Source: an uncultured candidatus Porisulfidus sp. (GTDB lineage Bacteria > Pseudomonadota > Gammaproteobacteria > Poriferisulfidales > Oxydemutatoraceae). From it: a DNA stretch of 64,000 nucleotides. The stretch spans positions 2,080,001 to 2,144,000 of the forward strand of contig OZ244052.1 in NCBI GenBank assembly GCA_965215125.1, written 5' to 3'. Positions 1 to 64,000 of this stretch are shown piece by piece (positions within the stretch are counted from its first letter, which is position 1; every line of letters begins with the position of its first letter). The translations under genes were made by a program, and so were the position numbers. Below the pieces are notes generated by a model, which saw nothing but the letters and a program-made list of their open reading frames with translations, did no database searches and had not been told where the DNA came from.

Positions 1-59
1 GTCCGCACAGCGCATTGGGTTATCAACCTCCGAGTGTATTTGCGGAGGCTATAGCATGA
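1..59 (+). CDS. 3' end of an IS3-family transposase (integrase core C-terminus), partial
   Basis: The frame from position 3 reads PHSALGYQPPSVFAEAIA* with TGA at 57-59. This matches the RPHSxLGYxxP C-terminal motif of IS3-family OrfB. Confidence 0.85.
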   Translation, partial: PHSALGYQPPSVFAEAIA

Positions 60-100
60 AAACTAACTTTGTAGATGGTAATAAAAATGGGGTAACGTCA
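1..100 (+). mobile_element. Right end of an IS3-family insertion sequence (IS407-group-like terminus)
   Basis: The transposase stop is followed by about 40 nt ending GGGGTAACGTCA, which has the terminal CA typical of IS3-family right inverted repeats. Confidence 0.75.
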
Positions 101-224
101 GTTCTATGATATCTGTCTTAGTTGCTACATTCTTTGAACTAGCAACATCGGCCACGGCCTCCTTTGCTTCGTCGTGCTTTAGTCCCAATTTAGTCAATGC
201 GTTGTATAGTGCGATTTCTGACAT
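63..224 (-). pseudogene. Truncated small coiled-coil protein (DUF1640/CCDC90-like), paralog of 22770-22982, interrupted by the IS end
   Basis: MSEIALYNALTKLGLKHDEAKEAVADVASSKNVATKTDIIEL aligns with MSEISLYNLFK...EAIADVASSKDVATKADITRL. Both share the AGGAGTAAA RBS. Similarity stops at about position 100, where the IS end begins. Confidence 0.7.
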
Positions 225-298
225 CTTCGTTTACTCCTATATTTATAGTGCCTGCTATTGTAGCCATTATAATTGAGAAATCGTAATCGTAAATAAAT

Positions 299-371
299 CC
301 CCCAGTGTATCTGCGGAGGCAATAGCATGAAAACTAACTTTGCAGGTAATCCTAAAAATGGGATAAAGTCA
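299..371 (+). mobile_element. Isolated IS3 right-end remnant (copy 2)
   Basis: Direct-repeat match to 30-100: agtgtatctgcggaggcaatagcatgaaaactaactttgcagg...aaaaatgggataaagtca. Confidence 0.75.
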
Positions 372-390
372 TCTGCACAAGTGCAGTGTT

Positions 391-529
391 GGTACATTCC
401 CTTCCTTTGGAGGGGTGGCCTATGCATTTTGCAATGCATGCGTTTAGCAGTCATGTTGAGGTTCTGAATAAAGTCACGCCGATTGACCTACCGGTTCAAT
501 CGGCGGTTCTATTCAGCCTGACGGGGTGG
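391..529. repeat. Palindromic MITE/REP-like element, near-identical to 8140-8277
   Basis: ggtacattcccttcctttggaggggtgg...gccgattgacctaccggttcaatcggcggttctattcagcctgacggggtgg, with nested hairpins. Confidence 0.85.
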
Positions 530-687
530 TTTCCTATTCAAGGGAGAGGAGTAATCGACCTAAACACACTATTTCCCAACATTTCATATCGTTTATCGGA
601 TATTTACTACTGTTCATCCGTTTGTCTAAAAACACCTCAAATATTCGCTCAAACTATGGGTTTTAACTAAAACTCATAGGAGATTTC

Positions 688-1680
688 ATGACAAAAGAAC
701 AACCTAAATATTTACCGCTGACAAAAGATATCGTCTTCAAACGATACTTTACCGGCAACAAGCGATTACTGCTCTCGCTCATTAAGAGCTTCCTACCTAT
801 TTCCGATAATGTCTCCGATGTCGTCGTCCTAAACCTCAAAACCTCTGCCGCCTCTAAAAAAGCAACCGAACAACAGCAGCAGAAATCAGGCGATAAACTA
901 TGGCTCAAAGACACCTCCATTCCACCAAACAAACCACACGGCAAGCAGGTCGTCCTCGACCTCAGCGTCAAATTAAGTGGCGGCGAAAATGTCAACATAG
1001 AAATGCAAGTCGCCTTCCAAGAAAACTTCCTACTGAGAATGTTCGCTTATTGGGCTATGCTGTTTATTCAAGACCTAGACCGTGGCGATGACTATGGAAA
1101 GCTCAACCCGACCTACTCGTTGGGATTTACCGAGTTCACGGTATTCAAAGGAAAGCACAATTTTATCAGTGGAATAGAATTTGTAGACCGCAACGAGATA
1201 GAATACCATTTTGATATCGGTGCAAAGATCGTCATAGTGGAATTGAATAGGTTCAATAAGAGCTACCGCAACCTTATTGATATGAAGGATAGGTGGTGCT
1301 ATATTATTAAGCACTCGGCGGAGTTGACACCCGAGCAAGTAGCGTATTTATCACAAGACGGAGAGACGAAAATGATACTAGAACATTTAGAGGAAATATC
1401 AAAAAACAAAGAATCACACTGGGAGACTATAGATCGCAAGAAGTATGAGATAGGGATTCAGTTGGAAAGGCGCGGTGCGTTAAAGAAAGGTTTGGCAAAA
1501 GGTCGGATCGAAGGCATGGAGGAAGGCCGAGTTCAGGGCATGGAGGAAGGCCGAGTTCAAGGCATGCACGAAATCGCCTTAAATATGTTGCAAAAGGGTC
1601 TGGAGGTTTCTCTAATTTCCGAAGTCACAGGTTTATCTGTCCCCGAAATTAAAAAGCTAAAGAATAGAACCACCGATTGA
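688..1680 (+). CDS. Rpn-family recombination-promoting nuclease / PD-(D/E)XK putative transposase
   Basis: N-terminal DIVFKRYF, LD...NIEMQ catalytic motif, and C-terminal EG repeats followed by IALNMLQKGLEVSLISEVTGLS. AGGAG RBS present. Confidence 0.9.
   Translation: MTKEQPKYLPLTKDIVFKRYFTGNKRLLLSLIKSFLPISDNVSDVVVLNLKTSAASKKATEQQQQKSGDKLWLKDTSIPPNKPHGKQVVLDLSVKLSGGENVNIEMQVAFQENFLLRMFAYWAMLFIQDLDRGDDYGKLNPTYSLGFTEFTVFKGKHNFISGIEFVDRNEIEYHFDIGAKIVIVELNRFNKSYRNLIDMKDRWCYIIKHSAELTPEQVAYLSQDGETKMILEHLEEISKNKESHWETIDRKKYEIGIQLERRGALKKGLAKGRIEGMEEGRVQGMEEGRVQGMHEIALNMLQKGLEVSLISEVTGLSVPEIKKLKNRTTD
1513..1566 (+). repeat. 24-bp coding tandem repeat (GMEEGRVQ, about 2.3 copies) in the Rpn C-terminus
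   Basis: ggcatggaggaaggccgagttca[g/a] occurs twice, followed by ggcatg. Confidence 0.9.
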
Positions 1681-1693
1681 GCGAGTAGGTCAA
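1662..1693 (-). repeat. Half-copy of the hairpin repeat module, overlapping the Rpn stop
   Basis: gaatagaaccaccgattgagcgagtaggtcaa is close to the reverse complement of ttgacctaccggttcaatcggcggttctattc (483-514). Confidence 0.75.
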
Positions 1694-1698
1694 CAGAT

Positions 1699-1899
1699 GT
1701 GACACCGGCGGAAGTTGTCAATATAACCACGGATACGATTACAACATTTAGGATTAGTGCCGAGCAGGGTGGAGAAGCGACGATCACATTCACCGCAACC
1801 GACAGCGGCGGGTTAAGCGATAGTGAGACTGTGTCGGTGAATGTCCTTGCGGCTATTAGGATACGCGCCAAAGTATTTTTAGAAGGTTCCATGCAGTAG
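1699..1899 (+). pseudogene. Orphan C-terminal fragment of an Ig/cadherin-like surface protein
   Basis: ...GEATITFTATDSGGLSDSETVSVNV is the end of an Ig-like beta-sandwich, followed by LAAIRIRAKVFLEGSMQ*. There is no signal peptide, and it begins just after a repeat junction. Confidence 0.6.
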
Positions 1900-1945
1900 C
1901 ATGAAAAATGACTTTGCAGGTAGTCCTAAAAATGGGGGAAGGTCA
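1897..1945 (+). mobile_element. Isolated IS3 right-end remnant (copy 3)
   Basis: tagcatgaaaaatgactttgcaggtagtcctaaaaatgggggaaggtca matches 52-100 and 323-371. Confidence 0.75.
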
Positions 1946-2461
1946 CTCGTGTAATCTCGGCATCAGTTCGACCAGATTGCAAGGACGGGTTCTGTAATCC
2001 AGTTGGTGGCAGATGATTTTGTCCCATGCCTCGGCGCATGCGCCGGGTGAACCGGGCAAGCAAAAAAGATAAGTTGCATTTGCCACACCCGCCAATGCCC
2101 GCGACTGCAAGGTTGAGGTCTTAATCGTCTGGTAGGATAAAGCTCTAAAAGTCTCGCCGAAACCTGCAATTTCTTTATCCAGCAATACCGAAATTGCCTC
2201 GGGGGTTCCGTCTCGTCCGGTCACCCCGGTGCCGCCGCTACTGATAACGACTTGCACTTGTGCATCGGCAATCCATTGTGAGACCTGGGCGCGGATTTGA
2301 TAGATATCGTCGCGCACGATTTGCTGGTCGTGAATCAGATGCCCGCCATCGGCAACCCGTTGTTTCAGCACTTGTCCCGAACGATCGTCGGCGGGCGTGC
2401 GGCTATCGGAAACGGTTAATAAGGCGATATTTAGCGGTATAAAATCTCGTTCTTTGTTCAT
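1943..2461 (-). CDS. moaB: Molybdenum cofactor biosynthesis protein B
   Basis: IALLTVSDSRT...DDRSG, GGTGVTGRDGTPEA, LPGSPGAC and RTRPCNLVELM motifs. Start moved to MNKERD. Confidence 0.95.
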   Translation of the reverse strand: MNKERDFIPLNIALLTVSDSRTPADDRSGQVLKQRVADGGHLIHDQQIVRDDIYQIRAQVSQWIADAQVQVVISSGGTGVTGRDGTPEAISVLLDKEIAGFGETFRALSYQTIKTSTLQSRALAGVANATYLFCLPGSPGACAEAWDKIICHQLDYRTRPCNLVELMPRLHE

Positions 2462-2510
2462 GGTTCCTTTATATTTGTGTATACTATTTATTGATTTAAT
2501 CGGAGGCACT

Positions 2511-3005
2511 ATGGCCGGCAACACTTCTAATGATATAAACAAACAATTTTACAAGCAAGTTGAAATTTCGGAACAACCTTTCGATGCTTTTGAAAAAATA
2601 AAAGCATATCAAAGGCAAGTGTCGGCCGAGAAATCCGGGGCTTTATCGCTGTTCGTAGGCACGATGCGTGATTTTAATCATAATGCCGAAGTGCAGAGCA
2701 TGTGGCTTGAACATTATCCGGAGATGACGCATAAATATATTACCGCGCAGTTGGATGAAGTTCATAACCGCTATCAAATCAACGATATTCGTATTGTGCA
2801 TCGCGTCGGTGCTGTATATCCGGGAGACACCATCGTGGTTGTTGCGGTTTGGGCGGCGCACCGTAGCGATGCGATTGCGGCAAATCACTATCTCGTCGAA
2901 CAGCTAAAATCCAAAGCACCTTTTTGGAAGAAAGAAAAGTTCAAAGATCAAAGCGCGCACTGGGTTGCCGTCAATACGCCGGGTGCGAATATACCCTCAT
3001 ACTAA
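2511..3005 (+). CDS. moaE: Molybdopterin synthase catalytic subunit
   Basis: FVGTMRD, LEHYPEMT, HRVG, AAHR and LKSKAPFWKKE motifs. GGAGG RBS before ATG 2511. Confidence 0.95.
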   Translation: MAGNTSNDINKQFYKQVEISEQPFDAFEKIKAYQRQVSAEKSGALSLFVGTMRDFNHNAEVQSMWLEHYPEMTHKYITAQLDEVHNRYQINDIRIVHRVGAVYPGDTIVVVAVWAAHRSDAIAANHYLVEQLKSKAPFWKKEKFKDQSAHWVAVNTPGANIPSY

Positions 3006-3017
3006 AGGAGATTAAAC

Positions 3018-3602
3018 ATGAAAAACCTCAAACGACTATTGATTATTTATTCGCTAATACTCTTTTGCTTGCCTGCCGATGCGGCGGACTGGCAATTAAA
3101 CCGCGAACGCTCGGCGATTAGTTATCTCTCTTCCAAGCAGGCAACTGTCGAGACACCGATGATGTTTGAAAGCAACCTTTTCCGTGAGTTTTCCGGGACC
3201 ATAGACGGTGCGCAAGTGGAACTCGTGGTGGAATTGGATAGTTTGGATACCAAGGTGCCGATTCGCGACGAGCGTGTTGCCGAACATGTGTTCTTGACCA
3301 AGCAGTATCCACAGGCGACCGTATCCGCCACCATAGACGGCATTGAGCAAATAAGTTATGAGCGCAAGCAGATAGCGGCAACACTCACGATGCGTGGTCA
3401 AAGCCACGGCGTGCAAGCCGAAGTCATCATTGAGCGTAGCGATCCTCGGACACTACGCATACAAACCACCACGCCGGTTTTGGTCAATGCCAACGCTTAC
3501 GGTATGCTCGACGGATTTGCAACACTCAAGCAACTAGTCGGGTTGATGCAAATCCCGATGACCATACCGGTGAGCTTACATCTGGTATTTGAAGCCAACT
3601 GA
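3018..3602 (+). CDS. YceI-family periplasmic lipid/polyisoprenoid-binding protein
   Basis: Signal peptide (ADA-A), WQLNRERSAISY, FREFSG, SLDTKVPIRDER and ATLTMRG motifs. Confidence 0.85.
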   Translation: MKNLKRLLIIYSLILFCLPADAADWQLNRERSAISYLSSKQATVETPMMFESNLFREFSGTIDGAQVELVVELDSLDTKVPIRDERVAEHVFLTKQYPQATVSATIDGIEQISYERKQIAATLTMRGQSHGVQAEVIIERSDPRTLRIQTTTPVLVNANAYGMLDGFATLKQLVGLMQIPMTIPVSLHLVFEAN

Positions 3603-3613
3603 GGCGGTAATAA

Positions 3614-4498
3614 ATGGGAGTAGCCGGCACTAAAAAAATTGCTAAAGCAACCATAGATTTATTTCCCTCTCAGGTTGCATACAACACATCGGATGCACCT
3701 CACTGTGTCTTTTTAGGGGATTGCCTAAATGTGTTAAGCAAATATATCTCTGCCGATAGTGTTGATTTGGTTTTTACTTCTCCGCCCTATGCAGACCAAC
3801 GAAAAAATAATTATGGAGGAATTGCCCCGACCGATTATGTGAATTGGTTTTTGCCGAGGGCAGAGGAAATTAAGCGAGTTTTAAGACCGTCCGGTTCTTT
3901 TGTTCTGAACATCAAGGAGAGGGTGGTAGACGGTGAAAGACATACTTATGTCTTGGATTTGATTATGGGTATGCGTGAACAGGGTTGGCAGTGGGTTGAG
4001 GAATATATTTGGCATAAAAAGAACTGTTATCCGGGAAAATGGCCGAATCGATTTAGAGACAGCTGGGAAAGACTCTTACATTTCACCCTGTCTAAAAACT
4101 TCAAAATGAGACAAGAAGCCGTTATGGTTCCTACCGGTGACTGGGCAGAGAACCGCCTAAAAAAGCTATCTCAAACCGACAAGGGTCGAGATTTGTCTAA
4201 GAATAAAAATGGATTCGGAAAAAAAGTATCCAATTGGGTTGGGAGAAAACAAGCCTATCCTACGAACGTTATTCATCTTGCTACGGAATGCAACTACAGA
4301 GGACATCCTGCCGCATTTCCCGTGTAGTTACCCTCATGGTTTATAAAGCTATTTACCGATGAAGGGGATATGGTTTTAGATCCTTTTGTCGGATCGGGCA
4401 CCACATCGCTTGCCGCCTTAAATCTAAATCGTTGTTCTATAGGCATTGATATTCATGAGGAATTTTGTTTACTGACCCGAGAGAGACTTTTGAAGTGA
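3614..4498 (+). pseudogene. Beta-class N4-cytosine/N6-adenine DNA methyltransferase with an in-frame TAG at 4325-4327
   Basis: GDCL, FTSPPY (motif IV), then [33 protein letters not shown]...IGIDI. The frame continues past the TAG to TGA 4496-4498. Confidence 0.85.
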
Positions 4499-4680
4499 CG
4501 AATCAAACGCTGTGGTGGGATATTGCCAAAGTAGAGATTGATGAAATTATGTTTGGTTTTTCCGAAGCATTAAAAATCAAGCTGATGGCACTTGGCGATA
4601 ATCCGATGTCTCTGTTGAGCAAAAAGAATCCGTTTTGCACGATTGCAACCACTTGCGCCATGATTATTTGCAAACCGCCT
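4495..4680 (+). pseudogene. Probable N-terminal remnant of the cognate type II restriction endonuclease
   Basis: The GTG start overlaps the MTase stop (GTGA). LLSKKNPF resembles the KNP(Y/F) motif of PmeII/EcoO109I-like enzymes. The frame runs into a repeat at about 4681. Confidence 0.4.
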
Positions 4681-4897
4681 GTAGGGGCAGACTAGCATGT
4701 CTGCCCTAAAGTGCCGTTCTGCACAGCCGTAACCGCTTGCGTCGTACGGTTTTGGTTTCCATAAATTGGGTGGATGAATGTATAAAATAGTGCAGATACT
4801 TCTGGGGCTGTTGAAAAAGTATTCCACGAACTGTATGGACGGTACATTCCCCTCCTTTAGGGGAATGATCCGCCCCTACCAGCTCAATCGGCAGTTT
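4681..4897. repeat. Mosaic MITE/REP-like repeat cluster
   Basis: Contains a GTAGGGGCAGAC-GTCTGCCCT palindrome, an ~82-bp TCTGCAC...GTGCAGA module, a GCTGTTGAAAAAGTAT end, ggtacattcccctcc and a ctcaatcggc half-hairpin. These are shared with the 8.1-8.5 kb and 24.6-24.9 kb clusters. Confidence 0.85.
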
Positions 4898-4899
4898 TA

Positions 4900-6162
4900 T
4901 CATATTAAAGCTTCAAAAGGAATCACGGTAACCGTATCGCCCGCCGCCACCCTTGAGGTGTCTTGTGCCAGCACGATAAAGCAGTTGGCTTTGCTTAGCG
5001 AACTCAATATGCCCGAGCCTTGAGCACCGGTCGTGCTTACTTGCAGATCGCCGTTGTCGCAAATACTAAGTATGCCTCGCTGATATTCGGTTCTGCCGGG
5101 TCGTTTGCGTAAATCGCCGAGCGTCGTCGCTTTTACTTCGAGGGGTTTGTGTTCGTTTTCTCCGCTCATTTTTTTTAGTGCCGGTTGCACAAAGATATAA
5201 AAAGTCGTCATTACCGATACCGGATTACCGGGTAAACCGAAATAGAGTTTTTCGCCTATGCTTCCGAAAGCGAGCGGACGCCCGGGCTTCATTGCGATTT
5301 TCCAAAAGTTTATTTTCCCTACCGCTTCGAACACCGATTTGGAATAATCGGCTTCGCCGACCGATACGCCGCCGCTGGTGATAACCACATCGTGATTTGA
5401 TGCAGCGGTCTCGAAGGCGGCTTTCAAAGATTCGGGTTGATCGCCGACAATACCCAAGTCGGTGACTTCCACATCAAGTCGTTTGAGCATCGCAAATAGC
5501 GTGTAGCGATTGCTGTCGTATATTTCGCCTTTCTCCAGTTGACTTCCGACCGTGCGCAATTCATCGCCGGTCGAGAAAAAGCAGACTCTGAGACGACGAT
5601 AGACTTTGAGTTGTGCGATGCCCAAAGATGCCGCCAAACCTATATCGGCGGCATTCAACTTTCTGCCTTGCTTCAAGACAATGTTGCCGACGGCAATATC
5701 TTCGCCGGCGCACCGTATATTTTGTGCCTTGCGGTGCAGATTGCCGTCGGTCACTATCGTATCACCGTCTTTAATCGTATGCTCTTGTATCACCACGGTA
5801 TCTGCGCCTTCGGGTATTACCGCGCCGGTCATAATGCGTATCGTCTCGCACCGCCCGAGCGATTTTCGCGAAAGGTGTCCAGCGAGCGCGGTATCTATGA
5901 CTTTGAACGAAGTGTTGCCGTCGTCTTTGAGGTCGGCAAAGCGTATCGCATAACCGTCCATTGCCGAGTTGTCGTGTCCGGGTACATCGATAGACGACTT
6001 CAAGTTTTCGGCAAGGATTCTATGCAGTGCATCTTTCAATGCGACTTGTTCGTAATCTTTTATCGGTATGGCACTTGCTTTGATCGTATGCAGTGCTACA
6101 TCTACGCTTAAACTTTCGGGGTCGTAGTCGTCGGCACAGCTGGGGGCGGTCTGGATAGTCAT
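4900..6162 (-). CDS. moeA: Molybdopterin molybdotransferase (gephyrin-like)
   Basis: DNSAMDGYA, RIMTGA, STGDEL, DSNRY, SGGVSVGEAD, KPGRP and GLPGNPVS motifs. Confidence 0.97.
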   Translation of the reverse strand: MTIQTAPSCADDYDPESLSVDVALHTIKASAIPIKDYEQVALKDALHRILAENLKSSIDVPGHDNSAMDGYAIRFADLKDDGNTSFKVIDTALAGHLSRKSLGRCETIRIMTGAVIPEGADTVVIQEHTIKDGDTIVTDGNLHRKAQNIRCAGEDIAVGNIVLKQGRKLNAADIGLAASLGIAQLKVYRRLRVCFFSTGDELRTVGSQLEKGEIYDSNRYTLFAMLKRLDVEVTDLGIVGDQPESLKAAFETAASNHDVVITSGGVSVGEADYSKSVFEAVGKINFWKIAMKPGRPLAFGSIGEKLYFGLPGNPVSVMTTFYIFVQPALKKMSGENEHKPLEVKATTLGDLRKRPGRTEYQRGILSICDNGDLQVSTTGAQGSGILSSLSKANCFIVLAQDTSRVAAGDTVTVIPFEALI

Positions 6163-6653
6163 CGTTTTTTAAGCATTACATAAGCCGCCCCGTCGCCACC
6201 GTCCTTGGGCATTGCGAACTCGTAGGCGAGTATTTCCGGGCTGGCAATCATATACGAGCAGATTGTGTTTTTAAGCACCGGTCCTCCTTGCGAGGACAAA
6301 CCTTTGCCGAAGATAACCAAAAAGTAGGGTATTCCCTCGCTTCGGCATTGCTTGATATGGTCATTCAATGCCTCAACCGCCGCTGTTCTAGTATAGCCGT
6401 GCAGATCCATACATGATTTTATTTTACCGAAATGGTTTCTAAAACGACGAAGGCTTGCACTATTGGTGCCGGTGTTTTTATATGATTTAGGCACCGGATC
6501 AATGGTGTCAAAAGGAATATTTTCTATATAATAAGCGTTTTGCACAGCTTGTCCTCGTTCTACGGTGGCGTGACTCGGTGTATCGCAAGCTGATTTGCTT
6601 TTAGAATTTTCGAATAATTCGCTGAAATTTAACTCTTTATCGGACATAGCCAT
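6159..6653 (-). CDS. Smr/MutS2-domain protein
   Basis: MDLHGYT, VIFGKGLSS...PVLK and DGGDGA motifs. Confidence 0.85.
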   Translation of the reverse strand: MAMSDKELNFSELFENSKSKSACDTPSHATVERGQAVQNAYYIENIPFDTIDPVPKSYKNTGTNSASLRRFRNHFGKIKSCMDLHGYTRTAAVEALNDHIKQCRSEGIPYFLVIFGKGLSSQGGPVLKNTICSYMIASPEILAYEFAMPKDGGDGAAYVMLKKR

Positions 6654-6684
6654 TCAGATTTTATAACAAGTTTAAGATATCACT

Positions 6685-7434
6685 ATGCATATTTTAATTA
6701 GCAACGACGACGGTTATTTGAGCCCCGGCACCAAATTACTCTTTGAAGCCTTAGCCGAATTCATGCAAGTGACCGCGGTGACACCGACCCGCAATCGTTC
6801 TGCGGCGAGCAACTCTTTGACCTTGGATCGCCCCTTGCGCGTTTATAACATAAGCGAAGACTACTATGCGGTGGACGGCACACCGACCGATTGCGTACAT
6901 CTCGCACTCACCGGATTACTCAAAGATGTTGCCCCCGATGTGGTGATATCGGGTATCAATCACGGACCCAATTTAGGCGACGATGTGCTGTATTCGGGAA
7001 CCGTCGCTGCGGCGATGGAGGGGCGTTTCCTGGGTTTGCCGGCGATTGCGATATCGGCGAACAACACACAACCCGAATATGTGAGCGATGCGGTTCGTAC
7101 TGCGTGCGACCTGGTTAAACGTCTATTAAAAGACCCCGTGCCTGCCAAAATACTCAATATCAATATACCCGATCTGCCTTACGAGCGGATCGAAGGCATT
7201 GAAATTACCCGCTTGGGCTCGCGCCACAAGGCGGAACCGGTGATAAAGACCAGCGATCCTAAAGGAAACCCTATTTACTGGGTGGGTTCCGCAGGCAGTG
7301 AACAAGATGCCGGGCCAGGAACCGATTTTCATGCCGTCAATCATAACCGTGTCTCCATAACACCCCTGGATGTAGATTTGACACACCATCAATTACTCGA
7401 CGAGATGCGCCGCTCGTGGAATCATACAAAATAA
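6685..7434 (+). CDS. surE: 5'/3'-nucleotidase SurE
   Basis: ILISNDDG, GTPTDCV and SGINHGPNLGDDVLYSGTV motifs. Confidence 0.97.
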   Translation: MHILISNDDGYLSPGTKLLFEALAEFMQVTAVTPTRNRSAASNSLTLDRPLRVYNISEDYYAVDGTPTDCVHLALTGLLKDVAPDVVISGINHGPNLGDDVLYSGTVAAAMEGRFLGLPAIAISANNTQPEYVSDAVRTACDLVKRLLKDPVPAKILNINIPDLPYERIEGIEITRLGSRHKAEPVIKTSDPKGNPIYWVGSAGSEQDAGPGTDFHAVNHNRVSITPLDVDLTHHQLLDEMRRSWNHTK

Positions 7435-7436
7435 CA

Positions 7437-8093
7437 ATGCACTCTATTTCTAAAGCACCCGTTAAAGCGTCCGACTATGCCAAACAGGAATTGATACGCA
7501 GTTTGCGCAACAAAGGCATAAGCGATGAGCGAGTATTGGCAGCGATACACAATGTGCCGCGCCACTTGTTTATCGGAAAGGAATACGCACATCTCGCATA
7601 CGAGGATCAATCGCTGCCTATAGGCCATCGGCAAACGATTTCTCAACCTTATGTCGTTGCCTATATGACGCAGACACTGATGGCACAAGATATAGATACG
7701 GTGTTGGAAATAGGCACCGGTTCCGGTTATCAAACTGCCGTTTTGGCACAACTCATTCCACGGGTATTCACGGTAGAGAGAATTTCAGCACTCACACGCC
7801 GCGCGCGTGCTTTATTGAAAAAGCTAGGCTACAAAAACATCCATTTTAGAACCAGCGACGGTGGTTCGGGGTGGAAGCAGTTCGCACCGTATCAAGCGAT
7901 TATCGTGACCGCAGCCGCAACCTCGGTACCGGAAAAACTATACCTGCAACTTGCTCCCAAAGGTCGGATGGTTATTCCCTTGGGTAGTGAAGGTAGCACG
8001 CAACAACTGACTTTGGTGACACCGACGATACGCGGCCCGAAATTAAAATCCTTGTTGGAGGTAAAATTCGTACCTTTGATACAAAAACAATAG
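7437..8093 (+). CDS. pcm: Protein-L-isoaspartate O-methyltransferase
   Basis: VPRHLF, QTISQPY, VLEIGTGSGYQ and APYQAIIVTAA motifs. Follows surE. Start position uncertain. Confidence 0.95.
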   Translation: MHSISKAPVKASDYAKQELIRSLRNKGISDERVLAAIHNVPRHLFIGKEYAHLAYEDQSLPIGHRQTISQPYVVAYMTQTLMAQDIDTVLEIGTGSGYQTAVLAQLIPRVFTVERISALTRRARALLKKLGYKNIHFRTSDGGSGWKQFAPYQAIIVTAAATSVPEKLYLQLAPKGRMVIPLGSEGSTQQLTLVTPTIRGPKLKSLLEVKFVPLIQKQ

Positions 8094-8139
8094 TCAAACC
8101 TATGAGTCCATATCAATGCATACAAAAAACTGTGGTGTC

Positions 8140-8277
8140 GGTCCATTCCCCTCCTGTGGAGGGGTTGCCTATGCATTTTGCAATGCATGCGTTTAGCAGT
8201 CATGTTGAGGTTCTGAACAAAGTCGCGCCGATTGACCTACTGGTTCAATCGGCGGTTCTATTCAGCCTGACGGGGTG
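8140..8277. repeat. Palindromic MITE/REP-like element (copy of 391-529)
   Basis: Near-identical direct copy of 391-529. Confidence 0.9.
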
Positions 8278-8288
8278 ATCGCAGAAGT

Positions 8289-8478
8289 GGGACTGTTGAA
8301 AAAGTATTTCATACAATGTAGGGGCGGGCGGACATGTAAGTCCGCCTCTACGGCATGTTCGCCCGTAACGCGTTATGCCTGCACGATTTATACATTCATT
8401 CATCCAATTTATGGAAACCAAAACCATACGGCGCAAGCGGTTGCAGTTGTGCAAAAACAATACTTTTTCAACAGTCCC
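8289..8478. mobile_element. 190-bp MITE with perfect 20-bp terminal inverted repeats
   Basis: gggactgttgaaaaagtatt ... aatactttttcaacagtccc. The interior holds a GTAGGGGCGG/ggcggac-gtccgcc palindrome and the atttatggaaaccaaaaccatacggcgcaagcggtt module. Confidence 0.85.
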
Positions 8479-8522
8479 GGCGTATCTGCACAAGTAGGGT
8501 GTCGGTCCAAAACGATAAACAA

Positions 8523-9098
8523 ATGATATTCGCAAAGCTATACCGAAAAACAATTTCGTGGGCGCAAAGTCCGAATGCACTCAAATATCTATACGGGTGG
8601 AGTGTTGCCGAATCGGTTTTTTTTCCGATACCGACGGAAGCATTGATGATACCTATCTGTGCGACGCAAGCAAACAATGCACTGCGGATTGCATTTTGGG
8701 TCACAGTAACTTCGGTTGTCGGTGGTTTGATCGGTTATGCGATAGGTTATTTTTTGTTCAACGAGATAGAACCTTGGATCAGAACAGCCGGCTACTACGC
8801 CGCATATCAGCAATCGGTTGAATTGTTTGACGAGTGGGGGGCATGGATTATTTTGGTTGCGGCGTTTAGCCCGATCCCTTATAAGCTGTTCACGATTAGT
8901 GCCGGCGTATTAAGCCAGAGCCTGCCGATTTTCATACTCGCTTCGCTGATCGGCAGAGGGGCGCGCTATTTTCTGGTTGCATTATTGTTGCGCTACGCCG
9001 GTCCGAAGATCATGCCTTATTTGGAACAACGCATCGAACTCTTCGGTTGGGCAACCGTAGTGATTTTAGCGGTTATAATTTATGCCTATTATGTTTAA
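8523..9098 (+). CDS. yqaA: YqaA/DedA-family membrane protein
   Basis: AESVFFPIP, GGLIGYAIG, FSPIPYKLFTISAG and GRGARY motifs. Usual position between pcm and nlpD. Start moved to MIFAK. Confidence 0.88.
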   Translation: MIFAKLYRKTISWAQSPNALKYLYGWSVAESVFFPIPTEALMIPICATQANNALRIAFWVTVTSVVGGLIGYAIGYFLFNEIEPWIRTAGYYAAYQQSVELFDEWGAWIILVAAFSPIPYKLFTISAGVLSQSLPIFILASLIGRGARYFLVALLLRYAGPKIMPYLEQRIELFGWATVVILAVIIYAYYV

Positions 9099-9786
9099 CA
9101 CCGAACCTATACTAAAACTTTCTGCAATGTTGTTTGCGATAACCGCATTGTCGGCCTGTGCTACTATTCAGGAATATTGGACGGACGATCAGAAAGTCGT
9201 CTTATCTCCTAAAACCTACACGGTCAACAAAGGCGATACGCTTTACAGCATCGCTTGGCTTTACGAACTCGATTATCGCCGACTGGCACAATGGAACGAC
9301 ATCAAGGCACCGAATTATTTAATCTATCCCGGACAGCAGCTACGGCTGGACTCGCCCGAACCGGCTACCGAGCCGGAACCCGGAGTCAAGCAAACAGCCG
9401 CAAAGGCGATCCATCTTTCGGGGTGGCAGTGGCCGTTGAATAAGCCTGATGTGAAGGCATTGCCTCGCTCCAACGCTCTATTGATGAAAGGTAAACCTTC
9501 CGAAGCCGTGCATGCAACCGCCGCCGGTGTCGTCGTTTATAGCGGGTTTAATTTGAAACATTATGACGGTTTGATTATCATAAAGCACGACGGCGACATC
9601 TTCAGCGTCTACGGGAATAACGAAGCACTTTTGGTAATAGAGAGAGAACGGGTTGCCGTCGGACAAGAGATTGCGCGGCTGCCGGCATCGCAAGCCGACG
9701 CAAATCTGTATTTTGAAATTAAGCATCGCAATAAATCCTTAAAAGCGGTCAATTATTTATCGGACTTAACAATATCGACTCGTTGA
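9082..9786 (+). CDS. nlpD: NlpD-like lipoprotein (LysM plus degenerate M23 domain)
   Basis: Lipobox LSAC, LysM (YTVNKGDTLYSIAW...IYPGQQL) and WQWP. The M23 fold lacks the Zn ligands. Confidence 0.85.
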   Translation: MPIMFNTEPILKLSAMLFAITALSACATIQEYWTDDQKVVLSPKTYTVNKGDTLYSIAWLYELDYRRLAQWNDIKAPNYLIYPGQQLRLDSPEPATEPEPGVKQTAAKAIHLSGWQWPLNKPDVKALPRSNALLMKGKPSEAVHATAAGVVVYSGFNLKHYDGLIIIKHDGDIFSVYGNNEALLVIERERVAVGQEIARLPASQADANLYFEIKHRNKSLKAVNYLSDLTISTR

Positions 9787-9789
9787 ACT

Positions 9790-10962
9790 ATGCCAACCGA
9801 AGAATTTCATAGAATACAACGGCTACCGCCGTATGTTTTCAATATCGTCAACGAATTGAAGCAAGCCGAACGGGCGCGCGGAGAAGATGTCATAGATTTG
9901 GGCATGGGCAACCCCGACCAACCCGCACCGCAGCATGTGGTCGATAAGCTGATAGAAACCTGTAGCCGCAAAGATACCCATCGTTACTCCATGTCCAGAG
10001 GTATTCCCAGATTACGTGCTGCGATATGCAACTGGTATAAGCGCAAATACGATGTGGTGTTGGATCCCGAAAGCGAAGCAATCGTCACCATAGGTTCCAA
10101 AGACGGCTTGGCACATCTTGCGTTGGCGGTGTTGGGTCCCGGTGATTGCGTGCTGGTGCCTACGCCGGCGTATCCTATACATCCGTACGGCTGTGTGATT
10201 GCCGGTGCCGATGTGCAGTACCTTGCGTTGAGCGATAGTGAGAGTTTCTTCGACGGCTTGCAACAGGCGATACAAAATAGCTGGCCGCGTCCCAAGCTAT
10301 TGCTCCTCAATTTTCCGTGCAACCCGACGACGCAGTGCGTGTCGCTTGATTTTTTTGAAAAAGCGGTGGCAATCGCACGCGAACACGATATGTGGATAAT
10401 CAACGACAACGCATACGCCGAGATCGTCTTTGACGGCTACCGAGCACCTTCTCTACTGCAAGTTCCGGGTGCCACCGATATCGGTGTGGAGTTCTATTCT
10501 TTATCAAAGACATATAATATGCCGGGCTGGCGAGTCGGTTTTATGTGCGGCAACCGCACCCTAGTGCAGGCGTTGGCGAGGATCAAGTCTTATTTGGACT
10601 ATGGTTTGTTCACACCGATACAGGTTGCTGCGATCAGCGCGTTGGAAAGTTCCCAAGCGTGTGTTGCCGAAACCGTGGCACTCTATCAGGGCCGTCGTGA
10701 TGTATTATGCGAAGGTTTGGATAAAATAGGGTGGCACTTTGAAAAACCCAAAGCGACGATGTTTGTCTGGGCACCGGTGCCGGCAGCCTACGCCGACAAA
10801 GGTTCGCTGGAGTTTTCAAAGTTGCTGTTGAAAGAAGCGAAAGTTGCGGTGTCGCCGGGCATCGGTTTCGGCAAGAACGGCGACTCGCATATACGCTTTA
10901 GCCTGATAGAGAATAAACAGCGTATCAGACAAGCGGTTAGAAATATCAAGAGAATATTGTAA
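9790..10962 (+). CDS. alaC: Class I aminotransferase, AlaC-type alanine transaminase
   Basis: [36 protein letters not shown] and RIKSYLDYG motifs. Upstream of hom. Confidence 0.9.
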
Positions 10963-10990
10963 CGAACACGAGACTAAAGAAGCAAAACAA

Positions 10991-12313
10991 ATGAAACAAA
11001 TGAAAATCGGTCTGTTAGGTTTGGGTACCGTCGGTTGTGGCATGATTAAAGTATTGTCTCGCAATGCAGCGGAAATCGCACGTCGCGCCGGATGTCGATT
11101 GGAGGTCGTTGCGGCAACGGCGCGCGACCTGAACAAAGCACGCGCCGTCGATTTATCGGGCATACAGCTGGTTGCCGACCCGATGCAAATTGTGACCGAC
11201 CCGCAGATCGATATAGTCGTAGAACTCATCGGCGGCAACGAACCGGCGTACAGTCTAATCGTCGCAGCGATAGAGTCCGGCAAACATGTGGTGACCGCAA
11301 ATAAGGCATTGATTGCCAATCACGGCAACGAGATATTCAAAGTTGCCGGCGAGCAAGGTGTGATGGTGAGCTACGAGGCGGCGGTTGCCGGCGGTGTGCC
11401 GGTTATCAAAGCGATACGAGAGTCTCTGGCAGCGAACCGCATCCAAAGCATAGTCGGCATTATCAACGGCACCTCTAACTATATACTAACCGAGGTCGGT
11501 GAAAAGCAGCGTAGTTTTACCGAGGCTTTAGCCGATGCACAACGCTTAGGCTACGCCGAGATGGATCCTAGCTTCGATGTCGACGGCATCGACACCGCAC
11601 ACAAGCTGATGATTATGGCGGCGACCGCATTCGGCATCCCGCTACAATTCAATGCGGTACATATAGAAGGTATACGCAACATAGAGGTACAAGATGTTGC
11701 GTATGCCGAAGAGCTAGGCTACAAGATCAAGCACTTGGGCATCGCGAAACGTAATAGCGAGGGCAATCGCGAAGGCATAGAATTGCGCGTCCATCCCACC
11801 CTGATTCCGCTACACTCGATGCTGGCGAATGTCTCGGGTGTGATGAACGCCGTAGTGATAAACAGCGATGCCGCCGGTGCGACTTTATATTATGGTGCCG
11901 GTGCCGGCGGTGAGGCGACCGCCTCGGCGGTGATTGCCGATCTAATCGATGTCAGCCGCGCCCTCAACGCAAACCCCGAACATCGGGTACCGCATCTTGC
12001 TTTTCAGCCCGACGAACTGTCCGACCTGCCGGTGTCGGAAATAGGGCAGACGAAGACGGCGCGTTATTTGCGTCTTCAAGTTGAAGATAAGTCGGGTGTG
12101 TTGGCCAACATCACCCGCATATTGAGCGAATTCGACATCAGTATAGAAGCGGTATTGCAAAAGGATACCGCCACTGCGCACAACCCGCTGGTACCGCTGG
12201 TATTGTTGATTTATCCGGTCAAAGAGTCCGATATCCAAGAGGCGATAACGCAGATGGAGTCGTTACCCGAAGTGACCGATCGCGTCATCAGCTATCGCCT
12301 GGAGGTGAATTGA
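10991..12313 (+). CDS. hom: Homoserine dehydrogenase with C-terminal ACT domain
   Basis: GLGTVG, VVTANKA, YEAAVAGG, NGTSNYIL and GAGAGGEATASAV motifs. Confidence 0.97.
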   Translation: MKQMKIGLLGLGTVGCGMIKVLSRNAAEIARRAGCRLEVVAATARDLNKARAVDLSGIQLVADPMQIVTDPQIDIVVELIGGNEPAYSLIVAAIESGKHVVTANKALIANHGNEIFKVAGEQGVMVSYEAAVAGGVPVIKAIRESLAANRIQSIVGIINGTSNYILTEVGEKQRSFTEALADAQRLGYAEMDPSFDVDGIDTAHKLMIMAATAFGIPLQFNAVHIEGIRNIEVQDVAYAEELGYKIKHLGIAKRNSEGNREGIELRVHPTLIPLHSMLANVSGVMNAVVINSDAAGATLYYGAGAGGEATASAVIADLIDVSRALNANPEHRVPHLAFQPDELSDLPVSEIGQTKTARYLRLQVEDKSGVLANITRILSEFDISIEAVLQKDTATAHNPLVPLVLLIYPVKESDIQEAITQMESLPEVTDRVISYRLEVN

Positions 12314-13437
12314 GTTATCCGATGCCGGGACTGATAGAAAAATATAGAGATTGTTTGCCGTTGCCTGCCGATGCCGAGGCAATTTCGTTATGCGAGGGTG
12401 CAACCCCGCTGATTCAACTGCGCAACATTCCCGAACTCTTTGACATAGACCTTGAATTGTATGTCAAATACGAAGGGTTGAACCCCACCGGTTCGTTCAA
12501 GGATAGAGGCATGACCGTTGCCGTTAGCCATGCGGTTTCGGAAAAACAAAAAGCGGTTATCTGCGCATCCACGGGCAACACCTCGGCATCGGCAGCGGCT
12601 TATGCGGCGCGAGCCGGAATGCGTTGCTTCGTGCTGATACCCGAAGGTAAGATCGCTACCGGCAAACTTGCCCAAGCGATGATAGAGGGTGCAACGGTGA
12701 TACAGATCAAAGGAAACTTCGATCAAGGCATGGAACTCGTCAAGCAGATTTCCGAGCAATCCGCCGTTGCCGTCGTTAACTCCATTAACCCGTATCGCTT
12801 GCAAGGTCAAAAGACCGCATCGCTGGAGATTATAGAAGTCCTCGGTGGTGCGCCCGACTACCATTGCTTGCCGGTCGGCAACGCCGGAAATATCTCGGCG
12901 TATTGGATGGGCTACAGCGAAGCGGCAGGGCAAGGCAGTTTCTGCATAAACCAAGCACGCACGGCACTATCCGATCACTATAAATCGGCATCGGTGATTG
13001 CCGCAACACGACCTAAAATGTTAGGCTACCAAGCGCAAGGAGCAGCACCGATCCTCGCCGGATATAAAATAGACAAACCCGAGACCGTTGCAACCGCGAT
13101 CAGAATAGGCAACCCGCAAAGTTGGGAGATGGCAGTCAGTGCGAGCCGAGAATCGCAAGGCTGGTTCGCCGTATGTAGCGACGACGAAATCCTCTCGGCA
13201 CAACGTCTGCTTGCCGAGAAAGAAGGCATCTTTTGCGAACCGGCATCGGCAATCTCTATCGCCGGCTTAATCAAAGACATCGCTGCCGGTAAAATTGAGC
13301 CGGACAGCCGTATCGTCTGTACCTTGACCGGCCACGGACTCAAAGACCCCGACATTGCAATCCACCAATCTGCCACTCGAGCAACGCAAGCCGTAGCCGC
13401 CGAATTCAATTCCATCAGCGAACTCATCAACTTGTAG
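12310..13437 (+). CDS. thrC: Threonine synthase
   Basis: NPTGSFKDRGM, CASTGNTSAS, PVGNAGN, EPASA and TGHGLKD motifs. TTG start with GGAGG RBS. Confidence 0.96.
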   Translation: MSYPMPGLIEKYRDCLPLPADAEAISLCEGATPLIQLRNIPELFDIDLELYVKYEGLNPTGSFKDRGMTVAVSHAVSEKQKAVICASTGNTSASAAAYAARAGMRCFVLIPEGKIATGKLAQAMIEGATVIQIKGNFDQGMELVKQISEQSAVAVVNSINPYRLQGQKTASLEIIEVLGGAPDYHCLPVGNAGNISAYWMGYSEAAGQGSFCINQARTALSDHYKSASVIAATRPKMLGYQAQGAAPILAGYKIDKPETVATAIRIGNPQSWEMAVSASRESQGWFAVCSDDEILSAQRLLAEKEGIFCEPASAISIAGLIKDIAAGKIEPDSRIVCTLTGHGLKDPDIAIHQSATRATQAVAAEFNSISELINL

Positions 13438-13503
13438 GGATAAATTCACCGGATGGTCGTGAGCGTACGGCACGATTTATATATTCACTTATCCAATTTA
13501 CGA
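13432..13503. repeat. Degenerate copy of the MITE internal module, between convergent thrC and kdsC
   Basis: gcacgattttatatattcacttatccaattta resembles gcacgatttatacattcattcatccaattta (8381-8411). Confidence 0.6.
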
Positions 13504-13506
13504 TAA

Positions 13507-14013
13507 CTACTCGTAGTGAAGGTTTTGCGCTTTGAGAATAAGGTCGCAGACTTGGCGTGCGGCACCGCGTCCACCGTCGGCGGAGGTAATCCAATCGGCT
13601 CGTCGGCGGACCGTTTCATGCCCGTCGGCAGGGGCTAATGCAAGACCTACCGAGTTCATCGCCGGCAAGTCTATAAAATCGTCGCCCATATAAGCAATTT
13701 GTTGCATGGTGATATCCAACATTACTATCAGGGCATCCAGAACCGATTTTTTATCGAGACAGCCTTGAAACACATGCTCCACGCCTAAATCTTTCATTCT
13801 ATTTGCGACAATGGTAGATTTTCGTGCGCTGATTACTGCAACCTCTATGCGGTGGGCTAGCAATAAGCGTATGCCGGTGCCGTCTTTGACATCAAAACTT
13901 CTAGCCTCGCCGCCTTCGCTAATCCATATCAGTCTGCCGTCGGTCAAAACACCGTCCACATCGAATACCACCAGTTTTATTTGCGAGGCTTTTTCTATAA
14001 TTTCTTTATCCAT
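13507..14013 (-). CDS. kdsC: KDO 8-phosphate phosphatase (HAD family)
   Basis: FDVDGVLTDG, FDVKDG, YMGDDFID and GGRGAAR motifs. Start moved to MDKEII. Confidence 0.93.
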   Translation of the reverse strand: MDKEIIEKASQIKLVVFDVDGVLTDGRLIWISEGGEARSFDVKDGTGIRLLLAHRIEVAVISARKSTIVANRMKDLGVEHVFQGCLDKKSVLDALIVMLDITMQQIAYMGDDFIDLPAMNSVGLALAPADGHETVRRRADWITSADGGRGAARQVCDLILKAQNLHYE

Positions 14014-14134
14014 GGGTTTGCCTTGGTCGGCATAGTGATAAAATAAGTAATCAATCGTAATCGTGTTGAAAGATGTATTATAGACTAATCGCACCGCACT
14101 TAGATAAAATACGAAGCAAAACAAGGAGAAATCT

Positions 14135-14464
14135 ATGGAAATTCAAATATCCGGACAAGGTTTTGATGTTACAAAACCTATAGAAGCGCATATCAACGAA
14201 AAATTAGAGAAAATACGCAAACACTTTGACCATCTGGTGACCGCACATGTTGTACTAAAGATAGAGAAAAATTTTCATATTGCGGAGATAACCGTGCATG
14301 CCAGCCACCATGATTTTTTTGTTCGTGCCAAATCCGGCGATATGTACACAACGGTAGATAGGCTTATTCCCAAGCTCAATCGTCAAATAATTAAGCATAA
14401 GGAAAAATTAAGAGATCACCACTCCAAAGAAGTTGTGCACCACAATATCAAAGCTAAAAGATAG
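14135..14464 (+). CDS. hpf: Ribosome hibernation promoting factor (HPF/RaiA)
   Basis: MEIQISG...KLEKI..HFD, AEIT and DMY..VD....KL.RQ..KHKEK motifs. Confidence 0.92.
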   Translation: MEIQISGQGFDVTKPIEAHINEKLEKIRKHFDHLVTAHVVLKIEKNFHIAEITVHASHHDFFVRAKSGDMYTTVDRLIPKLNRQIIKHKEKLRDHHSKEVVHHNIKAKR

Positions 14465-14466
14465 CA

Positions 14467-14916
14467 ATGAATTTTAGCGATTATCTAGATTTGGAACACA
14501 TAAGACTGATAGCCTCGGCAACGAAAAAGAAATCTTTGGTGATATTGTCCGAGATGGCGTGTCAGTCTACACCGCTAGACCCTCATGTCGTATTGACAAG
14601 TTTATTCGAGCGCGAGCAGCTCGGCAGTACCGCAATAGGTAAAGGTGTTGCGATTCCGCACTGTCGCATCGATGGTTTGAGTAATCCGATCGTGTCATTA
14701 TTGCGGGTATCGCAAGGAATAGACTACGAAGCACCCGATGGATTGCCGGTTAAACTCATATTTGCTTTGCTTTTTCCGTCGGATGCAACGCAGCGGCATC
14801 TGGACATCTTGGCGAGCTTGGCAAGTCGTTTTAACGAGATGGCTAATGTGAACGAACTATTGTCGGCAAAAAACGAATCCGATTTGTTGCATCGACTCAA
14901 GATGCCCGCCGCATGA
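14467..14916 (+). CDS. ptsN: PTS IIA-like nitrogen regulatory protein
   Basis: EREQLGSTAIGKGVAIPH and APDGLPV motifs. Follows hpf. Confidence 0.92.
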   Translation: MNFSDYLDLEHIRLIASATKKKSLVILSEMACQSTPLDPHVVLTSLFEREQLGSTAIGKGVAIPHCRIDGLSNPIVSLLRVSQGIDYEAPDGLPVKLIFALLFPSDATQRHLDILASLASRFNEMANVNELLSAKNESDLLHRLKMPAA

Positions 14917-15857
14917 GTGCCAATATCCCTACGGTCGGTGAATTATTCGACCATCTGAAGGATCAGTTACAGCTACAATGGGTTGCAGGACGAGGGTCTG
15001 CCGATAAGCGTTTTATCAAGCACGGAGAAAACCAGCCCGTTGATATCATAGGTTATTTCAATCCTATACATTCAAGTCAGGTACATATATTGGATAATGC
15101 CGAGATGGCGTACCTAGAGTCGCTCAAGGGTAGCGTGTTGGAAAACGCATTGCATAATTTATTCAGTGAGACCTGTTTGGCGGTACTCGTCAGTAATGCA
15201 CAAAAACCTATGCCGGATATGCAAGTCTTGTCAGACAAACGAAATATTGCTTTGTTTATTTCCTCGCTGGGTGGAGAACCCTTAGTTGACGATTTGCGCT
15301 ATTATTTATCTCGCACACTTGCCGAAAAATTAACCATGCACGGCGTATTCATGGAGGTCATCAGCATCGGTGTATTGCTTACCGGCGATAGCGGGGTAGG
15401 GAAGAGCGAACTTGCGTTGGAATTGATTACCCGAGGACACCGTTTAATAGCCGACGATACGCCGGTATTCACTCGTATCGCACCCGATATCGTACAAGGT
15501 ACCGCCCCGCCGCCGATTCAAGATTTTTTGGAGGTGCGTGGTTTGGGTATTTTGAACATTCGCCAAATGTACGGTAACAGCGCGGTCAAAGAGACTAAAT
15601 ATTTGCGTCAGATTATAGATCTTAAATTTGCCGGCAAAGACTCGAGCGTCAATAAAGATCGCTTAAGAAGCGCACAACGCACGATGAACGTACTCGGTTT
15701 GGAAATCCCGGTTTTTACTCTGCCGGTTGCCCCGGGGCGCAACTTGGCCGTTTTGGTTGAAGCGGCAGCAAGAAATCATATTCTTCGTGTCGGTGGCTAC
15801 TACGCCGAAGAGGAAATCGCCGCCCGCCAGAGAAACTATATGGATGCCGGCCGATGA
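14913..15857 (+). CDS. hprK: HPr kinase/phosphorylase
   Basis: HGVF, GDSGVGKSELALELITRGHRLIADD, LEVRGLG and PVAPGRN motifs. Confidence 0.96.
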   Translation: MSANIPTVGELFDHLKDQLQLQWVAGRGSADKRFIKHGENQPVDIIGYFNPIHSSQVHILDNAEMAYLESLKGSVLENALHNLFSETCLAVLVSNAQKPMPDMQVLSDKRNIALFISSLGGEPLVDDLRYYLSRTLAEKLTMHGVFMEVISIGVLLTGDSGVGKSELALELITRGHRLIADDTPVFTRIAPDIVQGTAPPPIQDFLEVRGLGILNIRQMYGNSAVKETKYLRQIIDLKFAGKDSSVNKDRLRSAQRTMNVLGLEIPVFTLPVAPGRNLAVLVEAAARNHILRVGGYYAEEEIAARQRNYMDAGR

Positions 15858-16714
15858 GATTCGTTATTGTCAGCGGTCTATCCGGTGCCGGTAAGTCGGT
15901 GACATTACAGACTCTGGAAGACCATAACTTCTATTGCATAGACAACATGCCTTTGGAATTTCTCGACGAACTGACTAAGCGATTGCTTGCCGAGCAAATC
16001 AAACTCGGCGATAGAATCGCAGTCAGCATAGATACCCGTAACCTAATCACCCAATCCACCGATATTAAATTGATACTGGAGCGGTTGGAAAATGCCGGGT
16101 TTGATACAAAACTGATTTTTTTAAGGGCATCCGAAGAGGTATTGGAGCATCGCTATAACGAGACGCGACGGCCGCACCCGTTGTCTATATATGAGAGCAA
16201 GCCGCTGAAAGCATGTATAAAAACCGAGATTAACTTGCTCGACGAGATTGCTTCGTACGCCGGTGTTTGCATAGATAACACGAATATGAACCAATACGGA
16301 CTTCGTGACATCGTTGCCAAGCAACTGGAACTGGATAAAGTGCCGCTGTCCATATTATTAAAATCTTTCGGTTACAAAAAAGGTGTTCCTACAAACTCGG
16401 ACTATATTTTTGATGTGCGTTGTTTGGCAAATCCGTATTGGATACCCGAACTGAGACGGCATTTGGGCACCGATTCGGAAGTGCGAGCTTTTTTAGACAA
16501 GTCGCCTAAAAGCATAGAGTTATTCGACGATATCTTCGCTTTTTTACAAAAATGGATACCGTACTACGAGTCCGATATGCGTTCTTATTTTACGGTGGCC
16601 GTAGGATGTACCGGCGGGCGACATCGCTCGGTGTATATGGTAGAAAAACTCTATCTAAAATTATCCGAGGAGAAACCGGAATACGATATTAATAAAGAGC
16701 ACCGGGACATATAG
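15854..16714 (+). CDS. rapZ: RNase adapter RapZ
   Basis: SGLSGAGKS, ETRRPHP, SFGYK, FDVRCL.NP and GCTGGRHRS motifs. Confidence 0.96.
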   Translation: MRFVIVSGLSGAGKSVTLQTLEDHNFYCIDNMPLEFLDELTKRLLAEQIKLGDRIAVSIDTRNLITQSTDIKLILERLENAGFDTKLIFLRASEEVLEHRYNETRRPHPLSIYESKPLKACIKTEINLLDEIASYAGVCIDNTNMNQYGLRDIVAKQLELDKVPLSILLKSFGYKKGVPTNSDYIFDVRCLANPYWIPELRRHLGTDSEVRAFLDKSPKSIELFDDIFAFLQKWIPYYESDMRSYFTVAVGCTGGRHRSVYMVEKLYLKLSEEKPEYDINKEHRDI

Positions 16715-16747
16715 CGATGTTTCACTATTCACGGTGCAAATAATACG

Positions 16748-17134
16748 ATGGCAACTTCTATTTTATTGCTTACCCATAACGGTATCGGTGATAGCCTTAT
16801 GGCTACCGCTAAAAGACTGATGCCGTCTTCGTCTACTCGTGTAGGCGTTTATGCGGTGCCGTACGACTGCGTGCCGGAGAACGAGGTTATCGGGTTAAAG
16901 CAATATTGTGCGGAACTGGATCAAGGTTCCGGTGTATTGTTATTAACCGATTTGTACGGAGCAACACCCTCTAATATTGCGATGCAGTTGCAGGATGATG
17001 CGAATAGATGGTTGGTAGGCGGACTCAATCTGGCGATGTTACTCAAAGTGTTGAATTATAGTGATTTGGAGGGTAAAGCACTTGCTCAAAAAGCATACGA
17101 AGGAGGGCGCGACAGCGTGGTAATAACATGGTAA
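16748..17134 (+). CDS. PTS mannose/fructose-type IIA component
   Basis: LLLTHNG, LTDLYGATPSN and GLNLAML motifs. Confidence 0.9.
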   Translation: MATSILLLTHNGIGDSLMATAKRLMPSSSTRVGVYAVPYDCVPENEVIGLKQYCAELDQGSGVLLLTDLYGATPSNIAMQLQDDANRWLVGGLNLAMLLKVLNYSDLEGKALAQKAYEGGRDSVVITW

Positions 17135-17397
17135 AGTTGGAGACCACGATTATCAATAAGCTGGGATTGCATGCCCGCGCGGCGGCGAAGTTTGTTTCGC
17201 TTGCGTCAAGTTTCGCAAGCGATATAAAGATAAGCAAAGACGATCAAACGGTCAACGGCAAGAGTATCATGGGAGTTATTATGTTGGCAGCGGCAAAAGA
17301 TACGCCGTTGTTACTGACCATAGACGGTGAGGACGAAGAAGAAGCGGCAAACGGGCTTTGCGAACTTATAAACGACCGTTTCGGAGAGGAGGAATAA
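17128..17397 (+). CDS. ptsH: Phosphocarrier protein HPr/NPr
   Basis: NKLGLHARAAAK and NGKSIMG motifs. Confidence 0.93.
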   Translation: MVKLETTIINKLGLHARAAAKFVSLASSFASDIKISKDDQTVNGKSIMGVIMLAAAKDTPLLLTIDGEDEEEAANGLCELINDRFGEEE

Positions 17398-17399
17398 CC

Positions 17400-19139
17400 A
17401 TGACGATGTTGTTGAACGGTAGCGGGGTGTCCAAAGGCATAGGCATCGGTCCGGTACATCTGTTTGAACACGGTAAAGGCGAAATTACGCATTATAAGAT
17501 AAGCAAAAGTCGGGTACGGTCGGAAATCGCTCGTTTCAATAGAGCGCACAAACTTGCGGTGGCACATTTGAAGAATGTTAGAAAACTGATTCCCGGTGAT
17601 GCACCCGAGGAAATTGCCACATTCATAGACTCGCATTTGCTGATGATAGCCGATGTGCCTCTGAAGCAAGCCCCGATACAGATTATAGAAGAGCAATTAT
17701 GCAATGCCGAGTGGGCCCTTGATATACAAAAGAAAAAGTTGGTTCAAATCTTCGACGCAATGCAAGATAGTTATCTAAAGACCAGACGCAACGATGTAGA
17801 GCATATCATCCGCTTGATACAGACCGCGCTGGAGAAGGACAAAGTTGCCGGCAAAGGCGGTAAGCAAACTCGCGAGAAACAGACGAAGCAGCTCAAAGGT
17901 TATATCATAGTCTCGGACGATTTGGCACCCGCCGACACCATCATGTTCGAGGATCAAAAAATAGGTGGTTTTGTAACCGAATACGGCGGCACAACTTCGC
18001 ACACCGCGATTTTGGCACGTAGCTTGGGTATACCGGCAATCGTCGCCGTTCCGAATGTACGCAACCTACTTTGTGAAAACGAAACCATCATCATAGACGG
18101 TAACACCGGTGCGTTAATTGCCGGTGCCGATAAACAAACGATACAGTCGTATCAGAAAAAAATAAAAGCCGACAAAGCGCATCAAAAGCAGCTGGCGGTA
18201 TTAAAGAACAAACCGACCCGTAGCCGCGACGGTGTCGATATCAAGCTGATGACCAATATAGAGTTGAGCGACGAGGTACGCGCCTTTAAGCATAGCGGTG
18301 CCGAGGGTGTGGGGCTGTATCGCACCGAATTTCTTTATGTAGACCGCTACAAAGAAGTGAGCGAAGAGGAACATTTCACCGCCTATAAAAAGATATTGCG
18401 GGTTGCCGCCGATAGGCCGGTGACGATACGTACTTTAGATTTAGGTGCCGAAAAGGAATTCGATCCGGATTACGAGGGACCGATGGCACCCAACCCGGCT
18501 TTGGGTTTGCGTGCGATCCGTCGTTCGTTGAAAAATCCCGACTTGTTTTTGCAGCAGTTGCGTGCGATATTGCGCGCTTCGGTTTACGGAGAAGTGCGCA
18601 TTTTGATTCCTATGCTTACCAGCATCGACGAGTTGGAACAGATTATGGCACTCTATAAATCGGCGCAACGACAATTAAAGGATAAAAAGAGACGTTTTAA
18701 GCAAAACATCAAAATAGGTGGGATGATAGAAGTACCGGCTGCGGCACTCGCCGCCGAGGCCTTCGCTCGTAAGCTCGATTTCCTATCCATAGGCACGAAC
18801 GATTTGATTCAATACGCGTTGGCGATAGATCGCATAGACGAAGAGGTCAACTACTTGTATAATCCGTTGCATCCCGGTGTACTCAACTTGATATCGATCG
18901 TTTTAGATGCAGGGCGACGATTGAATGTGCCGGTGGCAATGTGCGGAGAGATGGCAGGCGATAGCCGTTATACGACTTTGCTGTTGGCGATGGGATTAAG
19001 AGAATTTAGCGTACACCCGAATAACTTACTGGAAATTAAACAAATTATTATGGACAGCGATGTCGGTAGTCTACAGCGTAAATATCAGCGCATGGGAGCG
19101 CATCCCGACCCGGCGCGCATAGCCGAATTTTGTTCTTAA
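17400..19139 (+). CDS. ptsI: PEP-protein phosphotransferase, PTS enzyme I
   Basis: GGTTSHTAILARS, GLYRTEF, RTLDLG, SIGTNDL and MCGEMAGD motifs. Confidence 0.95.
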   Translation: MTMLLNGSGVSKGIGIGPVHLFEHGKGEITHYKISKSRVRSEIARFNRAHKLAVAHLKNVRKLIPGDAPEEIATFIDSHLLMIADVPLKQAPIQIIEEQLCNAEWALDIQKKKLVQIFDAMQDSYLKTRRNDVEHIIRLIQTALEKDKVAGKGGKQTREKQTKQLKGYIIVSDDLAPADTIMFEDQKIGGFVTEYGGTTSHTAILARSLGIPAIVAVPNVRNLLCENETIIIDGNTGALIAGADKQTIQSYQKKIKADKAHQKQLAVLKNKPTRSRDGVDIKLMTNIELSDEVRAFKHSGAEGVGLYRTEFLYVDRYKEVSEEEHFTAYKKILRVAADRPVTIRTLDLGAEKEFDPDYEGPMAPNPALGLRAIRRSLKNPDLFLQQLRAILRASVYGEVRILIPMLTSIDELEQIMALYKSAQRQLKDKKRRFKQNIKIGGMIEVPAAALAAEAFARKLDFLSIGTNDLIQYALAIDRIDEEVNYLYNPLHPGVLNLISIVLDAGRRLNVPVAMCGEMAGDSRYTTLLLAMGLREFSVHPNNLLEIKQIIMDSDVGSLQRKYQRMGAHPDPARIAEFCS

Positions 19140-19150
19140 CGAGTACGAGT

Positions 19151-20488
19151 ATGGAAGCGCAAAACACTCCGGAATATCTATCCGAGACACTACGAAGCGG
19201 CAAAGTAGATCAGGTGAGAAGATTATTGCGCAATTTGCATGCCGGTGAAATTGCCAATCTTTTGGAAGCCCTACCTATCCCTGAGCGCCGTATCGTATGG
19301 AAACTGACCGATGTCGCTTTAGAGGGCGATATCTTATTGGAAGTCAGCGAGGATGTGCGCGAAAACCTGATCGGACTGACCCGCGACGACGAATTGCTAC
19401 TTGCAACCGAGGGTATGGAAATAGATGATCTTGCCGACCTGATAGACACCTTGCCCGACACCGTGACCCGACAGCTGTTGGCAGGCATGGATGCACAAAA
19501 TCGCCGGCGTTTGGAACAGGTATTGTCTTACGATGCAGATACTGCAGGGGGGTTAATGAACCCCGATGTTTTGACGCTGCGTACCAATATCACCGTAGAT
19601 GTCGCAACACGCTATATCAAAATGAAAAAAACACTACCGCAACATACCGATAATTTGATCGTCGTCGATTATTCAAACCGCTACTCGGGAGTTGTATCGA
19701 TCGGCGATTTGATCACCTGCGATAAAGATACGCTGATTGCCGATTTGACGAACACCGAAGCAACCGCAATACCCGTTTCGATGCCGGCGAGCGAAGTCGT
19801 TGCGTTGTTTGAAGATAGAGACTTGGTGTCGGCTGCGGTCGTAGATATGGATAACAAAGTCGTCGGTCGCATTACCGTAGACGATGTCCTAGATGTACTG
19901 CGCAAAGAACCTCGGCAGGAGCGTATCGGTTTTGCCGGTGCTTCGGGCGAGGAAGATCTCTATGCGCCGGTTTTAAGTTCGGCTAGAAAACGTGCATCGT
20001 GGTTGGGAGTTAATTTACTCACTGCGTTTATCGCCGCTTGGTTTATCAGCCTGTTTGAAGATACTCTACAGCAAATTATTATACTTGCCGTTCTAGTACC
20101 GGTCGTCGCGAGCATGGGTGGGATAGCCGGTATTCAGACTTTGATGATTACGATACGCGGTCTGGCAACCAAACGTTTAACCGAGGGAAATCCTACCATG
20201 CTGTTGATCAGAGAAGCATCGGTAGGCTCCTTGAACGGTGTAATTTGGGCGATGATCGTCGCGACCATTACGATTTTGTGGGTTGACGATATCGGAGTAG
20301 GCATCATCATCGCCGTAGCGATTATCGTCAACTTGATTTGTGCTGCCGGTGCCGGTGTGATAATCCCCATTGTGTTAAAGAAATTCGGTGTAGACCCGGC
20401 ACTTGCCAGTAGCGTAGTGTTGACGACCATCACCGATATTATAGGTGTCGTAGTTTTTTTGGGATTGGCGACGGTGTTTTTGATATAG
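19151..20488 (+). CDS. mgtE: Magnesium transporter MgtE
   Basis: TAGGLM, CBS pair, GRITVDD, MGGIAG.Q and DPALASSVVLTTITD motifs. Confidence 0.95.
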   Translation: MEAQNTPEYLSETLRSGKVDQVRRLLRNLHAGEIANLLEALPIPERRIVWKLTDVALEGDILLEVSEDVRENLIGLTRDDELLLATEGMEIDDLADLIDTLPDTVTRQLLAGMDAQNRRRLEQVLSYDADTAGGLMNPDVLTLRTNITVDVATRYIKMKKTLPQHTDNLIVVDYSNRYSGVVSIGDLITCDKDTLIADLTNTEATAIPVSMPASEVVALFEDRDLVSAAVVDMDNKVVGRITVDDVLDVLRKEPRQERIGFAGASGEEDLYAPVLSSARKRASWLGVNLLTAFIAAWFISLFEDTLQQIIILAVLVPVVASMGGIAGIQTLMITIRGLATKRLTEGNPTMLLIREASVGSLNGVIWAMIVATITILWVDDIGVGIIIAVAIIVNLICAAGAGVIIPIVLKKFGVDPALASSVVLTTITDIIGVVVFLGLATVFLI

Positions 20489-20527
20489 GTTTACCGACGG
20501 CGTGATGCAATTATCCGTTAATATTTC

Positions 20528-21437
20528 CTAGGTATTCCAATCGTATTCCGAGAAAAAATCATATTTTTCAATAAGTGCTGCGATGTTGCGTTTTTCGTCT
20601 TTCGTCCAGTCATATCCATTGCGACTCTTATGAACTTCTTTATTAACTACGGAGACGCAATCATCCAGATAATCGGGAGAGACGGGTACTTGTAAAAAAT
20701 CGCAAATTTTAGCTAATTGTGAACGGGGATTCGCAACCATAGCTTCATGTCTAGCCATAAATACATTTTGAGGGTCGCTGTTTTTAAGAATTTCGACATT
20801 TTTCTCACAGAGATCTAAAAGTATATCTGCACTTTGCTTTTTTGCATATTTACTGTAAATGGTTCCTTCAGTATGCCACATTTTGGAACTATGTCTTTGC
20901 ATTGTTGCGTATATATCGTAAGGGTTACGGACTGTGAAAATAAATTTTAGGCCTATATTTCTTTCCGCTAATTTTTCTCTTAGGTCTTTTAGCATAGGAA
21001 CTTTGAAATCCTCTAGGTTCCATTCAGAGTCTTTGTTTCCTATGACTTTCAATTGTTTGAAAGAGCCTTGATACTGATTGGGAATTAAAATATACCTTGC
21101 TATTCTCTTTTTATAGGGACCTCTTCTGTATATTTGTATGTATGTTCATTATTTTTGTTAATATTTTATTATGATACATATTATGAAGTGACGGCATTCT
21201 TTTATCATGCTCTAACAGCCGATTAAATATTTTGTTCAAGTCACTTATTCCGTGTTTTTGTATGTATTGAATAGGATAAAATGCTTCATCGGCCATAACG
21301 ATATTAGGATGTGCCGTCAGCAAATAACCTAGTAATGAACCACCGGATCGAGGGAAACCGAATGTTAACGACATTATCCGAATATGCTTATAAGGTTGTT
21401 TGTGATTTTTAGAGATATATTTGAAGAAAGTTCTCAT
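20528..21437 (-). pseudogene. Sulfotransferase-family gene split by a frameshift
   Basis: The 5' part has the PAPS-binding loop GFPRSGGSL..LLTAHP. The 3' part, in another frame, reads PNQYQG..LKVIGNK...VRNPYD...RHEAMVANP. The gene is AT-rich. Confidence 0.75.
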
Positions 21438-21639
21438 GTTATCGCCTCTTCGGATATGCCGGAGGACTGATAGGCTAATATATTGTACAGGCCGGTTTCA
21501 TTATGACCCATATGTTGCTTCCTTATGGTCACTCTTATGTCGTTGGATTAAGTTTTTTGACTTTTCTAGCTTATCGGAAAAACTTATTTTAGCATTAGAT
21601 ACTAAATTCGTGGAGAATGTCAGGTTGATCTACGAGATT

Positions 21640-22653
21640 TTAATTATTCGGGCTTTGGTAAGTGCCTTCGGATGCTTGGCTATTGAGATATGCCAGCTCT
21701 CCGAATGTTTGTTGTGCTTCTGCGGTCTTGGATTCACCCCACAATTTCATTGCTTGCTGTTGTAGTCCGCGACCGTACGAAAAAGTGAGCCGCCATGGCG
21801 CACCTTCGCGTAATGCAAGACGATTGATTGCATCCAAATGGGCGGTTGCTTTTTCATCGCTTTGTCCGCCGGAAAGAAAAGCAATACCGGGAACCGCCGC
21901 CGGCACGGTAGATTTCAAGCAGGCAAGGGTATGTTCGGCAACCGTATTCACATCGGCTTGATCGGGACAATCGCTTCCCGATAAAACCATATTAGGTTTT
22001 AATACAATTCCGTTTAGCTGGACACCTTGAGTACGTAATTCACGAAACACTTCGTTTTGAGTACATTCGCTAACTTCATAGCAATCTTCTATACTGTGTT
22101 GTCCGTCCATGAGCACCTCGGGTTCGACGATAGGCACTATATTTTGTTCTTGACATAATGCCGCATAACGCGCCAGCGCATGGGCATTCGCATGGATACA
22201 AGCCGAAGACGGCATATCGCCGCCAATAGTAATGACCGCACGCCATTTTGCGAAACGCGCACCCATCTCGGCGTATTCTTTCAGACGCTCGCGCAACCCG
22301 TCCAAACCTTCGGTAATCTTTTCACCTTCGTAGCCGGCGAGTGCTTTGGCACCTTGGTCTACTTTGATTCCGGGAATAATGCCTCTAGCTTCAAGGTGTT
22401 TCGCAAAAGGGACACCGTCGTCGGTTTTTTGGCGTATCGTTTCGTCAAAGAGGATAGCGGCGGAGATGTATTGTTCTATGTCGGGTGTGGTGACCAAAAC
22501 GCTACGATAGCTTTTGCGGTTCTCTTCGGTTGTAGGGATGCCTAACTTTGCAAAACGTTTGTCGCAGGTAGGCTTGCTTTCGTCCATTGCCAAGATACCT
22601 TTGCCGGGTGCGACCATGGCTTGGGCGGTCGCGTGCAGTGTTTCCGAATTCAT
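21640..22653 (-). CDS. fba: Fructose-bisphosphate aldolase class I
   Basis: GKGILAMDES, ILFDET, GIKVD, FAKWR, VPIVEPEV, LKPNM, FLSGGQS and TFSYGR motifs. Confidence 0.96.
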   Translation of the reverse strand: MNSETLHATAQAMVAPGKGILAMDESKPTCDKRFAKLGIPTTEENRKSYRSVLVTTPDIEQYISAAILFDETIRQKTDDGVPFAKHLEARGIIPGIKVDQGAKALAGYEGEKITEGLDGLRERLKEYAEMGARFAKWRAVITIGGDMPSSACIHANAHALARYAALCQEQNIVPIVEPEVLMDGQHSIEDCYEVSECTQNEVFRELRTQGVQLNGIVLKPNMVLSGSDCPDQADVNTVAEHTLACLKSTVPAAVPGIAFLSGGQSDEKATAHLDAINRLALREGAPWRLTFSYGRGLQQQAMKLWGESKTAEAQQTFGELAYLNSQASEGTYQSPNN

Positions 22654-22769
22654 AACAGACGATTATACGAATTTGACGAAGTTTTTCAATGTTTGTAGAA
22701 CCACGAGTTAAAGTCCACCCTCAAGGGAAATGATCGGGGGCGGAATAGGGGTGTCGGCAGGAATAAAAG

Positions 22770-22982
22770 CTAAAAAAATAATTTTATCAGTATAGCGACA
22801 TTCATAACAAATATTAAGCCTAATACCCAACGCATATATTTAAGCTCTATTTCTAGCCTTGTTATATCCGCCTTCGTTGCTACGTCCTTTGAACTTGCAA
22901 CATCGGCGATCGCTTCCTTTATCTCCGTATCGGTTGCATCAGGTATACGCTTAAATAAATTATATAGAGATATTTCTGACAT
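22770..22982 (-). CDS. Small coiled-coil protein with a C-terminal TM helix (DUF1640/CCDC90-like)
   Basis: VATKADI..LE.ELK..RW followed by a hydrophobic tail. AGGAG RBS. Paralog at 63-224. Confidence 0.75.
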   Translation of the reverse strand: MSEISLYNLFKRIPDATDTEIKEAIADVASSKDVATKADITRLEIELKYMRWVLGLIFVMNVAILIKLFF

Positions 22983-23057
22983 CTCTATTTACTCCTGCTA
23001 AAAGTCTAATTTTACCATATTTCTCCGATTCTATCGGCTTAGCTCAAAACCTCCAAC

Positions 23058-23143
23058 ATGTTGAAGTTCTGCACAGCGTCGCTCCGATTGAACTTGTAAG
23101 GACGGACTTATATGTCCGCCTGGTAGCTCAATCGGCGGTTCTG
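23058..23143. repeat. Hairpin repeat variant overlapping the pyk 3' end
   Basis: catgttgaagttctg...ccgattga[...cggacttatatgtccg...]tcaatcggcggttct resembles 452-510, with a different palindrome in the loop. Confidence 0.75.
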
Positions 23144-24585
23144 CCGACATGGATGATTTTCATTGCGTTGGTGCCGCCGTGTTGTCCTTTTTTATCGCCT
23201 TTGGTGATAATGACTACCGAGTCTTTATCAAAGCGGTGATAAGGTTTTAAGGCGTTGACGACTTCTTGATTAATGTCGCCGGAATGATCGCCTTGCAATA
23301 GTACCGGGTAGACACCGCGATAGAGCGTTACTTTACGGCAGGTTTCTACATGATGGGTGAGGGCATAAATCGGTATCTTAGAGACGAGGCGGGACAGCCA
23401 TTTGGTGGTAGACCCCGACTCGGTCATCGCCGCAATTGCCGAAACATTTAAGTGGTTTGCGGTGTAGATTGCCGAAAGCGCAATGGCTTGATCGAATTTA
23501 TATATCTGTTGGTTCAATAGATAATCGTTGCTGTGTTGGGTGATATCGCCTTGCTCGGCACCTTGACAAATACGGCTCATCGTTTTCACGACCAGTGCCG
23601 GATGTTTGCCGATTGCCGACTCGGCAGACAACATCAATGCGTCGGAACCGTCCAAGACGGCATTTGCGACATCCGATATTTCGGCTCGGGTCGGTACACT
23701 GCTGTCGATCATAGATTGCAACATCTCGGTTGCAGTGATGACGATGCAGTTATGTGCCCGTGCTTTAACGATGAGTTGTTTTTGCACCGCGGTCAAAGCT
23801 GCGTCTCCGATTTCAATGCTGAGATCGCCTCTGGCAATCATCACGCCGTCTACGACTTCGAGTATGTCGTCGATACAATCGAGTGCCTCGCTGCGTTCAA
23901 TTTTGGCAATCAGTGCGGCATTTCCACCCGCCTGTTGCATCAGTTTTTTTGCGTAAAGCATATCTTCGGGACTCTTGGGAAAGGAAACCGCTAGATAATC
24001 CACTCCTATCTTCGTTGCAAGTTCAATGTCCAATTTGTCTTTATCGGTGATGGTTTGTGCCGACAAACCGCCGCCGCGCCGATTGACACCTTTATTGTTC
24101 GATAGCACGCCATCGATTTTAACCGTCGTTATTACTTGTCGATCCTTTATTTGCTCTACTTCCAGAGTGATGCGACCGTCGTCGAGTAGTAGTTCGTCTC
24201 CTTTTTTGACATCTTTATAGAGGTCTGCATAACTTATGCCTACGCGATTCTCGTCGCCGGCGTTTTGTTCCAATCCGGCATCCAAAATGAAACGCTGTCC
24301 TGTTTTGAGTTCTATTCGGTCGTTGACGAAGCGTTGTATTCTTATTTTAGGTCCTTGCAAATCACCGAGTATACCAATGTGGTATTTTTTTTGTGCCGAT
24401 ACCTTGCGTACCAGTTGGGCGTGCCGAAGTTGCTCGTCGGCATCGCCGTGCGAGAAATTCATTCTGACCACATCTACACCGGCGTCTATGAGTTCTCTGA
24501 TTGTTTGCTCGTTGTCGGTAGCAGGACCTAAGGTCGTGATGATTTTTGTGGTTCTAGGTTTTTGGGCAGGATTGATTTCGGTCAT
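23128..24585 (-). CDS. pyk: Pyruvate kinase
   Basis: TKIITTLGPAT, RMNFSHG, DLQGPKIR, IAKIE, ARGDL and PTRAE motifs. Confidence 0.97.
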   Translation of the reverse strand: MTEINPAQKPRTTKIITTLGPATDNEQTIRELIDAGVDVVRMNFSHGDADEQLRHAQLVRKVSAQKKYHIGILGDLQGPKIRIQRFVNDRIELKTGQRFILDAGLEQNAGDENRVGISYADLYKDVKKGDELLLDDGRITLEVEQIKDRQVITTVKIDGVLSNNKGVNRRGGGLSAQTITDKDKLDIELATKIGVDYLAVSFPKSPEDMLYAKKLMQQAGGNAALIAKIERSEALDCIDDILEVVDGVMIARGDLSIEIGDAALTAVQKQLIVKARAHNCIVITATEMLQSMIDSSVPTRAEISDVANAVLDGSDALMLSAESAIGKHPALVVKTMSRICQGAEQGDITQHSNDYLLNQQIYKFDQAIALSAIYTANHLNVSAIAAMTESGSTTKWLSRLVSKIPIYALTHHVETCRKVTLYRGVYPVLLQGDHSGDINQEVVNALKPYHRFDKDSVVIITKGDKKGQHGGTNAMKIIHVGRTAD

Positions 24586-24600
24586 CGTTAATGTGCCGGG

Positions 24601-24918
24601 TGAGGTTGTTGAAAAAGTATCCCCGAACTGTAGGGACGGTACATTCCCCTCCTGTAGAGGGGTGGCAGGCTTCGCCTGACGGGGTGGTGGTGTCGTATCT
24701 GCACTATTTTATAAATTCATCTAATTTATGGAAACCAAAACCATACGGCGCAAGCGGTTAGGTTTGTGCCGAACGGTAGTTAAGGGCAGACATCAGAGTT
24801 GCCGATTGACCTACCGGCTCAATCGGCGGCTTTATATTGTCTCTACAGGTGGTTTGGATAATTATGTGGCGCACAGCGGTTGGATTTGTTCGATGTCCGC
24901 ACTTTTTCAACAATCTCA
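24601..24918. mobile_element. 318-bp composite MITE with 18-bp terminal inverted repeats
   Basis: tgaggttgttgaaaaagt ... actttttcaacaatctca (17/18 match), enclosing several modules shared with the other repeat clusters. Confidence 0.85.
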
Positions 24919-24980
24919 TATGTCCGCCCGAATATATCCTATCTGTACGATTAGCGTATTTACTCATTGATTTTTGCAAA

Positions 24981-26183
24981 CTATACATCGTTTGCCGCCT
25001 TGTGTTTCAGCATCGTCAAGGCAGGCAATTCCTGTCCCGAGACAAGTTCCAGAAAAGCACCGCCGCCGGTAGAGATATACATATTATCTCTTTGCAGTTC
25101 AAACTTTTTTATTGCCGCAAGCGTATCTCCGCCACCGGCGACGACATGTGCCGAGCTTTGTTTGATCGCTTGCACGAGTGCCCGGGTGCCGTCGGCAAAG
25201 GGCGCATATTCAAAGGCACCGAGCGGACCGTTCCATAACACGCAATCGGCTTCGGCTATTGCATTGCCGTAGACGGCTTGTGTTGCCGTGCCTATATCCA
25301 ATATCATTTCGTCTGCCTGTACATTATCTATAGTTTTGCATACCGTGTTGCTGCTTTCCGATAATTCTTTTGCGCATATCACATCGGACGGCAACAACAG
25401 CCGCTTGTGTTGCTCTTTCATTTTATACTGTAACTCAACACCGAAGGAGACGAGGTCTTTTTCATACAACGAGCGTCCTATATTATAGCCGGTTGCGACA
25501 ATAAAGTTATTCGCGATGCCGCCGCCTATAATCAAGGTGTCTACATGTTCCGATAAAGCCGATAGTAGTTCTAGCTTGCCCGATACTTTAGAACCACCGA
25601 CAACGGCAACGCGTTGTAGATACGGTGGATCGTCGGTCTCGTTATTTCCTAGGGCGTTGCGAATCTCGTGGATTTCTCGTGCGAACAACGAACCTGCGCA
25701 AGCGGTTTTTGCATACTTTATGGCTTTGTGCGTGGAGGCGTGGGCGCGGTGTGCGCACCCGAAGGCGTTCATCACATAGATATCACAAAGATTTGCCAAG
25801 CGGCTTGCCAGTGTGTCGTCGTCTTCAAGCTCGCCGGATTCAAAACGGATATTTTCGTACATTATAAGTTCTCCGGGCTGCACGGTGATATCGCTCGAAT
25901 AATCGGAAACTAAAGATACGGTTTTACCCAGCAACTCGGATAAGTGCGATGCCACCGGCTGCAGGGAAAATGCCCGATTATTATCGCTTGTCTCGGGACG
26001 CCCCAAATGCGAGATCAGCGACAACGCGGCACCTGCATCTAAAGCTGTTTTTATATCGGGCAGGCAAGCACGAATTCTTTGATCGTCGCTTACCGTGCCT
26101 TCGTCAACGGGAACATTCATATCGACGCGCATCATCACTCGCTTGTTTGCGAGTGCGACTTGATCCATGCGTAGAAATTCCAT
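24981..26183 (-). CDS. pgk: Phosphoglycerate kinase
   Basis: RVDMNVP, SHLGRP, AHRAHAS, GGSKVS, WNGPLG and STGGGAFLE motifs. Confidence 0.97.
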   Translation of the reverse strand: MEFLRMDQVALANKRVMMRVDMNVPVDEGTVSDDQRIRACLPDIKTALDAGAALSLISHLGRPETSDNNRAFSLQPVASHLSELLGKTVSLVSDYSSDITVQPGELIMYENIRFESGELEDDDTLASRLANLCDIYVMNAFGCAHRAHASTHKAIKYAKTACAGSLFAREIHEIRNALGNNETDDPPYLQRVAVVGGSKVSGKLELLSALSEHVDTLIIGGGIANNFIVATGYNIGRSLYEKDLVSFGVELQYKMKEQHKRLLLPSDVICAKELSESSNTVCKTIDNVQADEMILDIGTATQAVYGNAIAEADCVLWNGPLGAFEYAPFADGTRALVQAIKQSSAHVVAGGGDTLAAIKKFELQRDNMYISTGGGAFLELVSGQELPALTMLKHKAANDV

Positions 26184-26212
26184 ATAGGTCCGAGAGCGAA
26201 TTATCGTTTAAT

Positions 26213-27226
26213 TTATTTTGTGCGCATCAATACTTCCGACATATCGATCATCCGACACGCATAAGCCCACTCGTTATCGTACCACGCCGACACCTTGACC
26301 AGAGTGTCTTGCATCACTTGGCTTAGGGTCGAGTCATAAACTGCCGATACCGGATTATGGTTGAAGTCGCAAGACACCAGAGGCTCATCGTTGTATGCGA
26401 TGATGCCTTGCATCGAACCCTGCGCCGCTGCGAGTACGGCATCGTTCACCGCTTGCTTGTTCGTAGGACCGGAGGCGGTAAAAGTGAAATCAACCAGAGA
26501 TACATTTAAGGTCGGAATACGCAACGCATAACCGTGCAATTTTCCGGCTAATTCCGGTAGCACCAACCCGACCGCCTTAGCCGCACCGGTTTTGGTCGGA
26601 ACGATAGAGGTCGTCGCCGATCGCGCCCGCCGCAGTTCTTTATGCGGAGAGTCAATCAATACCTGATCGTTGGTGTAGGCGTGTATCGTGGTCAATAAAC
26701 CGTGTTCTATGCCGACTGCCTCGGACAACACTTTGGCAACCGGGGCTAAGCAGTTCGTCGTACACGAGGCATTCGAAACGATGCGATCTTCGGCTTTTAA
26801 CAGCCCTTCGTTGACACCGTAGACCACGGTTGCATCTACATCGGCTTGGCCGGGTGCCGATATCAATACTTTGCGTGCACCGCCGTTCAAGTGTGCTTGT
26901 GCAAGTGCCTTGCTCTTGAACTTGCCGGTACATTCGCAAACCACATCCACACCGACTTCGTGCCAAGGAATCTTGGTCGGATCACGCTCCGAATAAACTC
27001 TAATCAAGTCCCCGTTGATACTCAGATGTTTATCGTCGGCGATCTGCACATCGGCGTTGAAATGGCCGTGTGTCGTGTCGTGTCGTGTCAGATACAATAC
27101 GGTTTCCAGATCGGTGCTTGCATTGATTGCAGCTAAGCGAATTTTATCGGTGCGACGATACTCGTATAAAGCTCGTACGATGCAACGCCCGATGCGCCCG
27201 TATCCGCTAATCGCGATGTTAATCAT
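26213..27226 (-). CDS. gap: Type I glyceraldehyde-3-phosphate dehydrogenase
   Basis: [36 protein letters not shown] and WYDNEW motifs. Confidence 0.92.
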
Positions 27227-29228
27227 TGATACTCCTATGATGTTGGTTGATTAAAGATTGTGCCGTTGCGTAGATATTTTCTACGCTGAAGCCGAAGTGT
27301 TCGAATAAATCTTTGCCCGGTGCCGATGCGCCGTAGGTGTCTATGCCGATTATTGCGCCGTTTGTTCCTACATATCGGTACCACCAATCGCCTTTGCCGG
27401 CTTCTATCACTAATTTCGGAACCGTCGGCGGCAACACCGTTTCTCTATAGCTTTGCGGTTGGCGGTCGAAGACCTCGGCACAGGGTACCGACACTAAATT
27501 GACTCGATAATTGTCTTCGTTTAGCCGCTCGCAAAGCTGCGATGCCAATGCCACTTCGGAACCTGTTGCGATAATAATCAACGAAGGCTCCGAAGTTTCG
27601 CACAATAGATAAGCACCTTTGCATATAAGTTGTAATTGCTCGTCCGATCTATCGCAATGCACCAGAGTTTGTCGCGACAAAACCAGTGCACTCGGGTGAT
27701 CTTCGGCTTCTATCGCAGCTTTCCATGCGACTGCGGTCTCTACCGAGTCGCAAGGTCTCCACACATCCAAGCCGGGCATCAGGCGCAAACTGCCCAGATG
27801 TTCTATCGGTTGATGCGTAGGACCGTCTTCGCCTAGACCTATAGAATCGTGGGTATAGATAAAGACGACTTTTTTTCCCATCATTGCCGAAAGGCGTAAC
27901 GCATTGCGAGCGTAGTCCGAGAATACCAAAAAGGTAGCCGCAAACGGAATGAACCCGCCGTGCAGTGCGATGCCGTTGGCAATCGCCGACATCGCAAACT
28001 CGCGCACCCCGAAATAAATGTAGTTACCGTCGTGTTGTTCGGCATCTATGGCTCGGCTACCCTCCCATAGTGTGCCGTTTGAGCCTGCCAAATCGGCGGA
28101 GCCGCCGATTAATTCCGGCAAACATTCGCTGAACGATGCCAGTGTTCGACAGGAGGCTTGGCGAGTTGCGAGTGCTTTCTTTTGTTTGTGATTTTGTTCA
28201 ATCCATTGTGTTGCGCGGTTTTGCCAATCGCTCGGCAGTTTTCCGCGTATACGACGTTTGAATTCCTCTGCCAATTCGGGATATTCCGACCGATACGCAG
28301 CTAATTTTTCCTGCCAATTTGATTGTTGTATGTGGCCTTTTCCTTTGGCATCCCACGCCGAGCGTATCTCGTCCGGTATTTCAAACGGTGGGTGGTGCCA
28401 ATCTAAGGTTGCTCGGGCTTGTGCGATTGCCTCAAAGCCCAAAGGCGCACCGTGTACCGACTCACTGCCTTGCTTCGGTGAACCGTAGCCGATAATCGTT
28501 TTACAGCACAGCAAGCTGGGTGCCGGGTTTGAACGTGCGGCTTCAATCGCCTCGGCAATGGCGATGGGGTCGTGTCCGTCTATTTCGTGAATCACATGCC
28601 AGCCGTATGCTTCGAAACGCTTGGGTGTATCGTCGCCGAACCATTTTTGTACCGGTCCGTCTATAGAGATGCCGTTGTCGTCGTAAAAGACGATGAGCTT
28701 GCCGAGTTTCAAAGTCCCTGCCAGCGAGGACGCTTCGTGGGAGATGCCTTCCATCAAACAGCCGTCACCGGCGAATACATAGCTGTAATGATCGACGATA
28801 TTAAAGTTGCCACGGTTAAAATGTTGTGCCATAGTGCGTTCTGCAATCGCCATCCCGACTGCGTTTGCCAGCCCTTGCCCGAGCGGCCCGGTGGTGGCTT
28901 CTACGCCTACGGTGATACCGAACTCTGGATGTCCGGGCGTTGTCGAACCTAATTGTCTAAAGCGTGTAATGTCTGTTATGCCGAGCGGGTAGCCGCTGAG
29001 ATGCAGCAATGCATAATGCAACATGCAACCATGACCGTTTGAAAGCATAAAGCGATCTCTATCAAACCAAGTGCTATCGCCGGGGTTGTGTTTCAGATAA
29101 TCGTTCCATAATACCTCGGCGATATCCGCCATGCCCATAGGCATGCCGGGGTGCCCGGAGCGCGCTTTCTGTACGGCATCCATGCTCAGAGCTCTAATCG
29201 CATTAGCGAGCTGTTTACGGGGTGGCAT
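27219..29228 (-). CDS. tkt: Transketolase
   Basis: [32 protein letters not shown] and [15 protein letters not shown] motifs. Confidence 0.97.
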
Positions 29229-29420
29229 CACAAAAAGAATGTCAATTTTGTATTTTGTAAATCAGGGTGCATTTTGTGCCATAGTATACTACATAAATAT
29301 ATATCGGGCTATGATAAGCACTCGCCCTGAAAGCCGCAATGTTTATGCAACCGCAGTGTGAACTACATGCATAGGGTGAGGGAAAAATAAAGCTCTCGGC
29401 TAAAGATTTCCGGCTGATGA

Positions 29421-29504
29421 TACCGAGGGTGGGACTCGAACCCACACGGGTTTAACCCCACTGGATTTTGAGTCCAGCGCGTCTACCTGTTTCGCCACCT
29501 CGGC
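29421..29504 (-). tRNA. tRNA-Leu (anticodon CAA)
   Basis: The reverse complement GCCGAGGTGGCGAAACAGGTAGACGCGCTGGACT-CAA-AATCCAGTGGGGTTAAACCCGTGTGGGTTCGAGTCCCACCCTCGGTA folds as a cloverleaf with a long variable arm. Confidence 0.95.
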
Positions 29505-29733
29505 AGCAAGGCTACATTATAGACTAATCTATCCTATCTATACGATGAACCGTAGGGCAACGCCGGCATGCATCTACCTATGCATTTATCTTATATCGAA
29601 TAAGCCGGATTTTGATACTTGCTCTCCCTGAAGTATCGTTATTACAGAAACCTAACCGCTTATGCTATCAAATTAAGGTTGCTATAAATCAAATGGATTC
29701 AATGTATATAAATGTGCCGAATTATCCATTAAA

Positions 29734-29742
29734 TGTTATAAT
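29734..29742 (+). promoter_or_regulatory. Candidate extended -10 promoter of the giant gene
   Basis: TGTTATAAT (TGn-TATAAT), 38 nt upstream of ATG 29781. Confidence 0.45.
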
Positions 29743-29780
29743 TTGCCTACTGATTGCGCATCTATGAAATACACCTCTAT

Positions 29781-32700
29781 ATGAAATTATCGGATAATTT
29801 TTTACACATTATTATCGTCTCGTTTATGCTGTTCACAGGTGAGGCATTTTCCCAAGTTGGAGTTCGCGACAACGACCCTCGCGTATCCATCGTCTCGTCT
29901 TCTGTCGGAGGAGTCTACAAAGGCGATACCATACGATACACGATAAAGCTCAATGCCGTCACGAATCGCAACACTTCGGTTACTTTAGATATTAGGGAGA
30001 GCGGTAGTAGCGATCTCATAGACTCGCGATACGAAGGCATTAGGACAGTCGTCATTCCTGCCGGTAGTACCCGGACTACTCAAACAATCCCTACCAATAA
30101 TATCAGTCCCGGCAACAGGTTGGTTTTTAGTCGCGTTGATCTGCGCATAGCCGACCCGGAGGGAAGGGCGGTATATTCCATTGGTGAACCTGCTAGGCTA
30201 TCGCTTGCCATCGTCGACTCCGAGTGCGGTCACGCCGTCGATGCCGACATAGACGATGACGGCTTAATAGAAATTTGCGACTTAGAGGACTTGAATGCGA
30301 TCCGATATTCCCTAGACGGTAGCGGATACAGAGCGAACCGTACTGCGCCACTATTAAATCGGGGTTGCGACGAAGACGGCGACAACGGTGGCGTTTGCAG
30401 AGGCTACGAGCTCACAAGGAGTTTAGATTTTAACAAAGCAAGTAGCTATCGCTCGGGCCGCATAAACCGTGCATGGAGCGAAGACCTCGGCTGGCAACCG
30501 ATCGGAACAATTTCGGAATCCTTCTCGGGATATTTTGAGGCGAACGGTTTCTCGATTTCCAATCTCTATATCGACCGTCCGATCAAAACCGTCGGTTTAT
30601 TCCGGAGTATTGCGCCGTCGGCAACAATCAATGCGCTGACATTACTGCGCGTCGATGTCGAAGGTAGATCGGAGGTCGGTAGCTTGGTTGCCGTCAACGA
30701 AGGCATAGTTAGCAATATTAATGTAGTGAACGGTCGTGTAATCGGCACCATCGGCACCGTCGGTGGTTTGATCGGTGTCAACAAAGGCACCGTATTAACC
30801 ACGAATGTATTGTTGGACACGGTCGCCGGTGGTGTCTTTGAAAGACATTGTCGCAATAACCGAAGATCGAACGAATGTGCCGAGGCGGAGCAAGTTGAGA
30901 CGGTCCGAGACGGCGATACGGTTGGTGGTTTGATCGGCGATAACGACGGCGATGTAAGCGATAATTTTGTCTCCACCGATGTGCGGGGTGCGGAGCGTCT
31001 CGGTGGTTTGGTCGGTTTTAATTCCGGCCGCCTATTCGGTGGCAACGATGCCAGAGGCACCGTACGCGGCAACGGCTACGCAGGTGGATTGGTCGGTTAC
31101 ACTTTAAGTTCTATCACCGCCAATAAATCGAATGCCGATGTGACGGTAATCGGGAACTACGCAGGCGGTTTAGTCGGCTATGCGTGTTCACGCAAAATCA
31201 ATGCCCGAGAATGTATATCATCAAGAGGATTTATAGACCCCGCTCCGCAAACCCGTATCTCCGGTAGTTCGGCAAGTGGCAATGTCAACGGCGTTGAATA
31301 CATCGGCGGTTTGGTCGGGTTTAGTATCGCTAACACGATTGAAGAGAGTTATGCGAGTGGCGATATAGAGGGCAGTCACAATATAGGTGGTTTGGTCGGC
31401 AGTGCCGAGGACACCGCAATTGAAGAAAGTTATGCAAGCGGTGATATAGAAGGCAGTTATAACATAGGTGGTTTGGTCGGCAGTGCCGAGGATTCTGCAA
31501 TTGAAGAGAGTTATGCGATAGGTAATGTGCACGGTACCGCTTATAGCGTAGGCGGATTAGCCGGTTATATTTCCGGAGGCAATATTACTTTTAGCTATGC
31601 AACGGGTTCGGTTCTAGGAGACAATAGTACCGACCCCGACATAGACAACGATGTGAACAACGTCGGTGGTTTGATCGGCAGAGACGACCGAGCAAGGATC
31701 AGCAAAAGCTATGCCGACAACCCGCAAGTTTCCGGTGCCGATAAAGTGGGTGGTTTGATCGGTATTAAATTCGAGGGGTCGGTCAATGTCGCTTACGCGC
31801 GAAGCCCGGTACAGGGCATTAGTAGAGTCGGCGGATTGATCGGTGATAACAGCGGTTCCGTTGCCTTCGCTTATGCGAGCGGTAAACTGACGGCGAGCGG
31901 CGGCGATGTCGGTGGTTTAATCGGCTATATACCTCAAGGCAGAACCGGAATCGTCACCGATAGTTATTGGGATACCACCGAAACCGGCAGCGGATCCAGC
32001 CGTGGCGGCAGGGGCTTTGCCGACCTTAAAGCACCCACTGCGCCCGCTACGAATGCATCCGAAGTCTATTACCGATGGAGTACCGACGATTGGGATTTCG
32101 GCACCAACACCGAATACCCGGTACTCGAGCCCTCTGTCCGTATAGAGACTATAGCTGTCAACGGCTACACATTGGTTCCCGCATTTAATCCGGATGCGAG
32201 TAATTACTATGTAGTGGTAGGCGAGGATCCAAGCACGATTAGCATGAATGTTGCGGCAAGCGATGCCGATACCGAATTCACCGTTTCAAAAATCGACGAC
32301 AATAGTTCGGTGACGATAACCGGTAGCAATGACGACATACCGATCAACCTCAACGCCGCCCCCGCCACGACCGTGCTGAGCGTTGCCAATACCTATACGG
32401 TGAGAATCATTCGCAGTCTCAACGCGCAGATGACGATCAATGTGCCGAGTAAAGGAGTGGAAGAGGGTCAAAACATTCGCTTAAGTGTCGATAACAACAT
32501 CGAAAATCTTGTTCCCTTAATTTATACATGGAAGCAAATCTCCCCGAACAGCCCGTTATTGATGGGAGGTATAGATACCGGCATCACCGTAGCGCAACCG
32601 GAATTTAACATCGAGATACCCGGTAATTTCGTGCCGTCGGGACAAATCGCGCATGAACTACTACTGAGTGTAACGATAAGCGATGGATTCGGCAATACCG

Positions 32701-35700
32701 CCGTAGCATCCGAAAAGCTGGCTGTTATTAAGCTAAACAACGGCACTGCCGACAGCTTACCCCGTTTAGGGTTTATAGCAGATACCTCGATATTGCAATC
32801 ACCCGATGCCTTACAAATCATCGCCGCAGATCCGGACGGCGAAGCACTAAGCGATGCCGCTCAAAATCTTTTGTATCAATGGCAATTCAACGAAACGGGA
32901 ATCAGCGACTGGACCGACATAGACGACGCAAACGGTGCTGTTTTAGATATCGGCAAGCACGATGCACCGCATGCCCGTTATCGCCTGCGTATAAATTACC
33001 GAGACGGGCAGGGCTACGGTGATAGGCTGATATCGGCACCGACGATACCGATCGTCGATAAAGACCGCGACGGCTTGATAGAGATTTACTATTTGGAAGA
33101 CTTGAACGCAATCCGCTTTCAGGTAAACGGTAGCGGTTATAGAGCGAGTGCCGAGGATAAAAAAATAACCGGCGGCTGCCCCGATGCCGGCTGTATCGGC
33201 TACGAATTGGCACTAGACTTGGATTTTGAAGACGACAACAGCTATCGCAACCTCGCAAACAAAGCCGGATGGACGGTGTCCGACTTCAGCAATATACTCG
33301 ATAGAGGCTGGACGAACATATATCAAGGTACCATCGGATTCCCAAGCATCTTTGAAGGCAACGGCCACACCCTCTACAATCTACAAATGAATGTTACCGG
33401 CGGAACTACCGGTGTAAGTTTATTTGCTAATAATTCAGGTGTGATACGCAATTTCGGCATAGAAGATCTAAAGATAGGAGGTTTGGGAACAGCTCCCAGT
33501 ATTGCCGGTTTATCGGGGGATAATACCGGGAAGATTATTAATTGCTATGTACGAGGCGAAATCAACACCGGAAATGTTAATGTATTGGGTGGTCTTTCCG
33601 GAGGTAACACGGGGGGCGGAGAGATTATTAACAGCCATGCATCGCTGAATATTGTCTCTTCCGGGAATCATCGTTCTATATTAGGACGCGGTATCTTGGT
33701 CGGATATGCAGAAAGAAGTCGTATTATTAACAGCTATGCGACCGGCAAGCTCACCATAACCCGTCATACGGGTACCGGCGGCCTGGTCGGGACGGCTTTT
33801 AATAATTCGGAGATTATCAACAGTTATGCGATTGTGGATATTGTTTCAACCGCCGAAGTAACCGATAGTATAGGAGCATTAGTCGGAAGATTAAGAGGCA
33901 ATAACAACAAAATTATCAATAGCTATGCGATGGGTTCCGTCACATATATCGGTAATCTTGCGACCAATATCGGCGGTCTCGTCGGTTTCGTGGAAGGTAA
34001 TGGCACTATTCGCAACAGCTATTCGGTTGCCGAGGTCGTAACGAATTCAAGGTCTGCCACTACCGGAGGATTGATCGGTAGAAATAATTCCAATATGCCG
34101 ATCGTATCGAGCTATTGGGACACCATGACGAGCGGGCAGGCCGGCGGGCAGCCGGTGAACCGATTCGGCAGAGGCAAACCAACGACCGAGATGCAGCGAG
34201 GTAGCGCACAAAGTACCGATGCCAACGGAGTCTACCACAACTGGAACAATGAGAATTGGGATTTCGGTACCGCCCGGCAATACCCGGTTCTCAAATATAT
34301 CCCGCACCCCGCCCTAAGTGGCGAACCAACTTGCGATGCACCGGGATTGCCCGACTGCGGCACGCTCATCTCGCCGGCACTTCGCTACGGTTTAGAAAAC
34401 TTAGAAGCGGATATCGGAACTTTGAATCCCCCGTTCATTGCCGGAGGCTATTATTTAGGTGATGTTGAGATAGCCGATTTATCTACTCGGAGGATCCGCT
34501 TGATTGCCACCACCGTTGAAGACGATGCCGTCGTCAATATCTATGCTGCAGACGGTCAAACGCTATTGCAATCCGGTTTGCTCGGCGGTGAGCCCAGCAT
34601 GGCGTTTACATTCGCCGATGCCGAACCGACACGCCGTTTCGTGTTGGAAGTCAAAGGTAGCCGAACGATACGCCAGTCCGTTGCACTCACCCGTGTTGTT
34701 GCTCCGACACCGCCCGAGGTTTCCGGAGTAAAGGGATGTTCGGAATTAGCCGATTTCGCACAAGTCAGCTATTTGGAAGAGCTCAATGAGGTAAGAAATA
34801 ACCTAAGAGGCAAATATTGCTTGACCAGAAATTTGGATTTTCAAGACGATGCGAGCTATCTCGATCTGGACAACCGACAGACATGGACGGTGGATAATTT
34901 CGGCAACTCCGGCGATATCGGCTGGCAACCGATAGGGGGTGCTTTCAATGGCGTCTTCGACGGCAACGGTTATACGATCCGCAATCTGCAAATCAACCGG
35001 GATAATATCAGTCGCGTCGGCTTATTCAACGCTATAGGTACCGGCGGCACGGTTAGAAATCTGATCCTCGGAAATATTAGGGTTGAAGCGCATAGAACCG
35101 CAGTGCTATGGGCCGGCGGTCTGGCAGGTGATAACAACGGTACGATATTGAATAGCGGCATCATCGGTGGCAAGGTCGAAGGGGACGGCAGTGCTTCGGG
35201 ACAACCTAATTTCATAGGTGGCTTGGTTGGTAGGAATAACGGTGCCGGCGTTAACATCGGAGACATCTATAATAGTTTCGTGGTAGATACCGTAGTCGGC
35301 GTGATAACCGGCACCAACCCCGACAGTCATAACGTGGGTGGCTTGGTCGGCAGAAATATAAACGGTGGGGAGGTTCACAACAGCTATGCCGAGGTGGTCG
35401 CAAGAGGTTATTGCCATGTAGGCGGTTTGGTCGGTAATCAATTTACCAGTAATCGTGGTAATGCGGATACGATCAGTACGATTAGAAACAGCTATGCGGA
35501 TGTCACTTTAACAGCATTGAGCGGAACCTGTAGAATTGGTGAGGCGCGTGCTAAGTTGGTTGGTTTTAATAATGCTTCGGACATAATCAATAGTTATGCG
35601 AGAGGCACACCGGTAGGTACCGGTCTAATCGGTGGCCGCGTGGGTACTTTTGACATAACCAGAAGCTATTGGGATAGCGGGCCTTCTAATCTAGGAAATC

Positions 35701-38700
35701 TGAGTAGGTCGTCCGCGCAACTACGCTCACCGATCGGCCCGAATGCGACGAGCCCCGAGCTGTACACAAACTGGAGTACCGCCGATTGGGATTTCGGCAC
35801 CGATACGCAATACCCGATCCTAAAACATGCCTCGGGCCGCAACAACAATGCGTGTGGCAGCACAGTTACACCGGCTTGCGGCACGCTGATCTCGCCGCAA
35901 CAACGCTACGGTTTGAGTAGTCTTGTGTTGGCGGGTGCCGACACCTTATCTCCGGCGTTCGATCCCAATCTTCTGAAATACTCCGCTACCGTGACCAACG
36001 ACGACGACGGTATCATAAGATTGACTCCGACTATCAAAGGCACCGATGCCGTGTTCAGAGTTTACATCGACGACGACAAAGAACGGCCGAGATTCGATTT
36101 GAAAAATGGCGATTCTTCCAATGATATAACTTTAGTCCACGGCAACAACCGCATTATCGTGGAAGTGGACCCGCGAGTCTCCGGGGTTGAGGCATTCAGA
36201 TACACACTGGATTTGTATTCCCTAAGATACGGCGTGGAGGATTTGTACTCGTCGCGTATAAAGGACTCTCGCTCGTCTTTTATAGAGATAGATTCGCTGG
36301 AAGATCTCCATGCGATACGCGATAACCTCGGCGGTTCCTACAGATTGACCAGAGATTTGGATTTTCGCAACGACGCAAGCTACGACAACCCGACAATGAA
36401 TAAAGCCGCATGGACGGTAGACGATTTTGCCGACTCCGCCGATACCGGTTGGCAGCCGATAGGTGATACTTTCACCGGTACCTTTGACGGCAACGGTTAT
36501 ACGATATCCAACTTGCAGATGAATAGAGCTGCCGATAATCAAGGTTTATTTGCAAGTATCGGCAGTACCGGTGTCGTACGCAACCTAGGTCTCATCGGTG
36601 TAAATATAAATGGTGGTAGTTCCAACTCTATCGGTAGTTTGGTCGGCAACAATCGTGGTACTATCATCGCTAGCTATGCAGCCGGCAAAGTTTCCGGATC
36701 TCTTAGAGTCGGTGGCTTGGTCGGTAATCATATTGAAGGTTTGATTGCCAACAGCTACGCTGCCGTTAATGTTAGCGGTAGCCAATTTATCGGAGGATTG
36801 GTCGGTCGGAATACCGCACGTATCCTCAACAGTTATGCAATCGGCAAAGTTTCAGGATCCTCTAATTTCCATGGCTTGGTCGGTGTAAGATCCGTAGGCA
36901 GCAGCATTATCAATAGTGCAAGTGGTGCGGGTTCCATCGGCGCAACCTTTTCATATATCCAAAATTCCGTCGTCGGAAGCACGCTGACCTGCGGTGCTAT
37001 CGGTTTGCCGAACTGCGAAGATCCAATTGCACCGCAACTTCGCCACGGTCTACGAAATTTAACTCTAGAAACCGGTCGGATGTCGCCTGCGTTTAGAGTA
37101 AACCTTCCCCAATATGTAGGTGCCGTGAATGCCGAGGACAATGCGATTCGCCTGATACCGACCGCCCGCGACCCCGATGCCGACATCACTATCTATTTAA
37201 TAACCGATCAAGGCAGAACACAAATCGGCAATATAATCGGTAGCGGTGATACCGCTGCACCGATCCTGATAATGCACGACTCGGTCGCTCGTGTCGTCAT
37301 TGAAGTGGATCCGAGTACCGCCGATGCGCCGGTCGTACAATATCTGTTGCATCTACGACTCCTGCCGCCTACCGACATAGAGAATCTAGAAGACCTTTAC
37401 GCGATACGAGATAACCCCGACGGTATTTACAGATTGGCTAGACATCTAGATTTTCTGGATGCTGCCAGTTATCGCTCGGGGGTGGTCGGCACCGCATGGA
37501 CAGTGGACGATTTTGACAACTCCGCCGATACCGGTTGGCTTCCGATAGGCGATACTTTCAACGGTATCTTTGACGGCAACGGTTATACGATCCGCAATCT
37601 ACAAATCAACCGAGATAATACCGATCGCGTAGGCTTATTCGGAACTGTAGGAGCGGATGGCACGATTAAAAATCTAATCCTGAGAGATATTAGGGTTGAA
37701 GCACATAGAACCGGCGAGTTATATGCAGGTGGTTTGGTAGGTGATAACAACGGTATGATATTGAATAGCGGAGTTATCGGAGCCCAGGTTGAAGGAGCAG
37801 GCAGTGTTTCGGGAGAATCTAATTTGATAGGTGGCTTGGTCGGTAGAAATGACGGTAGTATTGCTAACATCGGAGATATCTATAACAGTTTTGTAGTAGA
37901 TGCCGAAGTCGGTGTTATAGAGGGAACCGCTCCCGACAGTCATAGCGTGGGTGGCTTGGTCGGTGGAAATATACACGGTGGAGAGATCCATAACAGCCAT
38001 ACCGAAGGAACCGTAAATGGTCATTGTCACTTAGGCGGTTTGGTCGGCAATCAATTTACCGCCGATCGTAGCGATGCGGACAGAATTAGTACGATTGAAA
38101 ACAGCTATGCGAATGTTACCTTAACACAACCGAGCGGAACCTGTAGAATTACCTTTGCGAGAGGTAAGTTAATTGGTTTGAATGATCGTTCGGACATAGC
38201 CAATAGTTATGCTAGGGGCTTACCGGGGAACGTAGGGCTAATTGGTTTGAGCATGAACGGTGGCACTTTATCCGACAGCTACTGGGATGCCGGGACTTCT
38301 AGTCAAGGAGGTATAAGCAGGACATCCACGCAACTCCAATCGCCGACCGATGCCCGTGGTATTTATGGGAATTGGAGTGCCGACAACTGGTATTTCGGCA
38401 CCGCAACCGAATATCCGACCCTCAAATATACACAAAATCCCGACGACCGCGGTTCACCGGCTTGCGACGGTGCCGGTTTGCCCGCTTGCGGTGATCGAAT
38501 CGTGCCACGGCTTCGTTATGTTTCGCTACGGGATTTAACCGTAGTAGACGGTGAATTGTTCCCCGTCTTCGATGCCGCCGACTACAGTTATTCGGGTATC
38601 GTAGCCTCCTCTGACGCTGTAATTCGCTTAAGCCCGGTTGCAAACGATCTCGCCGCCGAGATCAAGATCTATCTGGTAGACCGCACAGACAGAATGCAAC

Positions 38701-41700
38701 TCGGCAGGGTGATCGGTAGCGGCGACACCAGCGACCCGATTCGCTTAAACCGGTACAACAGCAATCATATCATCGTCGAAATAAGACCGAGTGCTTCCGG
38801 CGTGCCGGCTGTGGAATATCCGCTGTATTTGCAATACCGTCGTGCAAGTGAGATAGAATCACTGGAAGATCTCTATGCGATACGCAACAACCTCAACGGT
38901 GCCTACAGACTAAGCAAAAATCTAGATTTTGATGACGATGCGAGTTATCGCTTCCCGGAGTTCAAAGCCAACTGGACGGTGGACAATTATAACGATGCCG
39001 CCGATCTCGGCTGGATACCGATAGGCGATGAAACAAAGCCGTTTACCGGTAGTTTTGACGGCAACGGCTATACGATTTCCAATCTGCAAATCAATAACAA
39101 CGACGAAAGTATATACAAAGGCTTGTTTGGAGTCGTCGGCAGATCGGCGACGGTTCGCAATCTCGGCTTATTGGATGCCGAAATAGAAGTCATACAAGTT
39201 CGCGAGGGAGAAGATCTCTTTGTAAATCCCGGTGTCGGTGTCGGCACTTTGACGGGTAAGAATGACGGCACCGTCATCGACAGTTATGCGCACGGTGTAA
39301 TTCGCGGTGATGTAGGCCTGGGCGGGTTGGTTGGTTTCAACAGCCGCAGCGGCGAAATTCTCAATAGCTACGCGGTGTGTACTATTACGGCACGAGGTGT
39401 CGATATCGGTGGTTTAGTCGGCTATAGCGAAGGTCGTATAGGTAATAGCTATGCGGCGGGCATAATCACCGGCAGTTCCTTTAGGGTCGGTGGCTTGCTT
39501 GGTGTAGGACTCTCGGCTTCGGTTCTCTACAACAGTTATGCGGATAGTTTTATTTCAAGTATAGGTTCGGTCGGCGGCTTGATCGGCTTCGATGAAGAAG
39601 GAGGTGCCAGAGATGTTTATGCCTCCGGTATAGTTTCCGGAATTAGGGACGATACCGGTGGATTAGTGGGGGTTAGTGAAGCCGGTCGCTATATCAATAG
39701 TTACAGTATCAGCGAGGTTGCAGGCGGTGTCGAAGATGGCACAAACATCTCTCTCGAAGGTGGCTTGTTTTCTCGTACTAATCGTGCCACGATAGAAAAT
39801 AGCTACTTCGCTGATTCGTCTTTACCTATCGTAGTAGATTCACCTGAAGTTAACTTACGAAACATCAATTCCTCGGTATTCACCCCGGCCGAGTTGCGAG
39901 CCGCTACGGCTCAATCCACAAATGCAAGCGATGTTTATTACCGATGGAGCGATGATAACTGGGATTTCGGCGATACCACCCAATACCCGGTCCTCAGATA
40001 TGCTCCGAATGTCGGCGGTCGCACCACAGCGTGCGACGGCGACGGTTTGCCGAATTGCGGCGATGTGATACCGCGCCGTGCGTTAAGTGCATTGCGCATA
40101 GTGGACGGTAAAGGTCGCTTTGATTCATTTGTTTTTGACCCTCGCTATCGGTTCCATAGCGGTGTGATAGAAAGCAGTACCGATATGACACAACTGGTTG
40201 CGGTTGCCGCAAGCACCGATGCCCGAATTACCTTCGTCTCCTTTGACACATCGGGCAACGAGACCGGGCGTAGTACACCGATGCGTAGCGGTCGCGAAGG
40301 CGTGCTTAGCGCAGATATTAGCTTGAGTGAAACCGAGGCGACTCACGTTGCGATAGAAGTGATCACTCCCGGCAGCGTCGATCGGTATCATTTATCGCTA
40401 CGCTATCGGCATATTCCGGTGGATCAAGACGATAATTTTTATACCAAAATCGATACGCTGGATGATCTCAATGCGATACGCAATAACCTTGACGGTTCTT
40501 ACCTATTGACCAGACATTTGGATTTCAACGACGATGCGAGCTATCGCAACCCCTCGTTCAAAAACTCTTGGACGGTGGCGGACTTTGCCGACAATGCCGA
40601 TTTCGGCTGGATACCGATAGGCAGTACCAACAACGGGTTTACCGGTACCTTTGACGGCAACGGTTATACGATCTCGGGCTTGCAAATCAACCGAGACAAC
40701 TCAAGTAATCAAGGTTTATTCGCTTTTATCGGCGACAACGGTATTGTGCGCGACCTCGGTCTGCTTGATGTGAAAATAGATGCCGGCAACACGGTCGGCG
40801 CACTGGCGGCTAACAGCCGAGGCACAATCATCGGCAGTTTTGTAGTCGGCGAGATAACTGCTAGGGGAATTTATGCAGGCGGTTTGGTCGGCTTGGCACA
40901 GTCTGCAACCGACTATATTATAAATAGTTATGCGGTGGTTAATATAGAAGCGGTCGGTAGCGGAGCCAAATCCGGTTATGGTGGCTTGGTAGGCGTTTCT
41001 CTGGGCGACACGAGGATTATTAACAGCTTTGCGCATGGCACAATCGTCGGCAGCATTGACGATGCGGGCGGTCTATTTGGGAGTACTTTTTTAAGTTCTA
41101 GAGTAAAAACAATCCAAAATAGCTATGCAACCGTTGATATTAGAGCGAATAACAAAGCCGGGGGACTCGTAGGATTATCCGCTGCGAATGACTCAATCGT
41201 CAATAGCTATGCGACCGGTTCGGTGCATGCCGATACGAATGTGGGAGGTGGTTTAGTCGGTTCCATAGAAGGGGACACATTCTTTAACAATGTGGTTGAT
41301 AAGAGCTATGCGATATCCGGAGTGACGGGTGGCAGCAACCTCGGTGGTTTGATCGGTGCCACTAGCGGCACCCGTGTCACCGTTGACAACAGCTATTGGG
41401 ATATCCAAACCAACAGACTGGATACGAGTGCCGGCGGCACCGGCAGAACTACGACGGAACTGCAATCGCCGATCACCAATAGCGGTATTTATTCCAGCTG
41501 GAGTACCGCCGACTGGGATTTCGGCAATGCTAGGCAATACCCGATCCTCAAATACACCCAAAATTCCGAGACCGGCGATGCTAGAGCTTGCGATGGCGAC
41601 GGTCTGCCGAACTGTGGCAATCCGATCTCACCACAAATTCGCAATGGTCTGAAAGATTTAACTCTAGCGGGTGGTGTCGAGTTATCCCCACCTTTCGGTA

Positions 41701-44700
41701 TTAAACATAGTAGTCTAATCGGTGGTTATTCGGGTAGCGTCAATGCCAACCCTATCCGCATAATCCCGACGGCGATGCAAGACAATGCGAACATCAACAT
41801 CTATATAGACACCGTCAACGACAAGCGTAGGCCAGACCAAAGAATTATCAAGGATGTTTTCGGTTTCAGCGATGCGATTAGTGCGCCGATCACCTTGCGC
41901 GAAGACGGCATCAACCGCATCGTCTTGGAAATCGTCGGCACCGAGACGGTGTACTATCCGCTCTATATACGCTACATAGGCGACAGTATGTCGGCGACGG
42001 ACCGCAACGGAGACGGTTTCATCGATATCTATTATTTGGAGCATCTCGCTGAGATAAGAAATAATTTAGGCGGTACATATAAGTTAATGCGCGATCTAGA
42101 TTTTGAGGATCCGGACAGCTACCTTGCCGGTGCAATCAATCGCCAATGGGTTGTGCGAGACTTCGGTAATACAACCGATACCGGTTGGACACCGATAGGC
42201 AGTCATACCGGACGATTTAACGGCACCTTTGACGGCAACGGTTTTGTAATATCCAATTTGCAGATCAATAGGGACGATACGAATGATCAGGGTCTGTTCG
42301 GCAATATAGATAGCAACGCTGTCGTAAGCGACCTCGGTTTGAGCGACCTAACTATAGAGGGTGATCAGTACCTCGGTGCCTTCGGCGGTACAAACCGAGG
42401 CATCATCATCGGGAGCCATGCGACCGGCAGTGTCAAAGGAAACCAATATGTCGGCGGTTTGGTAGGCGATAATCTTGAGGCAGCTCGGATTATCAACAGC
42501 TATGCTGCCGTTAATGTCGGGGGCGAATCGACTGTCGGAGGATTGGTTGCTCGTAGTGATGCTCTCATCATCAACAGTTATGCGACCGGCACCGTCTCGG
42601 GTGAGCGATCGCTCGGTGGCTTGGTCGGCTTACAACGAAATGGTCAAATCGGAAATAGTTATGCAACCGGTGATGTGAGTACCGGCGTAGTCAACGAAGG
42701 CAATAATACATTTGAATTCGTAGGCGGTTTGGTAGGTCTAAAGGATGTCAACGGCGAAATTAGAGACAGTTATGCCACCGGGTCGGTCGGCGGTGTAAAT
42801 ACAGCTAGAGTGGGCGGCCTCGCCGGTAGATCAGCCGGCAACACAGCAAGAATTAGCAATAGTTATGCGACCGGTAGCGTGGTTGGCAGCGGAGGATCAC
42901 AAGGTGGTTTAGTCGGAGAAGGGGCGTCAATAACTGTCCGCGACGGCTATTGGAATAACCAAACCAGTGGGTTGGATGCCAGTGCCGCCGGCACCGGAAA
43001 AACTACGATGGAACTGCAATTGCCGACCATGGCTACCGGTATTTATGCGAATTGGAGCATCGATAACTGGGATTTCGGTAGCAGTATAGAATACCCGATA
43101 CTCAAATACATCCGAAATCCCGACAGCAACGGTCGGCGGATTTGCAACGGCAACGGTCTGCCGAACTGCGGTGATCTAATCGGAGGACAAATCCGCGACG
43201 GCCGATTACCGATAGATCGCGACGCAAACGGGTTCACCGAAATCTATTATCTGGATAACCTTCATGCCATCGGTACTAGCACCTCCACTTTAGCGGGTCG
43301 ATACGAATTGATGCGCGACCTCAATTTTGACGATCCGAGCAGCTACTTTGCAGGTGAAATAAACCGCGACTGGGTCGTAGTAGACTTCGCTAATACGACC
43401 GATACCGGTTGGCTGCCGATAGGCGGCATAACAACCCCGTTCACCGGCGAGTTTAACGGCAACGGCTACACAATCGAGCGTCTACAGATCAACCGAAGCG
43501 GTCAAAATAATCAAGGCTTATTCGGTGTGATCGACAGTAGCGGTGTCGTACGCAATCTGGGTCTGTCGAATTTGAGGGTAGCAGCCGGTTCGCGGATCGG
43601 TGGTATAGCCGGCACTCTTCGCGGTAAAATTGTCAACAGTTATGCGACCGGAGCGGTGTCCGGTGTCGGTGATGTCGGTGGTATCGTCGGGGTCGCTGCC
43701 GGCACCGGCGTTATCGTCAATAGCCGTAGCGGTATTCGGTTGTCGGCAACCGGAATAAATGCCGGTGGCATGCTCGGTAGATGCAACAACGGTTGCACGA
43801 TATTGAACAGTTTTGCGGTCGGTTCGGTTGCGGGGATCGGTACGAACGAGGACAACATCGGAGGCTTTGTCGGTAGGGCGGAAGCTACATCTAACATCGG
43901 CAACAACTATGCGTGGGTCGATGTGAGTGGTGGGCCGTTTCAAACTTTATTAAAAGTTAATGCCAACGGCGGATTTTTTGGTGCGTTATCCATTAACAAC
44001 AATAATGTATCGGTAAATGCCAATTATTCAATCGGGCCGTCGAGCCTCGCTTATGCCGGTCGTCAAAGGAGTATAGTAGCAACTATTAATATTGCCAGAG
44101 CGAATTATTATAATTCAGATACTGTTGAACCAAATTCAGCACCTTCGCCGCAAGTATTCGCAGGCAGAACGATGCGACAACTGCGTACACCGACCGAAGC
44201 CGGTAGAAACTCGGGTCAGATTTATTACCGTTGGAGTCCTGCCGATTGGGATTTCGGCACTGAGATGCAATACCCGCTTCTCAAATATACCGCAGCGACC
44301 GATGTGCTGGGTCGCTCGGCGTGTCGCAGTGCCGGAGATGCCCCATCGCGCCTGCCGATGTGCGGCACCCTGATTGCCCCCAAAACACGTTACGGCTTAA
44401 GCGCACTCACCGCTCGCTATGCACAACTCACCACACCCTTCGACGACGCATTATCGGATATCGGCGGTGCTTATTACACCACGGTGCTCAACGATGTGCC
44501 GCGCATGCGACTGGTTGCCACGACACGCGAAGCAACCGCCACCTATAGCGTCTATATCGGCGGTGTCCGAACACCCGAGAATATGGATATTGAAAACGGT
44601 GCTATCAGTGGCGAGATTGTGCTGGCCGCCGACGGCACCACCGAAGTCGTCATTGTGGTTCACGGCACTCGCACGGTGCGCTATACGCTCTATTTGGATT

Positions 44701-47700
44701 ACCGGTTTGAGACATCGATAGATGCCGACAACGATGGCTTGGTAGACCTTCATTATCTGGAAGATGTGGCAATGGTACATCTCAATTACCAAAGAGAGAT
44801 AGGTTATAGAAGAGGAGGTGAACTCAACACTTTAGGCTGTCCGAATGGTGTATGCCGTGGCTACGAGTTGATGCGAGACTTGGATTTCAACGACCCTGCC
44901 AGCTACCGAGACCCGGCCCGAAACGGTGTTATGCGTCGCTGGACCGGGCAAGGCTGGGATTCGCCTAACTTATCTAATGCCGTATTCAAAGGCAACGGCT
45001 ATGAGATATCCAATCTGAAAGTGACCGCCAATATAAGCAGAAACGATGCATTTTTCCATCTAGCCTTCGGCACCGATATAGACGGCTTGGGTTTAGTGAA
45101 TGTGGATATCAGTGCCGATAATGCCGCCGACCCACATAGCGTAGAGCTGGCGGGACTAGTTGGCACATTCGTCAACCAAATAGACAACCGCGGCACAATC
45201 CGCAATAGTTATGTGATCGGCGATATAAGAGGAGCAGGGTCGGCAAATATATCCGGTCTTACATATCGAGCAGTGGGGTATTCGGTAAGTAACAGCTACT
45301 TTATCGGCACGCTGAGATTACTGGGAAATAACAGGCGAGATAATGTTATCGTTAGTGCAAATGGACTGGTAACTTCTAGTGCAGGTTTCTCTTCCGATTC
45401 ACTCGGAAACAGCCGTGCGATCGGAAGAATCGAAACCGCGATCGAAAATGAACTTATAGATACGGCGATGTTAGGAGTGGACTCTACACGAAGTTTGAAC
45501 ATCGGCAATAGCTATGCCTCTATGCTGATGACTAGAGCGGGCGTGGCGCAAGGAAACCTGAGTAATAGCCTAGCGCGTATAACGAACAGCTATTTTGATC
45601 GCGACATTGCGAGGGTTGATGTGCCGGCAAGTCGAGCGAGCAGCGGTGCCGAGTTGCGGGCGACGACGATGACCGGTATTTTTGCCGATTGGGATGCCGA
45701 CGATTGGGATTTCGGTGGTGCCGGTCAATCTCCGGTGATCAAGTACAATTCCGATGAATGTCAACGCGCACGACACGACAACCCGTTGTGCGGCAAGATA
45801 CTCCCGCATCAGGGGAGCTTGATGGAGCGTTTTGAGCTACTCGGCAATGCCGGTCTCAGCCGACCTTTTGATTTTGCGATATTCAACGATTATGAGATTG
45901 TGGTCGGTGCCGACCAACAAGGTCTACGCTTTGTTGCCGAGGCTTTTGCTCCGAATGCCGATATTGTGGTCTATAAAACGACCACCGATGCCGAGGTGGT
46001 CAGAGTAAAGAGCGGTGCTGATACACCGCCGATTGCATTGAACACCGTCGGTGATACGCTATTGGATGTGGTCGTAGAAGAGGGCGAGGATCGCAAATCG
46101 TTCCGCTACCGCTTCAATGTTTCGCGCCTGAATGAGCGGATAGACCTCGCCGCAGTAGACGGCGACGACGGTTTCATAGATATTGCCACCCCCGAACAGT
46201 TGAATGCGATGCGTCATAGTTTGAACGGTAGTTTTTATAGGGCAAGCAGAAATGGTTCCCGAGTTTATTGCCGTATCGGCTGCCGCGGTTATGAGTTGAC
46301 AGCCGATATAGACTTGGCAGGAATAGACTGGCAACCTATCGGTCGCAATGGCGCGCGCTTCAATACGCATTTCAAAGGCAACGGCTATGTGATATCCAAC
46401 CTGACTATACACGACCCCGCTTTTGACGAGATAGGCATGTTTGCTTATTTGGGTGTGGATGCGAGGCTAGAAGATATCCACCTCAGAGATGCCTCTATCC
46501 GTAGTAGTAGATTTAGAAATACAATCGCTACTTTAGCAGTACGCAACTACGGTACTATATTCAATGGTCGTACCGAAAATGCCGATATTCTTGTCGGAGG
46601 TAATTTTGGTGGTGGTGCTTTGGTTTATGAAAACTTCGGTCGCATTATCAACAGCGGTGCAGTAGGCGGTATGATAAATCATCGATCCGGTGCTGCCGGC
46701 TTGGTACGTCTCAATCGCGGTACTATTAAAGATAGTTTTGCAACAATCGCCATTAACAATTTGTCGAACCGAGTTGGTTCCGGTTTAGTCTCAAGAAATT
46801 TTTCCGGCGGAGAAATAGACAATAGTTATGCACAGAGTATCATTTCCGGTAACAACGTCACTATAGCAGGTTTAGTAGATAATAACGAAGGCCTAATTAA
46901 TAATAGCTACGCAATCAATGGCCCTTTAGTGCGCACCGCATCGGGTAGCCTCGAAGTCGAAAACAGTTATTGGGATCGAGATACCGCCGCACCCGGAGCC
47001 ACCAGTGCCGGGGGTGCCGCTAGAACGACGATAGAACTGCAACTCGCCGACCGAGAAAAGAATAGTACCGATAATGTCTATAACACATGGGATACCGAAC
47101 AATGGCATTTCGGCAATGCCGATCAATATCCGACGGTACTGTATCACGGTACCGGTTTGTGCACCCAGCCGACTGAGGCACAACTACAAAGCTGCGATAC
47201 GCTGGTTTCAGCAGGGTTGTCGCAAGCCGACCGTGCGCTCGTCTGCCGTGACCGTTTGCTTAGAAATAGAGCAGACCCACCGTATTGCGGTGCATTGGTG
47301 CCGTATCAGAACCGCCGTGGTTTGATCGGACTGGAATTACCCACCGATACCCGTTTGGTGCCGGAATTCAGCCCCGAAGTGGAATCCTACAACTTGATGA
47401 CTAGCGGCACAATCACCGTATTCCATACCACACCGACTGCCTATTACCATACCGACACCGTAACCTTTAAGGTCGGCAACACCGAGCAGATCGTCGCTGA
47501 TAACACCCGCACCGAGGAGATAACCGTGAACAGAGCCGATGTCGATGCCGTGACCTTGTCGGTGCGCTCCGCCGCAGACACAACCCGCACATACACAATC
47601 AATTTAAGGTCTCCCGACTATCAAGACGATATAGACATACGGCTATCGGCATTGGATAACTTGAAGCTGTTTCCGGACTTTAATAAAAATACTGCCGACT

Positions 47701-50700
47701 ATCATTTGATCGCATATTCCGACACCGACCGAGTGCGCTTGACTACGACCGCGACCGATCCTTTGGGTTTCGTACCGAGTATTGAGATTACTGCCGATAA
47801 CGGTTTATCGCCGGTAGTACTGGAAGGTGTCGGCGTCGCAGAGGTGGTATTGAACCCCGACGCTGTGACCGAGATCACGGTCGTTGTAAGTGGTCAGCAG
47901 CGTTACCGTTTTGAATATCGCATCGTCGTAGAACGCCTCCCCTTCAGGAGCCGTTTGGACGGTAGCAACCTTATAGACAAAGACGGCAACGGTTTGATAG
48001 AGATCGACTATTTGGAACAGTTGGATGCGATGCGATACGGTTTGGACGGTCGCGGATATAGTTATGCGGTAGAGACAACCACGACCCTGATTAAGATAAA
48101 CAGCGGTTGTCCTGCCGGGGGTTGTCGCGGCTATGAATTAACCAAAGATTTAAGTTTTCTTGATGACGCAAGCTATATAGATGCACAGCGTGCGATGCCG
48201 TTGTGGACCGAAGGCACAGGTTGGCAGCCGATAGGCGATTTTAGCAATCCGTTCACCGCCGAGTTCATCGCCGACGGATACACGATATCGGGTCTGAGAA
48301 TCAATCGGCGCAATACCGACAATATCGGTCTATTCGGAGTAGTCTCAAATGCGAAGATTAGGGGTATCGGTGTATTGAATGCGGAACTTAGAGGAGCGAG
48401 TAATGTCGGTATTCTGGCCGGTAGTAGCCGAGAAAGTAGTAATATCATCAATAGTTATGCAACCGGTACGGTGCGCGCCGTGAATAACGGTGGTGGTTTG
48501 ATCGGGGTTTATCAAGGCAACATCGTTCACAGCCATGCCAATGTCTCGGTTGAAGTCAATGCCACCGCCGGTGGTTTGGTCGGTGAATTATTGCCCGGGA
48601 ATATCCGTAAGAGTCATGTGTCCGGTGCAGTATATTCGTTTTCCGGTATTGCCGGCGGTTTGGTGGGTGAGGTTGAAAACGCCACGATTTCGGATAGTTA
48701 TGCGACTGCTACGATCAACGCGAGTAGAAGTGGCGGCTTGGTGGGTTCGGTGACCTCGCACAGTCCGGAGGCGGTAGGTGTACGGATTAACAACAGCTAC
48801 GCGATCGGGGTAAATCGCTCCGCTCAAAGTGCCGGTTTGGTTCTCAATGTGTTAAATGTGCCGATCGAAGTCAACTACAGCTATTGGGATGTAGATACCA
48901 GCGGAGTTCGCAACGGTCTCGGTGGCACGAGCAGAACCACCGTTGAACTGCAATCTACGACAACCGAGATCTACAATAACTGGCGTTCCGAGATATGGGA
49001 TTTCGGCAATAATATGCAGTACCCGAGGCTCAAATACACGACTGCCACCGATACACTCGGTAGTCCTCCGATATGCCGTTCCGCTTCGGATATATCGTCG
49101 CGGTTACCGGTGTGCGATGAATTGCTACCCGATCAGTATATCGGTTTGACCGATTTGGTATTCTCGAGCGAGGTTTTGCAGCTGATCCCGGCGTTTAACT
49201 CGAACATATACGACTACACACTGGTGCTAAAAGCCGACGAGACCGGATTCCACACTACGCCGACTTATGTCGGGACTGTGTATCGCCTATCGGTGGATAA
49301 TAATGATTTGGGCAACCTTGCCAGCGGCACGGCATCGTCGCGTATCCCGGTTACTGCTTCGGGCAGTACGAGGATCGAGCTCGGAAAAGGTGGTGTAGTC
49401 TACACCTTCACCGCGTTGCGTCATCCGTATTTGAGGATAAACGATATGGATGTAGACGACGACGGTTTGATAGAAATACGCAACCGCACGGAGTTGGATG
49501 CGATGCGCTATCAACCGGATGGTAGCGGCTACAGATCACCTACGGTAAACGAAAAAATTAGCGTAGGATGTCCGCCTGTTACCGGTTGTGTCGGGTACGA
49601 ACTGGCGGCGAGCATCGACCTTTCCGGTGCCGATTGGGATCCGGTAGGAAGAATTAACCCTGCAACACTAGATTGTAGCGATGGGAACAGTCGATGCTTT
49701 GCGGCGATCTTTGACGGCAATCGGGCATTGGGCTACGAGATTTCCGGTTTAAGCATTGCCACCCCGAACAGAGATAATGTCGGGCTATTCGCACATTTGA
49801 GTGCCGATGCCGAGATCCTAAACCTCACTTTGTCCGATGTGTCGGTCGCCGGTTGGGGCGGTGTCGGTGCTTTGGCGGGTTATAACGCCGGTATCGTTCG
49901 CAATGTACAGGTCGCCGGCGAGGTTGACGGAGAAAGCGATGTCGGTGGCGTTATCGGTTATAACGTCGGTCGTTTATCGAGTGTTCGTGCCGACCCGATT
50001 AGAGTTGTCGGTAATAATATCGAAGGCGGCTACGGCGAGCTGATCGGCGGTTTGGTCGGTCGCAGTTTAGGTGGTTCTATCGTGGACAGTGGTGCTACGG
50101 GCGAAGTGATAGGCAGGGCTTTTGTCGGCGGTTTAGTCGGTGAGAGCGACGGTTTGATTGAGGGGAGTTTTGCCGATGCTGTGGTGATCGACACCGGTGC
50201 GAGCGATGGCGAAAGCTACGCCATTGGTGGCTTGGTCGGCTATAACACCGATAAGATATACAATAGTTATGCGGGTGGGTCGGTGTCGGGCAGTAGCAGT
50301 GTCGGAGGCTTGGTCGGAATCAATTATCAAAGTTTCAACAACGAAGGGCGCATAGTTAACAGCTATGCGATCGGGTCGGTATTGGGCATCAATGCGATCG
50401 GCGGCTTGGTCGGTCGCAACGAGCATAACGGCAAAGTATCGGCAAGCTATGCGCTGGGTGAAGTATCGGGCGATGTCCGCGTCGGTGGCTTGGTCGGCTT
50501 GAATTTCGGTACACTGGTGAATACGTATGCAACCGGTGCCACCAACTCAAAACAGAAAGTCGGTGGCTTGGTCGGCGACAATTTGAATACAAGCGACAGG
50601 AGCATCGTCAATAGTTATGCTATCGGACGAGTGAGCGATGTAAGCGAGTCCGGCGGCTTGGTCGGTTTTAATCTTCGTTACTCGGATATACGTAGCATTA

Positions 50701-53700
50701 GACATAGCTACTGGAATCTAGAGACCGCCGGCGTGATAGATAGCCGCCTCGGCATCGGTCAAACGACGGTAGCACTGCTAACACCGACCGCTGCGACCGG
50801 CATCTATGCGAATTGGGATACAAACCTATGGGATTTCGGCACCTCCGAACACTATCCACAACTGCGGTATGGACGAGGAGACGATAGCGACAACCCGGCG
50901 TGCGGCGGTGGCGGGCAGCCGACTTGCGGTAGCGTACGGAGCTACGGATTGAGCGACCTACAAGTTCTCGGAAGCGTGCTGTTCTCGCCGCGATTTACAA
51001 CCCCTAGACTGCGCTATCGTATCGCTGCGTATGTTGAGTTGTCCGGTTCGCTGCGTCTGATACCACACGCAACGGATCCTGACTCGATGATTACGATCGC
51101 TTATAACGGAAACGAGATAAATGTTGCCGACGGTGCCGTCAGCGATCCGATCGTACTCAACCCCGGCGTTGACGATGCGATTATCGTGTCGGTTAGAAAT
51201 ACCGGAGGTACCATTGAATATATTTTAGAGATAGATTATTCCGGCTTTGATAGCGATAGAATTTTAGCCGATTCCGACGGCGACGGTCTGATAGAAATTA
51301 CGACATTGGATGACCTGTATGCGGTACGCTATGGTCTAGACGGCAGTGCATACATCCATATACTACCCGATGGTGAGTTATTGCCTATCGCTGAAGGATG
51401 TCCGACCACTCCGACCGTCGGTTGCAAAGGCTACGAACTGACGCGAGACTTGGACTTTCGCGATGCCGCAAGCTATCGCTCGGGTGTGGTCAATACCAAG
51501 TGGGCGGATAATTGGAATCCTATAGGAGACGACGATAATCAATTCAATGCCGTGTTCGATGGTAATGGATATTACCTTCGCAATTTGAGTTTGCGCGGTA
51601 CTAGAACTAAAGACGCAATCGGATTGTTCCACACCTTAGGTCGGAATGCTGAAGTTAAGAATCTACGCTTGCGAGGCGTTAATATCTACGATGTAATCGG
51701 GCGTGCCTTTAATAGCAGGAGAGCGGAGAAGCAAGGGAGTTTGGCGGGCGAGAACCGTGGTCGCATATACGATGTCGGTGTAAGTGATATCACCGCACTG
51801 GTAGGCTCCAGCTATAATCGGCGTGCGCTTAAGCAAAGTCGCTTCGGTGGTCTGGTCGGTGTCAATAGAGGTGGTGAGATTAGTCATAGCTTTGCACAGG
51901 TCTATATCTATTCGTTTTCTCCTCACAGTGGTATTTTTGGGGACATCGTAGGTGGCTTGGTCGGCAGGAATGATAGAGGTGCGAAGATTAAAAATAGCTA
52001 TGCGACCGGCGCGATAAGCGGGCATTGTCGGCTCGGTGGCTTGGTCGGGGAGCATGTCTCGGCAAACCGCAACACCGCAGAGAATATCAGCACGATCGAG
52101 AACAGCTATGCAAGGGTCAACACGAATAAGGTATTGAATGTAAAATGCATTGATGAAGTTTTCAATGTTGAAGGATTTGTCCAAGGGTTCGGTGGTTTGG
52201 TCGGCTTTATGGATCAAGCCGATATCGTCAACAGCTATGCGGCAGCGCGCCAGTCGGGAGGTGTTTTAGGTTTGATCGGGCGGGTGCGTGGCACCGCCTC
52301 CGCTGCAAACAGCTATTGGGATAATATCCTTAACGATAAACAATCTGCTTCTACAGGTGTCGGTGAAACCACCGCATTCGGTGGTCAAACCACCGCCGTG
52401 CTACAAGGGACGACGACGACAATCGGTATTTATGCAAGTTGGAACAGTGACGATTGGGATTTCGGCACCGACGAGCAATATCCGACACTGAAGGCTGCCG
52501 ACGGTAGTATCGCAATGCAAATACTGGATGATTCGTTGGTGCGTAATGTAGAAGTGAGAAATGCCGTAATAGCCAAAATAAACGATATAACCAGAGATTT
52601 TAATCATAGTAGAAATAGTAACAGATACGCGATTTATGTAGACAGTACTCGATTACCGTTAGCGATTACATTCATCACCACACCGACCGTTCCCGGTTTG
52701 GAGACTACACTTTATTGTGGCGATGTGCGATGTCCGCTTGTCGGCATCGGTGACACGCTGATGTTGGGTCATTCGGATATACAAGAAATCACACTGGCGG
52801 CCGGAGCGGGCAATCGGGTTATGAGATATTATTTTGATATAGTCCGCGAAGATCTAACATTGGATAATGTTACTACGATCAACCTGAAAGAAGGTGACAC
52901 CTTCACGGTCAGCGGGGACTACGCCGGCAATTCGGATATAAATTGGTCGCAAATCGCCGGCCCGACTATAGGCATTGCCGATGCAAATAGCTTGAACCTT
53001 AAATTGATACCGCAAGTCAATCTGATCGCTAATGATTCCGAACACAGCGATGTTCGGTTTAGGTTGGCAGTCTCGGTTGACGATAAAAACGGCAACCCTC
53101 AAGTTTATCTCGGCAGAGAGATATCGGCGCGTATCAACAAAGTGAATAACGGACCGATAACGGGAGATATTACACTGGCACTGAATAACGACAAAATTAC
53201 CGTAACCGAAAACCTGAGCGATATTGACGGTAGCCTTACTAATGCAGTGAGACAATTCCAACGACGTTCTATAGGCGGCAACTGGGCTGATACAAATTTA
53301 ACCGGGAGTGGTCTGGAGTATACGGCACCCCGCGAAGCCATAGACTATCAATATCGTTTAATCGGTACCTATATAGACGGGCAAGGTTACCGAGACCCTG
53401 TCGTATCCAATACGATTATCGTTCCTGCGATATCTATTTCTCTCCTCTCGGATACCGACAATGATTCGGTTGCAAATGACGACGACATAGACGACGACAA
53501 CGACGGTTTGATAGAGATTCGGTATTTGGAAGATCTAAATGCCATCCGCTATCAGTTGGACGGCAGCGGCTATAGGGCGAGTGCGAGTGCCGATCTGAAC
53601 ACTCGCGGTTGCCCGAACACCGGATGCTTCGGCTACGAGTTGACTAGGAATCTCAATTTCACCGCTGCGGGTGCCTATCGCTCGGGGGTGGTGAATGGCG

Positions 53701-56700
53701 CGTGGACGGTAAGCGACGGCCAATTCACTACTACCGCCGAGGGTTGGCAACCTATAGGTGGCGCGTTCAATGCGACATTCAACGGCAATGGTTATTTTAT
53801 TGCCCGCATGTCTATAAGCCGTAGCAGTGTCGGCACTAGATCGAATGTCGGTTTGTTTTCCGAGATTGGTGCAAACGGCAAGATTGAAAACTTAGTTATT
53901 GATTTTCCTGCTATCAAAGGTTTGGCGGGGGTTAAAAATGTCGGCAGTATCACCGGGTTGTTGCGGCGCGGCGGTGTGATCCGAAATAGTGATGTGTACG
54001 GTACTAGAGATGCCGGTTCATCGTTGCGTGTAATACGCACCGATCGAGGTTCGGTAGGCGGCTTGGTTGGTGTCAACGAAGGTTATATACTCAACAGTGG
54101 CGCACGAATTAATGTGAGTGTACAGGACTCCGACAGTACTATCTCGAATAACGGTAATGTGACCGTAGGCGGCTTGGTCGGTAGGAATCGCAACGGCGGG
54201 AGGATCCACAATAGCTTTTATGCAAGGGGCGAGATAGTCGGGCATTGCATCGCCGGTGGTTTAGTCGGCTCTCAGGAGACCGCCGGGGGTAGTGGTGATG
54301 CAATCAGTGAGATCAAAAATAGCTATGTGTTTCACGATAGCCGCGTGTTAATGAGGAATGCTTCATGTACGACACGATATCTCGGTGGTTTGGTCGGTAG
54401 ACACCTTAACGGAAAGTCAATCATTGCCGATAGCTATGCCGGTGGTAGAGCTTATGCGCTGTCATTAACGCCCGGAGGAGGATCTCAATGTAATGGACAA
54501 GGGAGTTTTGGTAGGATAGCCAACGTTCAAGCACAAACCGATATCCGTATAGCCGGCTTGCTAAACTATACCCCCGGAACAGATAGAGTACCCACGAATA
54601 GCTATTGGAGGCGCGAGCCTTACGCATGTGTCCAATCAGTACCTGTTTTCGGTGCTTTCGTTCCTATTGATACGCTTGCCGTGACGCAAGCAGATATCGG
54701 TAATAGAAGATCAGAGAATAATTTAAGGAATCCTACAGCCCCCTGCCTTTCCTCGAGTTGCACGACTTATGAAGATTGGAATGCCGATGACTGGGATTTC
54801 GGCACCGATGCCCAGTACGCACTGCTCAGATATACCGAAGGCACGAACAGCGCAGACCCCGCCTGCGACTTTAACGATCGCACACCGTTGCCGAGGTGTG
54901 GTGCGTTTTTGTCCGGGCAGCCGAACAGGAATTTGGTGTCTCCACGCTTACCTACACTTTCGGTAATCCCGCCGCAGGCGGTGATCGGGTATACGCTAAA
55001 CGGGGTTAGTTCGGTACTGAATACGCTAAACACCCTAACATTGAACGAAGGGGACACGCTGAGCTTAGATGCCGGAAACAGCTTTTCCTCGGACACTGCG
55101 GCATTGAATTATAGATGGAAACAAACGAGCGGTCCCGAACTATTATCGGGAACGAATGCGAAATCGATGATTCGTTTCAATGTACGCAATGATTTGTTGC
55201 CTATGGCTACGGATCGCGGGCGAGCGATTATCAGATTGGAAGTCTTAAAGAGAGATAATCCCGGTTTATCGGCGTTTGAGTATATAACGATAAACATAAT
55301 AAAAACCAACCGTATCGGCAGTGGCTCGGTCTACTGGGTGGATACCTCTCTTATTGCACCCACCGAAATTATTGATGCCGACGGCACTCCCATTACCGAT
55401 ATCGGATATCAATGGCAACGCAGGATGAGCGGTAGTTTGGTTGATATTGCCGAAGAAACCGAAGCAATTTATAGAGTACCCGACAATGCGGTGAACGGCG
55501 AATATCGGTTGAAGCTCAGCTATACCGACGGGCAAGGTTATGCCGACACTATATTCATTTCTGCACCAACGTATTCACCCACCAGGACGGTGGATACCGA
55601 TGCAGACGGTTTGATAGACATCTTCTATATCGAGCAGTTGAACGCGATCCGTTATCAGCTCGGCGGAACCTCTTATAAAGCGAGTATGAATGCCACGCCG
55701 AATACTAAAGGCTGTCCGAGCGGTAGCTGTAAGGGCTACGAATTGCTTAGAGACCTGGATTTTGACGAACCCGACAGTTATAGCAATACTGCAAGCAATG
55801 TTGTGGAACGGTGGAACGATTGGGATCCGATAGGGACTGTCGTAAACAGGCATCAAGGTTTTTGCTCGGGATCCAATCAATGTTTCACGGGTATTTTCGA
55901 AGGCAACGAATATACGATTTCCAATATAAGAATACGAGATGGCGCATTTAGTACTGGTGTAGGCTTTTTTGCCGCGGTAAGCGGAACTGCCGAGATCAGG
56001 CGAGTACGCATGGCAAAGGTTGATGTACTCGGTGGTTTTGCAGTCGGTACATTGGTCGGAGGTTTTGCCGGTGGTAAAATTATCGACAGCCACGTACTGA
56101 GCGGTCTTGTTAGAGCTAATCGTGAGGACGGAGGGTGTTTGGTAGGCGAGGTACGCGGGACGAATGTAGAGATCAGCAATAGTTCTGCGCGCTGTGACCT
56201 AATCGGTTCTGTTAGGTTAGGTGGCTTAGTCGGTATGGGAAATCCCACAATCAGCAATAGTTTTGCGACCGGTACTATGAAACTTGAATTTAATAACGAG
56301 CGCGGTGAAGAGATTGGCTACGGCGGATTGATCGGTGTTTTAACGCAATCCGGGAGCATTGAAAATAGTTCTTCTACGATGAGTATAACAACCGAAGCAG
56401 CAAGGCAGAATTCTTCGGGATTCGAACATGGGCTCGGTGGCTTGGCCGGTATCACTAAAACCAACACATCGATTAAAAATAGTTATGCAACCGGTGATAT
56501 GACCGCACGTCGACCTAATTTCAATAATATCAGAGTCGGTGGTTTGGTCGGCATCTCGGTAAGCGATATTAGCGGTAGTTATGCGACGGGTAATGTGAAC
56601 CGATTTGGAAATGATGTAATTAATATCATGGGTGGTTTGGTAGGTGAGAACAAAGGAGCGATTAGCGATAGCTATGCAACCGGAAATGTGCGCGGGAACG

Positions 56701-59700
56701 ATAAGATCGGCGGTTTGGTCGGCGTGAACGAAGGCACCGTCAATAATAGTTATGCCATCGGCGATGTTACGGGAGGACTAAGTATCGGTGGTTTGGCCGG
56801 CGAAATGAGCGGGAATATCTCTAATAGTCATGCGACCGGAAAAATATCTATAAATGCCGGTAATAACATCACACTAAGGGCAGGTGGCTTAATCGGAGAT
56901 ATCAGGACTGGTACTGTTAGTAATAGCTATGCATCGGGCATTTTGAGTACCTCAGCCTCGAATGGGGCTGGTTTGGGTGGCTTGGTCGGCTATAATAACG
57001 ATCCCGGTACCATCAATAACAGCTATGCAGCGGTTTCATTTCGTGCGGCCGGAGCAAATAGAGGTGGTTTAGTCGGTAGTAATGTGAGCGGAAATGGAAT
57101 TAGCAACAGCTATTCCATCTCCGAAGGTTTAAGCGACATACGCGGTAGAGGGCTCGTAAACTTTAATATCGGGAGATCACAACGAAGTTATTGGGATATT
57201 GACCGTAGCGGTCAATTTTCCGATGGTAGTGGCGGTACACTCGGCTTTAGTTCCGAAATCTTAAAATTGATGTCGGTACCGGGTGTAAATAGGCACCCGT
57301 ATATCAACTGGAGTACCGAGCATTGGGATTCCGGCACCACCGAACAATACCCTGCAATCAGATATCACGATAGCACTTGTAGCACCAACACGCCGTCTGC
57401 GAATTGTAGAAATATACTACCGCGGCAACGCTTAGGCTTACGAGATTTACGGTTCACGCAAATTGGCGGAAGGAGGCAGTTGCAAATTTCTCCTTCCTTC
57501 AACAATGCGGTAATCAAGAACGATTTCGATCGGGAGGCTATCGAGAACTATACCGTATTAGTAGACAGCAAAACTTCCGGAATTGAAATTTCCGCAACTG
57601 CGTCCGATCCCGCCGGCATGATTACGATAAACGGTTCGTCGATGTCGGTGGGTTCGGCGAACTATGTTTTGGTCCCCGATTTTCCCGATGCAATGACCCT
57701 AAACATATCGGTATCGCAACCCTACGAGATAACCGGCAAAGAAAATCTGGATGTGGAATATCATTTGACTCTCGGTACTTTCCCCGAGATAAATACTATC
57801 ACTCGCAACGCTGCGGAGAATGAACACGCGCAATCGTTAAGTGATTCGGTGCCGATAAGAGAAGGCCATTTCATAACCTTGACCGGCAGATTTATAGACC
57901 TGGACGGCGACGATTTACGCTATGAATGGACGGTCGATGAAACGCAAGTATCGCTTTTAGACCGCGCTGCGCTCAACGGAGTCGTGGCCGGCGGTTCGGG
58001 CAACGCCGCACTTTCGTTCTATCTGCGCGAAGATTTCATCGCCGCCGATCGATCCTCCGAGACGGTGCGTGCATCGCTGACAGTGAGCGATTCCGACGGA
58101 TCAACTGTGGTTAGGGAACAATCATTCGTCGTCGTCAAGTACGATAACGGTACGATAGACGGCATTAGCACCCCGACGCGGATAGGCTTAATTTATACCG
58201 CACCGGCACTCGATCGCGTGCAGTTGGCGGAGGACCCCGACGGTGCCGGCAACCCGAATGACATTCGCTACCGATGGCAGCAGCAATTGGATGGTAGCTG
58301 GTCCGATGTCGTCAATGGGAGTCTCGGAAGCTATACTATCGGTGGTGCGATTGCCGATTATTACAGAGTAGTACTGAACTACAGCGACGGACAAGGTTAC
58401 CGCAAGGATATCGTGTCCGCGCCGGTGCCGGCATCGCCCGAGTTTGTACGGGAAGTGATACCTACTTCCGAAGGCGGCAGCCTTGAGGTATTTCTGGACG
58501 CGGCCGGTTTAACACCCGAATTTCAAAGAACACGAGAGGAATACGATGTACCCTCCGACACCGATAGCGTTGATATCGTGGTGATTTCGCGTAGCGATGC
58601 GGTCTATGTCAACAATATGCGTATTCAAGGAAGGGTAACAACGGCAGATTTAGATTATGGCGATAATAAGATTATTGTTGAGTTGCGAGGTGAGGATAGT
58701 AGCACCCGAAGCTATACGATTTACCGAGCGTACGATGTTTCGCTACATCGCTGGGGTGTTGCATGGCAAGGGGTTTCCCCTCAAACTTTAGATTTTCTCG
58801 GCACCGATCTAGAACCGGATCCGCCGGTACGAATTTCCAATGATGTAGATTCGATCACGGTGACCGCAAGAGTGAACGAGTTGATAGATATAACCATTCG
58901 CTCGGCAGGGAGTACGGTCGGTTCTATCACGACCTCAACTCAAGCGGATGAACTGGTCGCACAAGCGAAGATTAGCGATTTAGCCTTAGGCGAGCATAGT
59001 ATCGAGTTTTTGCTGACCTCTCCCGACCGACGAAGCACCGCCTCACATATCGTAAAAGTATGGCGTAGATATAGCAGTCGGTTGAAGAATTTATCCGTAG
59101 TTGGCATGCAGCCGTCGATATTTAATCCCGAAAGATTGGAATATTTTGTGTCTATACCCAATCATTGGGAGGCTTTAAATTTGAACTTTGAAACGAACGA
59201 AAGGGCAACGCTTTTCGTACAAGGTGCGAGCATATCGGGAGGATCAACCGTTGCCACTAATCTTAGAATCGGTAGAAATACCGTTCCGATCAGGGTGACG
59301 GCACCGCGTGAACAGGATACTATTTACACGATTATCGTCATGCGTCGATACAATTTGGATTTGCGCAGTTTGAGTCTGACCGATTTGCAGATGACCCCGG
59401 TCGCGTTGTCGCCGGCATTTGCTTCTACAAGACACACTTATACCGCAGTAGTCGCCGCTGAAACATCGCGGGTTACGGTGACATTCGCAACCGACTTGGA
59501 GCTAAGATCCTCGGTCAAGGCACCCGGCCCGGTAACCGTCAACGAAAAAACGATACAAAATAATGATCCCGACGATCGGATAGAGAAAACTACATCGATA
59601 CCGCTGAGCTTCGGTGAAAATACTATAGTAATCGAGACATCGGCATTAGGACAACGACAGGCTACCACACTTACGGTTACTCGTCTTAGAAGTAGTAATG

Positions 59701-62700
59701 CCGAATTACGGAGCTTGCAACTACGAGATACGGAAAACACCGACTTGCTTGCAGGAGTTTTTGCTACCGATACGCTAAGCTACGATATTGATGTTGCCAA
59801 CGATAACAATTTCATCGCCTTGATACTGGGGCCGCAGGACGATAATGTTTCCGGTATTACTTGGAACGGTGTGCCGTTGAGTTTAAGTGGGCTAAAAACC
59901 ACAGGCCTTGTTACCAGTCCGTCGCGTCGCTTGGCGATAGGCGAGAATGAAATAAAATTGAAAATAATCGCACACAACGAGATGAGCTCGCAGACTTATA
60001 CACTTAGAATCGATCGTGCGCCGAGTTCCAATGCCAGATTAGATAGTTTTCAAATCACGCCGTTTTCCGAGGGCGTTCCCAACCCTCCGGTGTCTCCGCA
60101 GAATTTTAATGCCGAAACACTATCGTACACCTTGCCCAAGCAGGAAAACGAGATAAATTGCATTACGGTGACCCCGGTGGCGGTGGATGACGAAGCAACC
60201 CTTGAAATTACTAAAAACGGAGATATCCCCGAAACGGATTACTTTGCCGGCAAGAACAATCGCGAGTCGAGCGGCTGTATAGATTTGAACATAGGGGAAA
60301 ATACGATCGTAATCCAAGTGACCGCATCCGATAAAACAACGGTTCGCCCCTATACGATAAGCATAGCCCGCAAGGCGAGTTCCAATACCGATTTGAGCGC
60401 ACCCCCGACGGTTTCGGGGACTACGGCAACCAGAGTTATCGGAACCGATAACTATACTGCGATGCTCGACAGAAATACAACGAGTTTTTCGGTATCGGTG
60501 GCAACCGCTCATCCGAACGCAACGGTGTTGATTAGAACCACCGACAACGACGAGGCGGGTCCCAGCCGAACTGCGTCCATAGATAGCATTCCTATAAGCG
60601 TTGCCGAACCGGTGCAAGAGATTACTATTATTGTGACGGCACAGGACGGCACACCCAAAGAATACACACTGACCGTTAGGCTGATACTGAACATGGATGC
60701 GAGTTTGGAGCGTATAACCGTAGCCGGTACTCCTGCAGTTAGGCAAGCCGATGGAACTTATACCGCGACTGTAGGCGATAATGTGGCGAATGTTTCGGTG
60801 ACCGCAGTTGCGAGAGATTCACTTGCAACGGTAGAGATTAAAGAAGTTGGCACTACGCCCACGAGCGGAACGAGGTCGGCGACGAAGCGTGTTAGCCTAG
60901 CCGAGACCGGAGACAGTAAAACCATAGAAATTGAAGTGACTGCGCAAGATGTCAGGATCGTTGAAAATTATCCTTTGACTATCACTCGCGCAGAAAGTAG
61001 CAATGATTGTTTGGAGGCTTTGGCGATTCTAAACAGCGCAGATAATAGTCGTGCGGCGGGTAGAACCCTCGGCAGCTGCAACGATACAAAGCAATCTTTT
61101 AATATAGCCAATTCGGTGGCACGGATACTGATCCAAGCGACTGCGGAAAACAATAGGGCGAATATCACGGTACGTGTGCCGGGCGACACCGCCGGTGAAC
61201 AGGTTTCAAGCGGTGAGAACAGTACTAAAGCTGTAGCCGTACCCGAAGGCGGCACGACGACGATTACGGCTGTGGTGACTGCCCAAAACGGTGCAACCAG
61301 CCGAACCTATACCGTGGCGGTGAAACGCGCCGCAAGTTCCGATACCGATTTGAAAAATTTGCAGGTGTTGGCAAACAATGTAAACCAGCTAACAACTTTC
61401 AGTAGTGAAAAAGAGACCCACGATGTAGATGTTTCTAATGCAATTACTCGTGCGACGGTAATTATTGAGACTCACTCACAGGCGAAGATTAAACTGAATA
61501 TAGACGGTGCGGAAGATATTGCTACCGGCACCGGTATGATTAGTACCGAATTTGAGTTGAAAGGCACCGGGACGACAAATCGTATTCGGGTTCGTATCGT
61601 GATAACCCCTCAAGATGAAAGTACTACCCGAGGCTACACCGTGTTCGTGACACGCGCCGACCCGGATAGCACGAATGCAGACTTAGGAACGATCGGGTTT
61701 GAGGTAGATAGAGACCAAGATGGCACTTATACGCCGCTGCCGGTGACAGTGACTGCCCCCGAAGAGGAGGGCAGCACAACCTATTCTGCACTTATCAGAG
61801 GAATAGCGGGGCTCGAAGTTCAGAATATAATTCGCATTAGGGTATCGCCGCGAGCTTTCGACGGTGCCGCAACGGTCAGTATAAACGGGGGGACGGCAGT
61901 GTCTGCGCCGAGCCTGAATTTGATGCTTGACGCGGCGTTGGATCAGGAGGAAGAGGCTATATCTATCAAAGTCATTGCCGAGAACCCCACGACATCTAGA
62001 ACCTATAGCCTGCTAATAACCCGAGAGAGTAGTTCGGATACCGGATTGCGTTCGTTGACAATCGGCGGTGGTGCATTGCAACTAGACGACGCAACAACCG
62101 AATATACTGCGACCATAGCCGAGAATGTGGAGAATACCATCATGAGTGCGAGTGCGAGACATTCATCGGCAACACTAATCCTCCGTGAGCAAGGGGATAC
62201 TACTCGGGTTGACAGTAGATCACGCAGTGTAAGCAGACTAATCAACATAGCCGATACCGGGGATCGTAGGACTTTTGAAATCATCGTGACTGCCCAAAAC
62301 CGACGCACGACCCGAGCATATACCGTGCGAGTGAACCGCAATCCGAGTACCGATGTGAGCTTGAATATTGCTGTGGGCGGTACTCCTGCGCTTAGGCGGA
62401 CCGACGGAACTTATACTGCGAGTATAGGTGAGCGTACGACGAATACTACTGTGGTCTTAACCGCCGGTAACAGATTTGCCATGGTCGAAGTTATGGGAGA
62501 CGGCATTAGCTCCGAGAGCGACATCGGGCGTTTAAGCAAGCAAGTTGCTATAGACAACCCCGGAGAAACGAGCGAATTACGGATTACCGTGACTCCACAA
62601 GCCGCCGGTATCGAAGCGCAGGATTATACTTTGACGGTGCGTCGCGACCGGAGTACCGATGCGAGTTTATCCCGATTGGAATTGCTCCCGCAACCGCCGA

Positions 62701-64000
62701 GTTCGGGTAATCCGGTAATTTTTGATTCGGTAACCGATATGCTCGAACACGAATTTTCCGGTACTGTGAGCGGTGTCAAAATAAAACCGATCACCCATCC
62801 TTTTGCAAATAAAGTAGAGATGTTTAGACCGGGGAGTTCCGCCGCCGAAGTCATAGCCGCAGGTGCGGAGAGTTCGGAAATCGCTTTAGCACAAGGCGAG
62901 ACGACGACGATTACCATCGTGGTGACCGCACAAAACGAAACGACAACTAGACCCTATATCGTGCTATTAAGCCGTGTAAATTCAAATACCGAATTAGACG
63001 GTATTAGCGTGCTTCCCGGCAGATTAGACCGACCTTTTAGATCCGATTTGAGGAGTTATAGTGTAGAGGGTCTTAGAAGAACGCTTACACTGACGGTCAG
63101 TGCTAAGACCGATCAAACGGTCGTAGCTAACGACACAGTTCTAACCAGTAACATAAGCCGAAACTTTAACTTGGATTACGGAGCAAACACGATTAGGATT
63201 GTAGTGACCGCAGCCGACGGAGTGACAACCGGGGGCTATACCGTGACCGCAATTCGTCCGGTCATCTTGGATCGTTTAGTACTGAGGGGGCTTAAGTCCG
63301 CCAATGGAACCCCCGTTGATTATACTTTTGACTCCTTTATAAGAAACTATACGGTGACGGTTGCGAACGATAGTTCGGAACTCACCGTGATACCCAACTC
63401 GGACGATGACGATATCGTGTACACAATTTCCGAAGCAGGCAGAGAACTGACACAAACTAACGGCAGGGTTTCAATTCCATTCAATGTGAGACAGACTAAA
63501 GTCATTAGTATAGTATTGACGGCACCGAACGGAACGACAAATACCTATGTGGTGCGTGCGACCCGTGAAATAAGTAACAATGCCAACTTGGATGTTTTGA
63601 GGATATTACCGGACGGCGGCACGGCGACGAGCTTCGACAATCTGGCAACAAGCACGAGTTATGTGTATCGCATTGCTAATCCGATAGTCGGCGACAAAAT
63701 AACCGAGCTTCGTTTGGAAGCGCAAGTGGAGCATAGTAGTGCGACGATTATAAGCTATACCATAGACGGTCTTGCGGTAGACGGCGTATCATTGGGTACG
63801 CGTAGCATAAACGATACTATTTCCGTAGACGAAGGCGAAACGAAGGAAGGCAAAATCAAAGTGCTTGCCCAAGACGCAATGACGAGCAAGACCTATACGG
63901 TGACGATTATGCGGCAACCGAGCCGAGATACGCGGTTGAGTATGCTGGAAGTGTTGTCCGAAGCGGTGGCGGGATTTAGTTTCGATCCTGCGGTGGCTAA
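29781..64000 (+). CDS. Giant (at least 11,406 aa, 3'-partial) secreted/surface protein with GLUG-repeat modules, PKD/Ig domains and cadherin-like beta-sandwich repeats
   Basis: ATG 29781 gives MKLSDNFLHIIIVSFMLFTGEAFS-QVG (signal-peptide-like). The same frame still reads EAVAGFSFDPAVA at 63960-63998. The ORF track lists no terminated + strand ORF in this frame past 29781, consistent with no internal stop. Recurrent motifs: DxDxDGLIEI, CxGYEL..LDF, GWQPIG, FDGNGYTISNL, VGGLVG/NSYATG and WDFGT..QYP.L. Confidence 0.92.
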   Translation, partial: MKLSDNFLHIIIVSFMLFTGEAFSQVGVRDNDPRVSIVSSSVGGVYKGDTIRYTIKLNAVTNRNTSVTLDIRESGSSDLIDSRYEGIRTVVIPAGSTRTTQTIPTNNISPGNRLVFSRVDLRIADPEGRAVYSIGEPARLSLAIVDSECGHAVDADIDDDGLIEICDLEDLNAIRYSLDGSGYRANRTAPLLNRGCDEDGDNGGVCRGYELTRSLDFNKASSYRSGRINRAWSEDLGWQPIGTISESFSGYFEANGFSISNLYIDRPIKTVGLFRSIAPSATINALTLLRVDVEGRSEVGSLVAVNEGIVSNINVVNGRVIGTIGTVGGLIGVNKGTVLTTNVLLDTVAGGVFERHCRNNRRSNECAEAEQVETVRDGDTVGGLIGDNDGDVSDNFVSTDVRGAERLGGLVGFNSGRLFGGNDARGTVRGNGYAGGLVGYTLSSITANKSNADVTVIGNYAGGLVGYACSRKINARECISSRGFIDPAPQTRISGSSASGNVNGVEYIGGLVGFSIANTIEESYASGDIEGSHNIGGLVGSAEDTAIEESYASGDIEGSYNIGGLVGSAEDSAIEESYAIGNVHGTAYSVGGLAGYISGGNITFSYATGSVLGDNSTDPDIDNDVNNVGGLIGRDDRARISKSYADNPQVSGADKVGGLIGIKFEGSVNVAYARSPVQGISRVGGLIGDNSGSVAFAYASGKLTASGGDVGGLIGYIPQGRTGIVTDSYWDTTETGSGSSRGGRGFADLKAPTAPATNASEVYYRWSTDDWDFGTNTEYPVLEPSVRIETIAVNGYTLVPAFNPDASNYYVVVGEDPSTISMNVAASDADTEFTVSKIDDNSSVTITGSNDDIPINLNAAPATTVLSVANTYTVRIIRSLNAQMTINVPSKGVEEGQNIRLSVDNNIENLVPLIYTWKQISPNSPLLMGGIDTGITVAQPEFNIEIPGNFVPSGQIAHELLLSVTISDGFGNTAVASEKLAVIKLNNGTADSLPRLGFIADTSILQSPDALQIIAADPDGEALSDAAQNLLYQWQFNETGISDWTDIDDANGAVLDIGKHDAPHARYRLRINYRDGQGYGDRLISAPTIPIVDKDRDGLIEIYYLEDLNAIRFQVNGSGYRASAEDKKITGGCPDAGCIGYELALDLDFEDDNSYRNLANKAGWTVSDFSNILDRGWTNIYQGTIGFPSIFEGNGHTLYNLQMNVTGGTTGVSLFANNSGVIRNFGIEDLKIGGLGTAPSIAGLSGDNTGKIINCYVRGEINTGNVNVLGGLSGGNTGGGEIINSHASLNIVSSGNHRSILGRGILVGYAERSRIINSYATGKLTITRHTGTGGLVGTAFNNSEIINSYAIVDIVSTAEVTDSIGALVGRLRGNNNKIINSYAMGSVTYIGNLATNIGGLVGFVEGNGTIRNSYSVAEVVTNSRSATTGGLIGRNNSNMPIVSSYWDTMTSGQAGGQPVNRFGRGKPTTEMQRGSAQSTDANGVYHNWNNENWDFGTARQYPVLKYIPHPALSGEPTCDAPGLPDCGTLISPALRYGLENLEADIGTLNPPFIAGGYYLGDVEIADLSTRRIRLIATTVEDDAVVNIYAADGQTLLQSGLLGGEPSMAFTFADAEPTRRFVLEVKGSRTIRQSVALTRVVAPTPPEVSGVKGCSELADFAQVSYLEELNEVRNNLRGKYCLTRNLDFQDDASYLDLDNRQTWTVDNFGNSGDIGWQPIGGAFNGVFDGNGYTIRNLQINRDNISRVGLFNAIGTGGTVRNLILGNIRVEAHRTAVLWAGGLAGDNNGTILNSGIIGGKVEGDGSASGQPNFIGGLVGRNNGAGVNIGDIYNSFVVDTVVGVITGTNPDSHNVGGLVGRNINGGEVHNSYAEVVARGYCHVGGLVGNQFTSNRGNADTISTIRNSYADVTLTALSGTCRIGEARAKLVGFNNASDIINSYARGTPVGTGLIGGRVGTFDITRSYWDSGPSNLGNLSRSSAQLRSPIGPNATSPELYTNWSTADWDFGTDTQYPILKHASGRNNNACGSTVTPACGTLISPQQRYGLSSLVLAGADTLSPAFDPNLLKYSATVTNDDDGIIRLTPTIKGTDAVFRVYIDDDKERPRFDLKNGDSSNDITLVHGNNRIIVEVDPRVSGVEAFRYTLDLYSLRYGVEDLYSSRIKDSRSSFIEIDSLEDLHAIRDNLGGSYRLTRDLDFRNDASYDNPTMNKAAWTVDDFADSADTGWQPIGDTFTGTFDGNGYTISNLQMNRAADNQGLFASIGSTGVVRNLGLIGVNINGGSSNSIGSLVGNNRGTIIASYAAGKVSGSLRVGGLVGNHIEGLIANSYAAVNVSGSQFIGGLVGRNTARILNSYAIGKVSGSSNFHGLVGVRSVGSSIINSASGAGSIGATFSYIQNSVVGSTLTCGAIGLPNCEDPIAPQLRHGLRNLTLETGRMSPAFRVNLPQYVGAVNAEDNAIRLIPTARDPDADITIYLITDQGRTQIGNIIGSGDTAAPILIMHDSVARVVIEVDPSTADAPVVQYLLHLRLLPPTDIENLEDLYAIRDNPDGIYRLARHLDFLDAASYRSGVVGTAWTVDDFDNSADTGWLPIGDTFNGIFDGNGYTIRNLQINRDNTDRVGLFGTVGADGTIKNLILRDIRVEAHRTGELYAGGLVGDNNGMILNSGVIGAQVEGAGSVSGESNLIGGLVGRNDGSIANIGDIYNSFVVDAEVGVIEGTAPDSHSVGGLVGGNIHGGEIHNSHTEGTVNGHCHLGGLVGNQFTADRSDADRISTIENSYANVTLTQPSGTCRITFARGKLIGLNDRSDIANSYARGLPGNVGLIGLSMNGGTLSDSYWDAGTSSQGGISRTSTQLQSPTDARGIYGNWSADNWYFGTATEYPTLKYTQNPDDRGSPACDGAGLPACGDRIVPRLRYVSLRDLTVVDGELFPVFDAADYSYSGIVASSDAVIRLSPVANDLAAEIKIYLVDRTDRMQLGRVIGSGDTSDPIRLNRYNSNHIIVEIRPSASGVPAVEYPLYLQYRRASEIESLEDLYAIRNNLNGAYRLSKNLDFDDDASYRFPEFKANWTVDNYNDAADLGWIPIGDETKPFTGSFDGNGYTISNLQINNNDESIYKGLFGVVGRSATVRNLGLLDAEIEVIQVREGEDLFVNPGVGVGTLTGKNDGTVIDSYAHGVIRGDVGLGGLVGFNSRSGEILNSYAVCTITARGVDIGGLVGYSEGRIGNSYAAGIITGSSFRVGGLLGVGLSASVLYNSYADSFISSIGSVGGLIGFDEEGGARDVYASGIVSGIRDDTGGLVGVSEAGRYINSYSISEVAGGVEDGTNISLEGGLFSRTNRATIENSYFADSSLPIVVDSPEVNLRNINSSVFTPAELRAATAQSTNASDVYYRWSDDNWDFGDTTQYPVLRYAPNVGGRTTACDGDGLPNCGDVIPRRALSALRIVDGKGRFDSFVFDPRYRFHSGVIESSTDMTQLVAVAASTDARITFVSFDTSGNETGRSTPMRSGREGVLSADISLSETEATHVAIEVITPGSVDRYHLSLRYRHIPVDQDDNFYTKIDTLDDLNAIRNNLDGSYLLTRHLDFNDDASYRNPSFKNSWTVADFADNADFGWIPIGSTNNGFTGTFDGNGYTISGLQINRDNSSNQGLFAFIGDNGIVRDLGLLDVKIDAGNTVGALAANSRGTIIGSFVVGEITARGIYAGGLVGLAQSATDYIINSYAVVNIEAVGSGAKSGYGGLVGVSLGDTRIINSFAHGTIVGSIDDAGGLFGSTFLSSRVKTIQNSYATVDIRANNKAGGLVGLSAANDSIVNSYATGSVHADTNVGGGLVGSIEGDTFFNNVVDKSYAISGVTGGSNLGGLIGATSGTRVTVDNSYWDIQTNRLDTSAGGTGRTTTELQSPITNSGIYSSWSTADWDFGNARQYPILKYTQNSETGDARACDGDGLPNCGNPISPQIRNGLKDLTLAGGVELSPPFGIKHSSLIGGYSGSVNANPIRIIPTAMQDNANINIYIDTVNDKRRPDQRIIKDVFGFSDAISAPITLREDGINRIVLEIVGTETVYYPLYIRYIGDSMSATDRNGDGFIDIYYLEHLAEIRNNLGGTYKLMRDLDFEDPDSYLAGAINRQWVVRDFGNTTDTGWTPIGSHTGRFNGTFDGNGFVISNLQINRDDTNDQGLFGNIDSNAVVSDLGLSDLTIEGDQYLGAFGGTNRGIIIGSHATGSVKGNQYVGGLVGDNLEAARIINSYAAVNVGGESTVGGLVARSDALIINSYATGTVSGERSLGGLVGLQRNGQIGNSYATGDVSTGVVNEGNNTFEFVGGLVGLKDVNGEIRDSYATGSVGGVNTARVGGLAGRSAGNTARISNSYATGSVVGSGGSQGGLVGEGASITVRDGYWNNQTSGLDASAAGTGKTTMELQLPTMATGIYANWSIDNWDFGSSIEYPILKYIRNPDSNGRRICNGNGLPNCGDLIGGQIRDGRLPIDRDANGFTEIYYLDNLHAIGTSTSTLAGRYELMRDLNFDDPSSYFAGEINRDWVVVDFANTTDTGWLPIGGITTPFTGEFNGNGYTIERLQINRSGQNNQGLFGVIDSSGVVRNLGLSNLRVAAGSRIGGIAGTLRGKIVNSYATGAVSGVGDVGGIVGVAAGTGVIVNSRSGIRLSATGINAGGMLGRCNNGCTILNSFAVGSVAGIGTNEDNIGGFVGRAEATSNIGNNYAWVDVSGGPFQTLLKVNANGGFFGALSINNNNVSVNANYSIGPSSLAYAGRQRSIVATINIARANYYNSDTVEPNSAPSPQVFAGRTMRQLRTPTEAGRNSGQIYYRWSPADWDFGTEMQYPLLKYTAATDVLGRSACRSAGDAPSRLPMCGTLIAPKTRYGLSALTARYAQLTTPFDDALSDIGGAYYTTVLNDVPRMRLVATTREATATYSVYIGGVRTPENMDIENGAISGEIVLAADGTTEVVIVVHGTRTVRYTLYLDYRFETSIDADNDGLVDLHYLEDVAMVHLNYQREIGYRRGGELNTLGCPNGVCRGYELMRDLDFNDPASYRDPARNGVMRRWTGQGWDSPNLSNAVFKGNGYEISNLKVTANISRNDAFFHLAFGTDIDGLGLVNVDISADNAADPHSVELAGLVGTFVNQIDNRGTIRNSYVIGDIRGAGSANISGLTYRAVGYSVSNSYFIGTLRLLGNNRRDNVIVSANGLVTSSAGFSSDSLGNSRAIGRIETAIENELIDTAMLGVDSTRSLNIGNSYASMLMTRAGVAQGNLSNSLARITNSYFDRDIARVDVPASRASSGAELRATTMTGIFADWDADDWDFGGAGQSPVIKYNSDECQRARHDNPLCGKILPHQGSLMERFELLGNAGLSRPFDFAIFNDYEIVVGADQQGLRFVAEAFAPNADIVVYKTTTDAEVVRVKSGADTPPIALNTVGDTLLDVVVEEGEDRKSFRYRFNVSRLNERIDLAAVDGDDGFIDIATPEQLNAMRHSLNGSFYRASRNGSRVYCRIGCRGYELTADIDLAGIDWQPIGRNGARFNTHFKGNGYVISNLTIHDPAFDEIGMFAYLGVDARLEDIHLRDASIRSSRFRNTIATLAVRNYGTIFNGRTENADILVGGNFGGGALVYENFGRIINSGAVGGMINHRSGAAGLVRLNRGTIKDSFATIAINNLSNRVGSGLVSRNFSGGEIDNSYAQSIISGNNVTIAGLVDNNEGLINNSYAINGPLVRTASGSLEVENSYWDRDTAAPGATSAGGAARTTIELQLADREKNSTDNVYNTWDTEQWHFGNADQYPTVLYHGTGLCTQPTEAQLQSCDTLVSAGLSQADRALVCRDRLLRNRADPPYCGALVPYQNRRGLIGLELPTDTRLVPEFSPEVESYNLMTSGTITVFHTTPTAYYHTDTVTFKVGNTEQIVADNTRTEEITVNRADVDAVTLSVRSAADTTRTYTINLRSPDYQDDIDIRLSALDNLKLFPDFNKNTADYHLIAYSDTDRVRLTTTATDPLGFVPSIEITADNGLSPVVLEGVGVAEVVLNPDAVTEITVVVSGQQRYRFEYRIVVERLPFRSRLDGSNLIDKDGNGLIEIDYLEQLDAMRYGLDGRGYSYAVETTTTLIKINSGCPAGGCRGYELTKDLSFLDDASYIDAQRAMPLWTEGTGWQPIGDFSNPFTAEFIADGYTISGLRINRRNTDNIGLFGVVSNAKIRGIGVLNAELRGASNVGILAGSSRESSNIINSYATGTVRAVNNGGGLIGVYQGNIVHSHANVSVEVNATAGGLVGELLPGNIRKSHVSGAVYSFSGIAGGLVGEVENATISDSYATATINASRSGGLVGSVTSHSPEAVGVRINNSYAIGVNRSAQSAGLVLNVLNVPIEVNYSYWDVDTSGVRNGLGGTSRTTVELQSTTTEIYNNWRSEIWDFGNNMQYPRLKYTTATDTLGSPPICRSASDISSRLPVCDELLPDQYIGLTDLVFSSEVLQLIPAFNSNIYDYTLVLKADETGFHTTPTYVGTVYRLSVDNNDLGNLASGTASSRIPVTASGSTRIELGKGGVVYTFTALRHPYLRINDMDVDDDGLIEIRNRTELDAMRYQPDGSGYRSPTVNEKISVGCPPVTGCVGYELAASIDLSGADWDPVGRINPATLDCSDGNSRCFAAIFDGNRALGYEISGLSIATPNRDNVGLFAHLSADAEILNLTLSDVSVAGWGGVGALAGYNAGIVRNVQVAGEVDGESDVGGVIGYNVGRLSSVRADPIRVVGNNIEGGYGELIGGLVGRSLGGSIVDSGATGEVIGRAFVGGLVGESDGLIEGSFADAVVIDTGASDGESYAIGGLVGYNTDKIYNSYAGGSVSGSSSVGGLVGINYQSFNNEGRIVNSYAIGSVLGINAIGGLVGRNEHNGKVSASYALGEVSGDVRVGGLVGLNFGTLVNTYATGATNSKQKVGGLVGDNLNTSDRSIVNSYAIGRVSDVSESGGLVGFNLRYSDIRSIRHSYWNLETAGVIDSRLGIGQTTVALLTPTAATGIYANWDTNLWDFGTSEHYPQLRYGRGDDSDNPACGGGGQPTCGSVRSYGLSDLQVLGSVLFSPRFTTPRLRYRIAAYVELSGSLRLIPHATDPDSMITIAYNGNEINVADGAVSDPIVLNPGVDDAIIVSVRNTGGTIEYILEIDYSGFDSDRILADSDGDGLIEITTLDDLYAVRYGLDGSAYIHILPDGELLPIAEGCPTTPTVGCKGYELTRDLDFRDAASYRSGVVNTKWADNWNPIGDDDNQFNAVFDGNGYYLRNLSLRGTRTKDAIGLFHTLGRNAEVKNLRLRGVNIYDVIGRAFNSRRAEKQGSLAGENRGRIYDVGVSDITALVGSSYNRRALKQSRFGGLVGVNRGGEISHSFAQVYIYSFSPHSGIFGDIVGGLVGRNDRGAKIKNSYATGAISGHCRLGGLVGEHVSANRNTAENISTIENSYARVNTNKVLNVKCIDEVFNVEGFVQGFGGLVGFMDQADIVNSYAAARQSGGVLGLIGRVRGTASAANSYWDNILNDKQSASTGVGETTAFGGQTTAVLQGTTTTIGIYASWNSDDWDFGTDEQYPTLKAADGSIAMQILDDSLVRNVEVRNAVIAKINDITRDFNHSRNSNRYAIYVDSTRLPLAITFITTPTVPGLETTLYCGDVRCPLVGIGDTLMLGHSDIQEITLAAGAGNRVMRYYFDIVREDLTLDNVTTINLKEGDTFTVSGDYAGNSDINWSQIAGPTIGIADANSLNLKLIPQVNLIANDSEHSDVRFRLAVSVDDKNGNPQVYLGREISARINKVNNGPITGDITLALNNDKITVTENLSDIDGSLTNAVRQFQRRSIGGNWADTNLTGSGLEYTAPREAIDYQYRLIGTYIDGQGYRDPVVSNTIIVPAISISLLSDTDNDSVANDDDIDDDNDGLIEIRYLEDLNAIRYQLDGSGYRASASADLNTRGCPNTGCFGYELTRNLNFTAAGAYRSGVVNGAWTVSDGQFTTTAEGWQPIGGAFNATFNGNGYFIARMSISRSSVGTRSNVGLFSEIGANGKIENLVIDFPAIKGLAGVKNVGSITGLLRRGGVIRNSDVYGTRDAGSSLRVIRTDRGSVGGLVGVNEGYILNSGARINVSVQDSDSTISNNGNVTVGGLVGRNRNGGRIHNSFYARGEIVGHCIAGGLVGSQETAGGSGDAISEIKNSYVFHDSRVLMRNASCTTRYLGGLVGRHLNGKSIIADSYAGGRAYALSLTPGGGSQCNGQGSFGRIANVQAQTDIRIAGLLNYTPGTDRVPTNSYWRREPYACVQSVPVFGAFVPIDTLAVTQADIGNRRSENNLRNPTAPCLSSSCTTYEDWNADDWDFGTDAQYALLRYTEGTNSADPACDFNDRTPLPRCGAFLSGQPNRNLVSPRLPTLSVIPPQAVIGYTLNGVSSVLNTLNTLTLNEGDTLSLDAGNSFSSDTAALNYRWKQTSGPELLSGTNAKSMIRFNVRNDLLPMATDRGRAIIRLEVLKRDNPGLSAFEYITINIIKTNRIGSGSVYWVDTSLIAPTEIIDADGTPITDIGYQWQRRMSGSLVDIAEETEAIYRVPDNAVNGEYRLKLSYTDGQGYADTIFISAPTYSPTRTVDTDADGLIDIFYIEQLNAIRYQLGGTSYKASMNATPNTKGCPSGSCKGYELLRDLDFDEPDSYSNTASNVVERWNDWDPIGTVVNRHQGFCSGSNQCFTGIFEGNEYTISNIRIRDGAFSTGVGFFAAVSGTAEIRRVRMAKVDVLGGFAVGTLVGGFAGGKIIDSHVLSGLVRANREDGGCLVGEVRGTNVEISNSSARCDLIGSVRLGGLVGMGNPTISNSFATGTMKLEFNNERGEEIGYGGLIGVLTQSGSIENSSSTMSITTEAARQNSSGFEHGLGGLAGITKTNTSIKNSYATGDMTARRPNFNNIRVGGLVGISVSDISGSYATGNVNRFGNDVINIMGGLVGENKGAISDSYATGNVRGNDKIGGLVGVNEGTVNNSYAIGDVTGGLSIGGLAGEMSGNISNSHATGKISINAGNNITLRAGGLIGDIRTGTVSNSYASGILSTSASNGAGLGGLVGYNNDPGTINNSYAAVSFRAAGANRGGLVGSNVSGNGISNSYSISEGLSDIRGRGLVNFNIGRSQRSYWDIDRSGQFSDGSGGTLGFSSEILKLMSVPGVNRHPYINWSTEHWDSGTTEQYPAIRYHDSTCSTNTPSANCRNILPRQRLGLRDLRFTQIGGRRQLQISPSFNNAVIKNDFDREAIENYTVLVDSKTSGIEISATASDPAGMITINGSSMSVGSANYVLVPDFPDAMTLNISVSQPYEITGKENLDVEYHLTLGTFPEINTITRNAAENEHAQSLSDSVPIREGHFITLTGRFIDLDGDDLRYEWTVDETQVSLLDRAALNGVVAGGSGNAALSFYLREDFIAADRSSETVRASLTVSDSDGSTVVREQSFVVVKYDNGTIDGISTPTRIGLIYTAPALDRVQLAEDPDGAGNPNDIRYRWQQQLDGSWSDVVNGSLGSYTIGGAIADYYRVVLNYSDGQGYRKDIVSAPVPASPEFVREVIPTSEGGSLEVFLDAAGLTPEFQRTREEYDVPSDTDSVDIVVISRSDAVYVNNMRIQGRVTTADLDYGDNKIIVELRGEDSSTRSYTIYRAYDVSLHRWGVAWQGVSPQTLDFLGTDLEPDPPVRISNDVDSITVTARVNELIDITIRSAGSTVGSITTSTQADELVAQAKISDLALGEHSIEFLLTSPDRRSTASHIVKVWRRYSSRLKNLSVVGMQPSIFNPERLEYFVSIPNHWEALNLNFETNERATLFVQGASISGGSTVATNLRIGRNTVPIRVTAPREQDTIYTIIVMRRYNLDLRSLSLTDLQMTPVALSPAFASTRHTYTAVVAAETSRVTVTFATDLELRSSVKAPGPVTVNEKTIQNNDPDDRIEKTTSIPLSFGENTIVIETSALGQRQATTLTVTRLRSSNAELRSLQLRDTENTDLLAGVFATDTLSYDIDVANDNNFIALILGPQDDNVSGITWNGVPLSLSGLKTTGLVTSPSRRLAIGENEIKLKIIAHNEMSSQTYTLRIDRAPSSNARLDSFQITPFSEGVPNPPVSPQNFNAETLSYTLPKQENEINCITVTPVAVDDEATLEITKNGDIPETDYFAGKNNRESSGCIDLNIGENTIVIQVTASDKTTVRPYTISIARKASSNTDLSAPPTVSGTTATRVIGTDNYTAMLDRNTTSFSVSVATAHPNATVLIRTTDNDEAGPSRTASIDSIPISVAEPVQEITIIVTAQDGTPKEYTLTVRLILNMDASLERITVAGTPAVRQADGTYTATVGDNVANVSVTAVARDSLATVEIKEVGTTPTSGTRSATKRVSLAETGDSKTIEIEVTAQDVRIVENYPLTITRAESSNDCLEALAILNSADNSRAAGRTLGSCNDTKQSFNIANSVARILIQATAENNRANITVRVPGDTAGEQVSSGENSTKAVAVPEGGTTTITAVVTAQNGATSRTYTVAVKRAASSDTDLKNLQVLANNVNQLTTFSSEKETHDVDVSNAITRATVIIETHSQAKIKLNIDGAEDIATGTGMISTEFELKGTGTTNRIRVRIVITPQDESTTRGYTVFVTRADPDSTNADLGTIGFEVDRDQDGTYTPLPVTVTAPEEEGSTTYSALIRGIAGLEVQNIIRIRVSPRAFDGAATVSINGGTAVSAPSLNLMLDAALDQEEEAISIKVIAENPTTSRTYSLLITRESSSDTGLRSLTIGGGALQLDDATTEYTATIAENVENTIMSASARHSSATLILREQGDTTRVDSRSRSVSRLINIADTGDRRTFEIIVTAQNRRTTRAYTVRVNRNPSTDVSLNIAVGGTPALRRTDGTYTASIGERTTNTTVVLTAGNRFAMVEVMGDGISSESDIGRLSKQVAIDNPGETSELRITVTPQAAGIEAQDYTLTVRRDRSTDASLSRLELLPQPPSSGNPVIFDSVTDMLEHEFSGTVSGVKIKPITHPFANKVEMFRPGSSAAEVIAAGAESSEIALAQGETTTITIVVTAQNETTTRPYIVLLSRVNSNTELDGISVLPGRLDRPFRSDLRSYSVEGLRRTLTLTVSAKTDQTVVANDTVLTSNISRNFNLDYGANTIRIVVTAADGVTTGGYTVTAIRPVILDRLVLRGLKSANGTPVDYTFDSFIRNYTVTVANDSSELTVIPNSDDDDIVYTISEAGRELTQTNGRVSIPFNVRQTKVISIVLTAPNGTTNTYVVRATREISNNANLDVLRILPDGGTATSFDNLATSTSYVYRIANPIVGDKITELRLEAQVEHSSATIISYTIDGLAVDGVSLGTRSINDTISVDEGETKEGKIKVLAQDAMTSKTYTVTIMRQPSRDTRLSMLEVLSEAVAGFSFDPAVA
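30230..57430 (+). repeat. Array of about 16 GLUG-type modules within the giant CDS
   Basis: W(D/Y/H)(F/S)G module ends at about 32091, 34257, 35788, 38388, 39960, 41514, 43068, 44246, 45705, 47103, 48997, 50829, 52455, 54792 and 57324. One shortened module at about 36285-37020 lacks this end. Confidence 0.8.
31338..31518 (+). repeat. 81-bp (27-aa) coding tandem repeat, about 2.2 copies
   Basis: Units start at 31338, 31419 and 31500: IEESYASGDIEGS(H/Y)NIGGLVGSAED(T/S)A. Confidence 0.9.
58450..64000 (+). repeat. Tandem cadherin-like beta-sandwich domains (about 90-110 aa each) within the giant CDS
   Basis: Repeating SSx(T/A)xLxxL...Y...I.VTA(Q/E)(D/N)....YT(V/L).V.R pattern from about 58.5 kb to the window end. 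Confidence 0.8.

Follow-up and report, generated by a model that had tools for sequence, protein, structure and literature searches.

Giant surface proteins are already known from bacteria; what is unusual in the family described here is its scale, its export features and its turnover. The IgA1 metalloproteases of Streptococcus and Gemella (ZmpA, M26; structures 7uvk, 6xjb and 6xja), which in streptococci carry an LPXTG anchor, share the repeat family PF07581 (GLUG) with BACOVA_03286 (3n6z) and with the giant analysed here. T9SS cargo of the Bacteroidota, for example the SprB-type adhesins or P0002 (a 4,637-aa cadherin-like protein with a type-B CTD), resembles it in its Sec signal peptide, its long Ig/cadherin-like repeats and an extreme C-terminal sorting element, putative in the giant, common to adhesin and enzyme cargo. 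Giant T1SS/RTX adhesins such as LapA, SiiE and the ice-binding adhesin MpIBP are likewise fibres on the megadalton scale, built of Ig-like repeats and bearing calcium-type loops, and the autotransporter passengers Vag8 (7akv) and Fap2 (9qe7) are also right-handed beta-helix surface fibres that travel via Sec. Adhesion-type giant proteins have been reported from Endozoicomonas, such fibres being enriched in marine animal-associated Gammaproteobacteria (10.1101/2025.03.06.641946). According to the available part of its source, Apilactobacillus kunkeei encodes consecutive giant extracellular proteins, Giant1-5, that account for up to 6% of its 1.5-Mb genome (PMC12863079), and the accessible text on the giants of Omnitrophota describes N-terminal signal peptides and beta-helical regions, with secretin/GspE-type genes conserved nearby (10.1101/2023.11.21.568195). 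Literature searches for giant GLUG proteins, for GLUG with beta-helix, and for adhesins of sponge or SUP05 symbionts returned nothing relevant; no publication was found under the name Oxydemutatoraceae, and in the publications as far as their text was accessible Porisulfidus is met only as a tree outgroup.

The locus lies in a window of 64,000 nucleotides, positions 2080001-2144000 of a Porisulfidus genome consisting of one contig (2,220,706 bp, no N). An earlier note on this window had proposed an open frame of more than 34 kb starting at ATG 29781. An open-ended ORF listing gave a single frame at 29754..63998 (+), 11,415 aa long and stop-free to the window end, and whole-genome translation carried the frame from ATG 29781 a further 673 nt beyond the window, to a TAG stop at 64671-64673 (window coordinates extrapolated). 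The proposal therefore stands, and exact translation, on which the note would have had the frame rejected had it revealed in-frame stops, gave none in 11,630 codons. About three stops per 64 codons are expected by chance, so that a frame of this length is not a chance product (P roughly e^-550). The full coding sequence (contig positions 2109781-2144673, 34.9 kb) specifies an acidic protein (pI 4.8) of 11,630 aa and 1.24 MDa, in agreement with the product of more than 1 MDa that had been predicted. The start is ambiguous by nine codons (TTG 29754 or ATG 29781), and the starts of paralogues correspond to the ATG rather than the TTG. Values of dN/dS were 0.27-0.34 in paralogue comparison (0.34, with dS 0.90, over 4,713 aligned columns against a 14,973-aa paralogue); judged from its sequence, this is a genuine gene whose protein is under selection. 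Its parts are as follows.

29781..64000, + strand: part of the coding sequence inside the window (ORF listing and whole-genome translation)
29781..29852, + strand: Sec-type signal peptide, aa 1-24, likely cut ..EAFS / Q (read from sequence)
29853..30230, + strand: N-terminal domain, aa 25-150, preceding the first GLUG module
30231..32162, + strand: GLUG module 1, aa 151-794 (AlphaFold2 model, VIA-align)
32163..33053, + strand: spacer 1, aa 795-1091, a cadherin-like beta-sandwich and a second Ig-like domain (self-built HMM, module map)
33054..57374, + strand: GLUG modules 2-16 with their spacers (hmmsearch with a profile from module 1), namely
33054-34301, + strand: GLUG module 2 (hmmsearch, as for all modules below)
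34698-35843, + strand: GLUG module 3
36291-37040, + strand: GLUG module 4
37278-38444, + strand: GLUG module 5
38748-40010, + strand: GLUG module 6
40413-41576, + strand: GLUG module 7
41997-43124, + strand: GLUG module 8
43209-44309, + strand: GLUG module 9
44712-45755, + strand: GLUG module 10
46161-47144, + strand: GLUG module 11
47973-49058, + strand: GLUG module 12
49440-50876, + strand: GLUG module 13
51267-52502, + strand: GLUG module 14
53484-54848, + strand: GLUG module 15
55590-57374, + strand: GLUG module 16
57375..64000 in the window and on to 64628 (extrapolated), + strand: C-terminal stalk, aa 9199-11616 (Pfam PF12733, self-built HMM)
64629-64670 (extrapolated), + strand: C-terminal tag LRVRVRVFLEGPLQ, aa 11617-11630, followed by the TAG stop at 64671-64673 (translation, motif and profile scans)

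In the first two thirds of the protein, PF07581 (GLUG) matched with E-values of 5.8e-49 and 2.1e-41 (161.6 and 137.9 bits against a gathering cut-off of 20.5), which places the giant among GLUG-repeat proteins by Pfam's own threshold, and many single matches above the cut-off fell within contig positions 2109754-2144673. The signal-peptide-like N-terminus of the earlier note was likewise upheld: signal peptides were judged by eye together with a crude rule, and a similar arrangement (hydrophobic segment, small-x-small site, then Q) was seen in 22 of the 23 paralogues that share the C-terminal tag described below. The domain at aa 25-150 matched nothing in Pfam or NCBIfam. Module 1 opens with a DxDxDG loop and a helix cap, continues as a right-handed parallel beta-helix built of GGLxG turns, and closes with a SYWD...WDFG..YPxL cap; the internal modules are 32-41% identical to it, the whole protein contains 71 GGLxG motifs, and a DxDxDG loop stands at the head of 10/16 modules. 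The spacers that separate the modules are cadherin-like; one such domain lies in spacer 1 (aa 808-878, E 1e-13, self-built HMM), and the protein as a whole has 25 by the same approach. Seventeen of them lie in the stalk of about 2,400 aa (aa 9256-11488). PF12733 recognised 18 stretches within the final 2,630 aa (E 3.1e-139; 454.2 bits, cut-off 24.2), which puts the giant among the cadherin-like beta-sandwich proteins as well, so that both domain types named in the earlier note, GLUG and cadherin-like, were recovered by Pfam. A model of the C-terminal end was confident for two of the last three domains and poor beyond them (mean pLDDT 63.7).

The same note had regarded the architecture as unlike any characterised protein, which does not apply to the modules: these are recognisable as the GLUG beta-helix of solved IgA1 proteases. 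The AlphaFold2 model of module 1 (pLDDT 91.5, pTM 0.90) is a right-handed parallel beta-helix, and the module belongs to that class as a predicted fold. VIA-align matched it to IgA1 protease 7uvk (Z 25.4, 265 aa, rmsd 3.2), to 6xjb (Z 24.3) and to 3n6z (Z 22.1), the matches to the IgA1 proteases and 3n6z together spanning Z 22-25 over 244-268 residues at 18-23% identity; Foldseek of the model against the PDB gave nothing at E <= 0.001, although VIA-align did match the same chains. A search of a protein atlas with module 1 returned GLUG clusters only. Unlike these proteases, the giant has 16 GLUG copies rather than one, lacks an M26 domain, belongs to a diderm gammaproteobacterium and ends in the tag, with no Gram-positive wall anchor reported. 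Assignment to the M26 IgA1 proteases was rejected: HExxH occurs nowhere in the sequence, the M26 match (39.3 and 20.5 bits) is restricted to the N-terminal GLUG-bearing region, and NCBIfam ZmpA scored 27.7 bits where 3000 are required.

Beta-helices of this type invite the thought that the 16 modules form a glycan-active array, a tethered multi-site fibre that would act on host-matrix or biofilm polysaccharides by binding, cutting or epimerising them. The model does align over 250-330 residues with PL6 alginate lyases (Z 16-17), with the epimerases AlgG and AlgE4 (Z 15-16) and with tailspike depolymerases (Z 14-16, also 250-330 residues), but identity to these enzymes is 5-14%, the clearly better matches (Z 22-25), to IgA1 proteases and BACOVA_03286, are with a GLUG beta-helix that is not catalytic, and neither Pfam nor NCBIfam returned a lyase, hydrolase or epimerase family, or any other catalytic family, over the protein. 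We consider such an array unlikely. Judged from the architecture of the protein, the role of surface adhesin or host-interaction filament put forward in the earlier note is the most likely one.

The frame seen in the earlier note ended at the window edge and was right as far as it went; what lay past the 3′ edge, and was missed, is a conserved C-terminal tag of 14 residues, consensus [IL]R[IV]Rx[KR]VFLEGPL[QR], abutting the stop codon. Six-frame translation of the genome recovered the motif 26 times, with 23 copies abutting a stop, 21 of these in frames no shorter than 1,500 aa. In different proteins the tag is preceded by mutually unrelated domains, and its amino acids are constant while the codons vary (Leu -6 is TTG, CTT, TTA or CTG; Gly is GGT, GGC or GGA). 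The giant has both features that define the proposed VFLEGPLQ tag family, the motif at the stop and an N-terminal signal peptide; among other tagged cargo are Ig-only proteins, S8 subtilases that also have a P-domain, and a protein of 873 aa bearing a signal peptide. In two frames from relatives, of 12,827 and 16,152 aa, the alignment with the giant starts at residue 1, identity is 67%, and the C-terminus is again the tag.

Distribution of the tag was narrow. A DNA pattern of tag plus stop occurred in 7/41 relatives, all of the same bacterial family (reversed control, 0), and a class-level scan found it in 2/401 genomes, both in the source's family. A 36-position profile gave 77 matches at E <= 0.001 among 1.84 billion proteins, and in 75 of the 77 the tag was the extreme C-terminus. 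No Pfam or NCBIfam model matched the tag, no mention of the FLEGPL peptide was found in the literature, and a scan of metagenome contigs for tag and stop yielded seven loci, all short spurious frames (18-56 aa), and no tagged protein. In the structural model the last 15 residues had a pLDDT of about 31-34 and no secondary structure. A tripartite CTERM signal (PEP-CTERM, GlyGly-CTERM or LPXTG type) is absent, the protein stopping directly after ..VFLEGPLQ with no hydrophobic helix. We know of no described precedent in diderm bacteria for a tag that lacks both membrane helix and folded domain, and its role as a signal is accordingly drawn from its distribution only. By contrast, another giant of the same genome (1506013-1519635) was seen to finish with RRRK, preceded by a G-rich motif and a hydrophobic helix.

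Comparison with known secretion classes set the tag apart. Whereas T9SS cargo of Bacteroidota ends in a folded CTD of 70-100 residues, the giant ends in a 14-residue unstructured peptide and comes from a gammaproteobacterial lineage; as a T9SS substrate it was rejected, as judged by the C-terminal end alone, with no CTD model matching the last 500 or 2,630 aa and the end unstructured in the model. Homologue retrieval reached proteins of 4,604-5,000 aa, giant relatives lying beyond its range, and in cadherin-like relatives from other phyla the place of the tag is taken by a type-B CTD of the T9SS or by a dockerin-like end. As for the autotransporters, the module model did resemble Vag8 (VIA-align Z 17.2) and, by Foldseek, Fap2 (E 0.18), but T5SS and two-partner secretion were dismissed: Pfam found no autotransporter barrel or TPS domain, and the Omp85 family had a single match in the genome, a 776-aa frame that is presumably BamA.

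Type I secretion would make the giant an RTX adhesin that leaves the cell with its C-terminus leading, by way of an ABC/MFP/TolC channel, and stays attached at the N-terminus. Great size, acidity, Ig-like repeats and DxDxDG loops would all suit such a protein, and the genome holds one TolC-like gene. The N-terminus, however, is Sec-like, as in 22/23 family members, and no HemolysinCabind/RTX or T1SS-linked family was found over the whole protein (Pfam E <= 0.01, NCBIfam 0.1). No ABC or MFP genes adjoin any tagged gene, and the conserved end is a motif of 14 residues, not the 50-60 residues usual for a T1SS signal. The giant further differs from T1SS/RTX adhesins in its GLUG beta-helix modules. 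This route is thus highly improbable, and the earlier note's view that the protein is neither NRPS/PKS nor RTX was confirmed, no such domain having been found.

Dedicated export machinery was not found beside the tagged genes, whose neighbours are housekeeping or unrelated genes and include VWA proteins, aconitase, SBP56, a porin and MotA/ExbB-like proteins. A family of proteins of about 280 aa adjoins three giants without GLUG. Between two tagged giants sits a cluster of PilMN-like, PilP, secretin and T2SSE genes, reminiscent of the Omnitrophota loci. As far as the accessible text of that source shows, those giants belong to another phylum and have antiparallel beta-helices and peptidase or SecA-like domains, with no mention of GLUG and no common C-terminal tag. 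Across relatives the secretin/PilMN-like cluster did not clearly track the tag: a PilMN-like protein was present in 13/41 genomes, including three with no match to the tag pattern (G005, G010 and G013), and was not found in G014, which has two tags.

These features are compatible with the following mechanism. The N-terminal signal peptide would route the chain through Sec, and in the periplasm or outside the cell the chain would fold into a string of rigid units, in which 16 GLUG beta-helices (a fold predicted for module 1), ten of them headed by a DxDxDG calcium-loop-like cap, alternate with cadherin-like beta-sandwiches and are followed by the putative stalk of 17 cadherin-like domains. The last 14 residues, an unstructured amphipathic peptide, may act as a sorting signal through which the C-terminus is passed on for export or anchoring at the outer membrane; if so, the stalk would lie nearest the cell, with the array of beta-helices pointing away from it. 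The exposed beta-helices would then bind ligands of the host, of the matrix or of neighbouring cells, and the protein would serve as an adhesin or fibril. Tentatively, the tag may be a new C-terminal sorting signal for Sec-exported cargo, subtilases as well as giants of 15,000 aa. It would lead this cargo to a route of export and anchoring at the outer membrane, either undescribed or repurposed, that would be confined to one SUP05-related gammaproteobacterial family. Candidates for that route would be the extra secretin/ATPase system beside two giants, or BamA capturing an amphipathic strand. Taking gene and product together, we think it probable, with some reservation, that the locus is an intact, selected gene for an acidic extracellular fibre of 1.24 MDa, a Sec-exported, tag-sorted surface adhesin or fibril.

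The giant is not the singular hidden gene of the earlier note. The 2.22-Mb genome holds 23 tagged genes encoding 1,493-15,111 aa, together 16.6% of its DNA; three of the products exceed 11,000 aa, and two (14,973 and 15,111 aa) are larger than the one studied here, while open frames in congeners reach 18,986 aa. Set against Giant1-5 of A. kunkeei, as described in the available part of that source, the family takes up a much larger share, 16.6% of 2.2 Mb, is spread over 23 genes encoding up to 15,111 aa, occurs in a diderm, and has other domains and the tag.

Content of the locus varied between sister species. In the source genome the giant is flanked by tkt, gap, pgk, pyk, fba, a tRNA, SnoaL, xseA, guaB and guaA, and its gene occupies 35 kb between tkt and xseA; this gap measures 0.8-1.1 kb in relatives G001 and G004, and in G003 the locus holds a different GLUG gene of about 30% identity. 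No tRNA was found at the corresponding place in any of these three relatives. In G001 and G004 the genes that best match the N-terminus were considered as positional orthologues and rejected, having different flanks and no tRNA. Promoter and terminator scans up- and downstream of the giant gave no clear excess over shuffled controls. By blastn of the coding sequence against the genome, only three patches, of 0.9-1.3 kb, reach 80-94% identity to another gene; two of these are listed here with the tRNA.

29419..29505, - strand: tRNA-Leu, anticodon CAA, 276 nt upstream of the giant (ARAGORN; Rfam RF00005, 59.9 bits)
34769..36034, + strand: patch 89.5% DNA-identical to the 14,973-aa paralogue (blastn)
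63345 to the stop (extrapolated 64673), + strand: second patch, 90.7% identical (blastn)

On its sequence, the patch at 34769..36034 is probably the product of gene conversion.

A genome so rich in paralogues and dispersed repeats raises the question of whether the giant is an artefact: the assembly might have joined paralogous genes into a chimera, or the frame might belong to a decaying pseudogene and have stayed open by luck; one paralogue is visibly split (genome positions 1653905-1664374). Contigs from four runs in three studies matched the first 20 kb (29600-49599) in pieces of 0.2-4.3 kb, with 0 differences in the long pieces from three runs and no insertion or deletion listed. These are short-read contigs, which end at repeats, and no single one spans 29600-49599 in any of the four runs, so that they do not confirm the contiguity of the locus over long range. 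Some contig 'joints', with sides of 20-42 letters, look like repeat-graph artefacts. Against an artefact stand the 11,630 stop-free codons, the selection on the protein seen in dN/dS, the identity of long contig pieces from other samples and studies with zero indels, and internal repeats that remain below 80% nucleotide identity (none within the gene reached at least 80% over at least 150 nt by blastn). Moreover, N-terminus and C-terminal tag are both present, as in the relatives' frames of 12.8k and 16.1k aa. An artefactual origin is consequently very improbable indeed.

The expansion and fast change of the family could point to a protective or decoy coat, a dense variable surface layer directed against host phagocytosis, grazers or phages, with adhesion secondary. 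A very large family (23 genes, 16.6% of the genome), differing content of the tkt-xseA locus among congeners, patches of probable gene conversion and a dN/dS of about 0.3, relatively high for a core protein, would all accord with it, but they also fit adhesins under host-driven diversification, and a coat in this sense seems to us a rather improbable main function. Turnover between sister species (different genes at the same locus, patches of probable gene conversion) is what one expects of molecules at a host or phage interface.

The scale of the family shows how far a streamlined bacterium invests in its surface. Its members are Sec-type gammaproteobacterial proteins without any of the known outer-membrane export or anchoring elements tested, and carry instead a tail of 14 residues. 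If this tail is a sorting signal, it would represent an undescribed way to move megadalton fibres across or onto the outer membrane, and the peptide offers a simple handle for tracing the export machinery; if the sorting route is real, the bacterial family spends about a sixth of its genome on the route's substrates. The tagged family is rapidly reshuffled, and its large size and fast turnover suggest that it is central to the surface biology of the organism.

The ATG at 29781 opens a single frame that runs to the last codon of the window and on, without an in-frame stop, to a TAG at 64671–64673, 673 nt past the window's end (window-extrapolated), giving 11,630 aa with a computed mass of 1.237 MDa and pI of 4.8. 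The earlier proposal of an unterminated frame of more than 34 kb from this start thus held on exact translation, with 11,630 codons. ORF listing with open ends extended the frame upstream to 29754 (11,415 aa within the window), where an in-frame TTG is a possible alternative start; paralogue starts correspond to the ATG rather than the TTG.

That so long a frame is an artefact is one rival explanation. The window corresponds to positions 2080001–2144000 of one contig of 2,220,706 bp with zero N. Alignment of the coding sequence to the genome by blastn gave no off-diagonal within-gene match at ≥80% identity over ≥150 nt (internal repeats of the protein are 28–71% identical), and only three patches, of 0.9–1.3 kb and 80–94% identity, all to one paralogue. 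The stretch is present in six public runs from three studies. Contigs from four of these were compared over 29600–49599, a range that ends before the last 15 kb of the gene; they match in pieces of 0.2–4.3 kb, long pieces from three of the four runs showed 0 differences, and no insertions or deletions were listed. No piece covers the whole range, contigs ending at repeats, so long-range contiguity draws on the assembly itself and on similar intact frames in relatives. The patches matched by the paralogue (14,973 aa, G000:C1:132358-177312 in the source genome) are as follows.

Conversion-like patches, with blastn DNA identity to the 14,973-aa paralogue
34769–36034, patch 1, 89.5%
44223–45109, patch 2, 80.3%
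63345–64000, continuing to extrapolated 64673, patch 3, 90.7%

Outside these patches the alignment is far more diverged, and the last 330 aa of the two proteins are 90% identical, which suggests recent gene conversion between the genes. Residues 4476–9001 are colinear with the paralogue at 56.5% identity (dN/dS 0.34; other aligned blocks 0.27–0.34). On these comparisons the gene is predicted to be intact and under selection.

Pfam matched only GLUG, Cadherin-like, the GLUG-bearing part of Peptidase_M26_N, and, weakly, PKD and DUF6242, in agreement with the GLUG and cadherin-like build read earlier from the sequence; NCBIfam added nothing relevant. Searching with a profile of the first module gave 16 modules, starting at the following residues.

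Modules 1–8: aa 151, 1092, ~1640, 2171, ~2500, ~2990, 3545, 4073
Modules 9–16: aa 4477, 4978, 5461, 6065, 6554, 7163, 7902, 8604

Every module opens with a head (consensus DxDxDGLIEI..LE.L.AIR), continues with a run of GGLVG turns and closes with an SYWD...WDFG..YPxL end. The DxDxDG loop, present in 10/16 modules, may bind calcium. Spacers of ~130–330 aa contain domains of the cadherin-like or Ig-like type; by a self-built HMM the protein has 25 cadherin-like domains, of which 8 fall in spacers and 17 within aa 9256–11488, in the C-terminal stalk. The motif HExxH is absent from the protein.

The model of module 1 (aa 151–794), computed on an alignment of 33 rows, predicts a long parallel GLUG beta-helix (pLDDT 91.5, pTM 0.90). 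Foldseek returned no match to it at E ≤ 0.001. When VIA-align was run on Foldseek's candidates, IgA1 proteases ranked first (7uvk, Z 25.4, 265 aa, rmsd 3.2; 6xjb, 24.3; 7uvl, 24.1; 6xja, 23.9), then BACOVA_03286 (3n6z, 22.1), with a lower tier of Vag8 (17.2), PL6 lyases (about 16), AlgG and AlgE4, and tailspikes (about 15). The function we propose for this modular protein is adhesion; rival readings are a glycan-active array, on which the lower-tier lyase matches bear, and a protective coat.

The gene belongs to a large family. A Pfam scan placed GLUG matches in numerous very long frames of the genome, and nearly all these giant frames end in ..[IL]R[IV]Rx[KR]VFLEGPLQ-stop, here called the tag. 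By our gene call, 23 tagged genes (1,493–15,111 aa) total 368,154 nt, so that the predicted paralogous family takes up 16.6% of the genome; the GGLxG motif occurs three or more times in 19/23, and three members are longer than 10,000 aa. The signal-peptide-like N-terminus noted earlier for the giant protein is shared by 22/23 members, ending ..A-x-A/Q or similar; the only member that lacks it is the 3′ part of an apparently split gene. Particular members and remnants are listed here.

G000:C1:350114-439624 (~90 kb), minus strand, five tandem paralogues of 5,758–5,981 aa, each with a signal peptide
G000:C1:1653905-1664374, family member, a 1,263-aa piece with signal peptide, a 348-aa frame and a tagged 1,868-aa piece
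G000:C1 1293308, 1403976, 1829193 and 1829832, short tag-bearing remnants of 14–63 aa

Tails of the tandem paralogues are variants, ..RVFPEGLLR or ..RVFPEGFLR. The second listed member appears split, its 1,868-aa piece bearing the tag and lacking the signal peptide. Across 41 related genomes, source genome included, relatives of module 1 were found in ten (the source genome, 4/4 congeners and 5/14 other family members) and in 0/22 genomes of three sister families; the longest frame in these genomes is 18,986 aa.

The tag is confined to the terminus. Its regular expression matched 26 times among the 39,247 segments of the source genome's six-frame translation, never inside a giant. A stop comes directly after 23 of the matches, 21 of which close frames of 1,500 aa or longer and two of which close remnants of 39 and 63 aa. 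Of the remaining three, two have 1 and 4 further residues behind them and the third lies in a spurious 30-aa frame. Tag codons vary while the amino acids are kept, and the domain types directly before it differ. The DNA pattern of tag plus stop, scanned with ≤1 mismatch over 41 genomes, matched 16 times in the source genome, 17, 39 and 9 times in the relatives G001, G003 and G004, 26 in G006 (ending ..PLR), 5 in G007 (..GALQ) and 2 in G014, with 0 in the other 34 relatives and 0 everywhere for a reversed control. A looser exact pattern occurred in 2/401 genomes across the class, both of the same family (control matches, 1), and in 241 million metagenome records it hit 7 loci, with no genuine tagged gene among them. 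A 36-position profile from 25 tails retrieved 77 proteins at E ≤ 0.001 among 1.84 billion representatives, 75 with the tag at the very end; ten come from contigs as long as 2.96 Mb. Among the proteins that carry the tag are S8 subtilases with a P-domain, Ig-only proteins and others without a known domain, and elsewhere 287–1,239-aa proteins in G006 and an 873-aa signal-peptide protein in G007. Neither Pfam nor NCBIfam has a model that matches the tail, and the peptide word did not occur in the literature searched. In a model of the last 330 aa, two confident beta-sandwiches and a poor third domain precede 15 final residues at pLDDT about 31–34 without secondary structure. Judged from sequence, the tag is a peptide-conserved, lineage-specific terminus independent of cargo type.

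In G006, four tag-plus-stop copies lie exactly 156 nt apart (G006:C3:513720-514214; about 16721–17215 of the extracted locus L048), amid tagged genes of 287–1,239 aa arranged in tandem. A separate 4,540-aa protein of the source genome (G000:C1:1506013-1519635) lacks the tag; its C-terminus, a glycine-rich motif followed by a hydrophobic helix and RRRK, resembles a tripartite sorting signal of the GlyGly-CTERM/PEP-CTERM type. Giants of this genome may therefore carry two or more types of C-terminal signal. A protein of a ~280–330-aa family is encoded just before this untagged giant, and members of that family also stand before two tagged giants without GLUG.

The surroundings of the giant gene are listed here.

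688–1680, PD-(D/E)XK-family transposase gene (E 6.8e-29), among housekeeping genes
Upstream, minus strand, class-I aldolase, pyruvate kinase, PGK, GAPDH, transketolase, then tRNA-Leu(CAA)
29419–29505, minus strand, tRNA-Leu(CAA), upstream of the giant gene
Downstream, SnoaL-like protein, xseA, guaB, guaA, solute-binding protein

The remainder of the window holds housekeeping genes and that one transposase. The tkt–xseA gap, ~0.8–1.1 kb in G001 and G004, here holds the tRNA, the 35-kb giant gene and the SnoaL gene. In G003 homology to the window stops ~300 nt beyond position 29000, and a different GLUG gene (~30% identity) follows tkt without the tRNA. These comparisons mark the locus as one where giant genes vary from species to species. 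The closest matches to the N-terminus, at 67% identity across 1,100 aa, are to tagged frames of 12,827 and 16,152 aa at other genomic positions. Just 3′ of the stop, intergenic DNA (L001:7930-8105 of the extracted locus, about 64710–64885 extrapolated) holds dispersed repeats, a 36–41-nt element with ~150 genome copies and a 110-nt element with ~60, in either orientation and not restricted to giant genes. Porisulfidus has been linked to sponges. Related loci come from 'uncultured candidatus Porisulfidus sp.' and 'Candidatus Oxydemutatoraceae bacterium' records, with weaker matches in a Myxococcales MAG and Aliikangiella coralliicola. Two papers use Ca. Porisulfidus as an outgroup to SUP05/Thioglobaceae, and a genome note on a sponge mentions Porisulfidus in its abstract.

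We infer that Sec exports the protein and that the tag would serve to sort or anchor it, the stalk lying on the cell-proximal side. A T1SS adhesin is one rival reading. The genome has one TolC-like gene, alongside one Omp85-family gene and four secretins in 2.2 Mb, and no secretion genes adjoin the giant gene in the window or its downstream flank. One secretin cluster lies elsewhere.

G000:C1:179153-184809 (locus L043), PilMN-like protein, 220-aa unknown, PilP, lipoprotein secretin, 394-aa T2SSE ATPase

The run from the PilMN-like gene to the ATPase gene occupies 179153-184310; a PBECR2 nuclease-like gene follows the ATPase, and two tagged giants (14,973 and 7,236 aa) flank the cluster; the same adjacency recurs in G004 (locus L047) and, by coordinates, in G001. 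The PilMN-like protein, present in 13/41 relatives, departs in distribution from the tag because it is absent in G014 and present in G005, G010 and G013. A further secretin (frame 1487887–1489638) sits at G000:C1:1481000-1491100 amid many small genes, including duplicated 180-aa genes and chaperone-sized ones; by eye this region looks like a type III secretion-like cluster.

Giant modular surface proteins of host-associated bacteria are already known in Endozoicomonas, A. kunkeei and Omnitrophota. Cadherin-like relatives in other phyla differ in having T9SS type-B CTD or dockerin-like ends where this protein has the tag. The earlier view that the architecture is unlike any recognised one stands in part: the kind and the domain families are known, and what sets the protein apart from every described class tested is the combination of a Sec-type start, the lack of a T1SS, T5SS, T9SS or tripartite CTERM element, and a common 14-residue tail. 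The share of the genome given over to tagged genes is also unusual.

Follow-up and report, generated by a model that had tools for sequence, protein, structure and literature searches.

A single open reading frame (ORF) in the window, by which we mean the whole 64,000-nt stretch of DNA analyzed, encloses an array of GLUG-type beta-helix modules in what we consider to be probably, though well short of certainly, an exported, multivalent adhesin or coat fiber, stabilized by Ca2+ and disulfides, for attachment to host matrix or other cells. The ORF (29781..63998, plus strand) runs for at least 11,415 aa and is still open at its 3' end at the window edge. It starts with an ATG at 29781 (at least 11,406 aa from there), in a frame already open from a TTG at 29754. 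The window covers the N-terminal ~11,400 residues of the protein; the C-terminus, with any anchor or secretion signal there, lies beyond the window end. In our model, a small-genome gammaproteobacterium would make one giant exported fiber protein, of which this is the N-terminal part. A Sec-type signal peptide would take the protein out of the cytoplasm, sixteen beta-helix modules would be spaced by cadherin-like beta-sandwich domains, and a C-terminal stalk of tandem beta-sandwich domains would presumably tie the array to the cell via the end beyond the window (Table 1).

Table 1. Features of the giant ORF, in window coordinates.
Feature	Position (nt)	Strand	Residues (aa)	Description
Signal-peptide-like N-terminus, MKLSDNFLHIIIVSFMLFTGEAFSQ	29781..29855	+		Short charged start, 13-residue hydrophobic core, A-F-S before Q; read from sequence
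Module 1	30246..32138	+	165-795	Core ~415 aa (long); DxDxDG and CxnCxGYEL; ends at WDFG cap, without Cys knot
Beta-sandwich spacer after module 1	32145..32405	+		Own HMM E 4e-16; Pfam PF12733 sub-threshold, 17 bits
Ig/PKD-like domain directly before module 2	32751..33053	+		Ends ...YRDGQGY; motif, approximate boundaries
Module 2	33057..34364	+	1102-1537	Canonical: DxDxDG, Cys insertion, WDFG, Cys knot
Beta-sandwich spacer after module 2	34386..34676	+		Own HMM
Module 3	34740..35885	+	1663-2044	Short N-cap type without DxDxDG; 60% identity to module 5
Beta-sandwich spacer after module 3	35907..36203	+		Own HMM; site of PF12733 best stretch
Module 4	36276..37022	+	2175-2423	Truncated: N-cap, few rungs, Cys knot; without SYWD/WDFG cap
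Beta-sandwich spacer after module 4	37044..37343	+		Own HMM
Module 5	37368..38495	+	2539-2914	Short type
Beta-sandwich spacer after module 5	38520..38819	+		Own HMM
Module 6	38844..40064	+	3031-3437	Short type
Beta-sandwich spacer after module 6	40077..40388	+		Own HMM
Module 7	40443..41621	+	3564-3956	Short type
Beta-sandwich spacer after module 7	41643..41957	+		Own HMM
Module 8	42000..43175	+	4083-4474	DxDxDG, without Cys insertion; beta-solenoid model pLDDT 91.8
Module 9	43215..44372	+	4488-4873	13 aa behind module 8, no spacer between
Beta-sandwich spacer after module 9	44391..44684	+		Own HMM
Module 10	44721..45797	+	4990-5348	Canonical caps; degenerate rungs (strict GGLVG absent)
Beta-sandwich spacer after module 10	45816..46109	+		Own HMM and Pfam search
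Module 11	46158..47363	+	5469-5870	Variant loop DGDDGF; degenerate rungs; Cys-rich extended C-cap
Two beta-sandwich spacers after module 11	47316..47918	+	5855-5947, 5962-6055	Own HMM
Module 12	47976..49124	+	6075-6457	Canonical
Beta-sandwich spacer after module 12	49140..49403	+		Own HMM
Module 13	49449..50933	+	6566-7060	Canonical; core ~267 aa
Beta-sandwich spacer after module 13	50943..51221	+		Own HMM
Module 14	51270..52499	+	7173-7582	Canonical N-cap; WDFG without following Cys knot
Module 15	53490..54905	+	7913-8384	Canonical; 58% identity to P0106 orthologue
Module 16	55593..57413	+	8614-9220	Core ~365 aa (long); one long solenoid in model, C-cap poorly predicted
Beta-sandwich domain after module 16	57432..57716	+		Own HMM
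Three more Ig/PKD-like ...YRDGQGY copies	~53121-53429, 55266-55577, 58131-58439	+		Motif
C-terminal stalk, tandem cadherin-like beta-sandwich domains	58479..63998, on past window end	+		Pfam PF12733 and own HMM

The initial annotation had placed about 16 self-contained modules, beads on a string, at 30230-57430. Our own HMMs found 16 N-caps and 15 C-caps, in modules of 250-630 aa that together span aa 165-9220 (nt 30246-57413), and every motif it quoted was found in place within the one ORF. Each module appears to carry its own caps, with an LxAIR helix, LDF, WxPIG and FDGNGYTISNL in the N-cap and SYWD and WDFGxxxQYP in the C-cap. Motif counts in the protein gave 16 FDGNGY-type N-cap anchors and 16 matches to W[DYH][FS]G, 15 of them C-cap anchors and one (aa 1973) the SYWD of module 3; module 4 is the only module without a WDFG cap. 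CxGYEL occurred 9 times, SYW[DNR]/SYFD 12 times and [LQ]PxC[GDE] 10 times. The picture of beads holds for independent beta-solenoid folding, but it left out the beta-sandwich spacers: a ~95-aa cadherin-like domain, absent from the earlier description, follows 12 of the 16 modules by our own HMM, which gave no spacer match behind modules 8, 14 and 15. The protein holds 29 beta-sandwich matches to this HMM, interleaved with the modules and in tandem. The stalk scores 411 bits against PF12733, in 17 stretches within the last 3406 aa, and has 14 matches to our own HMM from aa 9576. The initial annotation also left out this stalk, the signal-peptide-like start and how common the architecture is in public data. 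PF12733 is distinct from the true cadherin domain treated in PMC8163846. A sub-threshold K319L-like_PKD match (aa 8429-8469, ~nt 55038-55160) lies upstream of the Ig/PKD-like copy in the linker between modules 15 and 16.

Several features point outside the cytoplasm: the start, paired cysteines, a net charge of -367 (composition count) and DxDxDG at module starts. The N-terminus resembles a Sec signal peptide, homologues begin with the same kind of signal-peptide-like start, and we infer that the protein is exported. No secretion-system genes were found in the 29 kb upstream of the ORF, where the genes are housekeeping. Moving a chain of over 11,000 aa across a Gram-negative outer membrane is a difficulty for export. 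Nearly all of the 84 cysteines are paired, 4-13 residues apart, and the closely spaced pairs in both caps would be expected to form disulfides outside the cytoplasm. The strict loop D-x-[DN]-x-[DN]-G-[LFIV] occurs 10 times, with a DGDDGF variant in module 11. Of the protein's 11 matches to the looser D.[DN].[DN]G, 10 fall on a module's first column, against ~2 expected by chance (estimated from protein composition), and DxDxDG was found in 666 of 761 homologue N-caps. Pfam EF-hand models matched 2 of the 11 loops, both below threshold. Judging from their motif, these loops most likely bind Ca2+. The loop would lie where the preceding spacer meets the helix, and Ca2+ there most likely stiffens this junction; Ca2+ stiffens junctions between Ig-like domains of giant RTX adhesins. 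Modules 3-7 have no DxDxDG loop, so Ca2+ is not required for the fold.

We then compared modules within and between proteins. Caps had been described as conserved and cores as divergent, which is true of length (core 116-415 aa, N-cap 123-160 aa). In paralogue identity the contrast is weak: 42% for N-caps, 36% for C-caps and 36% for cores, of which no more than 57% could be aligned. Modules vary chiefly in solenoid length. In 26 of 29 comparisons between orthologues, the core was less conserved than the N-cap, and module lengths change (module 16, 604 aa vs 354-600; module 1, 628 vs 469-496); cores alter length and evolve faster than N-caps. Faster core evolution could reflect relaxed constraint rather than binding. 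Rung insertions favor one arc (length sd 7.2 vs 2.6; 52 rungs), as a variable edge would look, and variable residues are spread across the whole rung at the sequence level. The modules are non-redundant, each being closer to its own orthologue in other genomes than to any paralogue in the same protein. Colinear orthologues were found in P0106 (59% over window aa 6769-11103), P0065 (47%), P0035 (44%) and P0019 (40%), and in a 91-module tree that included 15 window modules, modules 3 and 5 were the only sister pair among them. By these comparisons, the modules are old and orthologous position by position; they did not arise by recent copying.

Such retention raises the possibility, which we hold tentatively, that each head has its own ligand specificity and that the gene encodes a fixed set of distinct binders on a constant scaffold, the stronger form of the initial annotation's reading. 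Nearest-paralogue identity falls to 28-39% while positional-orthologue identity is 49-58%, positional orthology extends to at least 3 further proteins (SH-aLRT 97-100), and P0001 and P0004 keep the order of modules 1, 5, 7, 8, 10 and 11. The clustering of insertions in one rung arc fits as well, as does the retention of caps in modules 10 and 11, which lost the GGLVG motif. However, any position-dependent structural role would also retain diverged paralogues, and a core that is least conserved in most orthologue comparisons and shifts in length is odd for a fixed specificity. The spread of variable residues over the entire rung also counts against this reading.

A bulk or mucin-like envelope, a space-filling, hydrated, protease-resistant layer that protects or masks without specific ligands, seems to us rather unlikely. 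The length-plastic, faster-evolving cores suit a bulk or coat role and diversified binding equally well. The extreme size (at least 34 kb on a 2,220,706-nt contig), the strong acidity and the many paralogous giant genes of related genomes, some in tandem, would suit a coat, and a GLUG-motif CDS is annotated in a halomucin homologue region (PMC4330952), a link by annotation in one figure legend. Against this, position-specific conservation of 16 different modules across long divergence exceeds what filler needs, and a stalked array of heads is the layout of an adhesin.

AlphaFold (AF2) models of modules 8 and 16 were both single beta-solenoids, module 8 at pLDDT 91.8 and pTM 0.91 and module 16 at pLDDT 79, as one continuous, longer solenoid over residues 1 to ~490. 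Pfam, profile and Foldseek searches agree on membership in the GLUG beta-helix family. Pfam Glug scores were 127, 128 and 77 bits (cut-off 20.5), and a profile built from the 16 modules matched 3n6z (E 1e-16), with the W..W..G..YP C-cap weakly matched as well. For both modules, the only significant PDB matches in Foldseek were 3n6z and the gating domain of M26 IgA1 proteases: module 8 matched 3n6z first (E 1.4e-6, TM 0.47/0.53), followed by 7uvk, 7uvl, 6xjb and 6xja, and module 16 returned the same top matches. In the IgA1 proteases, this beta-helix (NTD2) is described as a non-catalytic gate that moves upon substrate binding (PMC9637739). An array of polysaccharide lyases, hydrolases, epimerases or a protease acting on host or biofilm matrix is improbable. 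PL, GH28 and AlgE enzymes and phage tailspikes are built on right-handed beta-helices and appear among the remote Foldseek matches, and the nearest solved relatives are parts of proteases. Yet those remote matches are weak (E at least 0.037, probability mostly at most 0.44, TM at most 0.31), and neither HExxH nor a Peptidase_M26 catalytic domain was found in the at least 11,415 aa (NCBIfam ZmpA 27.7 bits vs cut-off 3000). Positions that vary little or not at all hold structural Gly, Leu, Trp, Phe, Tyr, Asn and Ser; in the module alignment, no acidic or basic residue of the core is invariant. By analogy with the IgA1 protease gate, which contacts IgA1, the heads may instead be non-catalytic interaction surfaces, which suggests adhesion by the array; an adhesion role has been suggested for GLUG proteins of a gut archaeon (PMC9723798).

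That there is no real gene here, only a collapsed-repeat assembly artefact or a decaying pseudogene, is exceedingly improbable: mis-assembly is frequent in repetitive genes and several relatives in the databases are plainly fragmentary, their ends frameshifted, but the frame has no stop in 11,415 codons (chance of an equally long open frame ~1e-238, with stops as 3/64 codons), independent assemblies are colinear with the protein end to end, caps and structural residues are kept in a purifying pattern, and module copies are just 60-85% identical in DNA, so the array did not come from mis-assembled repeats or from recent duplication.

Modules of this type are very common: at E<=1e-3, 109,649 cluster representatives match. 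Giants carrying several modules, up to 15, occur in public data, with an expansion in MAGs whose record titles name Ca. Porisulfidus and Ca. Oxydemutatoraceae; these MAGs hold the closest loci (at least 9 per genome). The window protein has the most modules of 153 compared (16 vs at most 15, median 6), and a conserved ...KVFLEGPLR tail closes 48 of 152 relatives. Relatives are named by domain only, as 'cadherin-like beta sandwich domain-containing protein'; by sequence, the architecture is already common in public databases, though uncharacterized. Titles of the relatives' records suggest host association, and a Porisulfidus MAG was reported together with a sponge genome (PMC12988363).

Among known systems, the GLUG beta-helix of BACOVA_03286 from Bacteroides ovatus (3n6z) and NTD2 of M26 IgA1 metalloproteases (6xja, 6xjb, 7uvk, 7uvl) share the repeat motif and fold (PF07581, PF05342; profile E 1e-16 to 1e-14, Foldseek E 1e-6 to 1e-5, probability 1.0). 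3n6z also shares the N-cap FDGxGxxIxN and the C-terminal W..W..G..YP element; DxDxDG, the Cys insertion and the Cys knot fall outside the aligned part, which begins at profile position 82. Those proteins have one helix each whereas the window protein has 16, and unlike the M26 IgA1 proteases it lacks metalloprotease, G5 and LPXTG parts. Giant RTX/T1SS adhesins (LapA, SiiE, MpIBP) are long fibers of tandem Ig-like domains with interaction domains and Ca2+-dependent stiffness, and the window protein resembles them as a very long fiber of such domains carrying interaction domains and, presumably, in stiffness that depends on Ca2+. Adhesins of this type lack a Sec signal peptide, carry a retention module at the N-terminus, place their ligand-binding domains close to the C-terminus and contain RTX repeats; the window protein, in contrast, has a signal-peptide-like N-terminus and heads towards the N-terminus, and a motif search found no GGxGxD repeat in its 11,415 aa, the C-terminus being beyond the window. 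Halomucin of Haloquadratum walsbyi is a giant secreted archaeal protein for which a coat function was proposed. Its likeness to the gammaproteobacterial window protein is one of annotation, through the GLUG-motif CDS in its homologue region (PMC4330952). Giant1-4 surface proteins of Apilactobacillus kunkeei, grouped here with SRRP adhesins, are described as extracellular symbiont proteins of 3,000-8,000 aa with an N-terminal beta-solenoid head, a long rod and an inferred adhesin role, encoded by several paralogous genes side by side (PMC12863079). They have one SRRP-type head and an alpha-helical rod in a Gram-positive (PMC12863079), whereas the window protein comes from a Gram-negative lineage and combines 16 GLUG-type heads with beta-sandwich spacers; in Foldseek, SRRP (5nxk) was only a remote match (E 0.55). 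Chromatiales/Gammaproteobacteria MAG proteins (e.g. MBC6414695.1) and the Porisulfidus/Oxydemutatoraceae giants are true members of the family: they have the complete module, the spacers and the signal peptide in common with the window protein, and include its colinear orthologues at 40-59% identity.

The window protein is encoded by a single giant ORF and consists of 16 capped GLUG beta-helices, spacers after most of them and a beta-sandwich stalk, with no catalytic domain. Its frame, on the plus strand, opens at a TTG at 29754, the probable start being the ATG at 29781, and extends up to the window end, which cuts the gene before its C-terminus is reached. These 11,415 codons contain no stop, an outcome with a chance probability of ~1e-238 if stops make up 3/64 codons. 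With a length of at least 34 kb, the gene takes up at least 1.5% of its contig (~2.2 Mb; 2,220,706 nt); its GC content, 0.48-0.52, is not distinct from that of the flanks. The residues following the ATG, MKLSDNFLHIIIVSFMLFTGEAFSQ, read by eye as a Sec signal peptide, and comparing the first 45 residues we find a similar N-terminus in many of the 45 best relatives as well as at five genomic gene starts. The protein has a net charge of -367 and 84 cysteines, almost all of them closely paired.

The initial annotation described about 16 heads, and every motif it quoted is found in the ORF. HMMs built from the window's own caps recover 16 N-caps, matching that number, and 15 C-caps. FDGNGY-type anchors also number 16, and the 16 W[DYH][FS]G matches are made up of 15 C-cap anchors and the SYWD of module 3, with none in module 4. 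Module 4 (36276-37022) is internally truncated, its N-cap and a few rungs being joined directly to the Cys knot with the frame intact, and it has no SYWD/WDFG cap. There are nine CxGYEL Cys insertions, and a C-x(3-12)-C pair follows 13 of the 15 C-caps. Most modules were said to open with a DxDxDG loop; 10 of the 16 have it in strict form at module column 1, but modules 3-7 have no such loop, and module 11 carries the variant DGDDGF. Across the protein there are 11 matches to D.[DN].[DN]G, 10 of which fall on the first column of a module (~2 matches expected by chance from the protein's composition), and DxDxDG is kept in 666/761 homologue N-caps. Pfam EF-hand_1 reaches E 0.03-0.04, below the cut-off, in 2 of the 11 loops. 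The strict GGLVG motif is gone from modules 10 and 11. A complete module comprises a putative Ca-loop, the N-cap, variable GLUG rungs, the WDFG cap and a Cys knot, far exceeding the 28-residue Pfam GLUG motif, and we found no description of it in the literature on the GLUG motif or beta-helix.

Spacer domains follow most of the modules. While the heads of the initial annotation are present, it overlooked the spacers, four Ig/PKD-like domains and the stalk. By our own HMM, a beta-sandwich domain of ~95 aa, matching Pfam Cadherin-like PF12733, follows 12 of the 16 modules. Two such domains trail module 11, the HMM has no match after modules 8, 14 and 15, and the gap between modules 8 and 9 is only 13 aa. 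The window protein belongs to PF12733: measured against the gathering score of 24.2, it reaches 411 bits over 17 stretches in its last third (the last 3406 aa), 43 bits in the first third and 45 in the second. Our HMM matches 29 times overall, 14 of them in the stalk, a tandem array of beta-sandwiches that runs from ~aa 9576 to the window end. The four Ig/PKD-like domains (see table) share the ending Y-x-DGQGY, and the modules downstream of the first three (2, 15 and 16) are of the canonical DxDxDG type. A YxDGQGY-type domain also precedes the C-terminal tail in many homologues; the NCBIfam ZirU-family model gives only a weak match, on the YTDGQGY domain of one homologue.

Both score and fold place the modules among GLUG beta-helices. 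GLUG (PF07581) scores 127, 128.1 and 76.8 bits in the three thirds of the protein (cut-off 20.5), and PF05342 (Peptidase_M26_N; cut-off 27.7) reaches 37.5 bits in the first third but stays under its cut-off in the second. AlphaFold2, with the 16 modules as the alignment input, predicts module 8 to be an all-beta solenoid with some ten rungs (pLDDT 91.8, pTM 0.91). Module 16 is modeled as a single longer solenoid from residue 1 to ~490 (mean pLDDT 79), with its divergent C-cap poorly predicted. The two models support the proposal that modules fold as independent beta-solenoids. In Foldseek searches with module 8, the only significant PDB matches are 3n6z (B. ovatus BACOVA_03286; E 1.4e-6, TM 0.47/0.53) and IgA1 metalloproteases of S. 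pneumoniae and G. haemolysans, five chains of which match at E <=1.1e-3; module 16 behaves likewise. A module profile matches 3n6z and the IgA1-protease chains by sequence as well (E 1e-16 to 1e-14). Matches to polysaccharide lyases, GH28 enzymes, tailspikes and autotransporter adhesins all have E >=0.037 and low TM-scores, and a protein-atlas search returned only GLUG/M26_N look-alikes. In IgA1 proteases, the NTD2 beta-helix is described as a non-catalytic gate that moves on IgA1 binding (PMC9637739).

The modules are old, position-specific orthologues. Four relatives are colinear with it over thousands of residues: P0106 at 59% identity (aa 6769-11103, in one alignment), P0065 at 47%, P0035 at 44% and P0019 at 40%. 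Comparing modules 11-16 with their counterparts in these proteins gives 49-58% identity, versus 28-39% with the closest module within the window protein itself. For 91 modules of 13 proteins we inferred a maximum-likelihood tree, admitting modules with both caps, an N-cap match beginning no later than HMM position 15 and a length of <=800 aa; module 4, having no C-cap, was omitted. The 15 window modules need 14 label changes in this tree, the sole sister pair being modules 3 and 5, and the partners of modules 7, 9 and 11-16 come from other proteins (SH-aLRT 97-100). Window modules 1, 10, 12, 13, 15 and 16 group, in preserved order, with modules 1, 5, 7, 8, 10 and 11 of the relatives P0001 and P0004. 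The short-type modules (3-9 and 14) cluster in a single clade, with separate expansions in several lineages. Module copies are 60-85% identical at the DNA level and are therefore neither an assembly artefact nor recent duplicates. Together with the single sister pair, this identity rules out that the modules arose by recent duplication or by gene conversion. The claim that caps are conserved while cores diverge stands between orthologues, where 26 of 29 comparisons show the N-cap to be more conserved than the core and lengths vary (module 16 has 604 aa, its orthologues 354-600), but between paralogues the caps fare barely better (N-cap 42%, core 36% with 57% alignable, C-cap 36%). Taking rung register as a proxy for the position of variability, over 52 rungs the arc from GGLVG to NSYA is near-constant in length (sd 2.6), whereas that from NSYA to GGLVG holds insertions (sd 7.2).

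Proteins of this kind are abundant. When 1.84 billion cluster representatives were searched with a profile, 109,649 proteins matched at E<=1e-3, of which 34,781 reached E<=1e-30. The best 150 of the 109,649 are 1,333-7,822 aa long with many matched stretches each; with two cluster members added, they carry up to 15 N-caps (median 6), and the 16 of the window protein are the highest count. Where relatives are named, the only name is 'cadherin-like beta sandwich domain-containing protein' (Chromatiales/Gammaproteobacteria MAGs). Scanning one genome per species with a 6-module alignment as query gave at least 65 loci. Among the matches listed, the closest are in MAGs titled Ca. Porisulfidus or Ca. 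Oxydemutatoraceae, with <=60% identity to module 8 and at least nine loci per genome, followed by Dehalococcoidia and Chloroflexota MAGs and then by scattered Firmicutes, Planctomycetes, Bacteroidota, Cyanobacteria-related and archaeal genomes. Many related loci are an unbroken ORF over all 21 kb examined, and some hold tandem giant genes. At loci L009 and L013, from MAGs with these two titles, a giant gene is followed 350 to 2,300 nt later by a second one, which opens with a signal peptide and has a nearly identical first module (SAQD..C.Y..D[IV]DQD.DGLIE); L006, L007 and L010, from MAGs titled likewise, show only gene starts of that kind. Related genomes hold many giant-gene paralogues. The nearest relatives of the window transketolase (90%, 82% and 80% identity) include the contigs bearing P0001 and P0002/P0009; past these, identity to other Gammaproteobacteria is ~65%. 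A Porisulfidus MAG was reported together with a sponge genome (PMC12988363), and sponge-associated MAGs are reported to be enriched in cadherin-domain genes (PMC8163846).

The 29 kb upstream of the gene hold housekeeping functions (tkt, gap, pgk, pyk, class-I fba, mgtE, ptsP, rapZ, hprK, hpf, thrC, hom, surE, pcm, moeA) and no secretion genes. Among the matches listed, none of 65 loci has the window neighbours tkt, pgk, pyk, fba, mgtE or ptsP, and a single, unrelated gap match lies in L045. The neighbourhood includes a tRNA-Leu(CAA) gene (see table); tRNA genes are common island insertion sites. We also observed an HPr kinase/phosphorylase in this apparent gammaproteobacterium.

Features of the gene neighbourhood and domains inserted in the window protein (window coordinates)
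Feature	Position	Strand	Context
PD-(D/E)XK family transposase-like gene	688-1680	+	among housekeeping genes
N6/N4 DNA methylase, short ORF	3614-4327	+	among housekeeping genes
hpf, PTS-EIIA(Ntr)-like, HPr kinase, rapZ, EIIA-man-like, ptsP cluster	14135-19139	+	
Sulfotransferase-like short ORF	20528-21052	-	among housekeeping genes
tRNA-Leu(CAA)	29419-29505	-	between tkt and giant gene start
Ig/PKD-like domain 1	32751-33053 (approximate)		within 40 aa upstream of module 2
Ig/PKD-like domain 2	53121-53429 (approximate)		within 40 aa upstream of module 15
Ig/PKD-like domain 3	55266-55577 (approximate)		within 40 aa upstream of module 16
Ig/PKD-like domain 4	58131-58439 (approximate)		precedes stalk

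How such proteins leave the cell may be reflected in their C-termini. A conserved tail, ...(I/V)R(I/V)RxKVFLEG(P/L)L(R/Q), for example ...GIRIRTKVFLEGPLR, ends 48 of 152 relatives, including P0001, P0002, P0004, P0005, P0008 and P0009, and is the true ORF end in L009:3-7166 and L013:1-5193. It contains no TM helix and is covered by no Pfam or NCBIfam model, and homologues contain no secretion or anchor domain by Pfam (13 proteins) or NCBIfam (6 proteins). The KVFLEG-type tail may be a new sorting or secretion signal.

With moderate confidence, we propose that the window protein is an exported, Ca2+-stiffened fibre. The closely paired cysteines, the negative charge and the conserved DxDxDG loops suggest export. 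By analogy with giant RTX adhesins, whose chain is stiffened by Ca2+, Ca2+ at the spacer-helix junction would stiffen the chain. The helices would provide the interaction surfaces in a multivalent adhesin or coat. Two narrower readings are sub-cases of this fibre. That each head has a different specificity, making a panel of binding domains, is a tentative possibility. The interpretation in the initial annotation is thereby supported in part: its GLUG beta-helix heads agree with AlphaFold2, Foldseek and Pfam, while its ligand library would be this tentative panel. That the protein is a non-specific coat is slightly less likely than the panel. An array of enzymes is very unlikely: the IgA1 metalloproteases are among the structural matches, but the protein has no HExxH and no catalytic-domain Pfam match, and enzyme folds are only remote Foldseek matches. 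Pfam, NCBIfam, Foldseek and motif searches rule it out as a leading idea. An assembly artefact, at odds with the DNA divergence of the copies and the length of the stop-free frame, is hardly credible.

The cost of a gene of at least 34 kb and the presence of many such genes in related genomes imply a strong selective value, most plausibly in host or cell-cell contact. In an unlikely extension, a fixed, ordered panel of differing receptors is kept position by position across species and exported by a new route marked by the KVFLEGPL(R/Q) tail. If true, the panel would let a symbiont with a small genome bind several ligands of the host matrix or of cell surfaces simultaneously, and multi-headed Gram-negative adhesins carrying a dedicated sorting signal would form a new class. 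A defined module would help to annotate more than 100,000 protein clusters, provide compact, well-predicted domains for ligand tests, and offer protein engineering a natural length series of solenoids on identical caps.

The window protein departs from several known systems. M26 IgA1 metalloproteases (ZmpA/B/C) share its helix, but the 11,415 aa lack their active-site motif and catalytic domain, and the NCBIfam ZmpA model, with a cut-off of 3000 bits, matches the helix alone at 27.7. In contrast to Gram-positive surface proteins, the visible 11,415 aa have no LPxTG and no G5 match. Giant RTX/T1SS adhesins have an N-terminal retention module and no cleavable signal peptide, whereas the window N-terminus resembles, by eye, a Sec signal peptide, and Pfam LapA reaches only E 0.06. 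Of the RTX nonapeptide repeat, GGxGxDxUx, there is no copy in the visible 11,415 aa; the C-terminus, where a T1SS signal would lie, is beyond the window. We found no match for the multi-headed, position-conserved layout among characterised adhesins, and the literature on giant genes in symbionts holds analogues, none on this family. For halomucin-like giant coat proteins, a figure legend mentions a GLUG CDS (PMC4330952). Known domains make up the whole family to which the window protein belongs, one that is abundant and annotated but uncharacterised, and the window protein is among its very large members.
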